In this document: in pieces, positions 1-64,000 of the stretch | Layout: every line of letters starts with the position of its first letter | Position numbering within the stretch: the stretch's first letter is position 1 | Assembly (NCBI GenBank): GCA_965178125.1 | Contig: OZ237746.1 | Coordinates: 372,001-436,000, forward strand | DNA length: 64,000 nucleotides | Direction: 5' to 3' | DNA from: Bilabrum cf. latius | Taxonomy: Eukaryota | Made by a program: the position numbers and the translations under genes | Notes under the pieces: generated by a model | What the model was told of the DNA's origin: nothing | The model's input: the letters and a program-made list of their open reading frames with translations, nothing else | The model's database searches: none

Positions 1-529
1 TCTAGGGGCCGTTCCGCTTCCTATCATCGAGGTAGTGCTGCAGCGTGCACTCGATGCCCTCGATCACCACCACCCTCGCCCTCGGCGGATTCATAGAAGA
101 GTCCTGTGCTCCACCAGCTGCTGCCCCTTTGGAGCCCGTTGATGCCGCGCTTGATGCATTACTGTCATCACACATAGCATGTAGCCACTCTGGTACATCT
201 GTGACCTGGTCGAACAGAACTTTGGCGGCAATCGAAGTCCTCTTGCGAAGCAGGTCGATCCTGTCGCTGCCTCCGGCGATCCCACTTGGGCTTGTGGTGC
301 AGGGTACGTCAGACTAGTGCGTAAAGACAACCATTGCAATGGAACTGGCGGCCGGCTTGGGAATGTCTGCGGACAATCCGGTCAAGCGTTCAGCGTCGGC
401 ATCGAGGCGCAGCAGAGTGTAGCACTCAGACACGGCTAGCACAATGTCTTGAGACGACGGCACTTCTGGAGACAATACACCAGTATCTATGATTTTGCCT
501 ATCCTCTAACTGGACTCGCTTTGCTCCAT
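1..529 (-). CDS. 5' part of a paralogue of the pseudokinase-ARM gene at 4600-10023 (runs off the left edge)
   Basis: Frame is open from ATG 529 with TAG read-through at 506, 314 and 2. Translation ...SIAAKVLFDQVTDVPEWLH...STGSKGAAAGGA...RVVVIEGIECTLQHYL aligns with SIARVLTDKVIDLPQWTH...STGSRGAAAGGA...RLIVTERVQCTLLEHI of the neighbouring gene. The start is uncertain because TTTCTGCAG before the ATG could be a splice acceptor. Confidence 0.75.
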
Positions 530-1005
530 CTGCAGAAACACGAGGAGAATACGGTAAATTTAAAATGGCTATTGTCGGCGACAGTATCGAGACCAATATT
601 GAACATGCATGATGACAAAATCTTCACTTTGATAATTGATACGTACTCATGGTCATATGTGCATCAGTTTATATCATTCTTACCCTTATCAGAGGTTGGA
701 TATGCTAATTTCAATTCGTCGATCGAACAGGGCTTATGTTGCGGTATGTTACCAAACAATTCGTAGTTTCGGTTTCACGCAGGCATTTGCTTCAATCTTC
801 GTATTCATAAAGAAGCGTGTGTTTCGTGTCGGAATACAGATGCTGTTGACATTGCGAGAACCCAATAAACGACGCTAACACGGCTTCTTTGGCAGCTCTC
901 ACGCACAATAGCTAAAAATGCCCAAACTGTCTCGCACCATGTCTTCCAGTGGTTCGGTGAGAGGCCTCTTCACCTGCGCTCGAGCGAAGTTGTGTACCAG
1001 CGGAC

Positions 1006-3621
1006 ATGCTCATTTATCGATTGCAACCCCACGCCTCGCAGGGAAGCCTAGGCTCAGAATCAGACGACTCCTTGGGCAAATTGATTTCTGAGTTATGTTC
1101 CCCCAAGAAACAGACGAAAGGATCAGCAGAGCAAACTAGTCGCAAGAAGCGAGACAGGCTGATGGGCGGCAAGAAGAAAATGAAAAGCGATAAACGCCCG
1201 ACTAAAACAAGACGAACAGCTTCGGGAGTTCGTGCGTCTGGTCGTCCAGAGGATGCGGCTACTGTCGAGAGCCAGGTCGGTAATCCGTCCACATTTGTCG
1301 GTCGAAAGCGCAGCCGGTTTGATGAGGCTGACGATGACGATGCTGCTACTACTAGTGCTGCTGCTGCTGCTGCTGCTGCTGCTCGGGCTGCTGCTGCAGC
1401 TGCTGCTAGTGCTGCTGCTAGTGCTGCGTCTGCCGCGGCTGCTGCTGCTACTGCAGCTACTGCTGCAGCTTCGTACAGGCAAAGCACTCGTCATGGAAGC
1501 AAGGTGGTGCAACAAGTGACCTCTAAGCTCGCCAAAAAGGGGGCAGGCGGTGGCAGGGGCGGCGACAGCGGCCTGAATCGTCGCGGTGCCCGGCGGGTCG
1601 ATGAGCAGGGCACTGCAATGCGTCAAGTTAGCGACCAGCGAGCTGCGATGAATCCTGCCACAAACCACGAGGCGGTTGTCTCCGCGGCGAGTCACGAGGC
1701 GAGGGCTGGGAAGCCTGCAGACTCCCGGCATCCGGTGGCGGAGGCATTGGGTGTCTCCTCTGCGAGTCGAGGGGCGAGGGATGGGAAGCATGGAGACTCC
1801 CGGCATCCGGTGGCGGAGGCATTGGGTGTCTCCTCTGCGAGTCGAGGGGCGAGGGATGGGAAGCATGGAGACTCCCAGCATCCGGTGGCGGAGGCATTGG
1901 GTGTCTCCTCTGCGAGTCGAGGGGCGAGGGCTAGGAAGCATGGAGACTCCCGGCATCCGGTGGCGGAGGCATTGGGTGTCTCCTCTGCGAGTCGAGGGGC
2001 GAGGGATGGGAAGCATGGAGACTCCCGGCATCCGGTGGCGGAGGCATTGGGTGTCTCCTCTGCGAGTCGAGGGGCGAGGGATGGGAAGCATGGAGACTCC
2101 CGGCATCCGGTGGCGGAAGCATCGGGTGTCTCCTCTGCGAGTCGAGGGGCGAGGGATGGGAAGCATGGAGACTCCCGGCATCCGGTGGCGGAGGCATTGG
2201 GTGTCTCCTCTGCGAGTCGAGGGGCGAGGGATGGGAAGCATGGAGACTCCCGGCATCCGGTGGCGGAGGCATTGGGTGTCTCCTCTGCGAGTCGAGGGGC
2301 GAGGGATGGGAAGCATGGAGACTCCCGGCATCCGGTGGCGGAGGCAGTGGGTGTCTCCGCGGCGAGTCGAGGGGCGAGGGATGGGAAGCATGGAGACTCC
2401 CGGCATCCGGTGGCGGAGGCATTGGGTGTCTCCTCTGCGAGTCGAGGGGCGAGGGATGGGAAGCCTGCAGACTCCCGGCATCCGGTGGCGGAGGCATTGG
2501 GTGTCTCCTCTGCGAGTCGAGGGGCGAGGGATGGGAAGCATGGAGACTCCCGGCATCCGGTGGCGGATGCATTGGGTGTCTCCTCTGCGAGTCGAGGGGC
2601 GAGGGATGGGAAGCATGGAGACTCCCGGCATCCGGTGGCGGAGGCATTGGGTGTCTCCTCTGCGAGTCGAGGGGCGAGGGATGGGAAGCATGGAGACTCC
2701 CGGCATCCGGTGGCGGAGGCATTGGGTGTCTCCTCTGCGAGTCGAGGGGCGAGGGATAGGAAGCATGGAGACTCCCGGCATCCGGTGGCGGAGGCATTGG
2801 GTGTCTCCTCTGCGAGTCGAGGGGCGAGGGATGGGAAGCATGGAGACTCCCGGCATCCGGTGGCGGAGGCATTGGGTGTCTCCTCTGCGAGTCGAGGGGC
2901 GAGGGATGGGAAGCCTGCAGACTCCCGGCATCCGGTGGCGGAGGCATCGGCGGGCCGAAGCAGCAGAAGAAGCTAGATCTAGCCAAATACCAAGTCACCA
3001 CACGCTGCATCGGGAGCTGGAACTTCATCTTCGAACGGCAGGGACAGTGATTCGAGCCAAGACGATGAGGGCGACGATGACGATGAGGGCGACGATGAGG
3101 GTCAGGCAGGGCGGCGTACGTACTCGTGGTTGGGTCGGGATACCGGGTACGCAGGGGTGATGGCGGATCTATTCTCGAGACACGGCACTAGCAAGGCCGA
3201 ATACCTACAATTTGCTACGCCGTCTCGGGGCATGGATCACATTGCGACAGCGTGGTTCAACCTGTTGTCAGGCCCGGACTCGCCTCTATAGCAGCTCAGG
3301 CTGGTTCTCGATGGGACTGAGGGCGGGCGTGTGTCCGATAGGCACCTCGCTGCTTGGCGCTTGTACAAGACCGTTGAAATGTACATTGGGCTGGGGAAGC
3401 ACCAGCGAGCCGTAGATCGGAAGTCTGTTTTTCTCTAGGTTGTTACCGCGATAGGGTGGTGGACCGAGCCTGTGGGGCAGCACTGGTTCCAGCTTATGGA
3501 TATTGACGACATGGCCGTCGATGACCTCGCACACAAGGCGGGAGTTCTTCTTGACGAGTGGGGGGAGCCGGACGCCAGTGTCGGCGAAGGAGATGAGAGC
3601 TCGGATCCTTTCTGCAGTTGA
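1006..3621 (+). CDS. Hypothetical low-complexity protein with a basic N-terminus, poly-Ala and 17 x 25-aa tandem repeats
   Basis: ORF 1006-2976 continues in frame through TAGs at 2974, 2980, 3289 and 3436 to TGA 3619-3621. No recognisable domain. Confidence 0.6.
1700..2948 (+). repeat. Coding minisatellite, 75-bp unit x ~17 (GDSRHPVAEALGVSSASRGARDGKH)
   Basis: gactcccggcatccggtggcggaggc... recurs every 75 nt from 1720 to 2920 with few substitutions and no spacers. Confidence 0.97.
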
Positions 3622-3663
3622 AGCCCTGCGTCCAACAGGAGGCTGCTGATTCGTGGCGACACG

Positions 3664-4500
3664 ATGAGAGCTATATGGGCCATTGACGCAGAGAGACAGT
3701 CTGCTCGAGCGGGTAGGACGGAACAATGGCGTGCGCAATCCCGCCAATTCACTATGATCATACGGTTGGCAGATTTCCGGGGTCGGCATGAGCGAGCCGA
3801 GCAAGCATGCGCTACCCACGACGATGCTACCGTAGCCCATGGTACCAACAGGGGTGGGTCGGGTAGCAATCTGCAGACCATGCGGGTGGAAGCTGCCGCT
3901 TCGGGGGCAGCGGCTTCGGGTCAGGTGCTGCAGCAGCCCGCCACCGCATCGGGACAGCAACCGCTAGTGCACACCGACGAGCGCTACTATCTCGACATCA
4001 CCTGGGACAACCTGCACAAATCGTCGGGCCTCACCTTGGAGGACAAGGCAGAGGAGTGGCGAGCTTGTGTTGTTCGAAGGGGACTCTCGGTGGAGGAGGC
4101 GACACAACTGGGCTTCCCACCGCCTTTGGAGGGCGAGATGCCGCCGCTGTGGAGACCAATAGAAGGAGAGAGCGCCGGCCAAGGACTCGGTGCCAGCCGT
4201 CCCAACGCTGTGACGAGCATCTTCAAGGGTGGAGCGGCGGCCTCTGCGGCAGCGGCGGGCGGACCGTTCGGCTCTATGGTCAGCGGAGCTGCCCCACGGG
4301 CACCATCGACATTCGTATCTTCATCGTCATCGTCTGCTACTCTTTCCGCATCCACCTCCTCCCCATCCACCGCCACTGCCAGTGGTGGGTTGGGCAGAGA
4401 CGCAGGAAAGGCAGGAAGCAACGATCTGACTGGTGTGATTCCCGTGCAGGCGCTCGCATCGCAAGCATGCCGAAAGATGTTCGGACCGGGATTGCATTGA
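3664..4500 (+). CDS. Hypothetical protein (same frame as 1006-3621, separated by one TGA)
   Basis: 278-aa ORF ending in TGA with a Ser/Ala-rich tail. Confidence 0.45.
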   Translation: MRAIWAIDAERQSARAGRTEQWRAQSRQFTMIIRLADFRGRHERAEQACATHDDATVAHGTNRGGSGSNLQTMRVEAAASGAAASGQVLQQPATASGQQPLVHTDERYYLDITWDNLHKSSGLTLEDKAEEWRACVVRRGLSVEEATQLGFPPPLEGEMPPLWRPIEGESAGQGLGASRPNAVTSIFKGGAAASAAAAGGPFGSMVSGAAPRAPSTFVSSSSSSATLSASTSSPSTATASGGLGRDAGKAGSNDLTGVIPVQALASQACRKMFGPGLH

Positions 4501-4599
4501 TCGTGGAGGTACGCCAGTTTTTGGGGTTGACAAGTATGAACGGAAATGTAATTTGAGTCACTGTATCGCACCAACGCATTAAAGATTAAGATAAGTTGC

Positions 4600-7500
4600 T
4601 CACACGCTCACATCCTGCCCTCCATTGCCGTCACCTTCTCCCTCCCGACTGCCTCCACCACTCTACTCTTCATCGTTAGCACCATCCCCACCAGCAGCAC
4701 CACTGGTATCCTCGCTCTGTTTGACTTCCTCACTGCCACCACAACCAGCGCCGTCGCCACCGGAAGCCCCTGCGCCCGGCCCGGTGGCAGCATTTGCAAG
4801 CTCGATCTGTTCCGCTGCAGACCAATCGGATGCTACACTTTTCGGATCGTTCAAGCCATCATCTGAATCATGAACAACTTTGAGAAATCGCCTGAAGCAC
4901 TGCTCAATCGGCTTCGGGAGGTCAAAGTCAGCTGCCATCACCAGCTGCACAGCCTCCAAGGATCCGGCCTGCACGACAGCAGTCACGTCACCCACAGAGC
5001 CCTTTGCTATGTCACAAACAATCCAAGCAGCAGCTACAGAATTGGTATCACAGGTACGTAGCCTGTGAATGAGGTGGGGAAGTACCCCAGATCCTACAAC
5101 CTCGCCAGCAGGCTTGGCAGCAGTTCTATCGAGGACGTTGTGCAGTGCGCTGGCCACGGCATTGAAATATTGACACTCCGGATTCTGCAGCTGGACGCAG
5201 AGACCTGCAACGCCACGAGATTGGGCAACTTCCGTACAGATCAGTCCAGAAATACTCAGCCCATGAAGCACATGCACCGCACTTTCGGCACGCGATGTTC
5301 CAAGCATATCCACAAGTGACGTGATGCCGATTGCGTCCGCAGCCGCCTTGGCGTCTACGCATGGTATCTGAAGGATGTCTCTGATATGCTTGCCTATCCA
5401 GACATCAATGCGTTCGTTAGCTGTGCGAAAGAGGAAGGCAAACTTGGGCAGCATCGTAGACCCAGCGACTGCTGCCGTTGCAGCTGTGACCACTGCACTA
5501 CCGCCGCTGCATGCGTATCGCAGAATGTGTCCAATCGCATGACCCACAAGAAGCATTCGGACTTCTTTCGAGTGAGCTTGCGATTGTTTTTGCAAGTTCG
5601 GATCTGCACCATGCTCTAATGAAGCTAGCTTGCAAACAACGAAGTACAAATCCGACAGGCAGTCCAGAAGTCCAGCATCAAAAAGAGCAAGTGAAATTGC
5701 AGGGCGATCGCGTACTAAATACTAAACGAGCTGTTGTATTGCTAACGTGCAGGTCCAGCTTCTTCTCTGTAGAGCTTTGATCAGGGCCGGGAGCACGTTC
5801 GCTTCCTGCACCGCGTTATTTGGTGGACCCGAATGAAAAGCAATACATGCCAGCGCACCAGCTACCATGTGCAGCAGCATGCGCTTCTCTTCGGAAAGCA
5901 TCAAGTCAATGAGCACTGGAACAGCCCCATGGTTGATCACGTTGGTGGCCATATCCGGTGATATTGCAGCGATGCAAGTCAGGGCACTGAGGCTACGACC
6001 AGCCAATTCTGGCGAAGCGTGGGATAGTGTGTCTACTAAGCACGCAATGAGACGATAATCTGCCTCAATGACCTCCTATAGCACATCATTACCTCCGTCC
6101 AAGGTAGTACAGAGACACTGCAGGGCAGCAACAGCAGCCTAAGTGTGACTGCCTGACTGTACAAGCTGAACCATGCTTGGCACTACACCTGATTGCACAA
6201 CCGCTGTTTTCAATCCATCACATCCACTTGCTATATTGTTGAGAGCCTACCACACTGTGCAAAGCAAATCATTGTGCATGCCGTCTGCGGACTCCGCCTC
6301 TTGAGCGATTCTTACGAGATGCGGCAGAACGCCGGCGTCAACTATCATGTGGCCAATGCCGTGATGATTCCGAGCGTAACACTGGATGAACTCAGCTGCC
6401 AGTTGCTGAGTCTCCAAGGAGTCCGATTGAAACCACTTGATCATGACTGGTAACACTCCAGCCTTACTCATGGCATCCCGGACACCGAGACATCCAGAGC
6501 CAAGATTGAGCAGGACATTGTACGCCTTGGACACGACAACAGGATCCAAGTCACCTTCGTCTGGGTCAAGGTATTCAACGAGCCTGGGAACAAGGGAAGC
6601 CTGAACCACAGCAACCTTCAGGCTGTTAGCTGCGCGTGCCATGCAAGACAAGTACTCGAGTGCAGCTTCTTGCTCTCCTTCGCTCTACTGGTTCACAATG
6701 TCTACGATGTGAACCATGCCGCCTAGCTCAGCGAACCGCCTCATTGCACCATCGTTGCCCTCTACTACTGCACACAACAATTTCAGCGTACTTGATCGTC
6801 TATCCATCAGTCCTGCTTCTGGTGCGAGCGCAGAAACGATCACAGGAACGATTTCAGTGCGTAGAATGCACTTAATCACGTCCGGGTCGTTTGCTTCCAC
6901 CATGGCGCCGAGGCATCCCAAAGATGCAGCCTTTTCATCAAGGCTACCCTTTCCAAGCAAGGCCGATAGCTTACTGACCACTTCATCGTTGACAACTGTC
7001 TTCAATATGTCGGTTGAGTCCCTGCATAGTGTCCAGAGAACTGCCGCAGCACCCGACGCACTGCCGTTTGAATCTTGGCCGAGCGCTTCCGATAGCTAAT
7101 CGAGTGCGCCCGCTGCCATCAGTTCTTTCTTGACGTGAGTGTGCGTATGACATAGCTTAGCTAAGCATGTGCACGCGTGTTTAGACTCTATCACTGAGGG
7201 ACTGTTGATCATACTGACGAGTGCTTGAATGCCCCCTGCTCCAACAAACGTCCCTACTACATCTACAGGCCCTTGCTAGAGCATACAAAGACCCCCGACT
7301 GCCTGACAGCGTGCCATTGACGAAGCTAGGCCGAGCAGGCATACGAGAATGTCGATGATACCCTCAGCGACGAGTCGCTGGTGGAGCTCCCGAGAACTGC
7401 CAACAAGTACTACGATGCACTCTGCCAGGGCATCCACTGCAGCAAGGTCGTCATGGCACGATTGGACCAGCCTCTTCACTACGGATAGCAGTCCAGCATC

Positions 7501-10023
7501 AAGCGAAAGGGCACGCACTCCAGGTGATCTACTGGCAAATGCTGTCAGAGTGGTAGCGGCCAACTGGACCAGTATCTTGTCCTGCGCACCAAGCATTCGA
7601 AGCAGCGCTGGGATGCTCTCCGACTCGACGACAGCTTGATGTGCAACGGCATTAGAAGCCAGGTGCATAAGTCCCCCGACCACATGAATTTGTACAGCTA
7701 GAGACTGAGCAGACGCATCATCGATGTTGCAGGCAGATACCATCCTCGCTAGCTGTTGCGGCGCTCCGGATTCTGCCACTGCCTACTTCAATTCCTCCGG
7801 TCCGGATGAGTAGTACCTAAGGCACTAGGCAGCTGCAAGAAGCGTGTCGCCGCTACCGAGCTTCAGCATTGCAACGAGTCCACTTAGCTCGCTAGAGTCA
7901 ATGTTCGTACCCTTTGCATCCTGAAGCACCTCGGCTATGCAGGCTAGTGTTTGTACAGCAACTGTCCTGTGGGCAGCGGATTCACCATGCACGATTCGCA
8001 CCAGGGAGCCGATTGCACCTGCATCCGCAGCGCTCTGACACGCATCAGGATTTCCTTGGATGATTCCATGCAGGGCTCGAATTGCTGCTAATGCGCAGGG
8101 TGGCACGGTCGAACCCAGTACGTGGACGAGTGTATCGACTCCATCCAAGCTGACAATCTGGCTGCGAGCGTGGCCACTATGCCAAGCCAGCTCGGCAAGG
8201 AGGCCCGCACCAGCATCCACGGACCGATCTCCTGCATTTTGCAGAAGGTCGAGCACAGCTGGAATGCCTTTTGCGTCTATGATTGAGCCTTGGATCTCGG
8301 GACTGCCAGTGGCACATTGGAGCAGCGCATGGGCGGCACACGTCGCCTCAAAGTCATCCACTGAGGACAGCCTAGATACCAACAGTGGAACTGCACCCGA
8401 CTTGAGTACCAATGAACTCTGACCACTACCAAGTGCTCCAACTGCCAGGGCTGCTGCACTCCTCTGAATGGCTTGATCCGACTGCACCATGTCTAGGAGC
8501 TGCTGCAGGGCACCGGCATCAATGAGGAGCTTCTTTGCAGCTTTGCTGCTACTGCTGCAAGCCTGTACTACAAACGCGGCAAGCTACTGGGGTAAGACTG
8601 TATCAGTTCCATTCATCGCAGCTGTCACTGCTTCAAACAGCGCTGCCTCGCCATTCCCTCTGACGAGATGGGTGGCCAGCTGCACTGCCTGCTCTCGGAG
8701 CAACTCTCTCACAGCAGCGCCAGCCTCATCCATGTGAATGATACCGAGCCCTTGATGGATGCACCATAGCATGCGTGCTAGTGCTGTACAGCTGCCCTTG
8801 GCATGCAACTCCTCGAAGGCCTCCCTCGCTGCATCGATCGCGCTGCTCTCGGGACACGGCCCGCTCAGCAGCGGCAGCAGGTGACGTGCATCTTGATCGA
8901 TGTCAGGATCACCCGAGGTGGAGAAGCGCACTGGAGCATGCATCAAATACCATTCAAGCGCAACCAGAGTGCGATCAGCCGTGCAATCGTCCTGAGTGGC
9001 TCGCGCCAGCTGCCCAAGGATCGACTCATGACCTGGGCTCTCCTCCAACTCGCCGGTTCCACTGGCAGCCGCAGCCGTAGGCCTAGTATCACGGCATGCA
9101 TGCACGAGTGCATTCAGTCCAGATGTGAGGATGTGCGAAGAAGGCTTTGGTTCTTCGCTTGCCCGCAAAGCGGGGTCTCTGGCAAGCGTCGACGTGGTTG
9201 CAACGGCGCCAAGGGCGACGGGGCTAGGGCTAGAGCTGCCGCAAGCGGAGTCATTCAGCTCTGCAATGTCCGCGCCACTGCTCTTGGGGTCCATTAGAAC
9301 GATTGGAAGAAGCACCACCCTCCCTCCATTGCCCTCGTCACACCCCGCCGTGCTCCATGCCAGGTTGTCCATCGTCAGCAGGCTGAGGTCGATGCCGTGA
9401 TGCAGCAGAAGCTTCACGATCTTGGCGATGTCGCGGGCGATAATCATTGCATCGTACTCGGAGAGTCCTGTTTTGCTGTGCTGCGTCTCTTGGATATGTT
9501 CAAGAAGCGTGCATTGCACTCTCTCGGTCACGATCAACCGGGCCGGCTGCGGCCCATTGGCGGAGACTGCTTTTGCTCCGCCAGCCGCTGCGCCTCTTGA
9601 ACCTGTCGACAAACGGGAGACTTCTGCTTTATCAAACAGATCGTGAGTCCATTGGGGCAGATCTATGACTTTGTCCGTAAGAACCCGGGCGATGCTTGCG
9701 TTCTGAGGCAGTTGCTCGACATCGCCGCTTGCGCCTGCACGTCCCTGCTGCTCTGGCACAAGCGATGCGATGCTCGGCAGTCTAGAAATACACAGAGTCA
9801 TATTGGACAGGTCAGGGATGGTTCCTTTTGGTGCACGGCTTGGCTGGGATGTGGCAACTGCCTTTGCATTGACCAGCACGAAGTGCTCAGTCTACCTCAA
9901 CACAAGTTGGTCCGACGACGACCATGCAGCTGGCAGCTTAACTACGTACGATGACAAGTCTACTGATGCGGAGCTCTCTACGCGTGCCATCTGCGATATT
10001 GAGGAGGTAGTCGTGGTTAACAT
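4600..10023 (-). CDS. ~1800-aa protein: N-terminal pseudokinase-like region plus a long armadillo (ARM) repeat array
   Basis: Seven listed ORFs share one frame and are joined by 12 TAGs with no TAA/TGA until TGA 4602-4600. ARM-type motifs: GAVPLLVSRL, GIPAVLDLL, GAIGSLVRIV, GVLPHLVRI, GAVPVLIDLM. Kinase-like V-VIb segment: RLIVTERVQCTLLEHI..LSEYDAMIIARDI..LLHHGIDLSLLTMDNL. Confidence 0.85.
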
Positions 10024-10879
10024 CAATCGAGGACGTCCAGGATCCGTGCCTGGAATATCTTGCACAGGAGGGCATAACCATCCGCATTAGTTCTACGCCA
10101 GGGCATACAAGCACGTACTAAGCCTTTTCATGCCAAGTCAGGGCTACTCTTACGTTAAGAGCTTTGTAATAATGATATCTCCTCAGAGTTTTGTTTGCCT
10201 CTCCTTAATGTTGCGCTGTGAATTGATCAAATACAGAATTTCGGTTTCCTGTGTGCATTTACGCGCGGTCAGTCGAAACTTGTAAGCGGCAAGGATGATC
10301 TCCCCACAAATACAAAACTTCTGGCAAAAAGCTACTGGTCTTTTGATAAGGTGATGTGTCGCAGATGCAAGAATTACAACACTGCCAGTGGCCCACCGGG
10401 TAGTGTTGAAGAGCACACACACAACCACGTGTCACGACCCATGAGTCATAAGCTACGTGTCACGAGCAGCCAAGGCCGGGGCGGGAGTATCAAAGCATGA
10501 TATCGTGCGGAAGTGCACGGCGGACGGATGTCATGAAGCGATGACGCATCTCTCAGCTGGCTGTGACGTGTCTGCATGCGGAGCAGCTGGCTCCTTCCCC
10601 CGGGCCTCGGCCCGCATCACCTCCACCTCACTGAACCGCATCTGATCACCACCTTCTTCCAGTCGCCGCGCAGCTGCCTTTGGATTGATGCTGCTCTGCT
10701 CACTGCGGAGAGCTTCCCCGGGTCGTCCAACAGCTTCACGCACTCACTGTGACCACTGGTGGCACCCAACCGAGCCGCCTCCAATGGACCCACCATCGCC
10801 CCACCCTCCATCTCGCGCTTCATCTCCAGCCCACCCGCCACCGGTGGACTCAGTGAGTGGGGAGCCTGAGGGATCTCAA

Positions 10880-12280
10880 TTAATGAATGGCTCGCATGCA
10901 ATCACCAGGGACCTGTCTGGTTTCAGGTCTCGAACCCCCGAACCGATGCAGCAGGATGCTAGCGGCCCCTGCCACGTTCAGGCTGTCGGCAAGGCGGCCC
11001 GCCGGGCTTTCATTCTGCTCGATGGACACCACGCTCACTGCGTGGGAGACAGCTGCACTCATCACACCTGGATATCCGAGTCGTGCTCGCTCAAGGAGCC
11101 GGCCCAGGGGCAAGTGCCTCACGGCCTGTGCTCGCTCTGGACGAAGCACCAGCACAGTCCTCTCCTTGGGTCGATCGGACTGACAGGCAACAGCTCGCTC
11201 AGTGCTAGCTATGCTATGACTATGACTATAGCTTTGCGGTACCAATCGACTGGCTTGGCTCGCATCAGGGCTTCCAGTACTCGGTGCACCACTCCGCCGG
11301 CGTATTGGTGGGTACGGCTGCATGTGTGTCACGGTCACGCCCCCACCCTCAACCTCAAACTGTGCCCGAGCACATGACTGATCTCCGTCCACCCCACATT
11401 CACTCGTCACACCATCAATCGTCACACTTTGCATGACTGAGTGCGCCTCGGCGGGTGTCCCAGCCACGAGCCACCGCACTTTTGCTTGTCCCCCTCCCGG
11501 GCCAGCTGCAACCAGTGCGTCCACAGCATCGAACACGCTGTCCGCATGGCCGACGCTACTGCTGTTACTTCTGAAGGCAGTTCCTCCGACTATACTGCTT
11601 GCAGTACCACTGAGACTCTCAGCATCAGTTGGCACATCCTCTGAATCTCCACCGTCACCCCTACCCCCACGACCACCACCAGCATCAGTTGGCACCCCCT
11701 GCACCGTGGGGAACACAAGGGGCACTGCTCTTGCCGCTTGAAGCACCTTCTGAGATCCAACACACGCACCTCCGAGGACTAGAGCACCGTCCCAGCCAGG
11801 CAGCGCCGCTGCTGCTCGCAGGATGGCGCCAGCATTACCGGGGTCCTGAATTCCGTCCAAAATCACGAGGCGGTTCCAATCATGAGGCAGCCTGACAGAT
11901 AGCGCGCTGCTCATCTACGTTGAATTCATAGAGCTCCAGCAGGGAGACCCACTTTCTCCCAGCTCTATGAGGGCAAGTGTACCGACGTCGGCCCTCGAAA
12001 CTCTGGAGCCCTCGGCCAGCCTACGATGCACCGACTGGGGTACCAATATGTGCTTAGACGCATCTAAACCCAATATGGACCTTGATGAGTATACGTTTGA
12101 TGTCTCTGAAACAAACAGGGCAGAGATTGCATGTCCAGCAGTGTGTAGCATGGGTTTGATAGTCTCAATAAGCTCTTGCGATCGCAGCAGCACTTGCCTC
12201 TTGGATCGTCTGATCTTTGAGCTCCTGGCGACAGATAGAGCGGCATCAATAATAACACCTTTACGCATTTTCCTCCACAT
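10880..12280 (-). CDS. TrmH/SpoU-family (SPOUT) RNA 2'-O-methyltransferase, MRM3-like
   Basis: Motif 1 LVILDGIQDPGNAGAILRAAAA and motif 3 DSLNVAGAASILL. ORFs 11915-12388 and 10880-11914 abut through a single TAG, and the gene ends in TAA. Start may be 12280 or 12388. Confidence 0.85.
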
Positions 12281-12401
12281 GCCTTCACGGCATGCTAGAG
12301 AAATAACGAGACTTTCCCTGTGGCAACCGAAATCTTGATGAACGTTCGACGAAGCGGGCCTTTGGCGCCAAAGTGCAACAGCAGTCATCTACATCCCCAC
12401 A

Positions 12402-13286
12402 ATGGTAGACGTTGTACCTATTGGATCTAGATCATTGGGAAAATATAATTACTTGATAGAATCCGAGGCAGTCAGCGGCTTGAGTCACCGAGCCGATACT
12501 ATCTTGGCCAAAGGTGACCACCCGCGAATTGCAATCCACAGCCAGGATTCCGGCGCATGGCTGAGTGTTCCCAGAGCAGTGGCAGCTCTGTGTAGGCCAA
12601 CACGATTTGCGCCATATTTTGTGTCGAAGCGATAGCGAATGCAGCCTCCTAGTGCCCAGGATTCGTCTCTGCTGGGCAACTGCCACACGGTCGGCATGCC
12701 GCGGCGAGCGCAGCGCACAGCGGGACGAGGAACGGAACGAGCATCGGGTTGGGTACCAACGAGTGGATCATCCATGCGAGAAGAGCTGGGCTGCCCGCCG
12801 GCATCCTCCTCTTCCTCTTCCTCCTCTTGCCTTGGGCCCTCCCCTCCGAGGACGGCCATCGAGTCGCTGGCACCCTCGGCAGCCCGGGCATCCACAGCGC
12901 CCTGCAGTCACTACTACCAAGCATTCGCGAGAGAGGCAGAGCAGCGCGCCGCCATGAAGCAGCGGTCCACTGGCACTGGCAGTCGATCAGAGACCGCAGT
13001 GGAGGCCCGCATGCCGGAGCATGGCGATGGCAGGGCGCGGTGGAAGCAGCCCCGGCCGGAGTGGACCCCCAGGACCCAAGGCCTCGTGGCGGCGCTGCGT
13101 GCCTACAGACACGGGACGATGGCGGGCCAGCGAGGCCAGGCGCAATCGTCACACGCCAGGGGTGACCTGGGTGCTGCAGTGCCCAGGGCGGTGCGGAGTG
13201 GTACCGGGGGGGCCGCCACGGCTGCCGCTGCTGCTGCTGGCTGGGCGGGTGGGTCCGTGCCCTCGTCCTACGGGGGTGCCTACTGA
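12402..13286 (+). CDS. Hypothetical protein (~294 aa)
   Basis: ORFs 12402-12635 and 12639-13286 are in the same frame, joined by TAG 12633, and end in TGA. Confidence 0.5.
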
Positions 13287-13412
13287 ACAATCGAGCTACT
13301 TTGATGGTGACTGCACATGAATATGCTGTCCACGACTGTCTGTGTCAGTAACGCTTGGACTAATCAGACGCCGAGGGCAGTGCCACACATCGTCGCACTG
13401 TATTGCCACGCA

Positions 13413-16400
13413 TCACAATGCCGCGTGCAGCAGCACGTCTCGCAATGTCACCGCACCTGCCTGGCCCCCTGCAATGGACTCAACCGCTGGCAGCTCCAGC
13501 CCGTTCAGCTGAGCATCTCTTCTGCTGGCAAATGCAGCTGCCAGAGCATGTGTTCCCTGGAATGCACCATCAGCGGTGGCCGGCACCTTTGCCATCAACG
13601 TGAACTTTTTCTTCCCGTTGTCTCGACCCGACGCGCCCCTCGCACACAACGCAACCACCGTTTCAAGCATGGCAGTCGCTACCCCAAGCCGCCTCCATCC
13701 GCATGCCACCGCCATACGGGTCACCAGCAGACCGGGTGGCGAGGTGAGGGCATTGGCCTGGTTTCCCATTCTGCAATTTGCCACCGGCATCGCGGGAAGG
13801 TCCAGCGGTCTGTGCTGCGATCCATGCTCTTGCTTTGATAGCCGTCCACCTGCTGCTCCATCCAGCTTGTCTTCTGAAACAGCGCCCTCCTCCTCATCAT
13901 CTCTATCTGCATCATCATCATCGGCGCCCATCTCCTGTGCAGCCACCCAATCGTCGGCTTCATGCGGAGGCATGGCTGCTACATCGCCGGGTAGCTCAAC
14001 CGTCCTACCGCACAGCACACCCACTATGTCATCTGGGACAGTTGCCAGCGCTGTTTCGCTTCCGCTACCTGGTTTGCACGCAACTGCCACCAGCATGACG
14101 CGGCCAAGGTTCGCCCCTTCAGGCAACGTGCCGTACGTGCTCAGCAGCCCGTCGGCGTCCACTACCCTCGCCCGCTGCACCAGGTCTAACGCTGCAGCCG
14201 ACGATGTCGCCGTGCCACGGCTCTTCTCTGTATCGCCTGAACTAGCACCGTTGCTAATACTATCTAAATTCGGTTGCTCTGATGCGGTGCTGCCATGCTG
14301 CGTTCCCTGGGGTGGTACAGGTCTGTCGGCCGCAAGCACAGAATCAGCCCAGAGGTCCATGGCAGCATGAGAAACGGCAGGAAGCACGCCAAGAGCCGGC
14401 AGGGCACGCGTCTCAGTTGCTTGGGCCAACTAAGACGGTTGCTCACCCTCTGCCGCAGGACTTGGGGCCTCACCATCGTGGACCTGTGCTGGTTCTGCCA
14501 GGGACAGACGGAGGGCATCCTAAGCTGCCTGGGCATAGTGGTGCTGCCCGCCAGGCTCCACCCAGCCTACTACACATGATCCATGGATCTAGCAGGGCGT
14601 GCTGCTGCTGCTTGAATCTCCGACTAGCTCGCCGGTAGATCCCCGCAGCGTGCTTCGCGCGTCTCCAGCCACAGTCGATTTCCGCTTGCGCCGCACCAGC
14701 ATGATGGCGATCCTACGACCTCCATCATGGCCGCGCTTGTTAGATGGCTATTCTTCGCTACTTGTATCGCCGTGCGTGCTGCTGCTGGTGGCACTATTCA
14801 GCTTCTTGGCGGCTTTCCTCACTTCCTTGTCCGTTGGCTCGGACGGTGCGCCTCGTTCCGTGAGAGCCTCCCACAGCCCCATGACCAGAGGCAGAGCCAG
14901 CGGAATGGCTGCCGGCAGGAACATGGTGTGGTACCCCTGTGCTTCCATGGCTGGCCGGTGGGTCACACCGGGGTGGATCGACGCAGCTTCGGCCTACCAA
15001 GCCGCAAGGGTGAGCAGGGCATCTGCTTCCGCTCCATTGGAAATGCCCCTGTTCGTCTGCTGCTCGAGATCCGCCCACGAGTCGAGTGTGCGCGCAGCCT
15101 CTTCCCACGCCTGGTCCACCTCGCGCGTGGCATCGGTCCACTGGTCGGTGGCCACAGCCAGGGCAGCATCGGCTGCCAGCCAGAGGGACGCGAGCCTCGC
15201 CAGGCGACCGCCAGCCCGCAGGCCAGCCATCTCCAAGGCCGTGAGATCGTCCACTGCGATGGACACGTCGTTGCCCCGACTGCTTGCCTTGCTTTTGGCA
15301 GCTGCACCCGACGCATCGCTGCCAGCACCAAACCCAAGTGCGCGGCATACCGCCAGGCCTGCGGCACCAGCAGGAAGCACATCCTCACTCGGATGCCGAC
15401 TGTCCTTGAAGCCAGGATCACCTACCACGGACATAAAAGTCCCATGCGCAAGCACATTCGCACACGCAGCCTCGAAGGAGCCGGGCCTGGCTTCCGTGGT
15501 GACCACGCCGCACACCCCATCCTGCTCATGGAACTGTTCCCTGGTTCCACCGCTGGATCCCTTGCCCCCTTTGCCCTCTCTCGCCTAGCGCAGGGCCACC
15601 ATCAGCGGCAGCCCGTCACCCAGCGTGCCCGTCGCGGCATTCGATTCGACCACGTCACCCAGCCACGCAGCCATCCCAAGGGGCATTTCGGGTTCGGCTG
15701 CATCGACGCCCGCGACCCCTAGAAGCGAATGCGCGGCGCCTCCATCTCCTGCGGAACCAGCCTCCAGGAGACCCTCCAGCATGGCGGACCCGATATCTCC
15801 ACCGCGAGCACCTGCACGCAGACCCACCAGGGCTGGGGTGGCGCCTGCAGGGGCGCATTGGGTAGGCAGGCGAATCAAAGCGCCACCATGGGCATTGTTG
15901 CGTGCAGCACGTGGAGCAACACCGTCCGTATTTTTGGCGCGATGCTGTTCGGGCACGGCCACGACGCTAGACTCCAGCTCCGTGCCGGTGGGCAGCCCAA
16001 GCATGCGCCGGGCGCCATCGTGCACTGCACGCTCGTACTGCCGCAGGAGCCCAACGTGCGCGCTGGCAGCCGATCCCATCTCGTCATTGCACTCGTCACA
16101 CATCAAGCACTCGTCACACCCATTTAGCACGCTCACCGTGTCGAGGTCGCCCACCGCAACCGAAGTGGACCCAGCCATGCCCACAGCGGCAAGCGCGGAC
16201 TGCAGCTGGGCCCCCGCTCGAACGCACTCGTCACAGGACGTTACCGCGCTAAATTCTTTGATAGACTCATTATTTCCGCGCGGGCTCCTATCTCCGGGCC
16301 CCACGAATAGCAGGGGCTGGCGGGCATCAGCGGATGGGACCACGAGCAGGTGCCTGAAGAGGCGGCGGCGGTGCGCGGGCTCCGCACTCGTCACACCTCC

Positions 16401-17441
16401 TTGCCCGAACGGGGTCCACTGCCACAGGGCCCGGTCATCGTCCGGGGCGCTGCCGCCCCTGGACGCGTGCAGGAAGGCAGACTCGGCGGCCTCCGGAGGC
16501 AGCACCCAGCCCAGGGGGGAAGGGGTGCTTCGCTCGTTGCATGGACCGCGGTCAGCAGAAGAAGTGGGAGAGTGATTATGATGAGGACTTGATCCCTATC
16601 CCTAGGTTGCGTTGTTGTCCCTGGGCTTCAGGGCCTCCGACTCACCCTCGCTGATGGCACCGCCCGCTGGACCGGCGTCGGTGCCGGCCGCATCGCCGCT
16701 CGTGACGCATGCATTTTTGCCCTATTGTGCCCCCATTGAAAACGCCCGCATGCTTCCGATAGCGCCTCCTACCTGCACATGAGGCCGGGATGCGCTGATT
16801 CCGAGTCCTGATGCCACAGCTGCTGCCTCCAGCAGGTGCTCCGTGCGAGCAGGAAGCAGCTGCTCAGGGGCCGGGTCGAGGAACCGATTGCTCCCCGCAG
16901 CGTCGTTGTCAAGGTGCATAATTGACACAGACATCATGCGAGAGAGTGCGCCAAGCCTCCATATCCGGCTGGCAGCGGCAAATCTCGCGCCAATTGCCCG
17001 GACGCCGTCAAGCAAGCCTGCCACTGCTCCGGCTGATCCGATCGTGGCAGAGCACGGCACAGCAATAACCACTTCGTCTGACTCATTTACGTAAATGGTT
17101 GGCATGTATGTCAGGCTGTCGTGCCCCGGAATAAGTACAACCGCTGCCAGGACAGCTGAACCAGCCGCTTTGGCAGAGCTAGTGCTAGGCTTGGTCAAAC
17201 TGCGGTTGAGTCCGGCAGCCAGCTGAACACAAACAATATCACTTGCTGGCGCAGCTTCCACCGTGCCGATGCGTACAAAGGGAGCGGATGCATAGAATTG
17301 GGATGCAACTTTCGACTTGACGTGCAGAAGGGGACCAACAAGCTACGCCTTCTGCGCCAAAAGATCTGAACTTATCCCTAGTATCAGCAATACTGTGATG
17401 AACACCGAAAGAAGGGCATATATACGAGACTTCCACTCCAT
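13413..17441 (-). CDS. PIG-S-like GPI transamidase subunit continuing in frame into a GNAT-acetyltransferase-like region (~1340 aa)
   Basis: One frame with 10 TAGs, ending in TGA. N-terminal TM IYALLSVFITVLLILGI. PIG-S-like blocks: HLLVVPSADARQPLLF, RRMLGLP, LTALEMAGL..RLARLASL, AEAASIHP..YHTMFLPAAIPLALPLVMGLWEAL. Downstream GNAT motif A-like VTRMAVACGWRRLGVATAMLE. Confidence 0.6.
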
Positions 17442-18166
17442 GCGGGCCTGCACTGTGCAGTATAGCCACATCCGAATTTCGGTGGGGTCTCTCGAATCGA
17501 CTCCGAATCCTTCGCAGTATAGTAACGTGTACTTACGGCTATCCTCGGCAAACGCTGCTGGAAGCATTCAACACCCCTTCCAGGCTCTATCTAGAAGCAC
17601 ATTGTTTCGTAATGCCTGGTAAATTTGGAGGATTCAAGCCCCCGAAGGTTCCTAAGCACATCTGGTACCTAGCGAATGCGGGAGCCGTCTTCTTCTGGTC
17701 TTGGAGCTTCTACCTAAGCATCGACAACGGGGCATACAAGCTTGTGAGAAGCAGTTGCCAATCGTATAAAGACTATATTGTGTCCTAATTTGATCTGCAA
17801 GTGAACACCCTTTTCTGGTCCACCTCCTAATCGCCTGCCCATGCACGCAGTCGATGCGATTGCCGTTCATAGACCACGATGCTCCGCCGGAGTACGTTCT
17901 CAAGCACCAGACAAAGTACTTGGACCCGCCCACAGAAGGAAAGTTTGCGCCGAGCTAGCCGTACGAGGCAGGCAGATAGTGATTTGACAGATATAGGCGT
18001 ATTATGTTTTAGTTTTGTCTTGCCACGAATTCGATGCAGCAGCCCGTCATGTTTCGAATGAATGCAATGAAGTGGAGTAAACCTTACCACGGACAAGTCA
18101 TCTATCGCACTGCGGGTGCCCCAAAATGGGAGGAGCGGCAATTCCAAATCTGCGCCTAATCCCGAA

Positions 18167-18913
18167 TCAACTCTCCTTCTCTCCCATCGCCGCGGCCGCC
18201 GCCAAATCTGCCGCGCCGGGCTCAAGACTAGGATCAGCCGCCTCTCCATCGGCCCCTGATTTATCCGCTGTTGTCCCCTCCGCGCCGCCCGCGCCCGCCC
18301 CTGATGCAGCGTCCGAAGCCACAGCGCCAGCCGCGTCAGGCGTCGCCACCGCAGCAGCCGCCCCCGAGCCCCCACCGCCCGCAATCTTGGGTGCCGTCCC
18401 AGGAGGCCCAGACATGTCCTCGAAGGACAGATCAAGCCCGAAATCCTCGTCCCTCAGCTTGCAGTGCATCTCCCAACCGTCCTCCCCATCGCCGTAGTAG
18501 CTAACCTCCAGCTTGTGGCGCTCGAACTTGAGGGAGCGCTCGTACAGGGTGCGGGCGGCTCGGTTACTTTCTCGTACGTGCAAAGAGCAGTACAGTGCTT
18601 TGTATACCTCTCGCATCGATCGCATGCTTGCTTTCATCAGCCGTCCAGCCAATCCCTGCTTGCGGTACGTTCGTGCAACAGCCAGCGAGGTGATGTGACC
18701 ATGAATCTTCTCAGCATTTCTTTCATCGTCTACCTTGGCAAGAACGTACCCTACGCACCGACCGAACCTGTCTTCAGCAATCTTGCTGATGTGCGGCCAG
18801 CCGGTAAGATGGTACAGCCAGTATCGCGTGTTGTAATTTTCTGGCAGGCAAAGCACATTAGTCGATGTCATCGCTAATATGTCTTCAATATTAGCATCTC
18901 GAATGGATACCAT
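18167..18913 (-). CDS. NAA10: N-alpha-acetyltransferase 10 (ARD1), NatA catalytic subunit
   Basis: NVLCLPENY..YWLYHLTGWP, VGYVLAKV, HGHITSLAVARTYRKQGLA, SLHVRESNRAA..LY, YYGDGED. Ends in TGA. Confidence 0.96.
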   Translation of the reverse strand: MVSIRDANIEDILAMTSTNVLCLPENYNTRYWLYHLTGWPHISKIAEDRFGRCVGYVLAKVDDERNAEKIHGHITSLAVARTYRKQGLAGRLMKASMRSMREVYKALYCSLHVRESNRAARTLYERSLKFERHKLEVSYYGDGEDGWEMHCKLRDEDFGLDLSFEDMSGPPGTAPKIAGGGGSGAAAAVATPDAAGAVASDAASGAGAGGAEGTTADKSGADGEAADPSLEPGAADLAAAAAMGEKES

Positions 18914-19042
18914 GAGCTACGAATGTCGAGAAATAAGCAAATAAGCTTACAGGGAAATCGAACTTTGCTTGCCAGTGAAGAACGTTCGCCCGACGAGAAA
19001 TCACGAACTAGGAGTTGGGGGCCTACAGTGTGACAGGGCGTA

Positions 19043-21286
19043 ATGGAAATCAAGCAAGGATCTAGCATATTTAAGAGAGCTACATCTGAGTCACGGAATG
19101 TGCGTCATGGGTCTGCTATACGTCCAACGGCAGGAGCTGGCCTATCATTCGGTCGTGCAGCGAAGGGAGTGCCCCCTCTTGTCCTCGGTCCTGGGCTTGA
19201 ATGGTCAACCACATCCCTTTCCAAAACGTACCCCCTATAGGGTGATATTACGTACATCAGCGATAGTCTGACCGCAGATGGCCTCTGCAGCCTCGTGCAT
19301 CTGGTGGCTGTCGCGTGCAGTTCTGGCTGCGAGATTGTCATCGGTGCCGTGCGCCACGACGAGGAATTCTACAGGCAGGTGTTCCGCAGGATGGGAATCG
19401 AGATCTAGCTGTCGAAGATGGCCGCCGAGAAGCCGGGTGCAGAGCTGCGAGCCTCCGAACGAGCCTTGCCCTCTACGCGGCCAGCCTTCCCAGCGGGCCC
19501 GCTGCCGGGCCAAGGGCCCGTTTCCAATCCTGCGGACCCCATGGCGGCCCTTCTTGCGCAGGCTAAGGCCCAGGTGCGCCCACCTAGTCTGCCTAGTGGC
19601 GCAGCAACGGCTGGCGGTGGCCCGCCGGGCTCGTCAGACGCGCAGTCTGCGACGGCAGCCGCACAGGATCCTACGGGCGCAGCTAGTGGTTCTTCACTCG
19701 TCACGCCATCTACTCAGACCAAGGGTACCATCCGTGTGGTGGATCTGGGCGAGCATTTCGAGCGGGCCGGGGACGAGGCTGTGCTCGCTTTTTAGTAGCC
19801 TGAGTGTGGAGGGACAGGAGCAGGGTCCACGGGTGGGTTGGCGAGTACCAGTGGGACTGCATCTGGGACTGCATCTGATGCTGCTTTTAGTGCGGGTGCA
19901 GGGTCAGGATCAGGGTCAGGATCAGGGTCAGGGTCAGGATCAGCATCAGGGTCATTGGCCGGTCCTTCTGCCGCTCCCCAGCCTCATCACCGCCACGCCG
20001 CCTCCAGGGCAGAGAGCATGCGGGTGGCCCAGGAAGTTGCGACCAAGGCCATCGAGCAGCTGCTCGAGAACCCTGCTGGCCTCCCCGCGCGCCGCACCGG
20101 CACCCGCACCCGTCCTCGGATCCTCGCTGTCGATGACGTGAGCCTTCTGGCTGACCTGTGCGGCAGCCACGAGCCGGGCATCCGACTGGTCAGCCAGCTG
20201 AGCGAGGCCGTGAGGCTGGGGCGGTGGATGCCCGAGGGTGACGAGTGCGAGGTGTGCCTTGCCTCCGATGCTGGCAAAGCAGCGGCAGGCACCGGCACCG
20301 CTGACGGCACACAGGGTTCATCGGCGACTGGCCCTGGGACTGGGACTGGTACTAGAACTGGAACTTAGGCGGGTGGAGCCGATGGCTTAGACACGCGAGT
20401 GGACGGGCTGGTGCTGCTCGGCCACAGAGGTCCCCCCCTCACCGAGCCGGTGAGCGACATGGCAGCAGAGGCAGCGGCGGAGGATATCGGGGCTGCCTTC
20501 GCAGAGGGTCTCCCCAAAGCTCTAAAGCAGCAGGGGAAGGCGCAGGGGCACGGGCAGTCAGGGAAGTACGCTTCTAACTCTGTGTTAGGACTCGATGGGA
20601 CTCTCCGTGAGATCGTCGCCACATCGGCGGCGGCCGCCGCTGTCACTGCAGCCAGTGCTTCGGTGGGAATCGGCGGAGACACCGCGCCTGCGCTTCCATT
20701 CGGAGCCAGAATACCCGGCGGTGCGAGAGGCATTGCCATTGGCTCAGCCACCAGTGGGACTGGCAGTGGCTCCGCATCTAGCGCGGCACCGCCGGACCGG
20801 GGCCCCGAGCAGCAGCAAGTGCCCGAGAGCGAGCACCGCATGAGCGAGCACAAGCAGCAGCTGCACCAGCACCAGAAGCAAGTGCCCGAGCCCATAGTGC
20901 TCGCCGGGCCGCCTGCTGGCAGCAGCTGGCGCGGAGGCCTAGACGCTGGTATCGATGGCCACGCGGGTGGTGTGGAGGCCTGGGCTGCCTCTGAGGCCAC
21001 TGTGCACCTGTGGGTTCGGCCCATGCCGTCAGGGCAGTCAAGGGAGTTTGACGGGCTGATTGCGGGGGAGAGGCATTCTTGCGGGTGGGACCACGCTTCG
21101 AGAGAGGTTTGCAGGGGGAATGGAGGGGTGGTGCCGGGGCTCGGGGTGATGCGGCAGGCGCTGTTTAGCGCCCGTGAGGGGGTGGTGCAGCTGGCTCAGT
21201 CTGGGTTCGATAGGGTCTCCAGAGGTGGGGGGGCAGCGGGACGGACCGCGGTGGCAGAAGCAGCCTCTGGTCAACTAGGAACATAA
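19043..21286 (+). CDS. Elongator subunit ELP6-like protein with long low-complexity insertions
   Basis: One frame through TAGs at 19238, 19406, 19793, 19796 and 20366, ending in TAA. Motifs YISDSLTADG, FYRQVFRRMGI, ILAVDDVSLL, LVLLGH and VHLWVRPMPSGQSREFDGLI resemble ELP6 RecA-like blocks. Confidence 0.62.
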
Positions 21287-21455
21287 TCTCTCGACGTCTA
21301 TACCTTACGGTTTGACTTGGCTTTAGGAGCAATTCTGTAAATAGGGAAAATGCGGTTTTTATTGAAACATCACCGTACCGACCAACGGGAGAGTTTGTAT
21401 TCCGTTCGCGGGCGCTGGGTAGCAGAACCATATTTCGTTACATAGGTTATTCACG

Positions 21456-22850
21456 ATGCACGTGCAGCTGCAGAACGTCGGCGACAAGTCTCACTACATG
21501 AGAATTACCAGCTCTGGCGAGCTTGATGGCTGCGGTGGCGGCGGAAAGTGGTGTGTGAGGCTTGAACTTGACAAAGATCGTGGCATGAACAGGGCCGCAT
21601 TCGCGAGCCACTGAGCGTACGTGGATCAGTTTCATCATTTGTGCGCACTGAATGTATGATTTTAATAGCACTACGGTGCTTGTATTCGAGAAAATAAAGG
21701 ATGCAAGCGGTACCAGCATGCCACGTTGAGTGGCCTTCCTGCGCAGATCATGCCGCCACTGAGCGGGGATGCAGGTTTTGAGCTTTTATGAATGTACTGC
21801 ACCATTGTCTCAACATGGTCGACATAGTTCATGTTGCTGCATGGTTGTGGTTGATTGCCTAGATTGTCTTGGCTCCGAGGTTGACGTGGCGTGCCACCCC
21901 GCACCACTCTTCTCTTCGCTCACGCTGAGGGCTAAATGGAAGAGCGCACACGCCTCCAAATGCTTTCTGTAAAGCCTATATATTTTATTGAATTATTCTC
22001 TGTCGCACGCTCGCAGGACTTCAAGGTGATCAACAAGGGCGACGGCATCGTGAACCTGCAGTCGAACGAGCTGGGCGCCAAGGCCGGCAACGAGCGCTTC
22101 CACATCGGCGGCCAGGACGACCACTCTATCAAGGACCCTTCCGAGACCGGCCGCGGCGGCGCCGGCTCGTGGCAGGTGTACCGCTGCGATGGAGAGGAGG
22201 GCGAGCCCAAGAAGTGCACCGGTGACAACCCCCTGCACAAGGCAGGCACGTACATCTTCCAGTCCGTGAAGGGCGGCAAGAACCTTCGCATCAAGGACAG
22301 CGGGGCCGTGGATTGCGGCGGCGGCAACGGCAAGTGGGCCAGGTTTAAGGTCCACCTCGGGGGCAGCAGCGGCGGCAGCGGCGGCGGCTCCTCCTCTGGG
22401 CGCACCCGCAAGGTGAAGATCCAGTCCAGGAAGCACGACGGCTACCTGCGCATCACCCCCAGCGGCGAGGTGAACGGCGAGGGAACTGGCGGCACCCAGA
22501 CTGTGTTCATCGTGCACAACCACGGGGGCGGTGAGGTCAGCCTCCAGTCGGAGAGGCTGGCAAGGGAGAAGGACTCGGAGCGGTACCACATCGGTGGCAC
22601 CGCGGACTGCGAGGTCAAGGATCCCGCAGCGACCGGCCGCGGGACGGCCGGTACCTGGCAGGTGTACCGGTGCGATGGGGACAGCGACGAGCCGCACAAG
22701 TGCACGGGCGCGGACCCCTTGCACAGGGAGGGCATCTACATCTTCAAGAGCAAGGCCGGCGGCAAGCACCTGCGCATCAAGCCTGACAAGTCGGTCGATG
22801 TGGAGGGCGGCACCGGCAGCCAGACCCGCCTCAACGTGACACATGCTTGA
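21456..22850 (+). CDS. 310-aa protein of two ~150-aa beta-trefoil (fascin/actin-crosslinking-like) repeats; intron 21555-22016
   Basis: Exon 1 MHVQLQNVGDKSHYMRITSSGELDGCGGGGKWC supplies the segment matching repeat 2 (KVKIQSRKHDGYLRITPSGEVNGEGTGGTQT). The GTGAGG..TCGCAG intron is phase 0. Strong C/G third-position bias, ends in TGA. The fold is inferred. Confidence 0.8.
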
Positions 22851-23040
22851 TTCTGGCTCCTCGCCACATACATGGGAACTCGGGGGTTGGCTGCTCACAC
22901 AATTTAACTCTGGGCGGACTCTTGATCGCTGATCGGCTGAAAAGAATAAATAGCAAAAGACTAACATTGGACTGACTGCGTGTGCTCATTTTCTGAGAAA
23001 TATCCACAAACACATGAATCCACGACACGATTTCCGAACG

Positions 23041-24402
23041 TTACCGCTCTATTTGCGAGCCCTGCTCCCTTTGAAACAGCCCCACCAGCCATTCCCAGCA
23101 TCCCATGATCAAGTGATTATGATCATCGATTTCGTGCGCCGCGATTCCGTGCGCGGTCGGATTTAGCCTGCCCCTCTTCCAGTCGCTCGGCCGGTAGGTC
23201 GCGTCCACGGCCTGCTGGCCTTGTGAGGTCGGCGACAGCACGGATGGGCGACGGAGCCGCTGCGGCCTTCTCGGGCCCGGCCCCATGTACCCTTTCAGCA
23301 TCGATCGTTTCTTCGGTGAAGCCGACGAGTCAAGGTGCTGCTCGTCTTGACCGGATCGCAGCATGGCCTGCACCAGGCTGCCGGAGGTCCCGGACGCTCC
23401 CGTCCCCGCGCCCCCTCCTGCTCGCGTGTCATCATGATCCTGCGCTGCATTACCAGTCGATTCAGAGGCAGGGTCGGTCTACAACGCTCCTGAATCGGCT
23501 GGGATTGAGCCTTCCGCGGTGGCTTGGTGCCCCACCTCGACCTCTTCCTCACCATCAGGGCCTACTGACTGGGGCTGCGCGATGATGTCGGGCTCGCTCG
23601 CCCCGTCTATGGCAAGGTCGTCAGAGCTCTCGCTACCCCAGTCGCTGCCCATGTCGGGGCTAGCCCCGTCCTGCTGCCGGACCAGCACTCCCGGGCTTAC
23701 CAGGCTGGGAAGCGAACCGCGGATCTCCGTGGCCGTGCTCGGTTCCGAGCTCGACGGAGCTTCTTCGTGCGACGGCATGCCTGCAGCGCTGGTTCCTTCC
23801 GTATTGTTAATTTCATGCTATACTTCCACTAACTCTGGTATTGCCGGCGGAATGCTAGCCGGTGGCAATCCGACCGCTGGAATTCGCGGCCCTGCTCGCC
23901 CGCGAGCACTTGCCTGCCTTACCTATTGCAACTGATTCTCCCTTGTTGACTGAGTATTGTGCGGCTCGCGTCTGTTTGCACGCAATGGGCCTGAGCCAGT
24001 CTCCATGCGTGTGGCAGCCAGGCGGTGCGCGCGGGTGCTTGCCGGCGGCAGCTTTAGCACCGGACCTTCGTTTGATTTGCTTCCCACTGATGATGCATGC
24101 ACAGCAAGCTACTTCACTTGAATATTTCTGGGTTCAGCACGCCCCTAGCCGCTTTGGTCGCCTGCCAATGGGGCTATTGCTGCCCTTGTCTCTGTTGCTC
24201 GTTGACCACGCAGCCGATCCAGCTCCAGCTGTAGCCCGGCTTTGTGCAGTGCTTCAAAAGCAGGATTCTTCGGATAATATGCCGGGCCTTCCTATACCTA
24301 TGAGTTTGCGAACATCTTGATGCCTGGCTTGTAGTACGCATACCCCCCTGAACTGAGCTGAGCGTCGGTGACGGACTCATAGCCGGTTTCGCTCGCCTGC
24401 AT
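23041..24402 (-). CDS. Hypothetical protein (~450 aa, mostly disordered)
   Basis: Continuous frame through 7 TAGs from ATG 24402 to TAA 23043-23041. Confidence 0.6.
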
Positions 24403-24712
24403 GCCGAGCCGTGACTGTCTTTGACAAGCTGGAAATCGATCTAAAAAAACCAGTGGCGAGCTAGCGCTGTGAAGGGATCGTGGCTGTTGCAGTTGGACCC
24501 GAGAGCGAGTAGAGCGCGAGTTGCGCTCGCCGCCGGCGGCGGCGCTAGAAATCGCGATGTGACGAATGGGCCACAAAACTTGCGACCAACTCGTTCCAGT
24601 GCGGCCGAACCCTTTGCGCCACGCGGGCAAGAACGAAGTGCTGCAGGAGATGCGGCAGAGTTCATCTGTTGCGGACAATATCCACTTCAGCTCGGCTTAG
24701 GGCCATGCAGAG

Positions 24713-27700
24713 ATGGCAGCAAATGCGTCCATGTGGCATATGTCGCCCCAGCAAGGTGAGCCCCTCCGAGCCGTTCCACACTACGTTTGCAGCACTATCA
24801 CTGCTATCGTGGGTCAGTCATTGGCAGCTACGGTGTCTGGGTGACTTCAAAGTGCGGTTGATAATCATGTTGGTGCTCAGGCAGCTTATATTGGCCACAT
24901 ATGCCCGAAACCAGACTACTTTGTCATGGCTACGCAAGCTGCTGCCGAGTTGCTGCTATGTGTCAAGATTGAATGTTCTACTCAGATTGGTAGTCGAACT
25001 GTTATAGTGTGTATTCGTAGATACGAATGAGCCACTCCCATCAGTGCGATAGTTTCTCTGCTAGTAGCCTCGGGCATCGGTTTCGTGCGATTCTGATCGT
25101 TTCCGCAGGCGCTGCTAAAGGATCTCAGAAGACAACAGCTTCCCATCTTCCTGTGCGAAAGTACCGACGAAGACGGCACAGTACTGAGGGTGGCCGCAGT
25201 ACTCTGGGCAATGCGGCTCGCCGCCAAATCCACGCCTCTTTGCATTTGCACCGCGGTACGCTGGGCGTCCAGGATCCCAGGACTGGAGAAGGCACCGTCC
25301 GTCCGCGAGGAGGCGGTCACGGAATAAACCATTATCAAAGCAGCCATTGGCTCTCGAAAGAAGCGCTGCACAGGAGGAAGACCGCCCATGACGCGCTGCC
25401 GATCGGCCCGCACCCTCTCAAGAGCCAAATTCGGGTACCGAAGCCGCTGCTCAGCGACAGCAAATACAAGCTGCCCAAACCATACATGCAAGTGCTTGCC
25501 GAGGCAAAGGGCGTTCCCCTGGAGGTCATGGCGGAGCGCCGCGCGGCAGCCTCTCGTCACACTATCGGGAAAGAGCCGAACTGGCATTCTGCTCACTTGC
25601 GGGCCGGGCAGCATGGGGGTGACCACCACGGCGGTGTGGCCGGAGGGAAGAAGCCTCAACGCAGGCGGCACTCGATCGATTCCGTCGACTCGCAGGCCAG
25701 GCTCTACCACCGCGGGGGCAGGCGTCGATCAGGAGGAGCAGGCGTGCTTGGCCCAGATGGAGACGAGCACGGCTCCAAATACCCGCACTACCACCACGGA
25801 CACGGACACGACCCGCACGTGCCCATGCGATCCACGGGGGCTCCATACCTGAAGAAGTTTCCCGGGGTGCATCAGTAGGGGGTGGGGCACCACGTGCCTC
25901 GGTATGGGCATGGGGCTGGACACGGGGCTGGGCATGGGCATGGGGCTGGGGCTGGGGCTGGACACGGGGCTAGGCAGTATGGGCACGAGGAGCACAAGAG
26001 CCCGATGAGAGGCGAAGTAGGACACCGGCACGGGGGCTTCAACCCCCAAAGTGCATCGCACGGTAGTGCGCGGCTGGGGCACGGGCTGGGCGCCAGCATC
26101 GACATCACGCAGGCCCACGTGGACCCAGGGGCCAAGGTAGTCGAGCTTGAGGCGGGGCTGGGCAGCATCAAGAAGGCAGCACAGGCACAGGGTGCAGTGC
26201 ACGAGGGTGGTGCGGTGCCAGACCCGAGTGCACTGCATGGTAGTGCGAGCCAAAGGGACGCGCGGTCCCCCGAAGGCAAGGACCCTGTGTACAAGGGACC
26301 CGCAGGCACCGTGCAGCCCTACGGGACCGCTTAGGGGGCCAGGAGCGGCAGCCGCCACCCGAGGCAATCCACAGCTCCGGGCGAGACAATGGGTGGCCCC
26401 GGTGACGGACTTGGTCTATCGCCTAGGGGCAGTGCCGGTGCTGGTGGCGGTGCTGGTGCTGGGGGCTCCCGGCATGGTGTCCCATCGCTGAACTTCTCCG
26501 TGTCTCCCTCCCTGTTGGGCTAGGGGATCGGGGCTGGTGGTCGCCAAGGTGCATCGCACGGTGGTGTTCGGGGGGCCAGGTCTGCTCGCACCGCCCACGG
26601 TACGGAGGGCCGTCGGCAGGGCCTGGGGAACAACGGGGGCTCGAAGGAGGAGCTGCTTCCGCTGTCTTCGAGGCCGCGCGGGCAAGAGCGTGGGGCTATA
26701 GGAGGAGGCGCTGGAGCGGGTGCTCTGGGTCGAAGCGGGCGCGCTGCCATGGGCATGACAACAGGGAAGCACGGATATGGCCATGGGCTTGGCAAAGGTG
26801 CAGGGCACGGTGGTGCAGCGGGGCATGGCCCCAGCGCCACATACCCGCACCCAGGCGGCGGTCCGATCCGGTCAGGGCAGCGTGGCAGCTCTCAGGCGTT
26901 CGCTTCGCCTCGCGACGGTGCAGCGCATGGTGGTGCTGGGGGGGACCGTGACCATGGGTTGGGAGGCCATGAGTCTGCAGCGGACATACACCAGGCGAGG
27001 GGGGCGGCTCTCATTCGGCGCAGCGGCCAGGCAGGTCACGGGGCAAAGCAAGGTGGTGTGCATAGTGGCAAGGGCAAGGACGGTCGCCGTGGTGACGGGC
27101 GGGGTGCTGACAGCAGCCGGGAGCTATTGTCGGAGCTCAATTCGATCGTTAGGGACGGTGATCGCCGTGAGATCATGTCCGAACTCAACTCGATCGTGCG
27201 GGACGCCAGGGGCGAACCAGGCGACCGGCCTGCCCTCGCTTCCCATGGTGCATTGCACGGCGGCATTAGTGCATCGCATGGTCGTGCAGGCTATGCTAGT
27301 GCATACTACGCCTCTCGTTACGGGCACGGCGGCGGCGACGGTCTGTACCGGACAGCAGCCACGAGGATGGAGCAGTGGGACTTCACTGACGAGTACCATA
27401 TCGACGTTTTCTCGATGCGGGTGACGGTGCAGTACGTCAACAGGGGGTTGGGCAGAGGCAAAGGGTCTAGAAGCTCCCACCGCGGCTTTGGCGTAGGGGG
27501 AGAAACGGCTTACTCTGTGCCAAGCAACGGCGGCAGCAGCAGTGGCGGGCACGCAGGTGCATCGGGTGCCAACTCTGTTAATACCAGAAGCAAAGAAACC
27601 TTGGGCGATAGAGGCATAGCTGGCGACGGACCCGAGCTAGATGCTGAGGCACAAGACATGCAAGATTCAGACGTGCTCGGCACGTTGCCGCTGCCAGACC

Positions 27701-30700
27701 ATATGACGGTGTACGGTGTGATCGGAGCGGATGGTGTGGCCAGGTTCGCCACCAACGGCAAGCCAATGCCGCTTGCCGGGCTGCAGCCGCTGGCACAACC
27801 TCTACCGAGTGGTATGCGATACAAAGACATGCGCAAGTTGCCAGCGTCTGGTGTGCGTGTGGGTGACGATGGTGTGGTGGTGGGTCCGGATGGGTCGACT
27901 CTGCCCGTGGGCGCGGTGACGTTCGGCGCTGATGGTGTGGTGCGTGGTCCTGGGGGCAGCTCTGTGGAGGGGGCGGGCGTGCGCGTGGGATCTGACGGCG
28001 TGGCTCGATGGCGCGGGGGCGCGGCTGCGAGCGTGGGTGCGATGAGCCGTCTGTCGGACGGGCGCGTGGTTGGTCCTGACGGGTCCGTGGTGAGCGGGGC
28101 CGGTGCGGTGAGCGTGGGATCGGACGGTGTGGCTCGATGGCGCGGGAGCGGTCTGAGCGTGTCTGTGTCTGGGGTGCGTGTGTGCGCGGACGGCGTGGCG
28201 CGGGACGGGTCCGGGAAGGAGGTGCCGGCCGGCGCGGTGAGCACGTGGTCTGACGGAGTGGCTCGGTGGAGCGATGGGCGGGCTGTGCGTGCGGAGGACG
28301 GCGCGATGATCGGTGCAGACGGTGTGGCTCGCGGGTCTGGGGGGTCGGCGTTGTCTCTGGGTGCGGGTCGTGTGCGCGTTGACGGTGTGGCTTGCGATGC
28401 GGGGGGTCGTCCGTTGCCTGTGCGTCGTGCTCGTGTGGACGGGTCTGGCGTGGCGCTGGGTGCGGACGGGTCAGCGATGCCAGTTGGGTCAGTGACGGTG
28501 GGACCGGACGGAGTGGCTCGGGGTCCTGACGGTGCTGCTCTGGCAGTGGGCGGCGTGTACGTGGGGTCGGATGGGAAGGCTCGATCGTCGGACGGGGGCG
28601 TGCTTCCTGTGTCTGGTGTGCGTGTGGGTGACGATGGAGTGGTGGTGGGTCCGGATGGGTCGACTCTGCCCGTGGGCGCGGTGGCGTTTGGCGCTGATGG
28701 TGTGGTGCGTGGTCCCGGAGGCAGCTCTGTGGAGGGGGCGGGCGTGCGCGTGGGATCTGACGGCGTGGCTCGATGGCGCGGGGGCGCGGCTGCGAGCGTG
28801 GGTGCGATGAGCCGTCTGTCGGACGGGCGCGTGGTGGGTCCTGACGGGTCTGTGGTGAGCGGGGCCGGTGCGGTGAGCGTGGGATCGGACGGTGTGGCTC
28901 GATGGCGCGGGAGCGGTCTGAGCGTGTCTGTGTCTGGGGTGCGTGTGTGCGCGGACGGCGTGGTGCGGGACGGGTCCGGGAAGGAGGTGCCGGCCGGCGC
29001 GGTGAGCACGTGGTCTGACGGAGTGGCTCGGTGGAGCGACGGGCGGTCTGTGCGTGTGGAGGACGGCGCGATGATCGGTGCTGACGGTGTGGCTCGCGGG
29101 TCTGGGGGGTCGGCGCTGTCTCTGGGTGCGGGTCGTGTGCGCGGTGACGGTGTGGCTTGCGATGCGGGGGGTCATCCGTTGCCTGTGCGTCGTGCTCGTG
29201 TGGACGGGTCTGGCGTGGCGCTGGGTGCGGACGGGTCAGCGATGCCAGTTGGGTCAGTGACGGTGGGGTCGGACGGAGTGGCTCGGGGTCCTGACGGTGC
29301 TGCTCTGGCAGTGGGCGGCGTGTACGTGGGGTCGGATGGGAAGGCTCGATCGTCGGACGGGGGCGTGCTTCCTGTGTCTGGTGTGCGTGTGGGTGACGAT
29401 GGTGTGGTGGTGGGTCCGGACGGGTCGACTCTGCCCGTGGGCGCGGTGACGTTCGGCGCTGATGGTGTGGTGCGTGGTCCTGGGGGCAGCTCTGTGGAGG
29501 GGGCGGGCGTGCGCGTGGGATCTGACGGCGTGGCTCGATGGCGCGGGGGCGCGGCTGCGAGCGTGGGTGCGATGAGCCGTCTGTCGGACGGGCGCGTGGT
29601 GGGTCCTGACGGGTCTGTGGTGAGCGGGGCCGGTGCGGTGAGCGTGGGATCGGACGGTGTGGCTCGATGGCGCGGGAGCGGTCTGAGCGTGTCTGTGTCT
29701 GGGGTGCGTGTGTGCGCGGACGGCGTGGTGCGGGACGGGTCCGGGAAGGAGGTGCCGGCCGGCGCGGTGAGCACGTGGTCTGACGGAGTGGCTCGGTGGA
29801 GCGACGGGCGGGCTGTGCGTGTGGAGGACGGCGCGATGATCGGTGCAGACGGTGTGGCTCGCGGGTCTGGGGGGTCGGCGCTGTCTCTGGGTGCGGGTCG
29901 TGTGCGCGTTGACGGTGTGGCTTGCGATGCGGGGGGTCGTCCACTTCCCATGGACCCCAGGACCGTACCTGCGAGCCCTTCTTAGGAAGCTAGCAGCGAT
30001 ACAGGAGTTGCGGCTCGTTCCCAGTTAGACACGCATGGAGCTGTGATCGGTGCGGATGGTGTGGCTAGAGACGGATCCGGCAAGCCGCTTTCTGTCCTAG
30101 CCCTGCGATCCGACGCCGAAGGTGTCATGCGGAACTCTGCCGGTGAGGCGCTGTCTGAATCCAACATGAAGATGGATGAAGACGGCGTAGTTAAGTACCC
30201 GAATGGGAGGGCTGTGCCAGCAGCAGCTCTCACTCTGGGGTCGGATGGGATGCTCCGGGGCCCTGACGGGAACGCAATCGCCGGGACTGAGATCACCGTG
30301 GATCGCGCAGGCGTGGCACGTTGGGCAAGTGGTGCTCCAGTTCCCGCCGGTGCAATCTCAATAACACCGGAAGGAACAATGGTGGGGCCCTCTGGAGTGC
30401 CTATTCAAGCTGCCGTGACCGTCGGGCCCGATGGCGTGGCTCGATGGGCTGATGGCAGCCCTGTGCCTGCAGGGGCATTGTACCGAGACGACAGCACGGG
30501 AACGATCAAGGGCCCTGACGGGTCAATCCTCGCGACAATTCCAGAGGCTGACGATGAAGATGACGATTCCTTGGATAGTCCAAGCCGAGGCAGTAGAGGG
30601 ATCCTCTTCAGGATTGGCAGCGATGGCGTTGCCAGGGACAATAGCGGCAAGCCAGCACGAGCCACTGAGGTTGCGGTCGGGCCGGATCGCGTGGCTCGGC

Positions 30701-33700
30701 ACCGAGATGGCACCTCTGTCCCCATCACTCCTGTATCCCTTGATGATGATGGAGTCGCCGTCGATGAGACTGGGAAACCGCTAGGAGTCGGTGCGGTCGT
30801 ACTGTCGGCATCTGGTGCTGCCATCGCAGCTGACGGCAAGGCAGTGTCAATGCCAAAGGTAGAGATGGACGGAGATGGTGTCCTTCGAAACAGCAAGGGC
30901 AAGCCGGTGCAAGTAGGCGCGCTGCTGCCGGTTGAGTCAGATGCCCTGGATCACGCAGCGGTGGTGGTGAACGAGCCCAGCCTGCTGTGGTCCCCAAGCC
31001 ACACTGACCACGTAGGCTGGAAAGAGGGCAATGGGGAAGCAAGTTCTTCTGCCAGTCGCAGTCGCCCTGTGGGCACGAAGCCGTCCGGCATAAAGGGCAA
31101 GGGCAAGGGCAAGGGGTACCGGTACAAGACGGCCGGGAAGGACCTGGTGCCCGACGTGCGAGGATAGCCAGCGCGCGGAATCGGATCCACGAAGAAGGTG
31201 GTCAAACGCAAGCTGGGCCGCACTCAAAGTGGGATTGCCCACGGCTTCAGGCGAAACGTTGCATTCGGCAGCTCATACCACGGCCCGTCGGACGTTGCCC
31301 ACTCTGGTCTGCCAGCTGCAGGCAGTCCCAGCGGCCCAGGGTACATCTCGCAGGAGGCAGCGAATGGCGCCGATCGCGGTCCGTCGGGCGGTCGCATCTA
31401 CCCGCCAGGGCACCCGCTCGCATCTTTGGTAAACAATGCTGGCAGTTTCAGGTTGGATAGGTCTGCCGATAGTAGGGGGGCGAAAGGCAGTGCGACTGAA
31501 TCGACTGAGGACGGCTAGAGCTAGGCATCCAAGGAACGGGGCGGTCCTGGGTCTGAAGATGCCAGCAATTCTTCATCAGGGGCTAATCTTAAGGCTTCTT
31601 CGAAGAGAACCTATCGCAGAGGGCATGGTGTGGCGGCTGCTAGACGAACCGCCCACTGGGGCTCCAGCGGTGCTTTCCCTCACTTTTCAGTTGCTCCTGG
31701 CGAGACATCGTATGCTGCAGACGGCAGCGGGAGCCGGAGCTAGGGCGAGGATCAGCGAGTAGGCTCAGCGACGGGCGCGCCCAGGCCGCCGAGCCGCGCG
31801 CCGCGCCCCCCATCGCACGGCTCGGCCCGCGGCTCCACCCCTGGCAGGCCCGGGCGACGCATGTACCACGCCTCCTCGAGGGCCGAGCTCAATGCCGTGC
31901 TGGAAGAGGCGAAGAAGGGCGGCGCAGCCGGGTCTGGTGATAGAGCACTCGGGGACGGGCCCGAGCCCGAGAAAGAAAGAGAGCCGCCGGGGACCGGCTC
32001 GGGTGCTGGTTCCGAAGCAGGGTACAGCTCCGAGAAGGAGAAGGAACACGAAGCAAAGGCCATCCAAAGCGACGCTCTCGTCACGATTCCTATCAGCCTT
32101 CTGGGCAAGCTCGCCTCAAAGGCCACCAAAGCGAAGAAGAAGAGAAGGGAGTCGCAGGACGGCAGCCGGCTGAAGACGCCCAAGGAGCGTTCCCGAGACG
32201 AGTGGAGGAAGAAGCTCGCTTCCAGGGACAAGCCCCGCCGCGGGTCTGTCGCCCTGGGTGCTGGCATCGCTGCAGCCGCAGAGGCAGCGGAGGAGGCGCA
32301 TGGGCTGGTGGCCTCCCCTGGAAGCGGTTCACCCTCAGCAGCTGACGTGAAGACTCCTCTCAACACGGTGGCTGGAGACGGAAAGGGCGGGTTCTTTGGA
32401 GGGTCGAGCATCGCTGGCAAAGGAGGGCCGGGGGCGATCAAGCGCTCGAAGTCGGGTGACAACACCGGCGCTGCCAACCCTGACGCCGTGGCAGAGTTCA
32501 GGAAGAAGCTTGGAGGGGGTATGAGCATCGCTGGCCTGGCAGGTGGCATCACCATGCTGAGGAGGAGGGCGAGGAGGCGGATCGAACGGAGGAAGCGGCG
32601 CCACAGCATCGCCAGCGATGTGCAGGCGGGCGCGCTGGTTCGGATCCCGTCTGCTGCTCTCGGGGCGATCGCTCGCATGCAGGACAAGGCGAAGCGCCGC
32701 AAGTCGAAGATGGAGCAGGAGGCTGCCGCGAAGAAAAAGGCTGCCGCTGGTGCAGCCGTTGCCGAGCATACGGCATCGTCAAGCGACGAAGAGGGCGGCC
32801 CGCATGCCACCGGCAAGGGCAGACGGAACCGTAGAGGAAGCCGCCCTCTCAATGAGACGGAGCGAAGGGCGAAGGAGCTGTCCGACAGGGCTGCCGCTGG
32901 TGCTGCGGCGGCACTCCCGACAGATGCCGCAGCCGTGCCCGCCGGTCGTGAAGCCCTGCAGTCGAGAGGCGGCAAGCGCGGGTTGGCCGAGGACGTCGTG
33001 GAGGACCCGTCTGCTGCCAAGAAGAAGGCTGCAGAGGATGACGCCAAGCACCTCGCCATGATGCGGAAAAAGCAGGGCGAGACTGCCCTGTTTCGAGTTG
33101 CAATGTCACGGAAACCATTCGCCGGGATTGCCGACCATACCGTGGATAAGCACTACAGGCGCAGGAGCATGCTGGACGCATCCCTGTCTTCAGCGGTGGA
33201 CGACGATGCAGCCACTGCTGCTGCTGCTGCTGCTGCAGGACGCCCGAAAAAGGCAGCCAAACCAAGAGAGCTTCCTGGTATGGCCAGGATCGGCGTACTG
33301 GAACGGGCAAACTCGATCGGGCACCTGCAGCCAGGCCGAGGCTAGGCCATCGGTATCACAAAGGAGCAGTTGCTGGGTCAATCTGGCCCTGCTTCGGGTG
33401 CTGGCGCTTCGTCCTCTTCGTCGAAGGGACCCAGGGATTCCACCATTGCTGCGGAGAAGCTTGCAGCAGCTAGACTTGAGGCCTCCACTGGCAACACCCA
33501 GCACACTGGACTCGGTCAGGCTACTCTCCGCAGGACGTACACGTGGTCAGAGAGTGCGCCGTCGGGAGGCAAGAGCAAGAAGTCCAAATGGGGCTCTCAG
33601 ACTGCCACAACGACCACCACCACAACGACCACAACCACCACCTACGCCGACGGCAAAAAGAAGGTTGACGTGGCAGAGAACAAGGTCGTCAGTCGGAGGG

Positions 33701-34665
33701 ACTCAAACGCAGCGCTGGTGGGCGAAGATGTGGTGCCCCTGACAGAGGATGAGCACAAGGCGATCAACAAGCGCAAGGAAAAGGAGCGCCGCCTCAAGAA
33801 GCGGACCTCGATCGTCATCAAGGACCTCACCGACATCATGCACAGCCGCATCTAGAAGCTCCTGCTAACGCTGAACCACTACGACATGCTTGCAGCGACT
33901 GCGAGTGCGAAACCCGACAGGGACATGGTCGTTGTGGCAGGTGCCGTGTGTATCCTCTTGCGGGTGCCATCGCCATCGTGGCCCATTGCTCGCGAGGTCA
34001 TGCGTTCTCCGCTGTTCGTGTGGCAGGTGGCTCAGGTGCGCCGCTCCCAGCTTAAGGCGCGAGGCATCGTAGTCGCGAAGAAGCTGCTGAGGCAGTGCAG
34101 CTCCGCTGCAGCACCCCTGTACAAGAAAGCAGAGGCAGTCGTCAAGGGACTCGAGGCACTGCCCGACCACATGCTCATCCAGAACAGTAAGGAGGACTAC
34201 GAGAGCCAGGCGGCCGACGTGACTGATGCCGATAGGAAGGGAACCAGCGAGCGCGGCGACAACCTCAAGCTCCGCGAGGTTCTCGTGTACTGGGTGGCCA
34301 AGATGGCTGGTTGGACCCCTTCCGATGCGCGCAACCAGTCAGGAGACGCCAAGGCGGATCGCATCCTCGGTCGGGCGAAGCCCAGCGTGTACATCGAGAA
34401 GAAGAACAGTTTCCTACGGAAGGGCAGCTTCCTCAAGCCTTCGGCATCTGGTTCCACCGCCGCAAGTGGCGGAGCTGCTTCGTCGGATGGCACTGTGTCT
34501 CGCACGAGCGAGACGCGCGTGAAGTATCGGACTGCGGTGGCAGCAGGGGGTGAAGAGCCTGGAGGTCCTGGACTTGATAGTATTGGTGCCAGGAAGGGCA
34601 GTGGGATTGCCCTGGAAGATGTTAAGGCGGTGCATGAGGTAACCGATGCCGCCCTGGGGATATGA
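24713..34665 (+). CDS. ~3200-aa His/Gly-rich repeat protein with a C-terminal dynein-stalk MTBD-like domain; probable intron 24756-25108
   Basis: Eight listed ORFs lie in one frame joined by 10 TAGs and end TGA-TGA. Donor G|GTGAGC and acceptor TTCCGCAG| are phase-compatible. The C-terminus contains LLLTLNHYDM..KPDRDMVVVAGAVCILL..SWPIAREVMRSPLF..VLVYWVAKM. Confidence 0.8.
27847..29941 (+). repeat. Coding tandem repeat, 765-bp (255-aa) unit x ~2.75, built of ~20-aa VGxDGVxR sub-repeats
   Basis: tctggtgtgcgtgtgggtgacgatgg starts at 27847, 28612 and 29377, and the copies are near-identical. Confidence 0.95.
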
Positions 34666-35052
34666 TGAATCAGTCTGGCCGATCCGAGCTGAAAAGTTTT
34701 GCTAGGCCTTTCAAACCGATCGTGGATTCTCGGATGCTTGGCAGACCGTCGCAAACTTGAAGTTTAACTTTCAGGTTTGTATATAGATGATCCGGATTTT
34801 GTCGTTTACAGTCTCAAATCGCCGTTTGGACAACACGGAATTGAATCCGCGAAAGAAGTAGACTAGATCTATACCCGTATGCTCGTATCCCCGTATCCAG
34901 GATCCAGCTTTCAGAGTCGCGGATCCGTACGATAGATCCAGCATCCCTAGTATAGGATTCCCTATCCCAAGATCAGAGGCACTACGCTACACTATAGATC
35001 AGGACCCTTCGACACTTGCATCTCCATTTAAAACACAGACAATTGTCCGTGA

Positions 35053-36449
35053 TTAATCCTCGTCCTTACCACTGTCAGCCGCGAATCGCACCACTGAACC
35101 AGCCCCCACACCTCTCGGGCCTGGCGCACCACCGCCAGCAGACGTGTCCTCGACCTCTGCTTCAGCCTCAGCTTCGTGCCCAGGGTCTGGTGCAAGGCGA
35201 AGGTAGGGCGCAACAGCATCGAATGTGCCCCCAACCAGCCTACCCCTTGCCTCTTCGTCTGAGATCTCGGGCAAGATCACCACGTCCTGGCCTGGCGACC
35301 ACCCCGCGGGAGTCCCCACGAAGTCATGGAGTGTGGTGGTCGTCAGCGACTCCAAGGATCGGAGCAGTTCCTCGGGAGATCGCCCCATGGTAGGCGGATA
35401 CATCATCGAGACGCAGAGGGCCGTAGGACCAAACACCTCTAAGGCTTTCGCCACCACCCCGGGATCACCGGCCGGGAAAGCCGATTTCACCGGACAAGTC
35501 TGCTGCCTGATCACCCGTGCTGCCTATCTGTAGGCCTCTGATCCCTGAGGTTCCCCAGGAACCACTCGCAGCCTTCCCTCGGCGTCTGCCTCGATGCCCA
35601 AGGCCTTCGCCTCCGCATCGGATGGAAGAAGGCTAGCGTTGCCGCTGCTGCCGCCTGCACACTGGGCACTGGAGATTGCCCCGCCATCCGAACTAATCGC
35701 AGCAGCCGCACCCGCTCTGCTTGAATCAGCTGTAGCGCTTCTGGCGGAACCTCCAGGCGCCGCGACGACGGCCGGGGTGACAGGCGAGGAGCTGCCGAGC
35801 CCCGCAGCTGGTGGCTGTACCGCGCTGCTGCCAATACCTCGTTCTACAGGCAGCGACGGCGAGAAAATCTACAGACCCCTGACGCTCTGCCGCCCACCGT
35901 TCGTGCCTGGCAGCTTCGGACAGAGCAGACCTAGCTCTCTGCACAGGCTGGCGTCTTCGTCGGCGATGATGGGAAACTTGATTGTCACGCCTTGGGTGCG
36001 TTCAATATCGCTTGTAAAGTACAAGTGGTCTTCCACTGCGCCAGGCAAATTGAACAAAGCACCGGAACGATAGGCGCAACTGGCCAGACTAGGTACGTAA
36101 CAGGCTGAACGACTCATACGACTCTTTCTCTCACACGAACCGACGCACAGACCTACAACTGCAGCCCCTAGGGCAGTAATGTCGTCAAATTTCTGCGCAA
36201 TAGCCGCGATCTCGGTTGCGCACACTGGCGTTGCATCTTTAGGATACGAGAGCAGGACCAACCTGCAAAGTGGCATCAAGCACCAAAAAATATACTGGAT
36301 GTAGACGGATGCATGCTTATTCTTTTCCGGTTTGACGGACAAGAAGCTTACCACCTCCCTCTGCACAAGTCATGTAGCCGCGTGGTACCCATGGTTGTCA
36401 CCAACGGCCTGTCTCCTATGCTCTCGCCGAGCGAGAGAGAGCGTGACAT
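35053..36449 (-). CDS. PRDX6: 1-Cys peroxiredoxin (Prx6 family); introns 36263-36351 and 36036-36134
   Basis: Spliced product MSRSLSLGESIGD..RLHDLCRGRWLVLLSYPKDATPVCATE..GSLEDH..FPIIADED..MMYPPTMGRSPEELLRSLESL..TPAGWSPGQDVVILPEISDEEA..PYLR. Two TAGs, ends in TAA. Confidence 0.9.
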
Positions 36450-36629
36450 ACTGTGTCCAGACCTAAATTAGTATACTGTACTTGATAAAATTCTCAATTG
36501 TTGACCAGGCGTGCTGCGTTGTGCACCAACCGAGGTTCTTTTCGACATCACGTTTTCGAGTCCGAATCCGCGGTTGAGGAATTCCACTTCAGGTCATTCT
36601 TGCACAGATCTAGAGGCAACACGCACGGT

Positions 36630-38081
36630 ATGGCAGGTGCAGCGGATACAACAGGCTCCGATACATCAATGGGTCCAGCATCCGGCGCAGGAGGAACAAT
36701 TGAAGTCCCTGTACCGTCCGACAACCCGATGCAACGAGCACTTGAAGAAGGCTTAGCGAATATTAAGGAGTGGAGCGACGATGAAAAGGCATCATATATC
36801 AAAGAAATGGGAAATGCACCCTTGTGGGCAGAAGGCGATGAAGCTGATTACGTCCGCGATGCCTTGGAAACTGAGGTGTACGATGATTCCGAAGAACCGA
36901 TCGTAAAAATGAATGAAGCCAAGGCCCGTGGAAACAGAGCGTATCAAAAGGGCGAATAGTATCACGGAACAGCGTTAAAGCACTGGAAGCAAGCAATCAA
37001 GCACTTTAGAGATATAAGAAGAAGGCTTCGCTCCAAGGTCGTGCTCGAGACGGCCTCAAAGGTGTACAGCAACCTGGCTGCGATCTACTTGTCAAGGGAG
37101 CAGTGGGGCACCACGATCGGGTACTGCACGGAATCGATAACGGCTTGGTCGGGCAACGCTCGCGCTTACTACCGGCTTGCGGAAGCGAACTTGCTCAAGG
37201 GCAACTGCAAGCGCGCACTGGGAGCGATCGACACCGGCCTGGCCCATCCCACCGCCGGGCCGCAGCTGAAAAAAGACCCAAGGGTGACGGATGCTCGGGA
37301 GAGAGCAATGGCGGGACTCGCAAAGCAGGAGGCAAGGGAGGCAGCGATCAAGAAAGCGGAGGAGGACGAGGAGGCCGCCGTGGAGGCAGCGCGCGGCGCC
37401 GCCAAGGAGCGAAACCTCCGCGTGGCGCCGCCCCTGTGGCGTGGCATCGTCCGGACAGGTGCTCGTCCCAGGGTCGAATCCCAGAGGGGCCTGAAAGTAC
37501 TCGTCACACCTGTTGTCCTGCTGTACCCCGTCTCCGGCCAGAGCGACCTCATCGAGGCCATGGCGGAGATGGACACGTTGGGGGCGCACTTGGCCCAGTG
37601 CCTGCCCGCCTCTTAGGCAGCTGCCCAGGCGGCTGCAGAGGGCGCCTCCTCCGCTGATGCTGCCACCGCTGCTGCTGGTTCCTCCTCCTCCTCTTCGCCT
37701 GATGCTCAGGCAGCCCAGGAGGGCTTCCTCCCCTGGGACACGGAACGGAAGTACACCCTTGACAACGTGGACGTGTACTACCAGGCCAACTCGGCCAAGC
37801 CTATGCCGCTTGCCCTAGCATGGAGGAAAGAGTCGGACCCGTTGCACAACGACGCCATGCCGGAGCCGATCTGGGCCGGGCAGAGCTGGGTGAAGGTTCC
37901 CTTGGAGGTTCCCTTGCTACTGGCCCTCGTGCAGCCGGACTGCGTGCTGACAGATGTGCCCGTGTTTTACGTGGTGGCCAGGGGAACAGCGATGCACGCC
38001 AAGGTGCAGGCGGAGGCGGGGGGCAAGATTAGGACACTGAGCATGCCGCGGCGAGGGGGGGCAGGAGGGGCTGGGACGTGA
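36630..38081 (+). CDS. TTC4: TPR co-chaperone TTC4/Cns1
   Basis: TPRs (KARGNRAY, VYSNLAAIYL, NARAYYRLAEA) and wheel-domain motifs PVVLLYPVSGQSDLI and PWDTERKYTLDNVDVYY. TAGs at 36957 and 37614, ends in TGA. Confidence 0.88.
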
Positions 38082-38445
38082 CATTCGTTGTGAGTGGGTG
38101 GGTGTGTGTGTTTGTGAACAGATTGGGATAGAGTCTTGCGTCTCGGCAGAGAGCGTGCGGCCGGGTTCGGTGCACCTCGCTTCTGGCACCGCCCTTCTAA
38201 TGAGATTTCTGAGAAACTGATTTCATTTCAATTTCGTACACCGGCAAGTCCAGTGGGGATTCACATCAGAGTGCACTGACACACGGCACGCCGTCTCCTC
38301 CATCCCGCACGGTCCACCACGCAAGCGAGCGATACCCGCAGCATATAAGGCATCGTACTTGCACAAGGGATGCGCACCAACCATTGAATTTAGCATTCCA
38401 TGCTCATCCGATGGCTCCAGTTCAACTGCCCTACCAGTCGCTCAC

Positions 38446-39028
38446 TCAAAGGTCCTGAGACTCCTGCTGTGGCAGATACACGAACTTGTAGAGCATCGCC
38501 AGGATGACGATGAGCAGCGGAACAATGTACACCGGATCAGTGAGGATGGAACCACCAGATGACTCCTCCACATCGTCCTCGTCGTCCTCCTCCAACCGCA
38601 CCACGTCCTCCTCAGCAACCACACCGATGGCGTGCTTCATTACCACCCGGTACGCAGCATCCCGGTGTCCGAATTCCGCGAACCTGAGAGATTCGGATGC
38701 ATTGGATACTATCAAATAGTAATTTTGGGAAATGTGATCAATGTGCGAGGAGTTGCACGTTCACGCGCGGCCATCCACAATCTTACTTCTCCGTCGCATC
38801 AGTACCAGCGTTCTCAGCTAGATAATGGAAACCACCTGGGTGCGCCTCATAGTCAGAGACATCACACACTAGCCCATCTATTACCAGCCACACATCGGAC
38901 TCCACGTTGGGATCACTCTCTCCGTCGGTCGTGTGCTTTGCTACCTCGTCAAGCGAAATCACATTCTTACGAACCTTGTCAGGGAGCGTAGCATGCAATT
39001 CTTCTCTAGACTTGCCTGCGTATGCCAT
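38446..39028 (-). CDS. Tail-anchored cytochrome b5; intron 38684-38786
   Basis: SLDEVAKH, DVWLVIDG, HPGG, NAGTDATEK|FAEFGH and a C-terminal TM helix. The GTAAGA..CTCAG intron is phase-compatible. Ends in TGA. Confidence 0.93.
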
Positions 39029-39234
39029 GACTATCCCTTGCTGAAACTTTGGGTAAATATGTTAACCTGAAGTGGACTTAAACCATCGAGACATGGTTTT
39101 GCCGTTCCTTTCGCCGAGTGCAGTGCACGATGGCTCGTGCCAGTGGACTTCGTGGGCCTGGGATTATTGGACAGAATTCAAATCAAGATTCAACACGCAT
39201 GCTAAAATCAGCACTCCATTGCGTCGTAGTGTTA

Positions 39235-42200
39235 TCAAAATTCCTGCTGACCATCCCCTCTCACGATTATGTCCGCCACCAGCACACCACCGTGCCCGCC
39301 CCTCCGCCTAGCACCACTGGCAGCAGACGAATTCGTGGCCAACCTGCCGCCGCTGGACGACACCGAAGATGCACCCGACGCGGTGCCAGAAGAGCCGCCA
39401 TGCATAGCCCTACTAGCCCCGGTGGGAGAAACCTTCCCAGACCCAACCGCCTCGTGACCCGGCCGCACCGTGCTCACCCCGGCCCGCGCCGCCACCGACG
39501 CCACAACGATGGACCGAGCAGAGCTGTCTCCGAGCCTCCAGAAAAACAAAATTAGCACCTTACCCAGCTGGATCAGCGGCTCGCTGATCAGCGCGTCAAG
39601 TGCAAACGATATGAAACTCGCGATCAGCCAGGCCCTCGTCTGCTGCGGAGTGAACAGCACGCCCCACAGCATGCACAGGTAGAAGCAGAACGCCACGATC
39701 ACAAGCAGCACGCCGTACACCACCAGCACTAGCACAGTCCTCTCGAGCGCCAGCTGCGCCCAGGCGTCCACCTCTTGCTCCCGCTGGACCCGCAGCTGCT
39801 TTTGATGCTTCTTCAGAGCGCGCTGCAGGAGCTTCGCGGACCGCTGCTAGCGGAACTTGATGAGCGCGGCGCCGTCCCCGTCCTCCATCTGTCTCCTCTG
39901 CTGCTCCTCCGCCTGCAGCCTCAACGTTTCGTCCATTCTGTACTAGTAGCATCGCAGAAGGCCATACCCGATCAGCACCATCAGGGCGGGCAGAACCTGC
40001 AGACCGAGCACACCCACGGCGGCCTCATACCCGAACGGGAGATCCAGGACACCGATAGCCAATCCACCCGCCATTTGCACGGCAATGGAACAGGCCACCA
40101 GCGAAGCACCAACGCACGCGTCGCCGCGCCTCGACTCGTAGAACCCGCCCGCCGCCAGCAGGATCATGAGAGCGCCGGACACGGCCAGGATCACCATGGA
40201 CCAGATCGCATCAGGCTCCTCTTCCCAGACCTCCGCACTGAGCAGGTACAGGGCCAGCACACCACCCAGGAAACCCGCCCACAGCTGAACGAGCGCCAAG
40301 ATCGTGGCCGCGGTGAGCACCGGCCTGGCCTTGTTGAAGGCGGCCATGTCTGCGCTGGGCATTGGCGCCTTCAAAGACCCGTCCCTGGAGAAGCCCTCCT
40401 GCCCGCTTCCGTCGCTGCCCGCGCACAAAGCCGCATGGCTGCGGATGTACTGGTCGAACACCAGCCGAAGGGCGGCGATGGCGGCGTCCTCTAGGCGCTA
40501 CTTCTCGCCGTCCGTGAGACTGCCTGCCTCCACACCGGCGGCCTGCACTTTTCCTGTAGAGCTTCGGCCACCGCCGGTGCCTGCAGCTGCGGGGTCATGA
40601 CCGGGCCTGTGCTGGGCTGGGGTGAGCCAGGCCCCCAGGGAATCGCCCTGTCCCTTTGGTGCTGCATCCGGGGTGCTGGAGCTGTTGTCGGCACCCGCAA
40701 GCAGTCGAGGGGATGATACCGGCTGTGCTGCAGGGTCGATCTGAAGCTTCCTTTGGGAGTGCCTCGCAGTGGTACCCGCGGCGGCAGACTTGCGAGAGGC
40801 TGCGCCAGATGCATCACCCACCGAACACTTGCTGTCGGCCCCGGCTACCGTGCGCGAGACCGCCACGGTGTCGCCTTGGTCCACGATCTTGCGTGCCCGG
40901 GCAGCGAGCGCGCACGCGATTGTGATCCCCAACTCGTCCGGATTGTCGGCGTTCTGCGCAATCGCCTCGATTGCGGCCGCATCGTCGTCAAGCTCACGCA
41001 TCTAGGCGACGAACGCGTCCACCGAACTCTTCGAAAGTCCGTGACTCACAGCTTTGACGATCATGTCATGCAGCTCGGACTGGGTGGGTTCAAGCGCCCC
41101 TTGCGAAGGTATGCCGCGCATGGCACGGCAGGCCTCGTGCGCTGCCTGCCGCAGGTGCACAGCCCGCACTCTTGGTCGAGTGGATTTCCCGCCACCGAAG
41201 GGCCGCCATGGTGACTTGCTGGCATTTCCGCCCGCACCATCGCCGCTTTGCTTACCCTCTGGACTGCCCGCCACTGCCACGGTGCCACTTACTTCGTCGT
41301 GGACGCCATCGCCCCGACCATCCTCCATCGATGATGCAGTGGGCAGCTCAGCTGGGACGAGCCTGCCCTCATTGGTCTCTCCTCCTGCCTGGATCTCCAT
41401 GGAGGCAAGTATCTCGAGGAAACCGCTACCGCTCACGTCGTCTGCGGCCTCTGCAGCTGCTGCAGTCACGTGGTCGCTCTACATCTGCCTCGCGTACTAG
41501 CCGCCCCCTTCCTAGGCCTCTTCCCGCTGGAGGGCCACATAGAGCATCGAAGCTCTGCGGCGCTTCTTCTTCCCTCCCCTGGACTTGCCAGCAGGCTGGG
41601 GAGGTGCTGCGTCAGCTTGTGGGATGCCCGTCGCGGCTGCGGCCGCGCTTGCATTATTCGACGTAGTTGAGCCTTCGGCCACCTAGCCATCAGATTTTCC
41701 CGCGCTGCCTGCATGGCCGCCAGAAACAGTATTGGACTGCAGCCAGCCGCTCCATACTCCATTATCGTCGACTTTGTGATTCTAGGCACCAGTGGAGGAG
41801 GTGGGACCCGCGCCGATCGTCTCCACCACGTCGATTGGATCTACTGATTTGGCCCTGCTGTCTGGCCTCGCAGCAGCTGCACCATAATTCTGAGTGGTGT
41901 TGCCTGCTGCGATCTGCTTCTGCTCAGTTGGCGTTGCCGCTGCGCTCTTCTCCTCATTGCCATCCACCGACACGGGCATGGGAGCAGTGGAGCTTGATCG
42001 TCCCGGCTTGCCCGTGTGTTTGATCCCGTGGTTGGGGCCCAGCAGCTTGGCTCTTCGCTTCTCCAGCTCGTCGCGCCTCTTCTGCCTCACAGCGTACGAA
42101 ATGTCCAGCGTGTCGGACCGGAAGGTGTTCACAAAGGCGAAGAGGTGCGGCGTGAGCCTCTCGATCGGAACCATGCACACCGCAGAAATGAGAGCTCCCA

Positions 42201-45200
42201 GAAACCTCGCTGAGATGCGGTCGGCACTGCTCCCAAAGAACAGGGCGTTCACAGCCATAGAGGCCAGGCAGGACGACGTCAGGATAAGCACGCGCTATGG
42301 GCGGGTCACCACCAACAAATCTTCCCTAGGAGTTGCAAACACGCTGCCCCAGGTGTGGTTCCTCCGCAACGAGTCGAACCACCGATTGGCAAGGTAGGTC
42401 AGCACCAGCCACAGCGTGCCTCTCTGCCGAAGGTCCTGGAGCTCCCTTCTGGCCTCTGCTTTATCCTCCCTGAGCTTCTCCAGCTCCTGCCGAAGGCCCT
42501 CTTCCTCTCCCCTTGCGGCCGCCTCGATCTTCTCGAGGTCGACGTACGGAGGGAAATAATCCGTCGCGCTGACCTCAAGCACGGCAAGCGCGCGAGGGGT
42601 GGAGGGACGCTTGCGGCGGCGCGACCCACCGGAAGTGGAGCCGCCGCTGCCATAGGTACCACCACCTTCCACCATCGGATTCGAACCCGAGAAGTCGTAG
42701 TGCTTGCCGCTGGCCCGCGATCCAGCGATGCTCGGGTTGGATGCTCCACTTGCAGCTGATGCAGTGCTGTCCCGCCGACCTTGACTGGAAACGTCGTCAC
42801 TGCTTCCAGCGCCCACGCTGTACCGTTGCGCCCCTTGCGGCACGACCTTGCTGCCCCCACCGAATCCAGCGGTGCCGCTTCGAGTGCTGAGCGCAGCTGC
42901 AGTGGCCCTCTCCGCCCTCCTCCTCTTCATCTTCCTAAGGTTTCGAGTGTGCGCGGCAAGGACTTTGAGGTACACCTCGAGCTGGTCCTCTAGATGCAGG
43001 TGCTCCATGCCCATCTCCTTGCGGATCCTGCCAAAGTGCAGCATGTGGGCCTGCCTCAGCTTGCGCATCTCCGGGGTGGTGTAGCCTTCCATCACGGCAG
43101 AGGCGATCCACGCCAGTAGGAATGCACCGAGCAGCACGCTAATGATGATGAGGGGGAAGTAGTTCTCCGGCTTCAGGTAATTCCGAAGGATGCCCGAGTC
43201 ATCCACCGGGTTGACGCGATTGATCGTGGGGAGGTCACGCTTCACCACTGACACGAAGTCTGTCAGGTGGGTCGATGCGCAGATAGCCACGATGCCGCCG
43301 CTGCGCTACTCAAAGCGCAACAGCACCATCCCTTCCGTCTGCTCCTGTGAGGGCGAATAGCTGCTCGTGTTTTGATACCTGCATACAAAGTCCTCCAGGC
43401 GGTCCTCAAACTCCTCGGCCACGGGTAGCTCGACCAGGAGCGGGCAATCGTTGGCATCTGCTGAGGCTTCAGCACCAGCCGTCTGGGCCCGCCTCTGTCT
43501 GGCCCGACGGCGGCGCCCAGCACCAGCTGACTCTGCATCTGAGCCACCGCTGGCACGATAACTCTCCACGGCGAACTCATCGGTGGAGCCGGGCACGCCC
43601 AGTGACACGCTGAACATCGATGATGCCCTGCCTTCCTCTAGTGCGGCAGGCTCCAGCAGTTCCGCAGCTGTCTGGGGGCTGGACAACCACTGCACGAACC
43701 GGACGTCGAACTGTGCCTCGTCGTCGCCTTCCAGTCCGCCCGTCTCATTCTAAGACACAAGGCCAAGCGCAACCAGTCGGGGCAGCCCGAAGACCACGCG
43801 CGAACCGCCGTCGCCCTCAACGACGAAACCGCCGAACTCGCCAGTCACGCGGTCAAACCGCCTCACAATGATCCGAGCGAAGCCAGGCCACTCCGCCTCA
43901 GTGGGAGGTGCACCTGCCACAGCACTGGTCGACATGGCGGCAGATAAGCTGCGCATCACCCCGTCTGTGCGATCCCTCTGCGCATCCAGGTCATAGCTGG
44001 CCGGGGAATCCGCACCTGCGTCGTCGTCAGATCCCGCTGCCTGCATGCGTCGATGGGTGCTCTTTCGCAACCTCCTTGCCTCGCTTTCTTCCTCCTCCAG
44101 CTGGTCGGACAGCAGCGTCTAAAAGTCCCTGCCAACCACCCTAACCGCAAGCAAACCTCCTTCCAGGTCCAGCCCAAGCTCTTCGTCCTCCTCAAAGCTG
44201 CCGTCGTCCATCTGCGCTGCCTGCCAGCGAGCCACCAGCTCGTCTGACAGCTGAGAGAATAGCACATGCATCAGCCCGCGCAGAGAATCGGGGATTTCGG
44301 CCGGATCCTAAAAGACCTGTGCAAGGGCAGTCACGGCCGAACGCAGCGTGTCCGTTGGAGCATCGAGGATTTGGGCCACTGTCTGATTCAGCAGCAGCGC
44401 GATGCTGCCTCGAAGCTCCACTGTTTTGGCAAATGTGTCCATGCTTCGCTGGCACCCGGACCCCGCCCAGCCTTCTTCGCAGAGACAAGCCGCCGAGCAG
44501 GACTAGCCTGGGGTTGGCGAGCAGTTGACGGGAGATCGAGCGCAGGCACCGTGTCCGCTGCACTCTACCACCGGTGCCCCGCTTCCATCGTCGCGGAACA
44601 AGCCGCGGGTGGATTCGGGGCACACGCTTAGGGCAGGTACGCCCAGTTGTGTGGAGTTGATGCCCTCGACGCACCGACCGAAAAAGCACCTTTGGTTCAT
44701 GCCACATTCCGGGTCGCAGTATGCATCGCTGCCAGCAGTGGCGGTGAGCAGGTTGGCCACCTCTTGCAACTGTAATACGATCTCTTCAGCAGAGGCGCTG
44801 GCCGCATCGTCCTCTACCGAGCTGATGCTCTGATTCAGCAGCGCCGACGTTTCCTAGTCCAGCCCGTCCACGACGGGCAGCAGCACGTCAATCTCCACCG
44901 GGTTACCTGCCTCATCGTAGATGGACCGTGTGACGCCACCATGCCTATCTGCAACTTGCACCATGATGTAGATCGTACCGTTGATCACCCCTGGCGTGGG
45001 TGATAGCGTTGGAATAGAAACAGTGGGACTGCTAGACTGCGTGCCGATAGGGACAACAGCCGGGAAATCCACTCCGTTCCGACCCACGAACCGGTCCACA
45101 TCACCGGCAGCGTACTGCTCTGCCTCGGACTGGCTACCAACTCTAAGCACAAAGAAATGGTAAGACAGCGGCAGATCTTCAGGCTGATCGCTCCAGCCAA

Positions 45201-48200
45201 CTGCCTCCAGAGTGACAGAGTCATCGGTGAGAGCGTTGACGCTGGAGCGATCAGCAGTTAGGTACCCTGCAAAAGGCGGTTGGTTGGTCAGGAACTGCAC
45301 AGACGCGGTGGCTGTACCAACTTGCGCCGACCCCCGAAACACAGTGACATCCACCTGCACCACGTACAGCGAGGCGGGGGCAAGGGCGAAGCTCGGAATG
45401 ATCGCCACCCTGTCACGATCAGTACCGGCGAACTCTGCGACGGAGCTTTCACCATCCTCGGAAAACAGTGCCCAACGGAACGAAAACGACAGCGACGGCG
45501 ACACGCCCCTCCCGTTGCGATCGGAAACCCGTGCTGGCAGCACCAGCCGGTTGTTTGTGTTGAGCTTTCCTTGCCGAACCAAGCTGACTGGAAGCTCCAC
45601 CTGAACCGCGTAATCCCCGGGTACTTCAATGGATCGCAGCAGAGCGTACGCGGACGACTGCACCTGCTGAGCAGGATAGCTGGCGTCCACGGACGCACCG
45701 GGATTTCGTGACATTGTAAATCGGAACTGGAAATCCTGCCCCGCGGCCAGGGCTCCCGCCGGTAGCTCGAGCACCGGCCCGCTTCCGGTGGTGCCGGCCA
45801 AGTCTCCACGCAGGCCAGGCGGCAGCGACACAATCGGAAGCGCAGCGTTTGAGGTCAGGTCCAGAGGCAGCCCAGTGTTAGAGTCGATGCAATCGGACGA
45901 AATCGACTCGAAGACGTCCTCTGGGCTGCTGGTGGTGGCCAAACCGCTCGTGTTGCGGCAGCTCCACTCGAAACCGAGCGGCCTGCCGGACAAATCTAGA
46001 TCTGCTGAGCTCAACGCCGACAGTTTTATTTCGTTTGACTGCACTATTCGTCGCCGGTTGTTGGAAATAGTCGCGATCAAGCCAATCGGCTGTACCACAA
46101 CATCTACCGATGCAACTGAGCTGCCAAGGACAGGCCCATTGGCGGACTGCTGTCCCACGGAAGCTTCAAACGTGTACGTGAACCCAGCCCGAAGCATGCC
46201 GGCAGGTATCCGAAGGAGGTATCCGTTCGTGCGCGTCAGCACCGCCAGTTCAGAGTCAGTCGGTAAGCTGGGCAGTGCCAACCCGCTAGCATCCGTCGTG
46301 ACCGCCGTCGCCCTCCAAGTTACGGTGGTTTGCTGCACGCGCCCAGCTCCGCAGGAAGAAGCTCTCACACGCACCCGTAGACTGGTGATGCTTCGCTGAC
46401 TGGTCACCACGCGGGATCCACCGGTGATTTCTACTTTAGGCACGGGCTGGGCGCTCCTGGTCAGGGTGATACGGGTGCGAGACACGGCCGTGCTGAGGAA
46501 ATTTGCCACTGCAAGCTCTACCACTGCGCTACCTCCGATTGGGGGCAAGTCAGCAGGCAGCACAAGGTCGCTAGAGGTCGTGCTGACGCTAGCAAACGAA
46601 GATTGTGCTGCCGCGATCTGGGTGCTTGTGATGGGGGTGGCATTGACGCTGACGAGCGCCCACGAGAATGAGAGTCCACGGCCCAACCCACCCTGCGAGC
46701 CGGACCCGCTCAGCCTGCCTACGTCGCACGGTCCGAGCACCTTGGGGCCTGCGATCACGGCGCGCAGCTCAACAGAAGACCCAGTCGGCGGCTTTACCAC
46801 TGTGCACGAGAGCGAGTTGGACAGAAGAGCATTCTGGCTGGTCCGAATCGACCCAGATTTCAGCACGAGCTCATAGGCCTGCCTCGGGTCTGTGGTGAAT
46901 GGGCGGCACGTAGACCCCGGGACCGCTGGAAACTCCGGCACAAGCGTGGCACCGGGACCTAACTGCATCACCAGCCTCCTGCGTGAATGGAAGGAGCACC
47001 AGGCCGTGGTGGTGCGTGTCCCCGTCTTGACTCGGGAGAGCTGGTTTGTGACTGCCTCGCTGAACAGCTGCAAACAGGGTCCTTCCGATCGGCTTTGACC
47101 GGACGCAGAGGTCCAAAGCCTGGTATACACGTCGGAACTGAAGACGATTTCGATCTGAGCGCCGGAGCCGTCCAACCTGGCGGTGAGGATCGCTGGGGCG
47201 GCAGTGCGGTCCTGCACGACGGAAGACGCCGGTGAGATGACGACGATCTCTCCCGAGGATCCGGTGGTGGCGCCGGTCAGATCACCCGCAGTGGTCTCAA
47301 ACTCGAACCCGACCGGGGCCTCGCGCCCGTTGACACCGTGGACCAGCAGCTTAGAGGGGGAGAGCCAGGCGCACATGGCTGATCCGGTCTGAGCGATAAT
47401 GAGCTGACGGCTGCGCGTCGCCGGGTTGTGACCGAACGCATCCAGCGTGTCTGTTGACAGCATGTCGACATCGGAGCAGTCGAATCCATTGTCCTCGATC
47501 GCCTCCACAAGACTGCTCCCGGTTGCAGTGCTGAGCGATGAAGGCAAGCCTCTTGTGACAGCAAGTCCCGCCATGTTGGTCTCTTTCTCGAATGTGACCA
47601 GCGTCACCCGAGCGGTCTCGATCTTCTTCACGCTTGCGATCCGCGGTGGTCCCACCACGGACACCGCGCCCGTGGTGATGTCGGCACCTTGGTGCAGAGC
47701 GAAGATCGGCACGGTTGTTGCAATGGCCTTCCTGAGGGAGTTGCTGGATGCACCGAGAGTCTGGACGTTGACCGAGTCGTACTCCGGGTCGGCGCTGGAC
47801 AGATTGAAGCGGAACCTGTCCCGAATGGCCCTGGTGGTGGCCAAACTGCCCGGGTTGGTGGACAGAGTCAGGACCACGGGATCTCTCCACTGGTCTGGCG
47901 CGACAACAACCGGCAGCAGCGGGTCTGTTTCCAATGCCAGGCCGGCCGGAATCGAAGCGTTCACCGTCACGTTGTTCTCTGGCTTAGAGAGAAACTCGAG
48001 GGACAGAGACAGGGTCTGCTCGGGCAGGCCACCGGGGCCAGGGGAGGGTGACATGACCACCCCAAATCCAGGAGTTACCTTGACCCCTAGCTTGTCTCCT
48101 TCGGTGATCCGAATGCCCAACCACGTGTCGAGAACCCCCGAAGTGTACAGGCTGTCAGTGGAATTGGACACATCGATCTGAGCCACCATCGCTAGGTTGA

Positions 48201-51200
48201 CCCTGGGGTTGATGGGTCGCACGATCCCGTCACGCTTCATGAGCACTTCGTATCGCTACTCCTCGTCCCAGTTGAACGCATTGAATGACATCGTGCTGGG
48301 GATCGGCACGAAGGAAACGCTGCCAGTCATGCCGACTACTCTCGCGCTGTTGTAAGCGAATAGCCGCACTGTGACGTTTCCGCTTGGCTTGGTAGACAAT
48401 CGCACAGACCCAGTCACTGTGCTTCCTTCGACGTAGAATCCGACGTTCTCAAGCTGTGGAAAGTACGACCCCGGGCCGGACGTCGATACCGTGCGGTCCA
48501 CAGGGCCGATCGTCTTCCTGCCCTCAAGCTTCAGCACGATATCAGGCCGGTCATCTTCGTCTACCAGCAGCCGCACAGTTGTGGTGGACACCTGCTTCGG
48601 CCGTCCGGTGCCGCCTTGCTGGTATAGAGAGAAGGAAATCGCGAGGCCGCTGCATACGGTCGAGTTCAGGCTCTCGTCGTCCAGGTCAGACACGGCGCCG
48701 TCATCCTCTAGCTGCACCTCGAACAAGAACTCGGACGTGTTTGACCAGGTCTGCATGGCGACGGACCCGAGCTGCGCGCCTCCAGAAGCCACGTCAGCAA
48801 GGGTCATACCTCGGAGCGCGATAGGCTGCAAAATTCTGCCGGCGCATCTGCCAGAGACCAGGCCAGAGCCGCCTAGGTCGGCAGCTGCTGCGTTCAAAGC
48901 AGATACTTCGTCGATCTGGATGGACAATGGAAGCCGCGGGCGGCTGGCAGAGTTGATGCCGGCGGCGAACTTGGATCCTTCCGTCGTTCGCAAGATGGAC
49001 ACTACGTCGAGAAATGGCTGCGCCGCGCCTTGCGACCTCGTGGAACGCTCGTCGTTGATTCCGATCAATAAGTCGGGCTGCTCTCCATTCTCCACGCCAT
49101 CGTCACCATCCTCCGACATCACCGCAAGCCTACGCTTGTCCCCAATCTACCCTAAATCATCATCCTCGCTAGATGCGCCTCCTCCACCGATGGCTGTGAG
49201 GCCGCTACGAGGCGAGATCTCGACGAACTAATCGTCGTTGTCAACCACGAAGAACTGGTACACGGGCGGCTAAGCAAACTACACTGCTGCCTTTTCGGCA
49301 GCAGTGAACGTTCGTGAATCCCTCAGGTTGGCCCGGCCTCCGTTCGCCGCACCCCGGACGAAGGAAGCGTCGAATACGGGAGAGAAGAGGGCCCCCACGC
49401 TGCTGTTCCCCATGCGAGACTCGACAGAGTTGGTCTGCTGAACAGGGTCGGTGAGCGTCTGCAGCACGCCCATGCCATCGAACGCCATCGCCACGACCTC
49501 TCGAGGGAACACCGTGGGCTGAAGCAGGACACTCGCCTGGGTGCTGTGCTGTTCCCCACCGATCGGCGGTACAGGCAGCGGCCCGTCGATCAGCCCGGCA
49601 GCCCCGCTCCTCATGCCCGCATACCTCTGATCGCGGGTGTAAGTGACCTCCATCGCGATGCTGAAGAGGGCGACCTCTTCGGCCACGTCATCGTCTGGGA
49701 CCACGATCGACACCACGGCTGCGTCGATCCAACGGTTCTTGTAGAAAGACACAGCAGTCACAGAGTCCGCTGGAAAATTCATTGGGGTGCCTCCGGGCTG
49801 GAATCGAGCGGTGGAAGCCAGCCCCTCCGCGGTTGTATCCTCACCGTCGCCCTAATTGGGCAACTAGGGGAAGTCGACGGGCGGCAGCCGCAGACCGTGA
49901 TAGGCGTATGCCTTGCTGCCAGCCCCCTCGGTCCGAGTTGTGGCCTCAATGGAGATAGCCACCTTGTTCGGGTTGGATTCATCCTATGGACTGGGGCACT
50001 GCTCTGGTTTGACCACTGGTGAAAGCAGCCTTACCAGCACAGTAGTATCAAACGAACCCTCTAGCAGCACGCCAGCGACTCCAATCCCGCCCAGCGGCTG
50101 CAGCAGCTCCCGACTGAACAACGGCGCGCTGCCGGCGATGGGGCCTTGCACTGAGCCGTAGCGGTCAAACACGAGGCCGTTGTCATACTGTACCATTGGA
50201 ACGATGTCTGCAGTCAGATTGAATCGAGCCTCGTTCAGCAGAGTCAGCACGTCTCTGTTGGGGTCTGCTGCTTCAATGGGGGAAGTATTAACGCCCTGCT
50301 CTACGAGGATACCCGCAGGGTCGACGACCGTCACAACAACATCAGCATCCACCGTGCTTGTCGGCACGCTGACAACAGGAGCGCCATTTTCTGACTGAGG
50401 GTCCACGAAAGCAGAAAGTCGCCTCTGGCTGAGCTCCTGCAGCACATAGTACCCGTAGCTGATGGTACCAGCACCATACTCCATCCCATTGTCCAGCTGG
50501 TGATATAGCGCGAAAATCTCCGCGCCGTTCTCCCTCAAGTAGTCGCCTGCAGGGGTGATCCTCACCTCCTTGTACTGGTTCCAGTCTTTGGGAGTGAATG
50601 GGATGAGCACCTGGCCCTCCTCATGGCTCGACGTGTAGTTGACTTCGACTTCGATGCAGGCATCGTTCGCGGCAACGTAGCACGCCTTGAAGTCCGCGTT
50701 GAACCCTTCCAGTGGAAACGAAAAAGAGCCGTTGAAGTGTGAGGCCACGTCGATAGAGCCCTGCGGCGGATTCTTCGGCGGGAGAGAGCGTGAGGTCTTG
50801 CCCACTCGCAGCGGGAGCGTGGCAACCACCTTGACGAAGATAATCGTCTGCGGCTATGCCGTCAACCGCACGCGGTAGCTTGCGGGGGAACAAGGCGGTT
50901 GAGCTGTCGATGACTCGAACACGGGGTAGGCCAGTGCAGGCCCCGACGGGTTCTCGGCTGCCTCAAGCTGCTGCTTGAGATGGGATGCAGCCATGAGAGA
51001 AGTACCGGTGGAAGGCTCAAGCACCACCACCGACTCATAGTTGTAGTTGTCAGCACTCCACGGCGCCGTATCGCTGAGGATCTCGGTGGCCTTTCTAGTC
51101 GCTCGGATGCTAGGCTCGCTGGACTGGGTGCCGTCCCACGCGTAAGACAGCTCCGATCGCCCGGCTCCTCGGTTGGCAGCTGCGGTGCAGTCGCACGGTG

Positions 51201-54200
51201 CCCACTGCTAGGACTCGGCGAGATTGGCTGACCCCGCAGCAAACTCCACGCCAGCGACATCGTCCTCGAGCACCCGCACGAAGATTCGAGGCTGCGGTGT
51301 GTTCGTCCAGGCGACCACACCCGCATCAACCGTGACGTCCACGATGTACGTGCGTTCGACCATGCCGTCTATCTCGTTGTCGATCGGGTTGATGATCCAC
51401 GTGAAATCCGATTGCGAAAGGGAGTAGGTTGCAGACACGCTCGTGCTGCTGAAAGCCCCTCCCGGTGCCGTGATCAGCAAGCCAGGCACAGCTTCGTGTG
51501 ACTGGTACCCTGCGTTCTGGTGCACTGTAAGCGTGACGGTTATCGGCTCCAGCAGCGCAGTGGGCAGACCTAGATCGATACGGACCTCGGTGCCGAGGCC
51601 CGCAGCAGCCAGTGCTGCCCCTTTCTTGCCGTTGATTCCCTCGGCTAGCACGATCGAGTGGGTCTCGTTGTTCGCTGACACATTGAGCACCGACACGGGC
51701 GCGATACCAGACAAGCTCAGTGTGTGCCCCGTGCCCGTCCTTCTCTTGGGCAGCCCAGAGAAGGACAGCGAAGCCTGTTCGGGGATGAGAGATTCGATGC
51801 CATCGCCCCTGTCGTCGTCCCTGGACCCGCCATCTCCGCTACCGCCAGTGTCGCTCTCAATGAAGACCCTGACACGATTTGTGTCGTTCTAATAGATGAA
51901 GAACACTTCATCCGTTCCTCGCCCCGCGATACCCTGGGTCACGAGAGGTTGCCACGCGTACGTGTGCTCCACAGCGCTCACGTTCCAAGCATCACCAAAC
52001 AGAACGGTGCTAATTGAGCCTACGTTTGCAACGCTGTCAGGGTTCACAGCGTTGGTGTCTACGACCAGGAGGTCAAACCCTCCGGTAAGGTCGCTCCTGT
52101 AGGTCCCCAGCACAAAGGAACCGAAGCTGATAGAGCCGGGCAGCTCTGGTCGGATGACGTGCCAGCCCTCGAGGGTGTAGGGATTGCCTGACTGCACCCG
52201 AAGCAGCACCACGGTCCCACCGCATGTGTTCTCCGAGCCCGCGACGCCGCTGCGGGGGGCCCCCACAGCCAGGGTGATGGCGTTAGTGCCGGGTAGCCTG
52301 CCTGGGACGAAGTCGAACGACTCGCCAAACCCCGTGTCAGTGGTGTCTACAGCGGTGGTGAAGGCCGAGCTGGTCAACGCCCCACCCACGAACACCAAAT
52401 TGGTGACACTGGGCCCAGTGGCCTACATCATGTATAGCTCCAAGTCCTCGCCGGAAAAGTCCTTCTTGGTGTACGCAAACACCGCTTGGTCCGTGTCCCG
52501 GGGACAGTCTGGACACTCCTTGATGTCTACCCCGAACGCGTCCGAGACAGAGAAGGCTCCGTTCACGTCGATAGACTGGTACAGCGCCGCAGAAATCACC
52601 TTTTGCTGCTGGCGGTCCCATCGCAGGAAATACATCCCGCCGGGCGCCATCGACTGCCTCCCGACAGCCATAGAGACAAAGTCGTTCGATCGGTTGAACA
52701 CCACCACGGACTCTCCAAACCCCTCGCTTGAGCTCAGGGTCTGTTCCCCAAGCGCGGCACTGCCACTTGACAGCACGATCGAGCTCTCGGTGATCATGTT
52801 GCCGCTGCCGTCGATCCCCTGCAGAACGACCGCGCCCCGACCCTAAGGCCCAAAGGTCGGCACACCGAACACCAGATCCAGCGAACCTTCCGCCCGCATG
52901 GGAGCGACAGAGAAGGACTTCCCACGATCGGCAAAGTCGGCTTTCCCGGCGAAGAAAGTAGAGTCGATCGTCCCGATCCTGGGGTTGGACAGCCCCTGAA
53001 TCCCGTTGGAGGTCTTGATGGTCGCAGAGTCGGCAATCCCCAGCCTGGGACACACCTCGCTGTAGGGCCTGGGAGCTGCCTGAATACCCAGGAACAGCCC
53101 AGACCCTGCCTCAGGGATGCCGTTAAACGATTGAAATGGCAGTCCAAGGAAGAGATACACCGCGTCGTTGGCTGACTGCGGTCCCAGTACGGCCGCAGAG
53201 CTGCCGAACCCGTCCCCTGCTCCGACCCCGGCAGCGGTCCAGTTGACCGCGGCAGTGTCGGGCTTGTCGGGCGAGTAGTAGGTCCTCGCCTCCTCGACCA
53301 GCTCTTCGGAGATTGTGACGAGCGTGAATCCACCGTCGCTGGTCAGGCTCGGGCCCCTTCCGCTGCCCACGATGAGGTCGGTTCCCCCTTTCCTGTCGAT
53401 GTTCCCTGGAGAAGCCAGCGACAGCCCGAAGTGAACCCTTCCCGACGTGCTTCCGAAGAGCTTTGTGACACTTCTGTCCATGGCCAGGTGTCCAGTGGCA
53501 TTGATCGTCACGATGAACACGGTCCCATCCGCCAGTGCGCCGCACTGGGGGCACCCGATGGCGAGGAGAGCGCCGGCCATGCCGTCTGGCAGGCCCAGAG
53601 ACGCCAGCGACTCCCCGATCGAGTCGCCCACCGGCAGAGCAAGGCCCATATCGATCGAGTCGAACCTCTGAGGGGATGGTCCATGGGCCCCGTTGAGGCC
53701 CATGAAAAGCACGTGCACCGCACCCGTGTTCAAAGGGACACCCACGCCGGCAGGGTCGTACCCCGGAGAGCCGACTGCGATGTCCGTGATGCCGTCGCCG
53801 TTCAGGTCGCCGATGGCCGCGACGGACGCACCGAAACGGTCGCCGTGCAAAAGCTGCGAGATCAAGTAAGTAATGCGCATGATGCATGGTATAGGTCGGC
53901 ACATGTCGCAAGATGCGACCAATCATGGGAACGAGGACAGTTCGTGGAAACCAACTCAGTTGTGCTCACCGAAGCCGATACGTTCTTGTCTCCATACATC
54001 TGGCTGTTCAATACATCACAACTGCCATTCATTGTGATCGCGTGGACGGCGCCGGTGAAGGTATTGCTGCCGGTCTCTATCGGCTCCAACGGAGCTCCAA
54101 CGACCACAACGGGAACCTCGCCCTCATTGCCAATGGTCACGCCGTATACGTTAGCTACCGCGAAACCAAATTCAGAAGAAGTGCTTGAGTCTATTTCAAT

Positions 54201-54485
54201 GTCCGAACCACTCTTGAAGCACGGCTCTCCTAGGACGCTACTATTGTCTCCGCCCAATGAGTTCATGAAGATGCCCGGACCATCGGGCGCCCCGACGATC
54301 AAATAAGAGAAATGACCATTTCGCCAACGGCCTGCCGTTACACTTTGGCCGTACTTAGCCGAAGTCTCCAAGGGTGGGGCTTGGTCGGGATGAGCCAACG
54401 GAACGACGGCTGTCGCAGAGCCAGCCGCCTGAGCCGATACTTCGCAAAGATATGCCACAACGAGCACACAAACCAAGCAAATCAT
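39235..54485 (-). CDS. ~5040-aa polycystin-1-like membrane receptor (signal peptide, FG-GAP repeats, Calx/Ig-like repeats, REJ, EGF-like, GPS, multi-TM); intron 53854-53969
   Basis: Exon 2 is a single 14.6-kb frame with 29 TAGs and no TAA/TGA before the terminal TGA-TAA. Motifs: GDRFGASVAAIGDLNGDGITDIAVGSPG; TNQPPFAG..WSDQPEDLPLSYHF; CSGHGAC..CLCEEGWAGSGC; CASTHLTDF; TRP[TAG]RVLIL..MAVNALFF; LWGVLF..AWLIASFISFALDALISEPL. Confidence 0.9.
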
Positions 54486-54831
54486 GATTTGTTCTTCAGA
54501 ATTATTACGAATGCACGGAAATTACTGCTTCCAATCAGTGATAGACCCAACGTCGTTGAGGAAAGTTGGTCCGTGGCCGGCAGCCTTTCGATTCCTCCAA
54601 AGGTGGATATCTCAGGCAATATTCTAACAAGAACCGGCAGTTCTATGTCGTGGAATCAAAATAAGCTAGTCGCCCGATGCAGTTATCAGCAATATATTTG
54701 TTGAGGTGGGTACTGCGCGAGACAAGAGAAACTGCAGCCGTTTTCGCGCCGCGCAATTCTTGCGGAACCAATGGTCGCGAGCCGTGGTCGCGTTTCTTTC
54801 GCATCTGCTATTCTTCAACGTACGAAAAACA

Positions 54832-56618
54832 TCAACGCTTGTGGGCATCTCTTATGATGCCCACCACACTCTCTGACACGGCAAGGCCGGCCGCCAGTGC
54901 CACTGAGTCCTCTGAACCAACGTCAGGCAGGGACCAGCGAATAGCACCGCTAGCACGGCTTGCTACCCCTCCGCTTCCGTCCTTCGTAGTTCCCCCCGTC
55001 GACACACGATCCCCTACAAACTGGTCCTTTCTACCGGAGGGTCCCATCACCAGCTCACCCGCCATCGCGCCTCCTGAAAGCGCCCGCTCGCAGTCCATGT
55101 GCGAGACGGCCATCCGTGCAACGACAGCATCTGCAGTCGCTCGCCACTCCACCGGTGGATACGGCACCCACGCCGGATCAATTGGGATACTAGCGCCAGT
55201 GAATGCCTCTGGTGCGCCGTCCACTCCCGGCTCTGCTCGCTCTCTTGAAGCACTTGCTCCGTGCTCGCCCGCACCGGCTCGCTCCAGCTGCCCGCGCAAG
55301 TGCTTCAGCAGGGAATCAGGCATCCGCGGGGCATCCAGCTCGGCGTATGGAAGCGACATCTCAGTAATATCAGCACTCTTGCCTGTGTCTGGTCCTGGCT
55401 CTGATGAGCTGAACACTCCTGCACCCCCTGCGACAGGTGCGTTGTCCGCCCCGGCCCCGGCCCCGGCCCCGGCCCCGACAGGTTTCTTCGATGCTGTCTC
55501 GCTATCCCTCAACTTGATCTGACCCCCTGCCACTTTCCCTGCTTCTTCCTATTGATATACCTTTAAACCAGCCCCAGCCCCAGCCCCAGCCCCAGCCCCA
55601 GCCCCAGCCCCAGCTCCGCTCTCTCGAAGGGCAGTCGCCATGGACAGGTCCGGCTTGCGGGGCACGCTGATCCTGGGGGGGCAGTGCAGCCTAGTCGCTG
55701 GCACGGACACAAGCCGCCAGTCAGGAAGCATGAGGCCGGTCAGTGCGTTGCCGTAGCAGCATCCCGTGTCGAGTCCGAGGCACCTGGGGTGTATCTGCAG
55801 CTTCTGCTTTGCGTCGTGCCCGAAGACCACTATGCCTGGGCCCCACCATGCTCGCCCCCACAGGGACATGCCGTCCTTGCCGTCAACCCCCTGCTCCTTT
55901 GCGACCAAGTCGGAAGTACTTGCCTCGGAGGATGCCTCCTTTGGAAGCGTGACGAATCGCATGTGTGTGAGGTCACGCTCGGTCATACCATCGGGCGAGT
56001 GGCCGGGCAGCACCCCGGCATGAGCGAGCAGGACCGAGTGGGGCACTTGCTCGCCGTGGTCGTGATCAAACACAACCTCAGCCCACAGGGGGAGCCCTTT
56101 CACCCACTCGTATTCAGCTTCCGTCATCTGCAGCGCCACATTCGCGTGCTCCTTGCGATACCTAACTTCGTCCTCTGCGTTTGCCATGTCTTCGACAGCA
56201 ACACCACGCGTTCTGCAGCGTTGGATTCGCTCGTACTGACGAACCAGCTCCAGCTCATGGTTTCCTTTGATGCAAAGTGCAAAGTTTTCTCGCACAAAGC
56301 GAAGCACACCGATGCTTTGCGGCCCTTTGGCGACCAAATCACCCACAGACACGAGTTCCAGCTTGGCCTGCGGTGCGGCCGATTCACCTTTCGTGCTTCT
56401 CGTCGAGCCAATCCTCTAACATGCACGAACGAGTCCTCCTGCGACACATGCCCCGGGAACAGGTGGAATCAAGCAGCTTGCGACACAGCTTAAGGTGGCC
56501 ACAACAATTCTCGACCGTGGTTGCACTCACTCAGCTCATCCAAACAGCCATGGACATCGCCAACAATAATACATCGCCTAGTATGCAAGCGAGAGCCAAC
56601 CCTGCCCAGTCGGCGCAT
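54832..56618 (-). CDS. ApaH-like metallophosphoesterase (ALPH/Ppn2-type); intron 56439-56530
   Basis: IIVGDVHGCLDEL, VGDLVAKGP, KGNHE, AHAG, VFGHDA, GLDTGCCYG. TAGs in exon 2 and at 55549, ends in TGA. Confidence 0.9.
55569..55614 (-). repeat. (GGGGCT)n hexamer repeat encoding a Gly-Ala tract; related (GGGGCC)n at ~55448-55476
   Basis: ccccag is repeated ~7 times on the + strand. Confidence 0.9.
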
Positions 56619-56800
56619 CAGGGAATTGTCTCAGGCAGGCACCTAATCACTGCCAGTGGTGACGGCTGCCTCTAGCCGTGACGATGATTCGATCCACTTG
56701 TCGCACCTGATTCAGAACGGCCCGGAATACTCAGTGGCGCTGCTTTCGAGAAATAATCATTAGATCATTGCGGCGTGCATACCTGCGAGTCGCGACTCGA

Positions 56801-57937
56801 ATGCAAGCGGAAGCAGATGCGCTGATTGGCTTCAGGTACTCTACTGCAACTACCGGAGCTCCGCGGTCAGATACCGCTGCGGTGGCAGTCGGGGCGAAAA
56901 GAAAGCGCGATGCGACTCAAATCAATGCTGAATCTATTTCTGCGACCTCGGTGTCGGTTGGTGTTCGAGCCGCAGCTCGCTCCACGTCACCTGCATCGCC
57001 GGCCAAAAAGGCAAGATCAAGCTCTAGTAGGAAGTCCCCGTCGAAGTCTCCGAAGAAATCAAAAGGTAGCAAGTCGCCAATGAAGCCCATTGATCCTCCC
57101 ACAGATTGGCGAGATGTGTACGGCATTATCAAGGAGATGCGATCCAACCGAGATGCGCCAGTGGACACGATGGGATGCGAAAGCCTCGCTGATACCAAGG
57201 CAGACCCGAAAACGCAGAGGTTTTAGACGCTGGTTTCACTTATGCTCAGCTCCCAGACGAAAGACGAGATAAACTACGCTGCGATGCAGCGATTGCGAGC
57301 CTACGGCTTGTCTGCCAAGACGATGGCCGAGGCCGACACCGCCACCATCGAAAAGCTGATATATCCCGTGGGTTTCTACCGCAACAAGGCAAAATTCATC
57401 AAAGCAGCCGCGGCCCAGCTTCTGGCAGACCTGGACGGAGACATCCCGCGCACCGTGGAGGGCCTGTGCAAGCTCAAAGGGGTGGGCCCCAAGATGGCCT
57501 ACATCACCATGTCGGCGGCGTGGGGGGACCCCGTGGGAATCGGGGTGGACGTTCACGTGCATCGCATTGCAAACAGGCTGCGGTGGGTGAAGACCAACAC
57601 TCCCGAGGAGACCAGGTTGGCGCTTGAGGGCTTTGTTCCCCGGAGCCAGTGGGCGGAGATCAACATCTTGCTCGTGGGCTTCGGACAGACGGTCTGCCTC
57701 CCCCGGGCACCGCTCTGCGGGGAATGCGCCGCCAGGTCACGTTGTCCCGAAGGCAAGAAGTTCAAGGGTGAAATCAGTGTTACGAGTGCGCGCGGGTTGC
57801 TGATGGCCACAGCTGCTTCCTCCTCAAGTGGTACCGCAGCTAGTGACGGAGCTGGGGCTGCAACCGGCGGTGCCAGCGCCAGCACGGACGTAGAAGAGGG
57901 CGGCATTGGGGTGCATCGCACTGTGATGCTATCGGCT

Positions 57938-57989
<52 letters not shown>

Positions 57990-58453
57990 CTTAGGTCATG
58001 CAGAGCCAGATCTTGCCAGCTGCCGGACCCAGCACCCCGTCTAGGCGCCGCGCACGTAGCCCATCCGGTTCCGCAGGCCGGTCCCCGTCCCCCCGCCGCC
58101 GGTCTAACCTGACCTCCCCCGTGGACATGAGCCCCGTGGCGGAGGCAAGGGCGATTTAGAGGAAGGCGGAAGAGGCGGCAAGAGCTGCCGGTGCACGGTC
58201 ATCGGCAGGCGAGAGCGAGAGTGCGGCCGCGGCCGCGGCCACTGGCAGCAATGCAGAGCGACCAAGTGGTGAGGCAGCCGACCCGGAGATCGAGGTCGCG
58301 GGGGAAAAGGGGGACACGCAGAAGGCCGGCAGTGCTGCTCCGGCGGCGGCAAGGAGAAGGAGCCCGCGGCGGGGGCTGAGGAAGGGTGCACCGCGGGCAG
58401 GTGCAGCGGAGGGGAATCCCCAGTGGCAGAGCAAAGGAGAAGGGAGGCAGTGA
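56801..58453 (+). CDS. NTH1: Endonuclease III-like DNA glycosylase/AP lyase
   Basis: APVDTMGC, RF[TAG]TLVSLMLSSQTKD, HhH LKGVGPKMA, GIGVDVHVHRI and Fe-S motif C-x6-C-x2-C-x5-C. A low-complexity tail continues through TAGs 57992 and 58157 to TGA 58451-58453. Confidence 0.95.
57938..57988 (+). repeat. (AGC)n microsatellite encoding poly-Ser in the NTH1 tail
   Basis: About 17 perfect AGC units. Confidence 0.95.
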
Positions 58454-58831
58454 GCACCGGAGCGAGCGCAATGGCGAGGGCATGTTGTGCGTGATAGCAC
58501 CGCCTTGGGTACATGCGCTCCGCGGCATCATGCCACTTTTGTCGGCAGCAGCACTGGCATGGGAAGATTTGTTTCACTGGCAGACTGGCTTCGGCAGATG
58601 ATGACGCAAAGAGAGAGCACAGCGTACCTCAAATGATTCTATTGCAACAGTGACGGCATTTTGTCGCCCCTGCCACACGTTCAGGCACACGAAAACCACC
58701 TGCATTCCACCCCATACTACCATTTTGGTGTGGCACTGGCAGCTAGACAGCCGCCCAGGGATGCGCGTAAACGCTGTCCTCACCAGCAAACTGCGCTGCG
58801 ACCACCCACCACCCAAGAGACATCATCGAAT

Positions 58832-59513
58832 TCATTCCTCCTCCTCGTCAGCCTCGGCCTCCTCGGCATCGACGGTAGCCTCCTCGGTCAACAGGCCCTT
58901 GAAGGTGTCCACTGGCACGTTCTTCACGATCGTGTACATCTTCACGTCATCATCCTCATCAGCCTCGTCGTTCACACCAACGTGGCGCTCAAGCTTCACG
59001 CGCACCCTTCGCGGCACGTTGCGGATCCCCTTGTGCCAGATGTACTTGTTCAAGCCAACGTCGATGCGGATGTCGTCGGTGCCCATCATCTTCTTGGCGA
59101 AAGCCTTGACAGTGCGCACGGCACGGGCGGCCCTCTTCTTGAAGCCTCTGCAATATAATAAGGCATCATGCGAGCGAGGAAGCTGGATGATTCGCGATGC
59201 AAAGGCCGCAGTGGCACTCAGTACAAGTCAGCAGCAACTTCACAGACCAAACATCGAGAATCCAGCGTCGCCACTCGATAAACCGATAAACTTACACCTT
59301 GTGCAACTTCTTGTGCAAGTTGATGGTTGCCACGAGGGCCTTCTCCTCTGCGAAACAAAACCAGGCGACAGTACGAGGCTCGATCGAGAGTAAATGAGGC
59401 TCATCACTGGCTGCAAGTACCTAATGGACTACAGAGGTAGATGCGTGAAAATCGTGTAATATTTGCAAGATACGGAGCTCACGATCAGCATCGGGAGCCA
59501 CCACAGACGCCAT
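58832..59513 (-). CDS. RPL31: 60S ribosomal protein L31 (eL31); introns 59348-59482 and 59148-59295
   Basis: Spliced product MASVVAPDADQEKALVATINLHKKLHKVGFKKRAARAV..MGTDDIRIDVGLNKYIWHKGIRNVPRRVRV. Both introns are GT-AG and phase-compatible. Ends in TGA. Confidence 0.96.
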
Positions 59514-62500
59514 AATCAGCAAATATCGTGAAGTCGACAGCTTGTGGATTGGAGGATCGGATCATATAACTCGTTACAATCTTTACAAAAGTCTGATAAT
59601 TGAGCCAACCACAAATCGTTCACTTTCGAACAAATTGTAGCAGAGATACAAGCGTCAACAGTGAGCGAGATGCATACATATTATGTTTTGTTTGCATTGA
59701 GTGGAATGGATGTAGCGCTTGTACTATATTTGGTTCCACTGTGGTGTTTTGCATGTTGAGTGCTGGGTGTTCCTTCGAGACCAGAATGACGAGATTGGAA
59801 ACTTCTTTCCCCAGATGATCGACTCTGAAATCAAGATTTGAGGACCCTTACTATAGCCAGGAGGTGCTCCTCGTTGTCCGACTGGTCTCGGAGCTCCCCA
59901 TGCTCCAATGTTCCTTCTGTTTGTGCTTGATGTTGAGGTTATGAATGCAGCCAGTTTGTGTTGCCCGCTGAGGATACAGATGACGAGGATGACCTGCGTT
60001 GTCAGCTGGAGATCCTGCCGCCGCGGTCATCGCCGTGGTGGGACGCAGCCTGGCTTTGCGTCTTCGCGACATTGCGCGGCAGAAGGCTCTCGGGTCGGCA
60101 TGCTCTGCTTTCGAACGTTTTCGCTAGTGGGGATGATTCCACAACGAGGCATTTGTCTGAGGGTAGTGCTGGTGCATCAGAAATTGAAGCCCCATGCTGT
60201 TTACGGTGTGATTTTCGGCTGCCAACCTTCCAAATCGATCGTGGCTTCCAACCTTATTTCGCAGGTTTCTCACTGTGCGCGGTGCGTAGTGATAGCATGG
60301 CATCATAAACAAACGTGAGATGCAACAGCATTGCGTTGTTAGTGTGTTGTAGGTGCCCAACGGAGGTTCTGCTGCTTTGCTTCGTGTGATTGCCAGCGCG
60401 ATGATATCAAATATTGCTTGTGCAATATTTGCTACTCTTGACCCGGGTGGTTCGCATCCGCCCGTGTATGACGAGACTCTTTCCACCAAGATCTTTGAGC
60501 GCTGTTCTGTGACGTTTATAGCTTGCCCTGCGGGGACTATCGTGTGCCTGTGCCCCTCATTAACGATTCGAGGCCGGCAACAGCCGGGGCGGCCACGAGA
60601 TCACTGATGCGGTGGCGCTTGTTGTGCTATCACTTTGTATCTTTGTTTTGGGCCCGACAATTGTGTGGGCACGCGGGCCGGGCGGAGCGGAATGACTCAG
60701 GTCGAGCGGATGCGTGGCTCGGCCGTAGACGCCCCGAAGGGGAGGCGCCTCCCTGCGCTGATTGCTGCTGCTGCTGCCCGGGCGATGAAGAAGAATGGTT
60801 GAATGTGGCTCGCCAGCTGCAATTGACGCGGCAGCCAAGCGGCTGTTAGCAGTGAAACATATCCAACTACTGCCTTCCTGCTGAGCCCATGCCGTGGCCT
60901 TGCTGTGGCTAGACTGTTGCCGTCAGCCGTTCGTTTCCTTTGAATTGCCTGCATGTGTGTGCCCGTGCAGCGGTGCGAGTTGATGATATCGGTTAATGCA
61001 TAGTTCATTCTGACTATACGTGACGACACATCCGAAGCAACGTCTTTCGCTCCTATCTGATCGCTGCTGCACGGCGACTGGCTTGGCGGTTGTCTGTTGG
61101 TCTTGGCCCCTTGTTCGGTTGGCGTGTTTGACCATGCACCGTGCGCATGCGTCGACTTTGCACATGTGTGATTTCTCGTTACTGTCAATCTTTGTCCGCA
61201 GTGGATGCGTTGCTTGACATGCGTCCCCGAGAGAACTTCAGAGGGCGCGGCGTAGCTGGTTGCGGCGAGCCCGGCTTGCGCTGTGCACAGCCTAGCGGGC
61301 CCTGCCTCTGACAGGGACAGCGTGAGATCTAGTGTGCTACCACAGTGTGGCAATATGCCGTGGTTGTCTTCAGGATAGTGTGACGTGTTTTGTGCTTGCC
61401 TTTCTGTGGCCGAGCAAGGTAGACGATACCGTGATACGTAGGTTGGCACAGGTACGGTGGTCTGTGACGACAAACAGCTAATGGGAATCTCTCCGATCGG
61501 TGCACGTATGTGCGTCGCTGAGCGAGGAATAGTATTCATCCTTTCCCCGAGGCCACCTGGTTGCACCGTGCTTTGGAGGACAAGATAAGCCACGGCTGCT
61601 TGTCCTGCACAGGGCTGCTGTCACCTCGTTATGCCTCTTGTTGTGATTGGCTAGTCGGGATTGAGGAAAACCTTAGGTATTTTTCAGACTAGAGTCTCTG
61701 ATACAGCAAACGCTGGTGATTATAGTACCTTCATTGACTGACCCGATGTTGCCTTTCGCGCGCGCACCTGTGGTGTATGATCACTGGTGTGCCCGATGTG
61801 TGTGTGTGCCAGCATGTTTGCGGGCGGAGAGGCTGCGGATGATGAGGTGCTCCTAACTAGGGCACCAACACACATTCAACTCGTAGGCCGACGGGTTACG
61901 CCGGCGGTACGCTGAAGATACAACCCTAAGAGCTTTTTAACCCTGACGTAACCCACTCCGCCATTGTCAGCTGGACTGCGTGCACAGCATCTTGCACTTC
62001 TGGCCGTGCGTGTGTGTGCCATGCACAGCCAGTTTGTCTGTCTGATTGGAGAATGACGAATGCACTTGCCGCCCCAGTCCGAGAGCCAAGAGCTCGATGG
62101 TGATACAGTGCGTGCCTCACTACCCCGAGGCTCGATGACTCCCTTTTGTGTCGATTGATTCGGCGTACTGTTTGTACTCATCATTGTCTTTTCCACATGA
62201 GATGATGGTTTTGAAGACTTGCGCTGAGCTGCATCCACCAGTGTTGCTATGAACTAGACTTGCTATCCATTCACCGCAGCGGAACCACCCCACGTCACAC
62301 GAGCACTACCTTCGTGGACCGAGCCAGTGCAACCGTCGCTGTCATGAAACGGCCTGGGTGGACTTCTCCACCTCGCACGATACCACATAATTTCAGAATA
62401 TTGTCTGAACTGTGCCGTCAGAATCCGGGTCAACTCGATCCGCTAAGCTGTGCATGGCCCCGCCCCAGTTCTGATCGATGAGTCGGCCCACGACAACGAT

Positions 62501-62626
62501 CGCAGCCTTCACGCGCACGGCCCGCATCATCTCGGACCAGGACATACGATACATGCAGGGGTCCACCCTCGTCACCAAGGCAACTTGGAATGCACATAGT
62601 CTAGCGCATTTGCCTCTAGTCCAGTT

Positions 62627-64000
62627 TCACATACTCCCGGCCTCTGCAGCTGCTAGCTTCGCCCTCGCCGCAGCCAGCTCCCGCTCCAGGTCCCTCACAC
62701 GATCCCGCAGCTCCTCCACAGTCTATCCCCCTGTCTTCCCACCAGCGCTAGCACTGCCCTACCCCTACCCATCCACACTCGCACCCCCGCACACCGCCTT
62801 GCCGCCGACCCTGTCTCCTTCCTCGTTTCCCCTGTCCCCGCCCCACCACGCCCTCCCCTCCACCAACGCCCGGGCCACATGGTCCTCGTTCCCCTACACC
62901 GGATTGCCATCCCCGCACACGCCCGCTTGCAGCCCGCTGCGCATCGCATCAAATATCCCGTCCATCATACCATCCCAGCCCTGCCGACCGCTCAACGCAC
63001 CGCCAACCTTCGCAGGTGATCCAAACACAACCCTCCCATGCCCCCACTTCCACGCCCCCAGCAGCACGCTCGCGCACTCCACATACCCCTGCTGCACCGC
63101 GCACGCAAGCGGACTCAGGCCCGCACCAGGCGACCCATTCCCACCGAGCAACCACGTCCCTCCCGCCCATCGACCCACCCGCAGCCGCTTCCCCAGCTCC
63201 AGTGGCCTGCCCTCCCTCGCCGCTCGATGCACCATCCGCGCGTCCCGCTGCGCCTCGTGCGCCCGCCGGAACCGTACCAGGTCATGCCCCCTGCCGTGCC
63301 ACGCGCACGCCCTAGCCAGGTGAGGGGGCAGCCGCTCCACCATGCGCCTCAGGCAGGCCATGGAGTCGTGCTTCACATCCTCCAGCATCTCCTTGAGCTC
63401 ATCGGAAGCGTGCTTCAACGGGGTGTACCCGAGGTCGTTCACAGCCGTGAGGTCTCCTCCTGACCGGAGAAGGAGAGCCATGCAGGCGAAGGCGTTGATC
63501 TGCCGCTGGCCATGGCACACATTGGTACGATACATCAACAAATGCAAGGGGGTGTCAGCTAAAGGGATAGCAGGGCACTGCGAGGGTTCTTTATAGCAAC
63601 CTCTAAGTATATCTGAAGTGCGACGATGATAGCTGTTCCCATTGTTGATCTTGGCTGCCTCGCTCGATTCCAGCCAGCGACGCAGCCGGTGGTACCCGAA
63701 CTCGCCTTTCCCCTCCAGCGGACTGCCCTGCTCCTTGTCGCACACGGACCCTGTGCGGTTGTTGTGTAGCAAGCCGATGCGCTGTAGAAGGCGCAGGAAT
63801 CCAAAGTGCCCTTCAAGGGCAGCACCGTGGACCACCGTCAGCCCGAGCTGCGTACGAAGCACCGAAAAGAAACTAGCAGGTAGAACTTGGCCATACGAGA
63901 TGATCAATGCTGCAGTTGGCGATGGGAGGGGTCCCAGCGGCCCGCTGTTGCTCACATCGCTGCGTGCCGACAACACTCTGTCCGGAACGATCCGTCGTAC
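62627..64000 (-). CDS. Ankyrin-repeat protein with C-terminal coiled coil (5' end off window)
   Basis: TVVHGAALEGH, DTPLHLL..LLLRSGGDLTAVNDLGYTPL, LSPLACAVQQGYVECASVLL. Reads through 4 TAGs to VEELRDRVRDLERELAAARAKL and TGA 62629-62627. Confidence 0.8.

What the first reader, a model, noticed from the sequence alone, without database searches (positions are those of the whole stretch)
1..64000. Non-standard nuclear genetic code: TAG is a sense codon while TAA and TGA remain stops
Seen: about 95 in-frame TAGs (hand count) interrupt 15 genes on both strands, and the frame always resumes with coherent protein. Examples are 29 TAGs in one 14.6-kb exon (39235-53853), 12 in 4600-10023 and 10 in 25109-34665, with no in-frame TAA in any of them. 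Gene ends are TAA (10880, 21286, 23041, 35053) or TGA, never TAG. Known: UAA and UAG are nearly always reassigned together in eukaryotes. UAG-only reassignment is reported in few lineages (e.g. Iotanema spirale UAG=Gln, a rhizarian with UAG=Leu, some phyllopharyngean ciliates). Inference: this GC-rich, intron-containing protist may be an independent case.
Basis: partly seen in the sequence, partly recalled or inferred. Interest (0 to 1): 0.97.

Follow-up and report, generated by a model that had tools for sequence, protein, structure and literature searches.

The report
TAG read as glutamine in a protist
This GC-rich eukaryotic DNA reads the stop codon TAG as the amino acid glutamine while still ending its genes with TAA or TGA, a rare kind of genetic code known so far from only a few protist lineages.

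Summary

- **TAG inside genes:** 13 long reading frames (16,615 codons) hold 94 in-frame TAG, 0 TAA and 0 TGA. Only reading TAG through opens frames of 4895, 3230, 1828 and 1384 codons.
- **TAGs are real and reach mRNA:** contigs of 4 runs from 4 studies show no differing letter over 20 kb. Contigs of two runs lack a GT..AG intron yet keep the TAGs; one keeps 28 of the 29 in the giant exon.
- **TAG means glutamine:**
  - The TAG in endonuclease III sits where 116 of 120 homologues have Q.
  - A metagenomic relative (78% identical) shares that TAG. It has a second TAG at the SSQTKD glutamine, Q in 118 of 120, and its gene ends in TGA.
  - In the giant gene, close-relative fragments show Q at 6 of 10 TAG sites (E 2, S 1, K 1). 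Those fragments stop at window TAG 4 times and at window CAG 5 times.
- **TAA is not sense:** about 35 would be expected and none is seen.

This is the UAG=Gln, UAA/UGA=stop code, the assignment NCBI table 15 gives (recalled). It is published for Iotanema spirale and a few ciliates. The organism is unplaced. The tRNA and eRF1 could not be examined, because no genome is held.

The parts
39235..53853 (-). Single 14.6-kb exon of a giant membrane protein (FG-GAP repeat, REJ domain, EGF-like part, C-terminal membrane spans). It holds 29 in-frame TAG and ends in TGA.
   Evidence: Translation and TAG list. Pfam REJ E=5.4e-22 and FG-GAP E=8.6e-8. A 15,421-nt contig of run X5 covers 39401-53853 with 0 other letters. 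Close-relative fragments give Q at 6 of 10 TAG sites.
53854..53969 (-). 116-nt GT..AG intron of the giant gene (GTGAGC...CGCAG).
   Evidence: Joint 53853/53970 in contigs of X5 and X6. A contig of X4 (52753-55439) runs through it unspliced. Sequence.
24973..34665 (+). 3230-codon frame, low-complexity and repeat-rich, no Pfam family. 12 in-frame TAG (10 after 25109). Ends in TGA.
4600..10086 (-). 1828-codon armadillo-repeat protein with 12 in-frame TAG. Ends in TGA; the last TAG is only 21 codons before the end.
   Evidence: Pfam ARM_ARMC5 E=1.6e-28 and Arm E=5.6e-23..
13413..17567 (-). 1384-codon frame without a Pfam family, 10 in-frame TAG, ends in TGA.
56711..58453 (+). Endonuclease III (Nth/NTHL1) gene with a long low-complexity tail. 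TAG at 57224 (conserved Gln column), 57992 and 58157. Ends in TGA.
   Evidence: PDB 7rds E=1.7e-74. Column counts 116 of 120 Q. Codon-level comparison with L001. An X5 contig covers 56707-57930 without a joint.
54832..56526 (-). ApaH-like metallophosphoesterase (diadenosine tetraphosphatase type), 2 in-frame TAG (56418, 55551), ends in TGA. A 92-nt GT..AG intron lies at about 56438-56529, so the first ~30 codons of the frame are intron.
   Evidence: Pfam Metallophos. PDB 2qjc E=6.8e-24. Joint 56437/56530.
35053..36369 (-). 1-Cys peroxiredoxin gene, 2 in-frame TAG (35871, 35526), ends in TAA.
   Evidence: Pfam AhpC-TSA and 1-cysPrx_C. PDB alignments.
36489..38081 (+). TTC4/Cns1-like co-chaperone (TPR + Wheel domain), 2 in-frame TAG (36957, 37614), ends in TGA.
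10880..12448 (-). SpoU-type methyltransferase-like frame, 2 in-frame TAG, ends in TAA.
19034..21286 (+). 750-codon frame without a family, 5 in-frame TAG, ends in TAA. Coding status is less certain.
23041..24696 (-). 551-codon frame without a family, 7 in-frame TAG, ends in TAA. Coding status is less certain.
961..3621 (+). 886-codon frame across a 75-nt tandem repeat array, with 4 TAG after the array. The frame is uncertain because several frames are open here.
62627..64000 (-). Ankyrin-repeat protein, cut by the window end. 4 in-frame TAG, ends in TGA.
18167..18946 (-). Naa10-like GNAT N-acetyltransferase. No TAG after its ATG; the one TAG in the frame lies just upstream of the start. Ends in TGA.
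58832..59147 (-). Last exon of ribosomal protein eL31. No TAG, ends in TGA. A 148-nt GT..AG intron lies upstream at 59148-59295.
   Evidence: Pfam Ribosomal_L31e E=7.5e-25. Joint 59147/59296 at contig depth 3655..
21936..22850 (+). 304-codon beta-trefoil-like (fascin/FRG1/ricin-like lead only) frame. No TAG, ends in TGA.

Best explanation
The window is nuclear DNA of a GC-rich, intron-bearing eukaryote whose cytoplasmic translation reads UAG as glutamine. UAA and UGA stay the only stop codons. This is the assignment NCBI table 15 gives (recalled), the 'Iotanema-type' code.

Shown here:
- TAG lies in frame in real coding sequence at about 5.7 per 1000 codons, which is 15% of glutamine codons.
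- TAG is kept in spliced transcripts.
- It stands where homologues have Gln.
- It interchanges with CAG between this organism and a close relative that uses the same code.

Inferred, not shown:
- A tRNA-Gln with anticodon CUA, one base away from tRNA-Gln(CUG). It pairs with UAG but not UAA.
- A glutaminyl-tRNA synthetase that accepts that tRNA.
- An eRF1 that no longer competes well at UAG but still recognises UAA and UGA.

Decoding must be efficient, since one protein needs 29 TAGs read in a row.
For: (1) Frames. 94 in-frame TAG against 0 TAA and 0 TGA in 16,615 codons. The other frames of the same strand are full of TAA and TGA. Only reading TAG through lengthens frames, to 4895/3230/1828/1384 codons.

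(2) The letters are real and are in RNA. Over 39401-59400 the contigs of 4 runs from 4 studies show no other letter.
- A 15,421-nt contig of X5 covers 39401-53853 with 0 differences and then skips 53854-53969. The skipped ends are CT..AC, which is GT..AG on the gene's strand.
- X6 shows the same joint.
- X5 also skips 56438-56529 and 59148-59295.
- X5 contig depths are 80, 15 and about 3500 for three neighbouring genes. A contig of X4 runs through the first intron.

(3) Deeply conserved columns. The window's TAG at 57224 in endonuclease III aligns with Q in human NTHL1 and in a second solved endonuclease III. It aligns with Q in 116 of 120 best homologues (3 H, 1 gap).

(4) A relative with the same code. 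L001 is 78% identical over 245 residues.
- It has TAG at that same column.
- It has a second TAG at the SSQTKD glutamine, which is Q in 118 of 120 homologues and CAG in the window.
- Its gene ends in TGA.
- The window's TAG at 58157 is CAG in the relative.

(5) Giant gene against fragments of close relatives (83-92% identical).
- At 10 window TAG sites the relative has Q 6, E 2, S 1, K 1.
- With the substitution table of those same alignments, Gln is the most likely meaning: log10 likelihood -11.6, against Lys -13.4, Glu -17.2 and Leu -25.5.

(6) Ends of relative fragments. The 10 fragments (70-92% identical) end just before a window TAG 4 times, a window Gln 5 times and a Lys once. All 5 Gln are CAG. 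Chance of 9 or more of 10 ends at Q or TAG is 4e-12.

(7) TAA is not sense.
- With CAA/CAG = 0.37, about 35 in-frame TAA would be expected and none is seen (Poisson 9e-16).
- Reading TAA through joins no two frames of the same reading frame into one; the extensions of gene frames that I checked are under 85 codons.
Against: - No tRNA gene lies in the window and no genome is held, so the decoding tRNA and eRF1 are unseen.
- Only 6 of 10 TAG sites are Q in the close relative, against 68 of 73 ordinary Gln sites (Fisher p=0.010). TAG sites are therefore less conserved than CAG/CAA sites.
- One TAG (35871, peroxiredoxin) aligns with F or L in solved peroxiredoxins, though that segment occurs twice in the frame and may not be exon.
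- One TAG (57992) faces G in an unalignable low-complexity tail.
- The stop codons that end the relatives' protein fragments could not be read as DNA. That they are TAG is inferred.
- The tool labels X5 'RNA? (probably DNA)' and no holder is on record as RNA. Reading X5 and X6 as transcripts rests on the three GT..AG joints and the uneven depths.
- Contigs drop rare variants, so low-level editing cannot be excluded.
- That TAG never terminates is true by construction of the frames. In 4600-10086 the last TAG is 21 codons before the TGA and could be the real end.
Confidence: 0.9

Rival explanations
1. TAG is a sense codon and also serves as the stop of some genes, depending on context near the 3' end. 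This would be an ambiguous code, as described for Condylostoma, Parduczia, karyorelicts and Blastocrithidia.
For: The frames were delimited by TAA/TGA, so a terminal TAG would go unseen. In 4600-10086 the last TAG lies 21 codons before the TGA, and in 62627-64000 it lies 32 codons before. These tails are too short to judge coding.
Against: Two dedicated stops remain and end all 16 frames examined (TGA 12, TAA 4). The relative's endonuclease III gene also ends in TGA. In 11 of 13 frames the last TAG is 61 to 345 codons from the end. In the giant gene the conserved membrane part lies after the last TAGs. The base after TAG is G most often (39 of 94), not the C that favours readthrough (recalled).
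Confidence: 0.08
2. TAG is a sense codon but stands for another amino acid (Glu, Lys, Ser or Leu), as in the rhizarian exLh (Leu), Scotinosphaera (Ser) or the ciliate PL0344 (Glu).
For: At 4 of 10 TAG sites the close relative has E, E, S or K. One TAG aligns with F/L in peroxiredoxins.
Against: - Two Nth columns are almost invariant Q: 116 of 120 and 118 of 120.
- There are direct TAG/CAG exchanges in both directions.
- The likelihood ranks Gln above Lys by 1.8 and above Glu by 5.7 log10 units.
- No Leu is seen at any of the 10 sites.
- E, K and S are each one base from TAG (GAG, AAG, TCG), as expected for ordinary replacements.
Confidence: 0.03
3. Both TAG and TAA mean glutamine (the common UAR=Gln code of many ciliates, hexamitins, some ulvophytes and Amoeboaphelidium). 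TAA would be merely rare because the genome is GC-rich.
For: TAA is rare in every frame of this window: 32 to 82 per frame of 21,333 codons.
Against: CAA is not rare (141, against 383 CAG). About 35 in-frame TAA would therefore be expected beside 94 TAG, and 0 are seen. Four frames end at TAA, and reading it through adds only short tails (10, 18, 70 and 80 codons) before a TGA.
Confidence: 0.02
4. There is no code change. The TAGs would be assembly or sequencing errors, edited or spliced out in the mRNA, or the genes would be pseudogenes.
For: None found. Contigs cannot show rare variants.
Against: - There are 0 differing letters in contigs of 4 runs from 4 studies over 20 kb.
- Spliced contigs keep the TAGs.
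- Only TAG interrupts frames, never TAA or TGA.
- A separate organism (L001) has TAG at conserved Gln columns of an otherwise intact gene.
Confidence: 0.01

Closest known systems
Iotanema spirale (Metamonada, Fornicata): UAG=Gln, UAA and UGA stops (PMC5304391; abstract and sections 7 and 9 read)
   Same: The same three assignments. In-frame UAG stands at conserved Gln columns, and no in-frame UAA or UGA is found. The same inferred mechanism applies: a tRNA-Gln(CUA) that cannot read UAA, with an altered eRF1 proposed.
   Different: - Iotanema ends genes mostly with UAA: 104 UAA, 15 UGA and 7 truncated among 126 transcripts (section 7). Here TGA ends 12 of 16 frames.
- Iotanema is known from a transcriptome of a gut anaerobe. 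Here there is 64 kb of 60% GC genomic DNA with ~100-nt GT..AG introns.
- None of the named best Nth hits is a metamonad.
- Kinship was not testable.
Ciliates with UAG=Gln only: Hartmannula sinica, Trochilia petrani (Phyllopharyngea) and Protocruzia tuzeti (PMC11687900, passages read; PMC10089648, passages read)
   Same: UAG alone is reassigned to Gln. The share of UAG among Gln codons is similar: 18.5% in H. sinica and 31.8% in T. petrani, against 15% here.
   Different: - The paper gives 27.4-53.6% GC for the class. UAA is the commonest stop and UGA the rarest (1.7-13.1% of genes).
- The window has 59.9% GC and TGA is the main stop.
- The window is a 64-kb multi-gene stretch with genes of up to 14.6 kb on both strands.
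UAR=Gln codes (NCBI table 6 (recalled): many ciliates, hexamitin diplomonads, some Ulvophyceae, Streblomastix, Amoeboaphelidium protococcarum; PMC5304391, PMC6299283 passages)
   Same: A stop codon is turned into glutamine, presumably through a mutated tRNA-Gln.
   Different: In those codes TAA is also Gln. Here TAA is absent from 16,615 in-frame codons and ends 4 frames.
UAG reassigned to other residues with UAA kept as stop: rhizarian exLh and TARA phyllopharyngeans (Leu), Scotinosphaera (Ser) (PMC5304391; PMC11687900 discussion)
   Same: The meaning of UAG is uncoupled from that of UAA.
   Different: The amino acid differs. No Leu and one Ser appear among 10 TAG sites, and both deeply conserved columns are Gln.

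Membership tests
UAG=Gln, UAA/UGA=stop nuclear code (NCBI table 15 assignment; Iotanema type) | In-frame UAG in bona fide coding sequence, present in the mature mRNA | tested here: met
   94 TAG in 16,615 codons. Spliced contigs of X5 and X6 keep them with 0 other letters.
UAG=Gln, UAA/UGA=stop nuclear code (NCBI table 15 assignment; Iotanema type) | UAG stands at positions where homologues have conserved glutamine | tested here: met
   116 of 120 and 118 of 120 Q at the two Nth columns. Q at 6 of 10 sites in close relatives. TAG/CAG exchanges. The number of sites is small, from one window.
UAG=Gln, UAA/UGA=stop nuclear code (NCBI table 15 assignment; Iotanema type) | UAA is not a sense codon and ends genes | tested here: met
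   0 in-frame TAA against about 35 expected. 4 of 16 frames end in TAA. Reading it through adds only short tails.
UAG=Gln, UAA/UGA=stop nuclear code (NCBI table 15 assignment; Iotanema type) | UGA is not a sense codon and ends genes | tested here: met
   0 in-frame TGA. 12 of 16 frames end in TGA, as does the relative's Nth gene.
UAG=Gln, UAA/UGA=stop nuclear code (NCBI table 15 assignment; Iotanema type) | UAG never ends a coding sequence | tested here: inconclusive
   The frames were delimited by TAA/TGA. Two frames have a last TAG 21 and 32 codons before the end. No 3' end data.
UAG=Gln, UAA/UGA=stop nuclear code (NCBI table 15 assignment; Iotanema type) | A tRNA-Gln with anticodon CUA, and none with UUA | not testable with these tools
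   No tRNA in the window. No genome held.
UAG=Gln, UAA/UGA=stop nuclear code (NCBI table 15 assignment; Iotanema type) | eRF1 with changes in the stop-recognition motifs (GTS, NIKS, YxCxxxF, position 69) | not testable with these tools
   eRF1 is not in the window and no genome is held.
UAR=Gln code (NCBI table 6) | TAA as well as TAG in frame at Gln positions | tested here: not met
   0 TAA in 16,615 codons. No frames of the same reading frame are joined by reading TAA through.
UAG=Leu code (rhizarian exLh type) | UAG aligned with conserved leucine | tested here: not met
   0 of 10 sites are Leu. log10 likelihood -25.5 against -11.6 for Gln. The Nth columns are Q.
Ambiguous stop/sense codes (Condylostoma, Blastocrithidia type) | The same codon is sense inside genes and the stop at their ends | tested here: inconclusive
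   No frame needs TAG as its end, but ends were not mapped.

The most novel reading that the evidence does not exclude
This is a separate, not yet described origin of the UAG-only-to-glutamine code. It would sit in a GC-rich, non-ciliate, non-fornicate protist clade with several environmental members: the window's organism, the L001 relative, and perhaps the more distant owners of P0145 and P0134, whose fragments stop at or near the window's TAG sites.

In a 60% GC genome TAG should have been a common stop, not a vanishing one. The change would therefore not fit codon capture under AT pressure. It would point to takeover by a mutant tRNA-Gln(CUA) in competition with eRF1. Genomic DNA is in hand, so the tRNA and eRF1 could be read directly.
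Probability: 0.45. Interest if true: 0.78.

Novelty: new member of a known kind. Interest (0 to 1): 0.66.

Why it matters
UAA and UAG almost always change meaning together. Cases where UAG alone is reassigned are few: Iotanema, one rhizarian, Scotinosphaera and some ciliates (PMC5304391, PMC11687900). They are the natural test of how a eukaryotic ribosome and eRF1 tell UAG from UAA.

The case documented here is backed by genomic DNA, spliced transcripts and a related organism with the same code. Its genome is GC-rich, and TGA rather than TAA is the main stop.

- **Annotation:** standard-code gene calling breaks these genes at every TAG. The database fragments found here start and stop there. 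The genome needs the table 15 assignment.
- **Evolution:** GC-richness argues against simple loss of the codon before reassignment.
- **Mechanism:** a genome gives direct access to the suppressor tRNA, GlnRS and eRF1. The 2017 paper had only a transcriptome for Iotanema and expected genome sequencing to be hard.

Tried and rejected
- **No tRNA or tmRNA in the window**. Rfam found only one snoRNA.
- **Armadillo protein search:** for proteins of 1005-3199 aa it gave 7 distant repeat matches at 23-27% identity. These were no use for TAG columns.
- **Scans with the giant protein:** none found a relative in metagenome contigs (34 pattern matches, 0 confirmed), genome contigs (11, 0) or viral contigs (1, 0).
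- **The look-up of sequencing runs:** no RNA holder listed.
- **Laid runs:** some bins of X4 and X7 had no cover. Nothing is drawn from that.
- **TTC4/Cns1:** the one PDB match (6hft) does not reach the TAG at 36957.
- **Metallophosphoesterase:** the TAG at 56418 lies in a poorly aligned stretch next to an intron.
- **Peroxiredoxin:** the TAG at 35871 faces F/L, but the segment occurs twice in the frame, so I did not count it.
- **Placing the organism failed:**
  - The cluster look-up gave no names.
  - A FastTree of 122 Nth rows only joins the window to L001/P0013, then to the unnamed P0012.
  - eL31 against solved ribosomes scores alike for Tetrahymena and Plasmodium (entry organisms recalled) and the next-ranked solved ribosomes, at E about 1e-25 to 1e-24.
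  - An ESM Atlas look at the beta-trefoil-like frame gave only weak leads (recognition 1718, scores 0.91).
- **Rows dropped before the 10-site count:**
  - Fragments below 80% identity: P0134 (38%: I, gap, A), P0135 (42%: A, A, Q), P0137 (33%: E) and P0145 (52%: Q, G, D, T, T, E).
  - P0138 (70%), which covers no TAG site.
- **Literature:** searches for a GC-rich lineage with this code found none in the held library. Supplements were not seen, and the library lacks most subscription journals.

Full report
**What is in the window.**
The window is 64,000 nt with 59.9% GC. No whole genome is held for it. Its contents say nuclear DNA of a eukaryote:
- a ribosomal protein eL31 gene and a box C/D snoRNA;
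- endonuclease III, a 1-Cys peroxiredoxin, a TTC4/Cns1-like co-chaperone, a Naa10-like acetyltransferase and an ApaH-like phosphoesterase;
- armadillo and ankyrin repeat proteins, and a giant FG-GAP/REJ membrane protein;
- three GT..AG introns of 92, 116 and 148 nt seen directly as joints.

- Longest stop-to-stop frames under the standard code: 1153, 1133 and 803 codons.
- With TAG read through: 4895, 3230, 1828 and 1384 codons.
- With TAA read through instead: nothing changes (1153, 1133, 840).
- With TGA read through: only the general lengthening expected in GC-rich DNA.

In the 13 frames I took as genes there are 94 in-frame TAG, 0 TAA and 0 TGA in 16,615 codons. In the giant frame alone the two other frames of the same strand hold 24 TAA and 177 TGA.

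- 29, 12 and 10 TAG in the three example genes; the third frame holds 12 stop-to-stop, 10 after 25109;
- an exon end at 53853;
- TAA ends at 10880, 21286, 23041 and 35053.

Not every frame is equally sure. 961-3621 crosses a tandem repeat open in several frames. 19034-21286 and 23041-24696 have no homologues. The 5' parts of some frames are UTR or intron. The four largest frames alone carry 63 TAG in 11,337 codons.

**Are the TAGs real letters, and are they in the mRNA?**
Ten public runs from five studies hold the stretch or part of it. I laid the contigs of four runs from four studies on 39401-59400. No position showed another letter.
- One X5 contig of 15,421 nt lies on 39401-53853 without a single difference.
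- It then jumps to 53970, skipping 116 nt with GT..AG ends on the gene's strand. X6 has the same joint.
- X5 also skips the introns at 56438-56529 and 59148-59295.
- A contig of X4 runs through the first intron.
- X5 contig depths are about 80 for the giant gene, 15 for the phosphoesterase and 3500 for eL31.

I read X5 and X6 as transcript assemblies on these grounds. The tool's own guess for X5 is 'probably DNA', and no run is on record as RNA. With that caveat, the TAGs are not spliced out, not edited at the level a contig can show, and not an assembly error.

**Which amino acid?** Four kinds of evidence point to glutamine.

1. *Deeply conserved columns.*
   - The endonuclease III gene matches human NTHL1 at E=1.7e-74. 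Its TAG at 57224 faces Q there and in a second solved endonuclease III.
   - The homologue search used X at the TAG, so it was not biased. Among the 120 best hits the column is Q in 116, H in 3 and a gap in 1.

2. *A related organism.*
   - One hit (P0013, 84% identical) led to a metagenome contig, L001. It is 78% identical over 245 residues, has 59% GC, and has eL31 convergent downstream as in the window.
   - In L001 the same column is again TAG.
   - Ten codons on there is a second TAG at the glutamine of the SSQTKD motif. That column is Q in 118 of 120 homologues and CAG in the window.
   - The gene ends in TGA.
   - The window's TAG at 58157 is CAG in L001.

3. *The giant gene against close-relative fragments.*
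   - An exhaustive search of residues 450-1649 and a word search of residues 1650-4895 each found 7 proteins.
   - Among them are fragments 83-92% identical, evidently cut at TAG by standard-code gene calling.
   - At the 10 window TAG sites they cover, they have Q 6 times, E twice, S once and K once.
   - Scored with the substitution frequencies of the same alignments, Gln is best: log10 likelihood -11.6, against Lys -13.4, Glu -17.2 and Leu -25.5.

4. *Where the fragments stop.*
   - The 10 fragments of 70-92% identity stop just before a window TAG 4 times, a window Gln 5 times (all CAG) and a Lys (AAG) once.
   - Q plus TAG make up 4.2% of the protein. Nine of ten ends at Q or TAG has a chance of 4e-12.
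   - I could not read the relatives' DNA there, so that these ends are TAG is inferred.

*Against a clean picture:*
- TAG sites are less conserved than CAG/CAA sites: 6 of 10 against 68 of 73 (p=0.010).
- One TAG in the peroxiredoxin frame faces F or L, but in a segment that occurs twice and may not be exon.
- One TAG faces G in an unalignable tail.
- The non-Q partners E, K and S are each one base from TAG. That fits ordinary replacement of a glutamine codon at weakly constrained sites.

**TAA and TGA.**
CAA is 0.37 times as frequent as CAG. If TAA were also glutamine, about 35 in-frame TAA would be expected beside 94 TAG. There are none (Poisson 9e-16). Reading TAA through joins no two frames of the same reading frame into one; the extensions I checked for gene frames are under 85 codons.

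Of 16 frames, 12 end in TGA and 4 in TAA. Whether TAG ever ends a gene cannot be settled here, because the frames were drawn with TAG open. Two frames have a last TAG only 21 and 32 codons before the end.

**How it most likely works.**
- *Shown:* UAG is translated, as glutamine, efficiently enough for a protein that needs 29 of them. UAA and UGA terminate.
- *Inferred from established knowledge of such codes (PMC5304391 section 9; PMC11687900 introduction):*
  - a tRNA-Gln(CUA), one base from tRNA-Gln(CUG), which pairs with UAG and not with UAA;
  - a GlnRS that accepts it;
  - an eRF1 weakened at UAG, as proposed for Iotanema, where Thr32 of the GTS motif is Gly.
- None of these parts is in the window.

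**Comparison with what is known.**
The assignments are those published for:
- Iotanema spirale (PMC5304391; abstract and sections 7 and 9 read);
- Hartmannula sinica, Trochilia petrani and Protocruzia tuzeti (PMC11687900 and PMC10089648; passages read).

From memory, they equal NCBI table 15.

The window differs from those descriptions in three ways:
- GC is 59.9%, against 27.4-53.6% given for Phyllopharyngea.
- TGA is the main stop. UAA dominates in Iotanema (104 UAA and 15 UGA among 126 transcripts) and in all phyllopharyngeans, where UGA is rarest.
- It is a long multi-gene stretch with very large genes.

Amoeboaphelidium is reported to read both TAG and TAA as Gln (PMC6299283, passage), which does not fit.

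The next-nearest Nth loci in metagenomes (44-59% identical in the rows listed) have Q at both columns wherever the alignment printed reaches them, and no in-frame stop in any listed HSP. The change is therefore limited to the window's own clade.

I could not place the organism. The named Nth hits are mostly animals, with three EukProt protists and a fungus at 50-58% identity. The Nth tree and eL31 give no resolution.

Six literature searches found no GC-rich lineage with this code in the held library. Supplements were closed, and a paper on the source assembly may exist outside the library.

**Verdict.**
- The amino acid is glutamine (confidence about 0.9 for the whole statement).
- The kind of code is known, so I file this as a new member of a known kind.
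- It has a fair chance (about 0.45) of being an undescribed independent origin in a GC-rich clade.

Noticed in passing
window 1677-2947: Tandem array of 16.9 copies of a 75-nt unit, 97% matching. It encodes a 25-residue repeat inside the 961-3621 frame. Several frames on both strands are open across it, so the gene model here is unsure. The Pfam HTH_3 hit looks like a repeat artefact.
   Followed up: partly
window about 27500-30100 (inside 24973-34665 +): A block of roughly 265 residues rich in 'GxDGVAR'-like units is repeated nearly identically about three times in the 3230-codon frame (seen in the translation). Its period is too long for the tandem repeat finder as run.
   Followed up: no
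window 35053-36369 (-): The peroxiredoxin frame holds the conserved strand before the 'YP..GRN' motif twice, separated by about 130 low-complexity codons. Solved peroxiredoxins align to both copies. This may be a duplicated or pseudo-exon, or an insertion. The first copy holds the only TAG that faces a hydrophobic residue.
   Followed up: partly
window 60971-61068 (+): Box C/D snoRNA of family snR60/Z15 (RF00309): 53.6 bits, gathering score 41.
   Followed up: no
window 53685: One contig of run X6 lacks 24 nt here, an in-frame deletion near the 5' end of the giant exon. X4 and X5 have them. This is likely a strain or allele difference.
   Followed up: no
window 58832-59147, 18167-18946, 21936-22850: The eL31 exon, the Naa10-like gene and the beta-trefoil-like frame have no TAG in about 684 codons, where 3.9 would be expected (P=0.02). 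eL31 contigs have depth about 3500. TAG may be avoided in highly expressed or strongly conserved genes, but the sample is small.
   Followed up: partly
all 94 in-frame TAG: The base after TAG is G in 39, A in 23, C in 20 and T in 12. After CAG it is G 113, A 76, C 118, T 76 (chi-square p=0.035). This is a mild excess of G and deficit of C and T after TAG. It is unexplained.
   Followed up: partly
giant gene TAG sites 49986 (residue 1313), 49866 (1353), 43308 (3539), 40500 (4475): TAG sites are less conserved between the window and its close relative than CAG/CAA glutamines: 6 of 10 against 68 of 73, p=0.010. Every non-Q partner (S, E, E, K) can be encoded one base from TAG. Either TAG sits at weakly constrained sites, or TAG codons are young.
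   Followed up: partly
L001 1-1917 and L002 1-1297: The relative keeps the gene order of the window: endonuclease III followed by a convergent eL31 gene. More distant fragments stop at or near window TAG sites: P0145 (52% identical) at residue 4307 and P0134 (38%) near 1548/1551. This hints that the code is shared by a wider clade.
   Followed up: partly
window 18917-18919, just upstream of the Naa10-like ATG: The only TAG in this frame lies two codons before the start codon, in the presumed 5' leader.
   Followed up: no

Follow-up and report, generated by a model that had tools for sequence, protein, structure and literature searches.

UAG very probably encodes glutamine in a GC-rich 64-kb nuclear DNA window that carries an NTH1 gene

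The stretch of DNA analysed here, called the window in the following, is 64 kb long and carries an NTH1/endonuclease III-like gene at 56801-58453 on the plus strand. Read from the ATG at 56801, which is the inferred start, the frame runs to a TGA at 58451-58453 and comprises 550 amino acids, with three in-frame TAG codons at residues 142, 398 and 453. Two Pfam domains were found in the protein, HhH-GPD (PF00730, residues 145-280) and HhH (PF00633, residues 211-234). An end-to-end alignment with human NTHL1 (7rds, E 2e-73) spans the GPKMA, DVHVHR and four-Cys segments, which we take to hold the catalytic Lys and Asp and the Fe-S cysteines. With its HhH-GPD domain and its four-Cys Fe-S motif, the predicted protein is assigned to the eukaryotic NTH1/NTHL1 glycosylases. 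The first TAG (57224-57226, +) codes for residue 142 and is found in the context K-T-Q-R-F-TAG-T-L-V-S-L-M-L-S-S-Q-T-K-D. A sequence-only reading of this DNA had placed it inside an otherwise intact enzyme, and the frame, the Pfam domains and the NTHL1 alignment agree with that. Both the HhH-GPD and the HhH domain are located wholly downstream of residue 142, thus a stop at this position would delete the catalytic domain, as had been proposed.

The same reading had named Gln as the residue of the NTH1 family at this position, which was confirmed by the family alignment. In the best 120 NTH1 homologues the column contains Q in 115, H in four and a gap in one sequence, and neither Leu, Tyr nor Glu occurs. 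Human NTHL1 (7rds) has RYQV at this site and the bacterial endonuclease III 1p59 has PFEL; because of the latter, the column alone is not fully diagnostic against Glu. The second TAG (57992-57994, +) follows a poly-Ser run in a poorly aligned region and lies inside a repeat that is skipped by the aligned contigs; Gly is found at this place in the related species L001, which is described below. The third TAG (58157-58159, +) is located just past a motif conserved between both species, and record 5 of sequencing run X5 is identical here.

The neighbour of NTH1 is the gene for ribosomal protein L31, of which the last exon (58832-59146, -) contains no TAG and ends with TGA (TAA in L001); its intron joint, 59147-59296, is seen in X5. 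The window also contains a very large gene for an FG-GAP/REJ/GPS membrane protein. Its last exon (39235-53853, -) has 29 in-frame TAGs and ends with TGA, and a GT-AG intron is located at about 53854-53969. The whole protein (39235-54520, -) has approximately 5000 residues with multiple membrane spans and is polycystin- or adhesion-receptor-like. A TTC4/Cns1-like gene (36630-38081, +; PF18972) has two in-frame TAGs and ends with TGA. Its orthologue P0122, approximately 90% identical and the one protein returned from 8000 scored candidates, has Q at TAG 37614. Three further long frames end with TGA: an armadillo-repeat protein frame (4600-10086, -) with 12 in-frame TAGs, a frame of 1385 codons (13413-17567, -) with 10, and a repetitive frame of 3231 codons (24973-34665, +) with 12, the last two having no Pfam match. 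At 1-560 (-) the N-terminal region of the armadillo-repeat gene is present a second time, in a diverged form that also has in-frame TAGs and leaves the window at its left end; the two are probably tandem paralogues. The 3231-codon frame contains long Gly/Val/Asp-rich repeats at approximately 27500-30000 and shows a strong GC skew.

Additional features are a 75-bp tandem repeat at 1677-2947 (16.9 copies, 97% identity), in which several reading frames of either strand are open, and a 304-aa protein at 21936-22850 (+) that consists of two similar halves, has no Pfam match and contains no TAG among 11 Gln codons. A peroxiredoxin-like gene (35053-36369, -) and a SpoU-like gene (10880-12448, -) are split by long low-complexity Ala/Ser/Gly insertions, and this style of low-complexity insertion is common to most genes of the window. 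The window is intron-poor and has a GC content of approximately 0.6 overall, ranging from about 0.53 to 0.72 per 2 kb.

With the standard code, the longest frame in the 64-kb window has 1154 codons. Reading TAG as sense yields frames of 4896, 3231, 1829 and 1385 codons, while the longest frame stays at 1154 codons if TAA or TGA is read as sense. A code with UAR as Gln (table 6) was rejected on this result for TAA. The longest frame contains 29 TAGs and not a single TAA or TGA over 4895 codons, and the other two frames of the same strand have 201 TAA/TGA in 9790 codons; log10 P for the absence of TAA and TGA from the longest frame is about -44. None of the four longest frames contains an in-frame TAA. 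Twelve of the 16 frames examined have in-frame TAGs. Counting over 15 frames (17,022 codons) gave 142 CAA, 393 CAG and 94 TAG codons, so that TAG makes up approximately 15% of the Gln codons; these are stop-to-stop frames, which include some sequence upstream of the starts, and several of them have no Pfam match.

The frames end with TGA in 12 and with TAA in four of 16 cases, a count that is partly circular since TAG was treated as sense when the frames were delimited. Four TAG-free genes (NAA10, a 305-codon frame, a cytochrome b5-like exon and RPL31) end with TGA under either code. No TAG occurs among the gene ends that are fixed by orthologues, and about six ends in all are independent of the frame definition. 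TGA is thus well supported as a stop; for TAA the evidence consists of four window frames and the RPL31 end of L001.

These ends bear on the possibility that UAG has two meanings, coding for Gln within genes and terminating some of them, or that a leaky suppressor tRNA competes with eRF1 for it. A terminal TAG would be missed by the frame definition used. The last TAG lies 21 codons before the TGA in the armadillo-repeat frame and 32 codons before it in the ankyrin frame, and RPL31 and NAA10 are among the TAG-free genes, which could mean that UAG is slow or disfavoured. However, 29 TAGs in one transcribed frame would require near-complete read-through, and the ends of NTH1, TTC4 and RPL31, which are fixed by orthologues, as well as those of all four TAG-free genes, are TGA. 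We therefore regard a dual use of UAG as unlikely; it would in any case be compatible with Gln at the NTH1 site.

To assign a residue to UAG, the window was compared with its relatives. A metagenome scan identified eight NTH1 loci. One of them, L001, belongs to a related species that is 82% identical over 222 columns of the NTH1 core, and in L001, as in the window, RPL31 is the neighbour of NTH1. In the NTH1 tree the window and L001 were grouped with a support of 99, and beyond this pair the tree was unresolved; it was made with a quick method, and P0003 was omitted from it and replaced by L001. L001 has TAG at two positions, in the same column as the window TAG at 57224 and in the Gln column of the SSQTKD motif, for which the window uses CAG (57254-57256, +); in this second column 117 of the 120 homologues have Q and none has Glu. 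Conversely, the third window TAG, at 58157, is CAG in L001, so that the two species show reciprocal swaps. The other seven metagenome loci have CAA at the column of TAG 57224 in six cases and are unreadable in one.

The NTH1, TTC4 and REJ genes together contain 34 TAGs, of which 11 could be tallied against the closest homologue; the residue facing TAG was Q at eight sites, E at one, N at one and G at one. In the same tally CAG faces Q in 41 of 49, CAA in 4 of 10 and GAG in 2 of 93 cases, and TAC, TAT, TTG, CTG, AAG and TGG face their usual residues. The homologues used here have at least 45% identity, a cut-off that was picked after the tally over all hits had been seen. In that first tally, which comprised all 134 REJ hits, TAG faced Q in 14 of 209 cells and CAA/CAG in 105 of 763, both near noise; the tally was repeated at the higher identity because distant REJ homologues are uninformative. 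The three sites without Gln are 43306 (E, in a 91% identical orthologue), 43750 (N) and 57992 (G, poorly aligned). Three of the 134 hits, P0160, P0177 and P0188, are fragments with 90-94% identity whose last residue is the one just before a window TAG, as expected if a standard-code gene caller had cut them in a relative sharing the TAG. The proposal of the sequence-only reading that TAG is Gln is therefore upheld at the NTH1 site and across the window, and it has a stronger basis in the TAG/CAG swaps with L001 and the tally of 8 in 11 than in the site itself.

Another residue for UAG is very unlikely, be it Glu, which is the most plausible one and is used by ciliate PL0344, or Leu, Tyr or Ser. 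Such a reading could draw on the E at TAG 43306 in a close orthologue, on the Glu of bacterial Nth at the NTH1 column and on a Ser codon (TCG) that the divergent run X9 has at TAG 49984; both GAG and TCG are one base away from TAG. Against this, Q is found at eight of the 11 TAG sites, E at one and Leu or Tyr at none, and the true Glu codon GAG hardly ever faces Q. The SSQTKD column, TAG in L001, is likewise free of Glu. Glu, Leu and Tyr were rejected on this tally. The TCG of X9 lies in a variable stretch. It looks, like the E at 43306 and the bacterial Glu, like an ordinary substitution at a variable site, and such substitutions are no commoner at TAG than at CAG/CAA.

The NTH1 stretch is present, in whole or in part, in 14 of the 17 listed sequencing runs, seven of which contain half of its words or more. 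Four different coded organism labels occur among the runs that contain at least roughly half of the words, a pattern compatible with a heterotroph that was co-sequenced with cultures of other organisms. Contigs of four runs (X5, X6, X7 and X9) were aligned to 49900-59400. The X5 contigs lack three GT-AG segments of the minus strand, at about 53854-53969, 56437-56530 and 59147-59296. The first of these is also skipped in X6 and is read through by one X9 contig. Because of these intron-skipping joints X5 was taken to be spliced RNA; the automatic guess for X5 is 'probably DNA' and no run with the NTH1 stretch is recorded as RNA, so that the RNA status was judged from the joints. Over 56707-57930, 57996-58605 and 49900-53853 the X5 contigs have no other letter and no gap. 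These identical stretches include the first NTH1 TAG (record 4), the third NTH1 TAG and six TAGs of the FG-GAP/REJ gene, the latter in record 1, which is 15,421 nt long and covers 49900-53853 without differences or gaps. In X7 (record 21) 57086-57722 is unchanged at a depth of 2, which covers the NTH1 TAG. X6 was left out at this TAG, since its contig extends 29 letters leftward and the rule demands 31. UAG is thus kept in the mature mRNA, the RNA nature of X5 being deduced from its GT-AG joints. An untranscribed gene, which had been named beforehand as an observation that would speak against Gln, is contradicted by the spliced X5 assembly, which spans the NTH1 TAG without a difference.

The same contigs bear on the possibility that the TAGs are absent from the mRNA, because of editing (U-to-C or A-to-I) or as part of micro-introns ending with TAG. 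The surroundings have an AG-GT...TAG look, and CAG would be restored by U-to-C editing. However, the spliced X5 contigs show neither other letters nor gaps over 56707-57930 and 49900-53853; since contigs drop rare variants, partial editing would be compatible with them. A-to-I editing would yield Trp, which is absent from the NTH1 column in all homologues. Editing and micro-introns were rejected on the unchanged X5 contigs, and we consider them highly improbable. With the standard code, the NTH1 TAG would have to be a nonsense mutation, a lesion of a pseudogene or an error of sequencing, and a single common transition from CAG to TAG would suffice for it. This explanation has a negligible probability and is refuted by the read-through frames (94 in-frame TAGs in 15 frames), by contigs from two further studies that have the same base and by the same TAG in L001.

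Taken together, UAG is a frequent in-frame codon that is present in RNA spliced as judged from its joints and that alternates with CAG/CAA between orthologous sequences. The residue inserted at UAG is, as we infer from these comparisons, very probably Gln, and the nuclear code would then be one with UAG as Gln and both UAA and UGA as stops. The recoding is limited to UAG and does not extend to UAA or UGA, and it is older than the split between the window species and L001. UAG would thus serve as a third Gln codon, used for approximately 15% of the Gln positions in the counted frames, while UAA and UGA would end translation, UGA most often. ARAGORN found no tRNA genes in the 64-kb window. By analogy with other recoded lineages, UAG might be read by a tRNA-Gln with the anticodon CUA, which is one base from CUG, without wobble onto UAA; passages of PMC11687900 suggest that such a tRNA would enable UAG to change alone. 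The release factor eRF1 may have lost UAG recognition, or have it weakened, and may have kept the recognition of UAA and UGA.

A code with UAG as Gln and UAA and UGA as stops corresponds to NCBI table 15. Among nuclear genomes, a reassignment of UAG alone to Gln is described in passages of PMC11687900 for the fornicate Iotanema spirale and the ciliates Hartmannula sinica, Trochilia petrani and Protocruzia tuzeti. As far as these passages go, the window resembles those four in UAG as Gln, in UAA and UGA as stops and in UAG being widespread in genes. With widespread UAG, conserved Gln columns, retention in the mRNA and UAA/UGA stops, the window code matches this type. The UAG share of the Gln codons given there for two phyllopharyngeans is 18.5% and 31.8% (PMC11687900), compared with approximately 15% in the window. 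The window differs in being GC-rich and intron-poor and in ending 12 of 16 frames with TGA, whereas in recoded phyllopharyngeans UAA is the stop of 86.9-98.3% of the genes (PMC11687900). The lineage appears unrelated to the known taxa with this code, hence it would represent an independent origin.

Other reassignments are set out in passages of the same source. UAR is Gln (table 6) in many ciliates, ulvophytes, Hexamita, Streblomastix and Amoeboaphelidium (PMC11687900). The window has UAG as Gln in common with these, but UAA, which is Gln there, is a stop here, as in the RPL31 gene of L001. UAG and UAA are also uncoupled in an uncultured rhizarian and in TARA ciliate MAGs, which have UAG as Leu, and in Scotinosphaera, which has UAG as Ser; for ciliate PL0344, UAA as Lys and UAG as Glu are described (all in passages of PMC11687900). 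In all of these UAG and UAA differ in meaning, as in the window, whereas the residue here is Gln. The type of code is thus known, and the window lineage is a further case of it, real, well supported and rare.

The DNA is eukaryotic, and its source is probably a stramenopile and, somewhat less securely, a bicosoecid that belongs to the Bilabrum lineage or is close to it. Of 20 REJ homologues that were looked up, three had a taxon name, namely Bicosoecida sp. CB-2014, Cantina marsupialis and Aphanomyces invadans. All three are stramenopiles and two are bikosian, and as homologues they are distant paralogues. Among the 34 hits of the RPL31 search there was no named bicosoecid, and two Atlas searches gave no indication of the lineage. 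UAG has reportedly been described as Gln in a lineage of Bicosoecida that includes Bilabrum. In a literature search that had subscription journals outside its scope, we found no report of such a code in a stramenopile nucleus, and the passages seen of a 2024 stramenopile review (PMC11412368) do not mention one.

For the channelrhodopsin B1ChR2 of Bilabrum sp. (Bicosoecida), one of the alleles was deposited as pseudo for a premature stop, according to part of the supplement of PMC9733931 (Data S3). Compared by eye, the stop of this allele is a TAG, for which the other allele has CAG; its frame is long and GC-rich and ends with TGA (PMC9733931, in part). This is the same TAG/CAG and TGA pattern as in the window, found in one gene, which the window does not share. 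The authors do not name a code change in the passages searched of PMC9733931 or of the preprint. The TAG/CAG pair is what a bicosoecid with UAG as Gln would produce. Under this code the pseudo allele would be intact and would have a C-terminus much longer than that of the partial version that was characterised. We put forward as a tentative proposal, with the chances somewhat against it, that a GC-rich bicosoecid-like clade, comprising at least the window species and L001, and probably Bilabrum, has an unreported code with UAG as Gln and UGA as the main stop. No earlier change of a nuclear code would then be on record for stramenopiles. Public runs contain both DNA and transcript sequences of this clade, which would be a candidate type of host for giant viruses with TAG as Gln.

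Few lineages are known whose nuclear code gives UAG another meaning than UAA, and in four of these UAG is Gln, as stated in passages of PMC11687900. An apparently independent case that is GC-rich and UGA-dominant puts to the test whether this change requires low GC and a predominance of UAA. Since eRF1 has to separate UAG from both UAA and UGA in such a lineage, it would provide a natural model for release-factor specificity and amber suppression. Proteins of the lineage sit in the databases as fragments cut at TAG, and the B1ChR2 allele seems to have been annotated as pseudo for the same cause. A 2026 catalogue states, in the passage used here, that all confirmed giant-virus isolates come from hosts with the standard code (PMC13524828), and Cafeteria, a bicosoecid, is among the known hosts of giant viruses (PMC11412368, in part). 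By analogy with Cafeteria, the window lineage may be a plausible type of host for giant viruses in which TAG is Gln.
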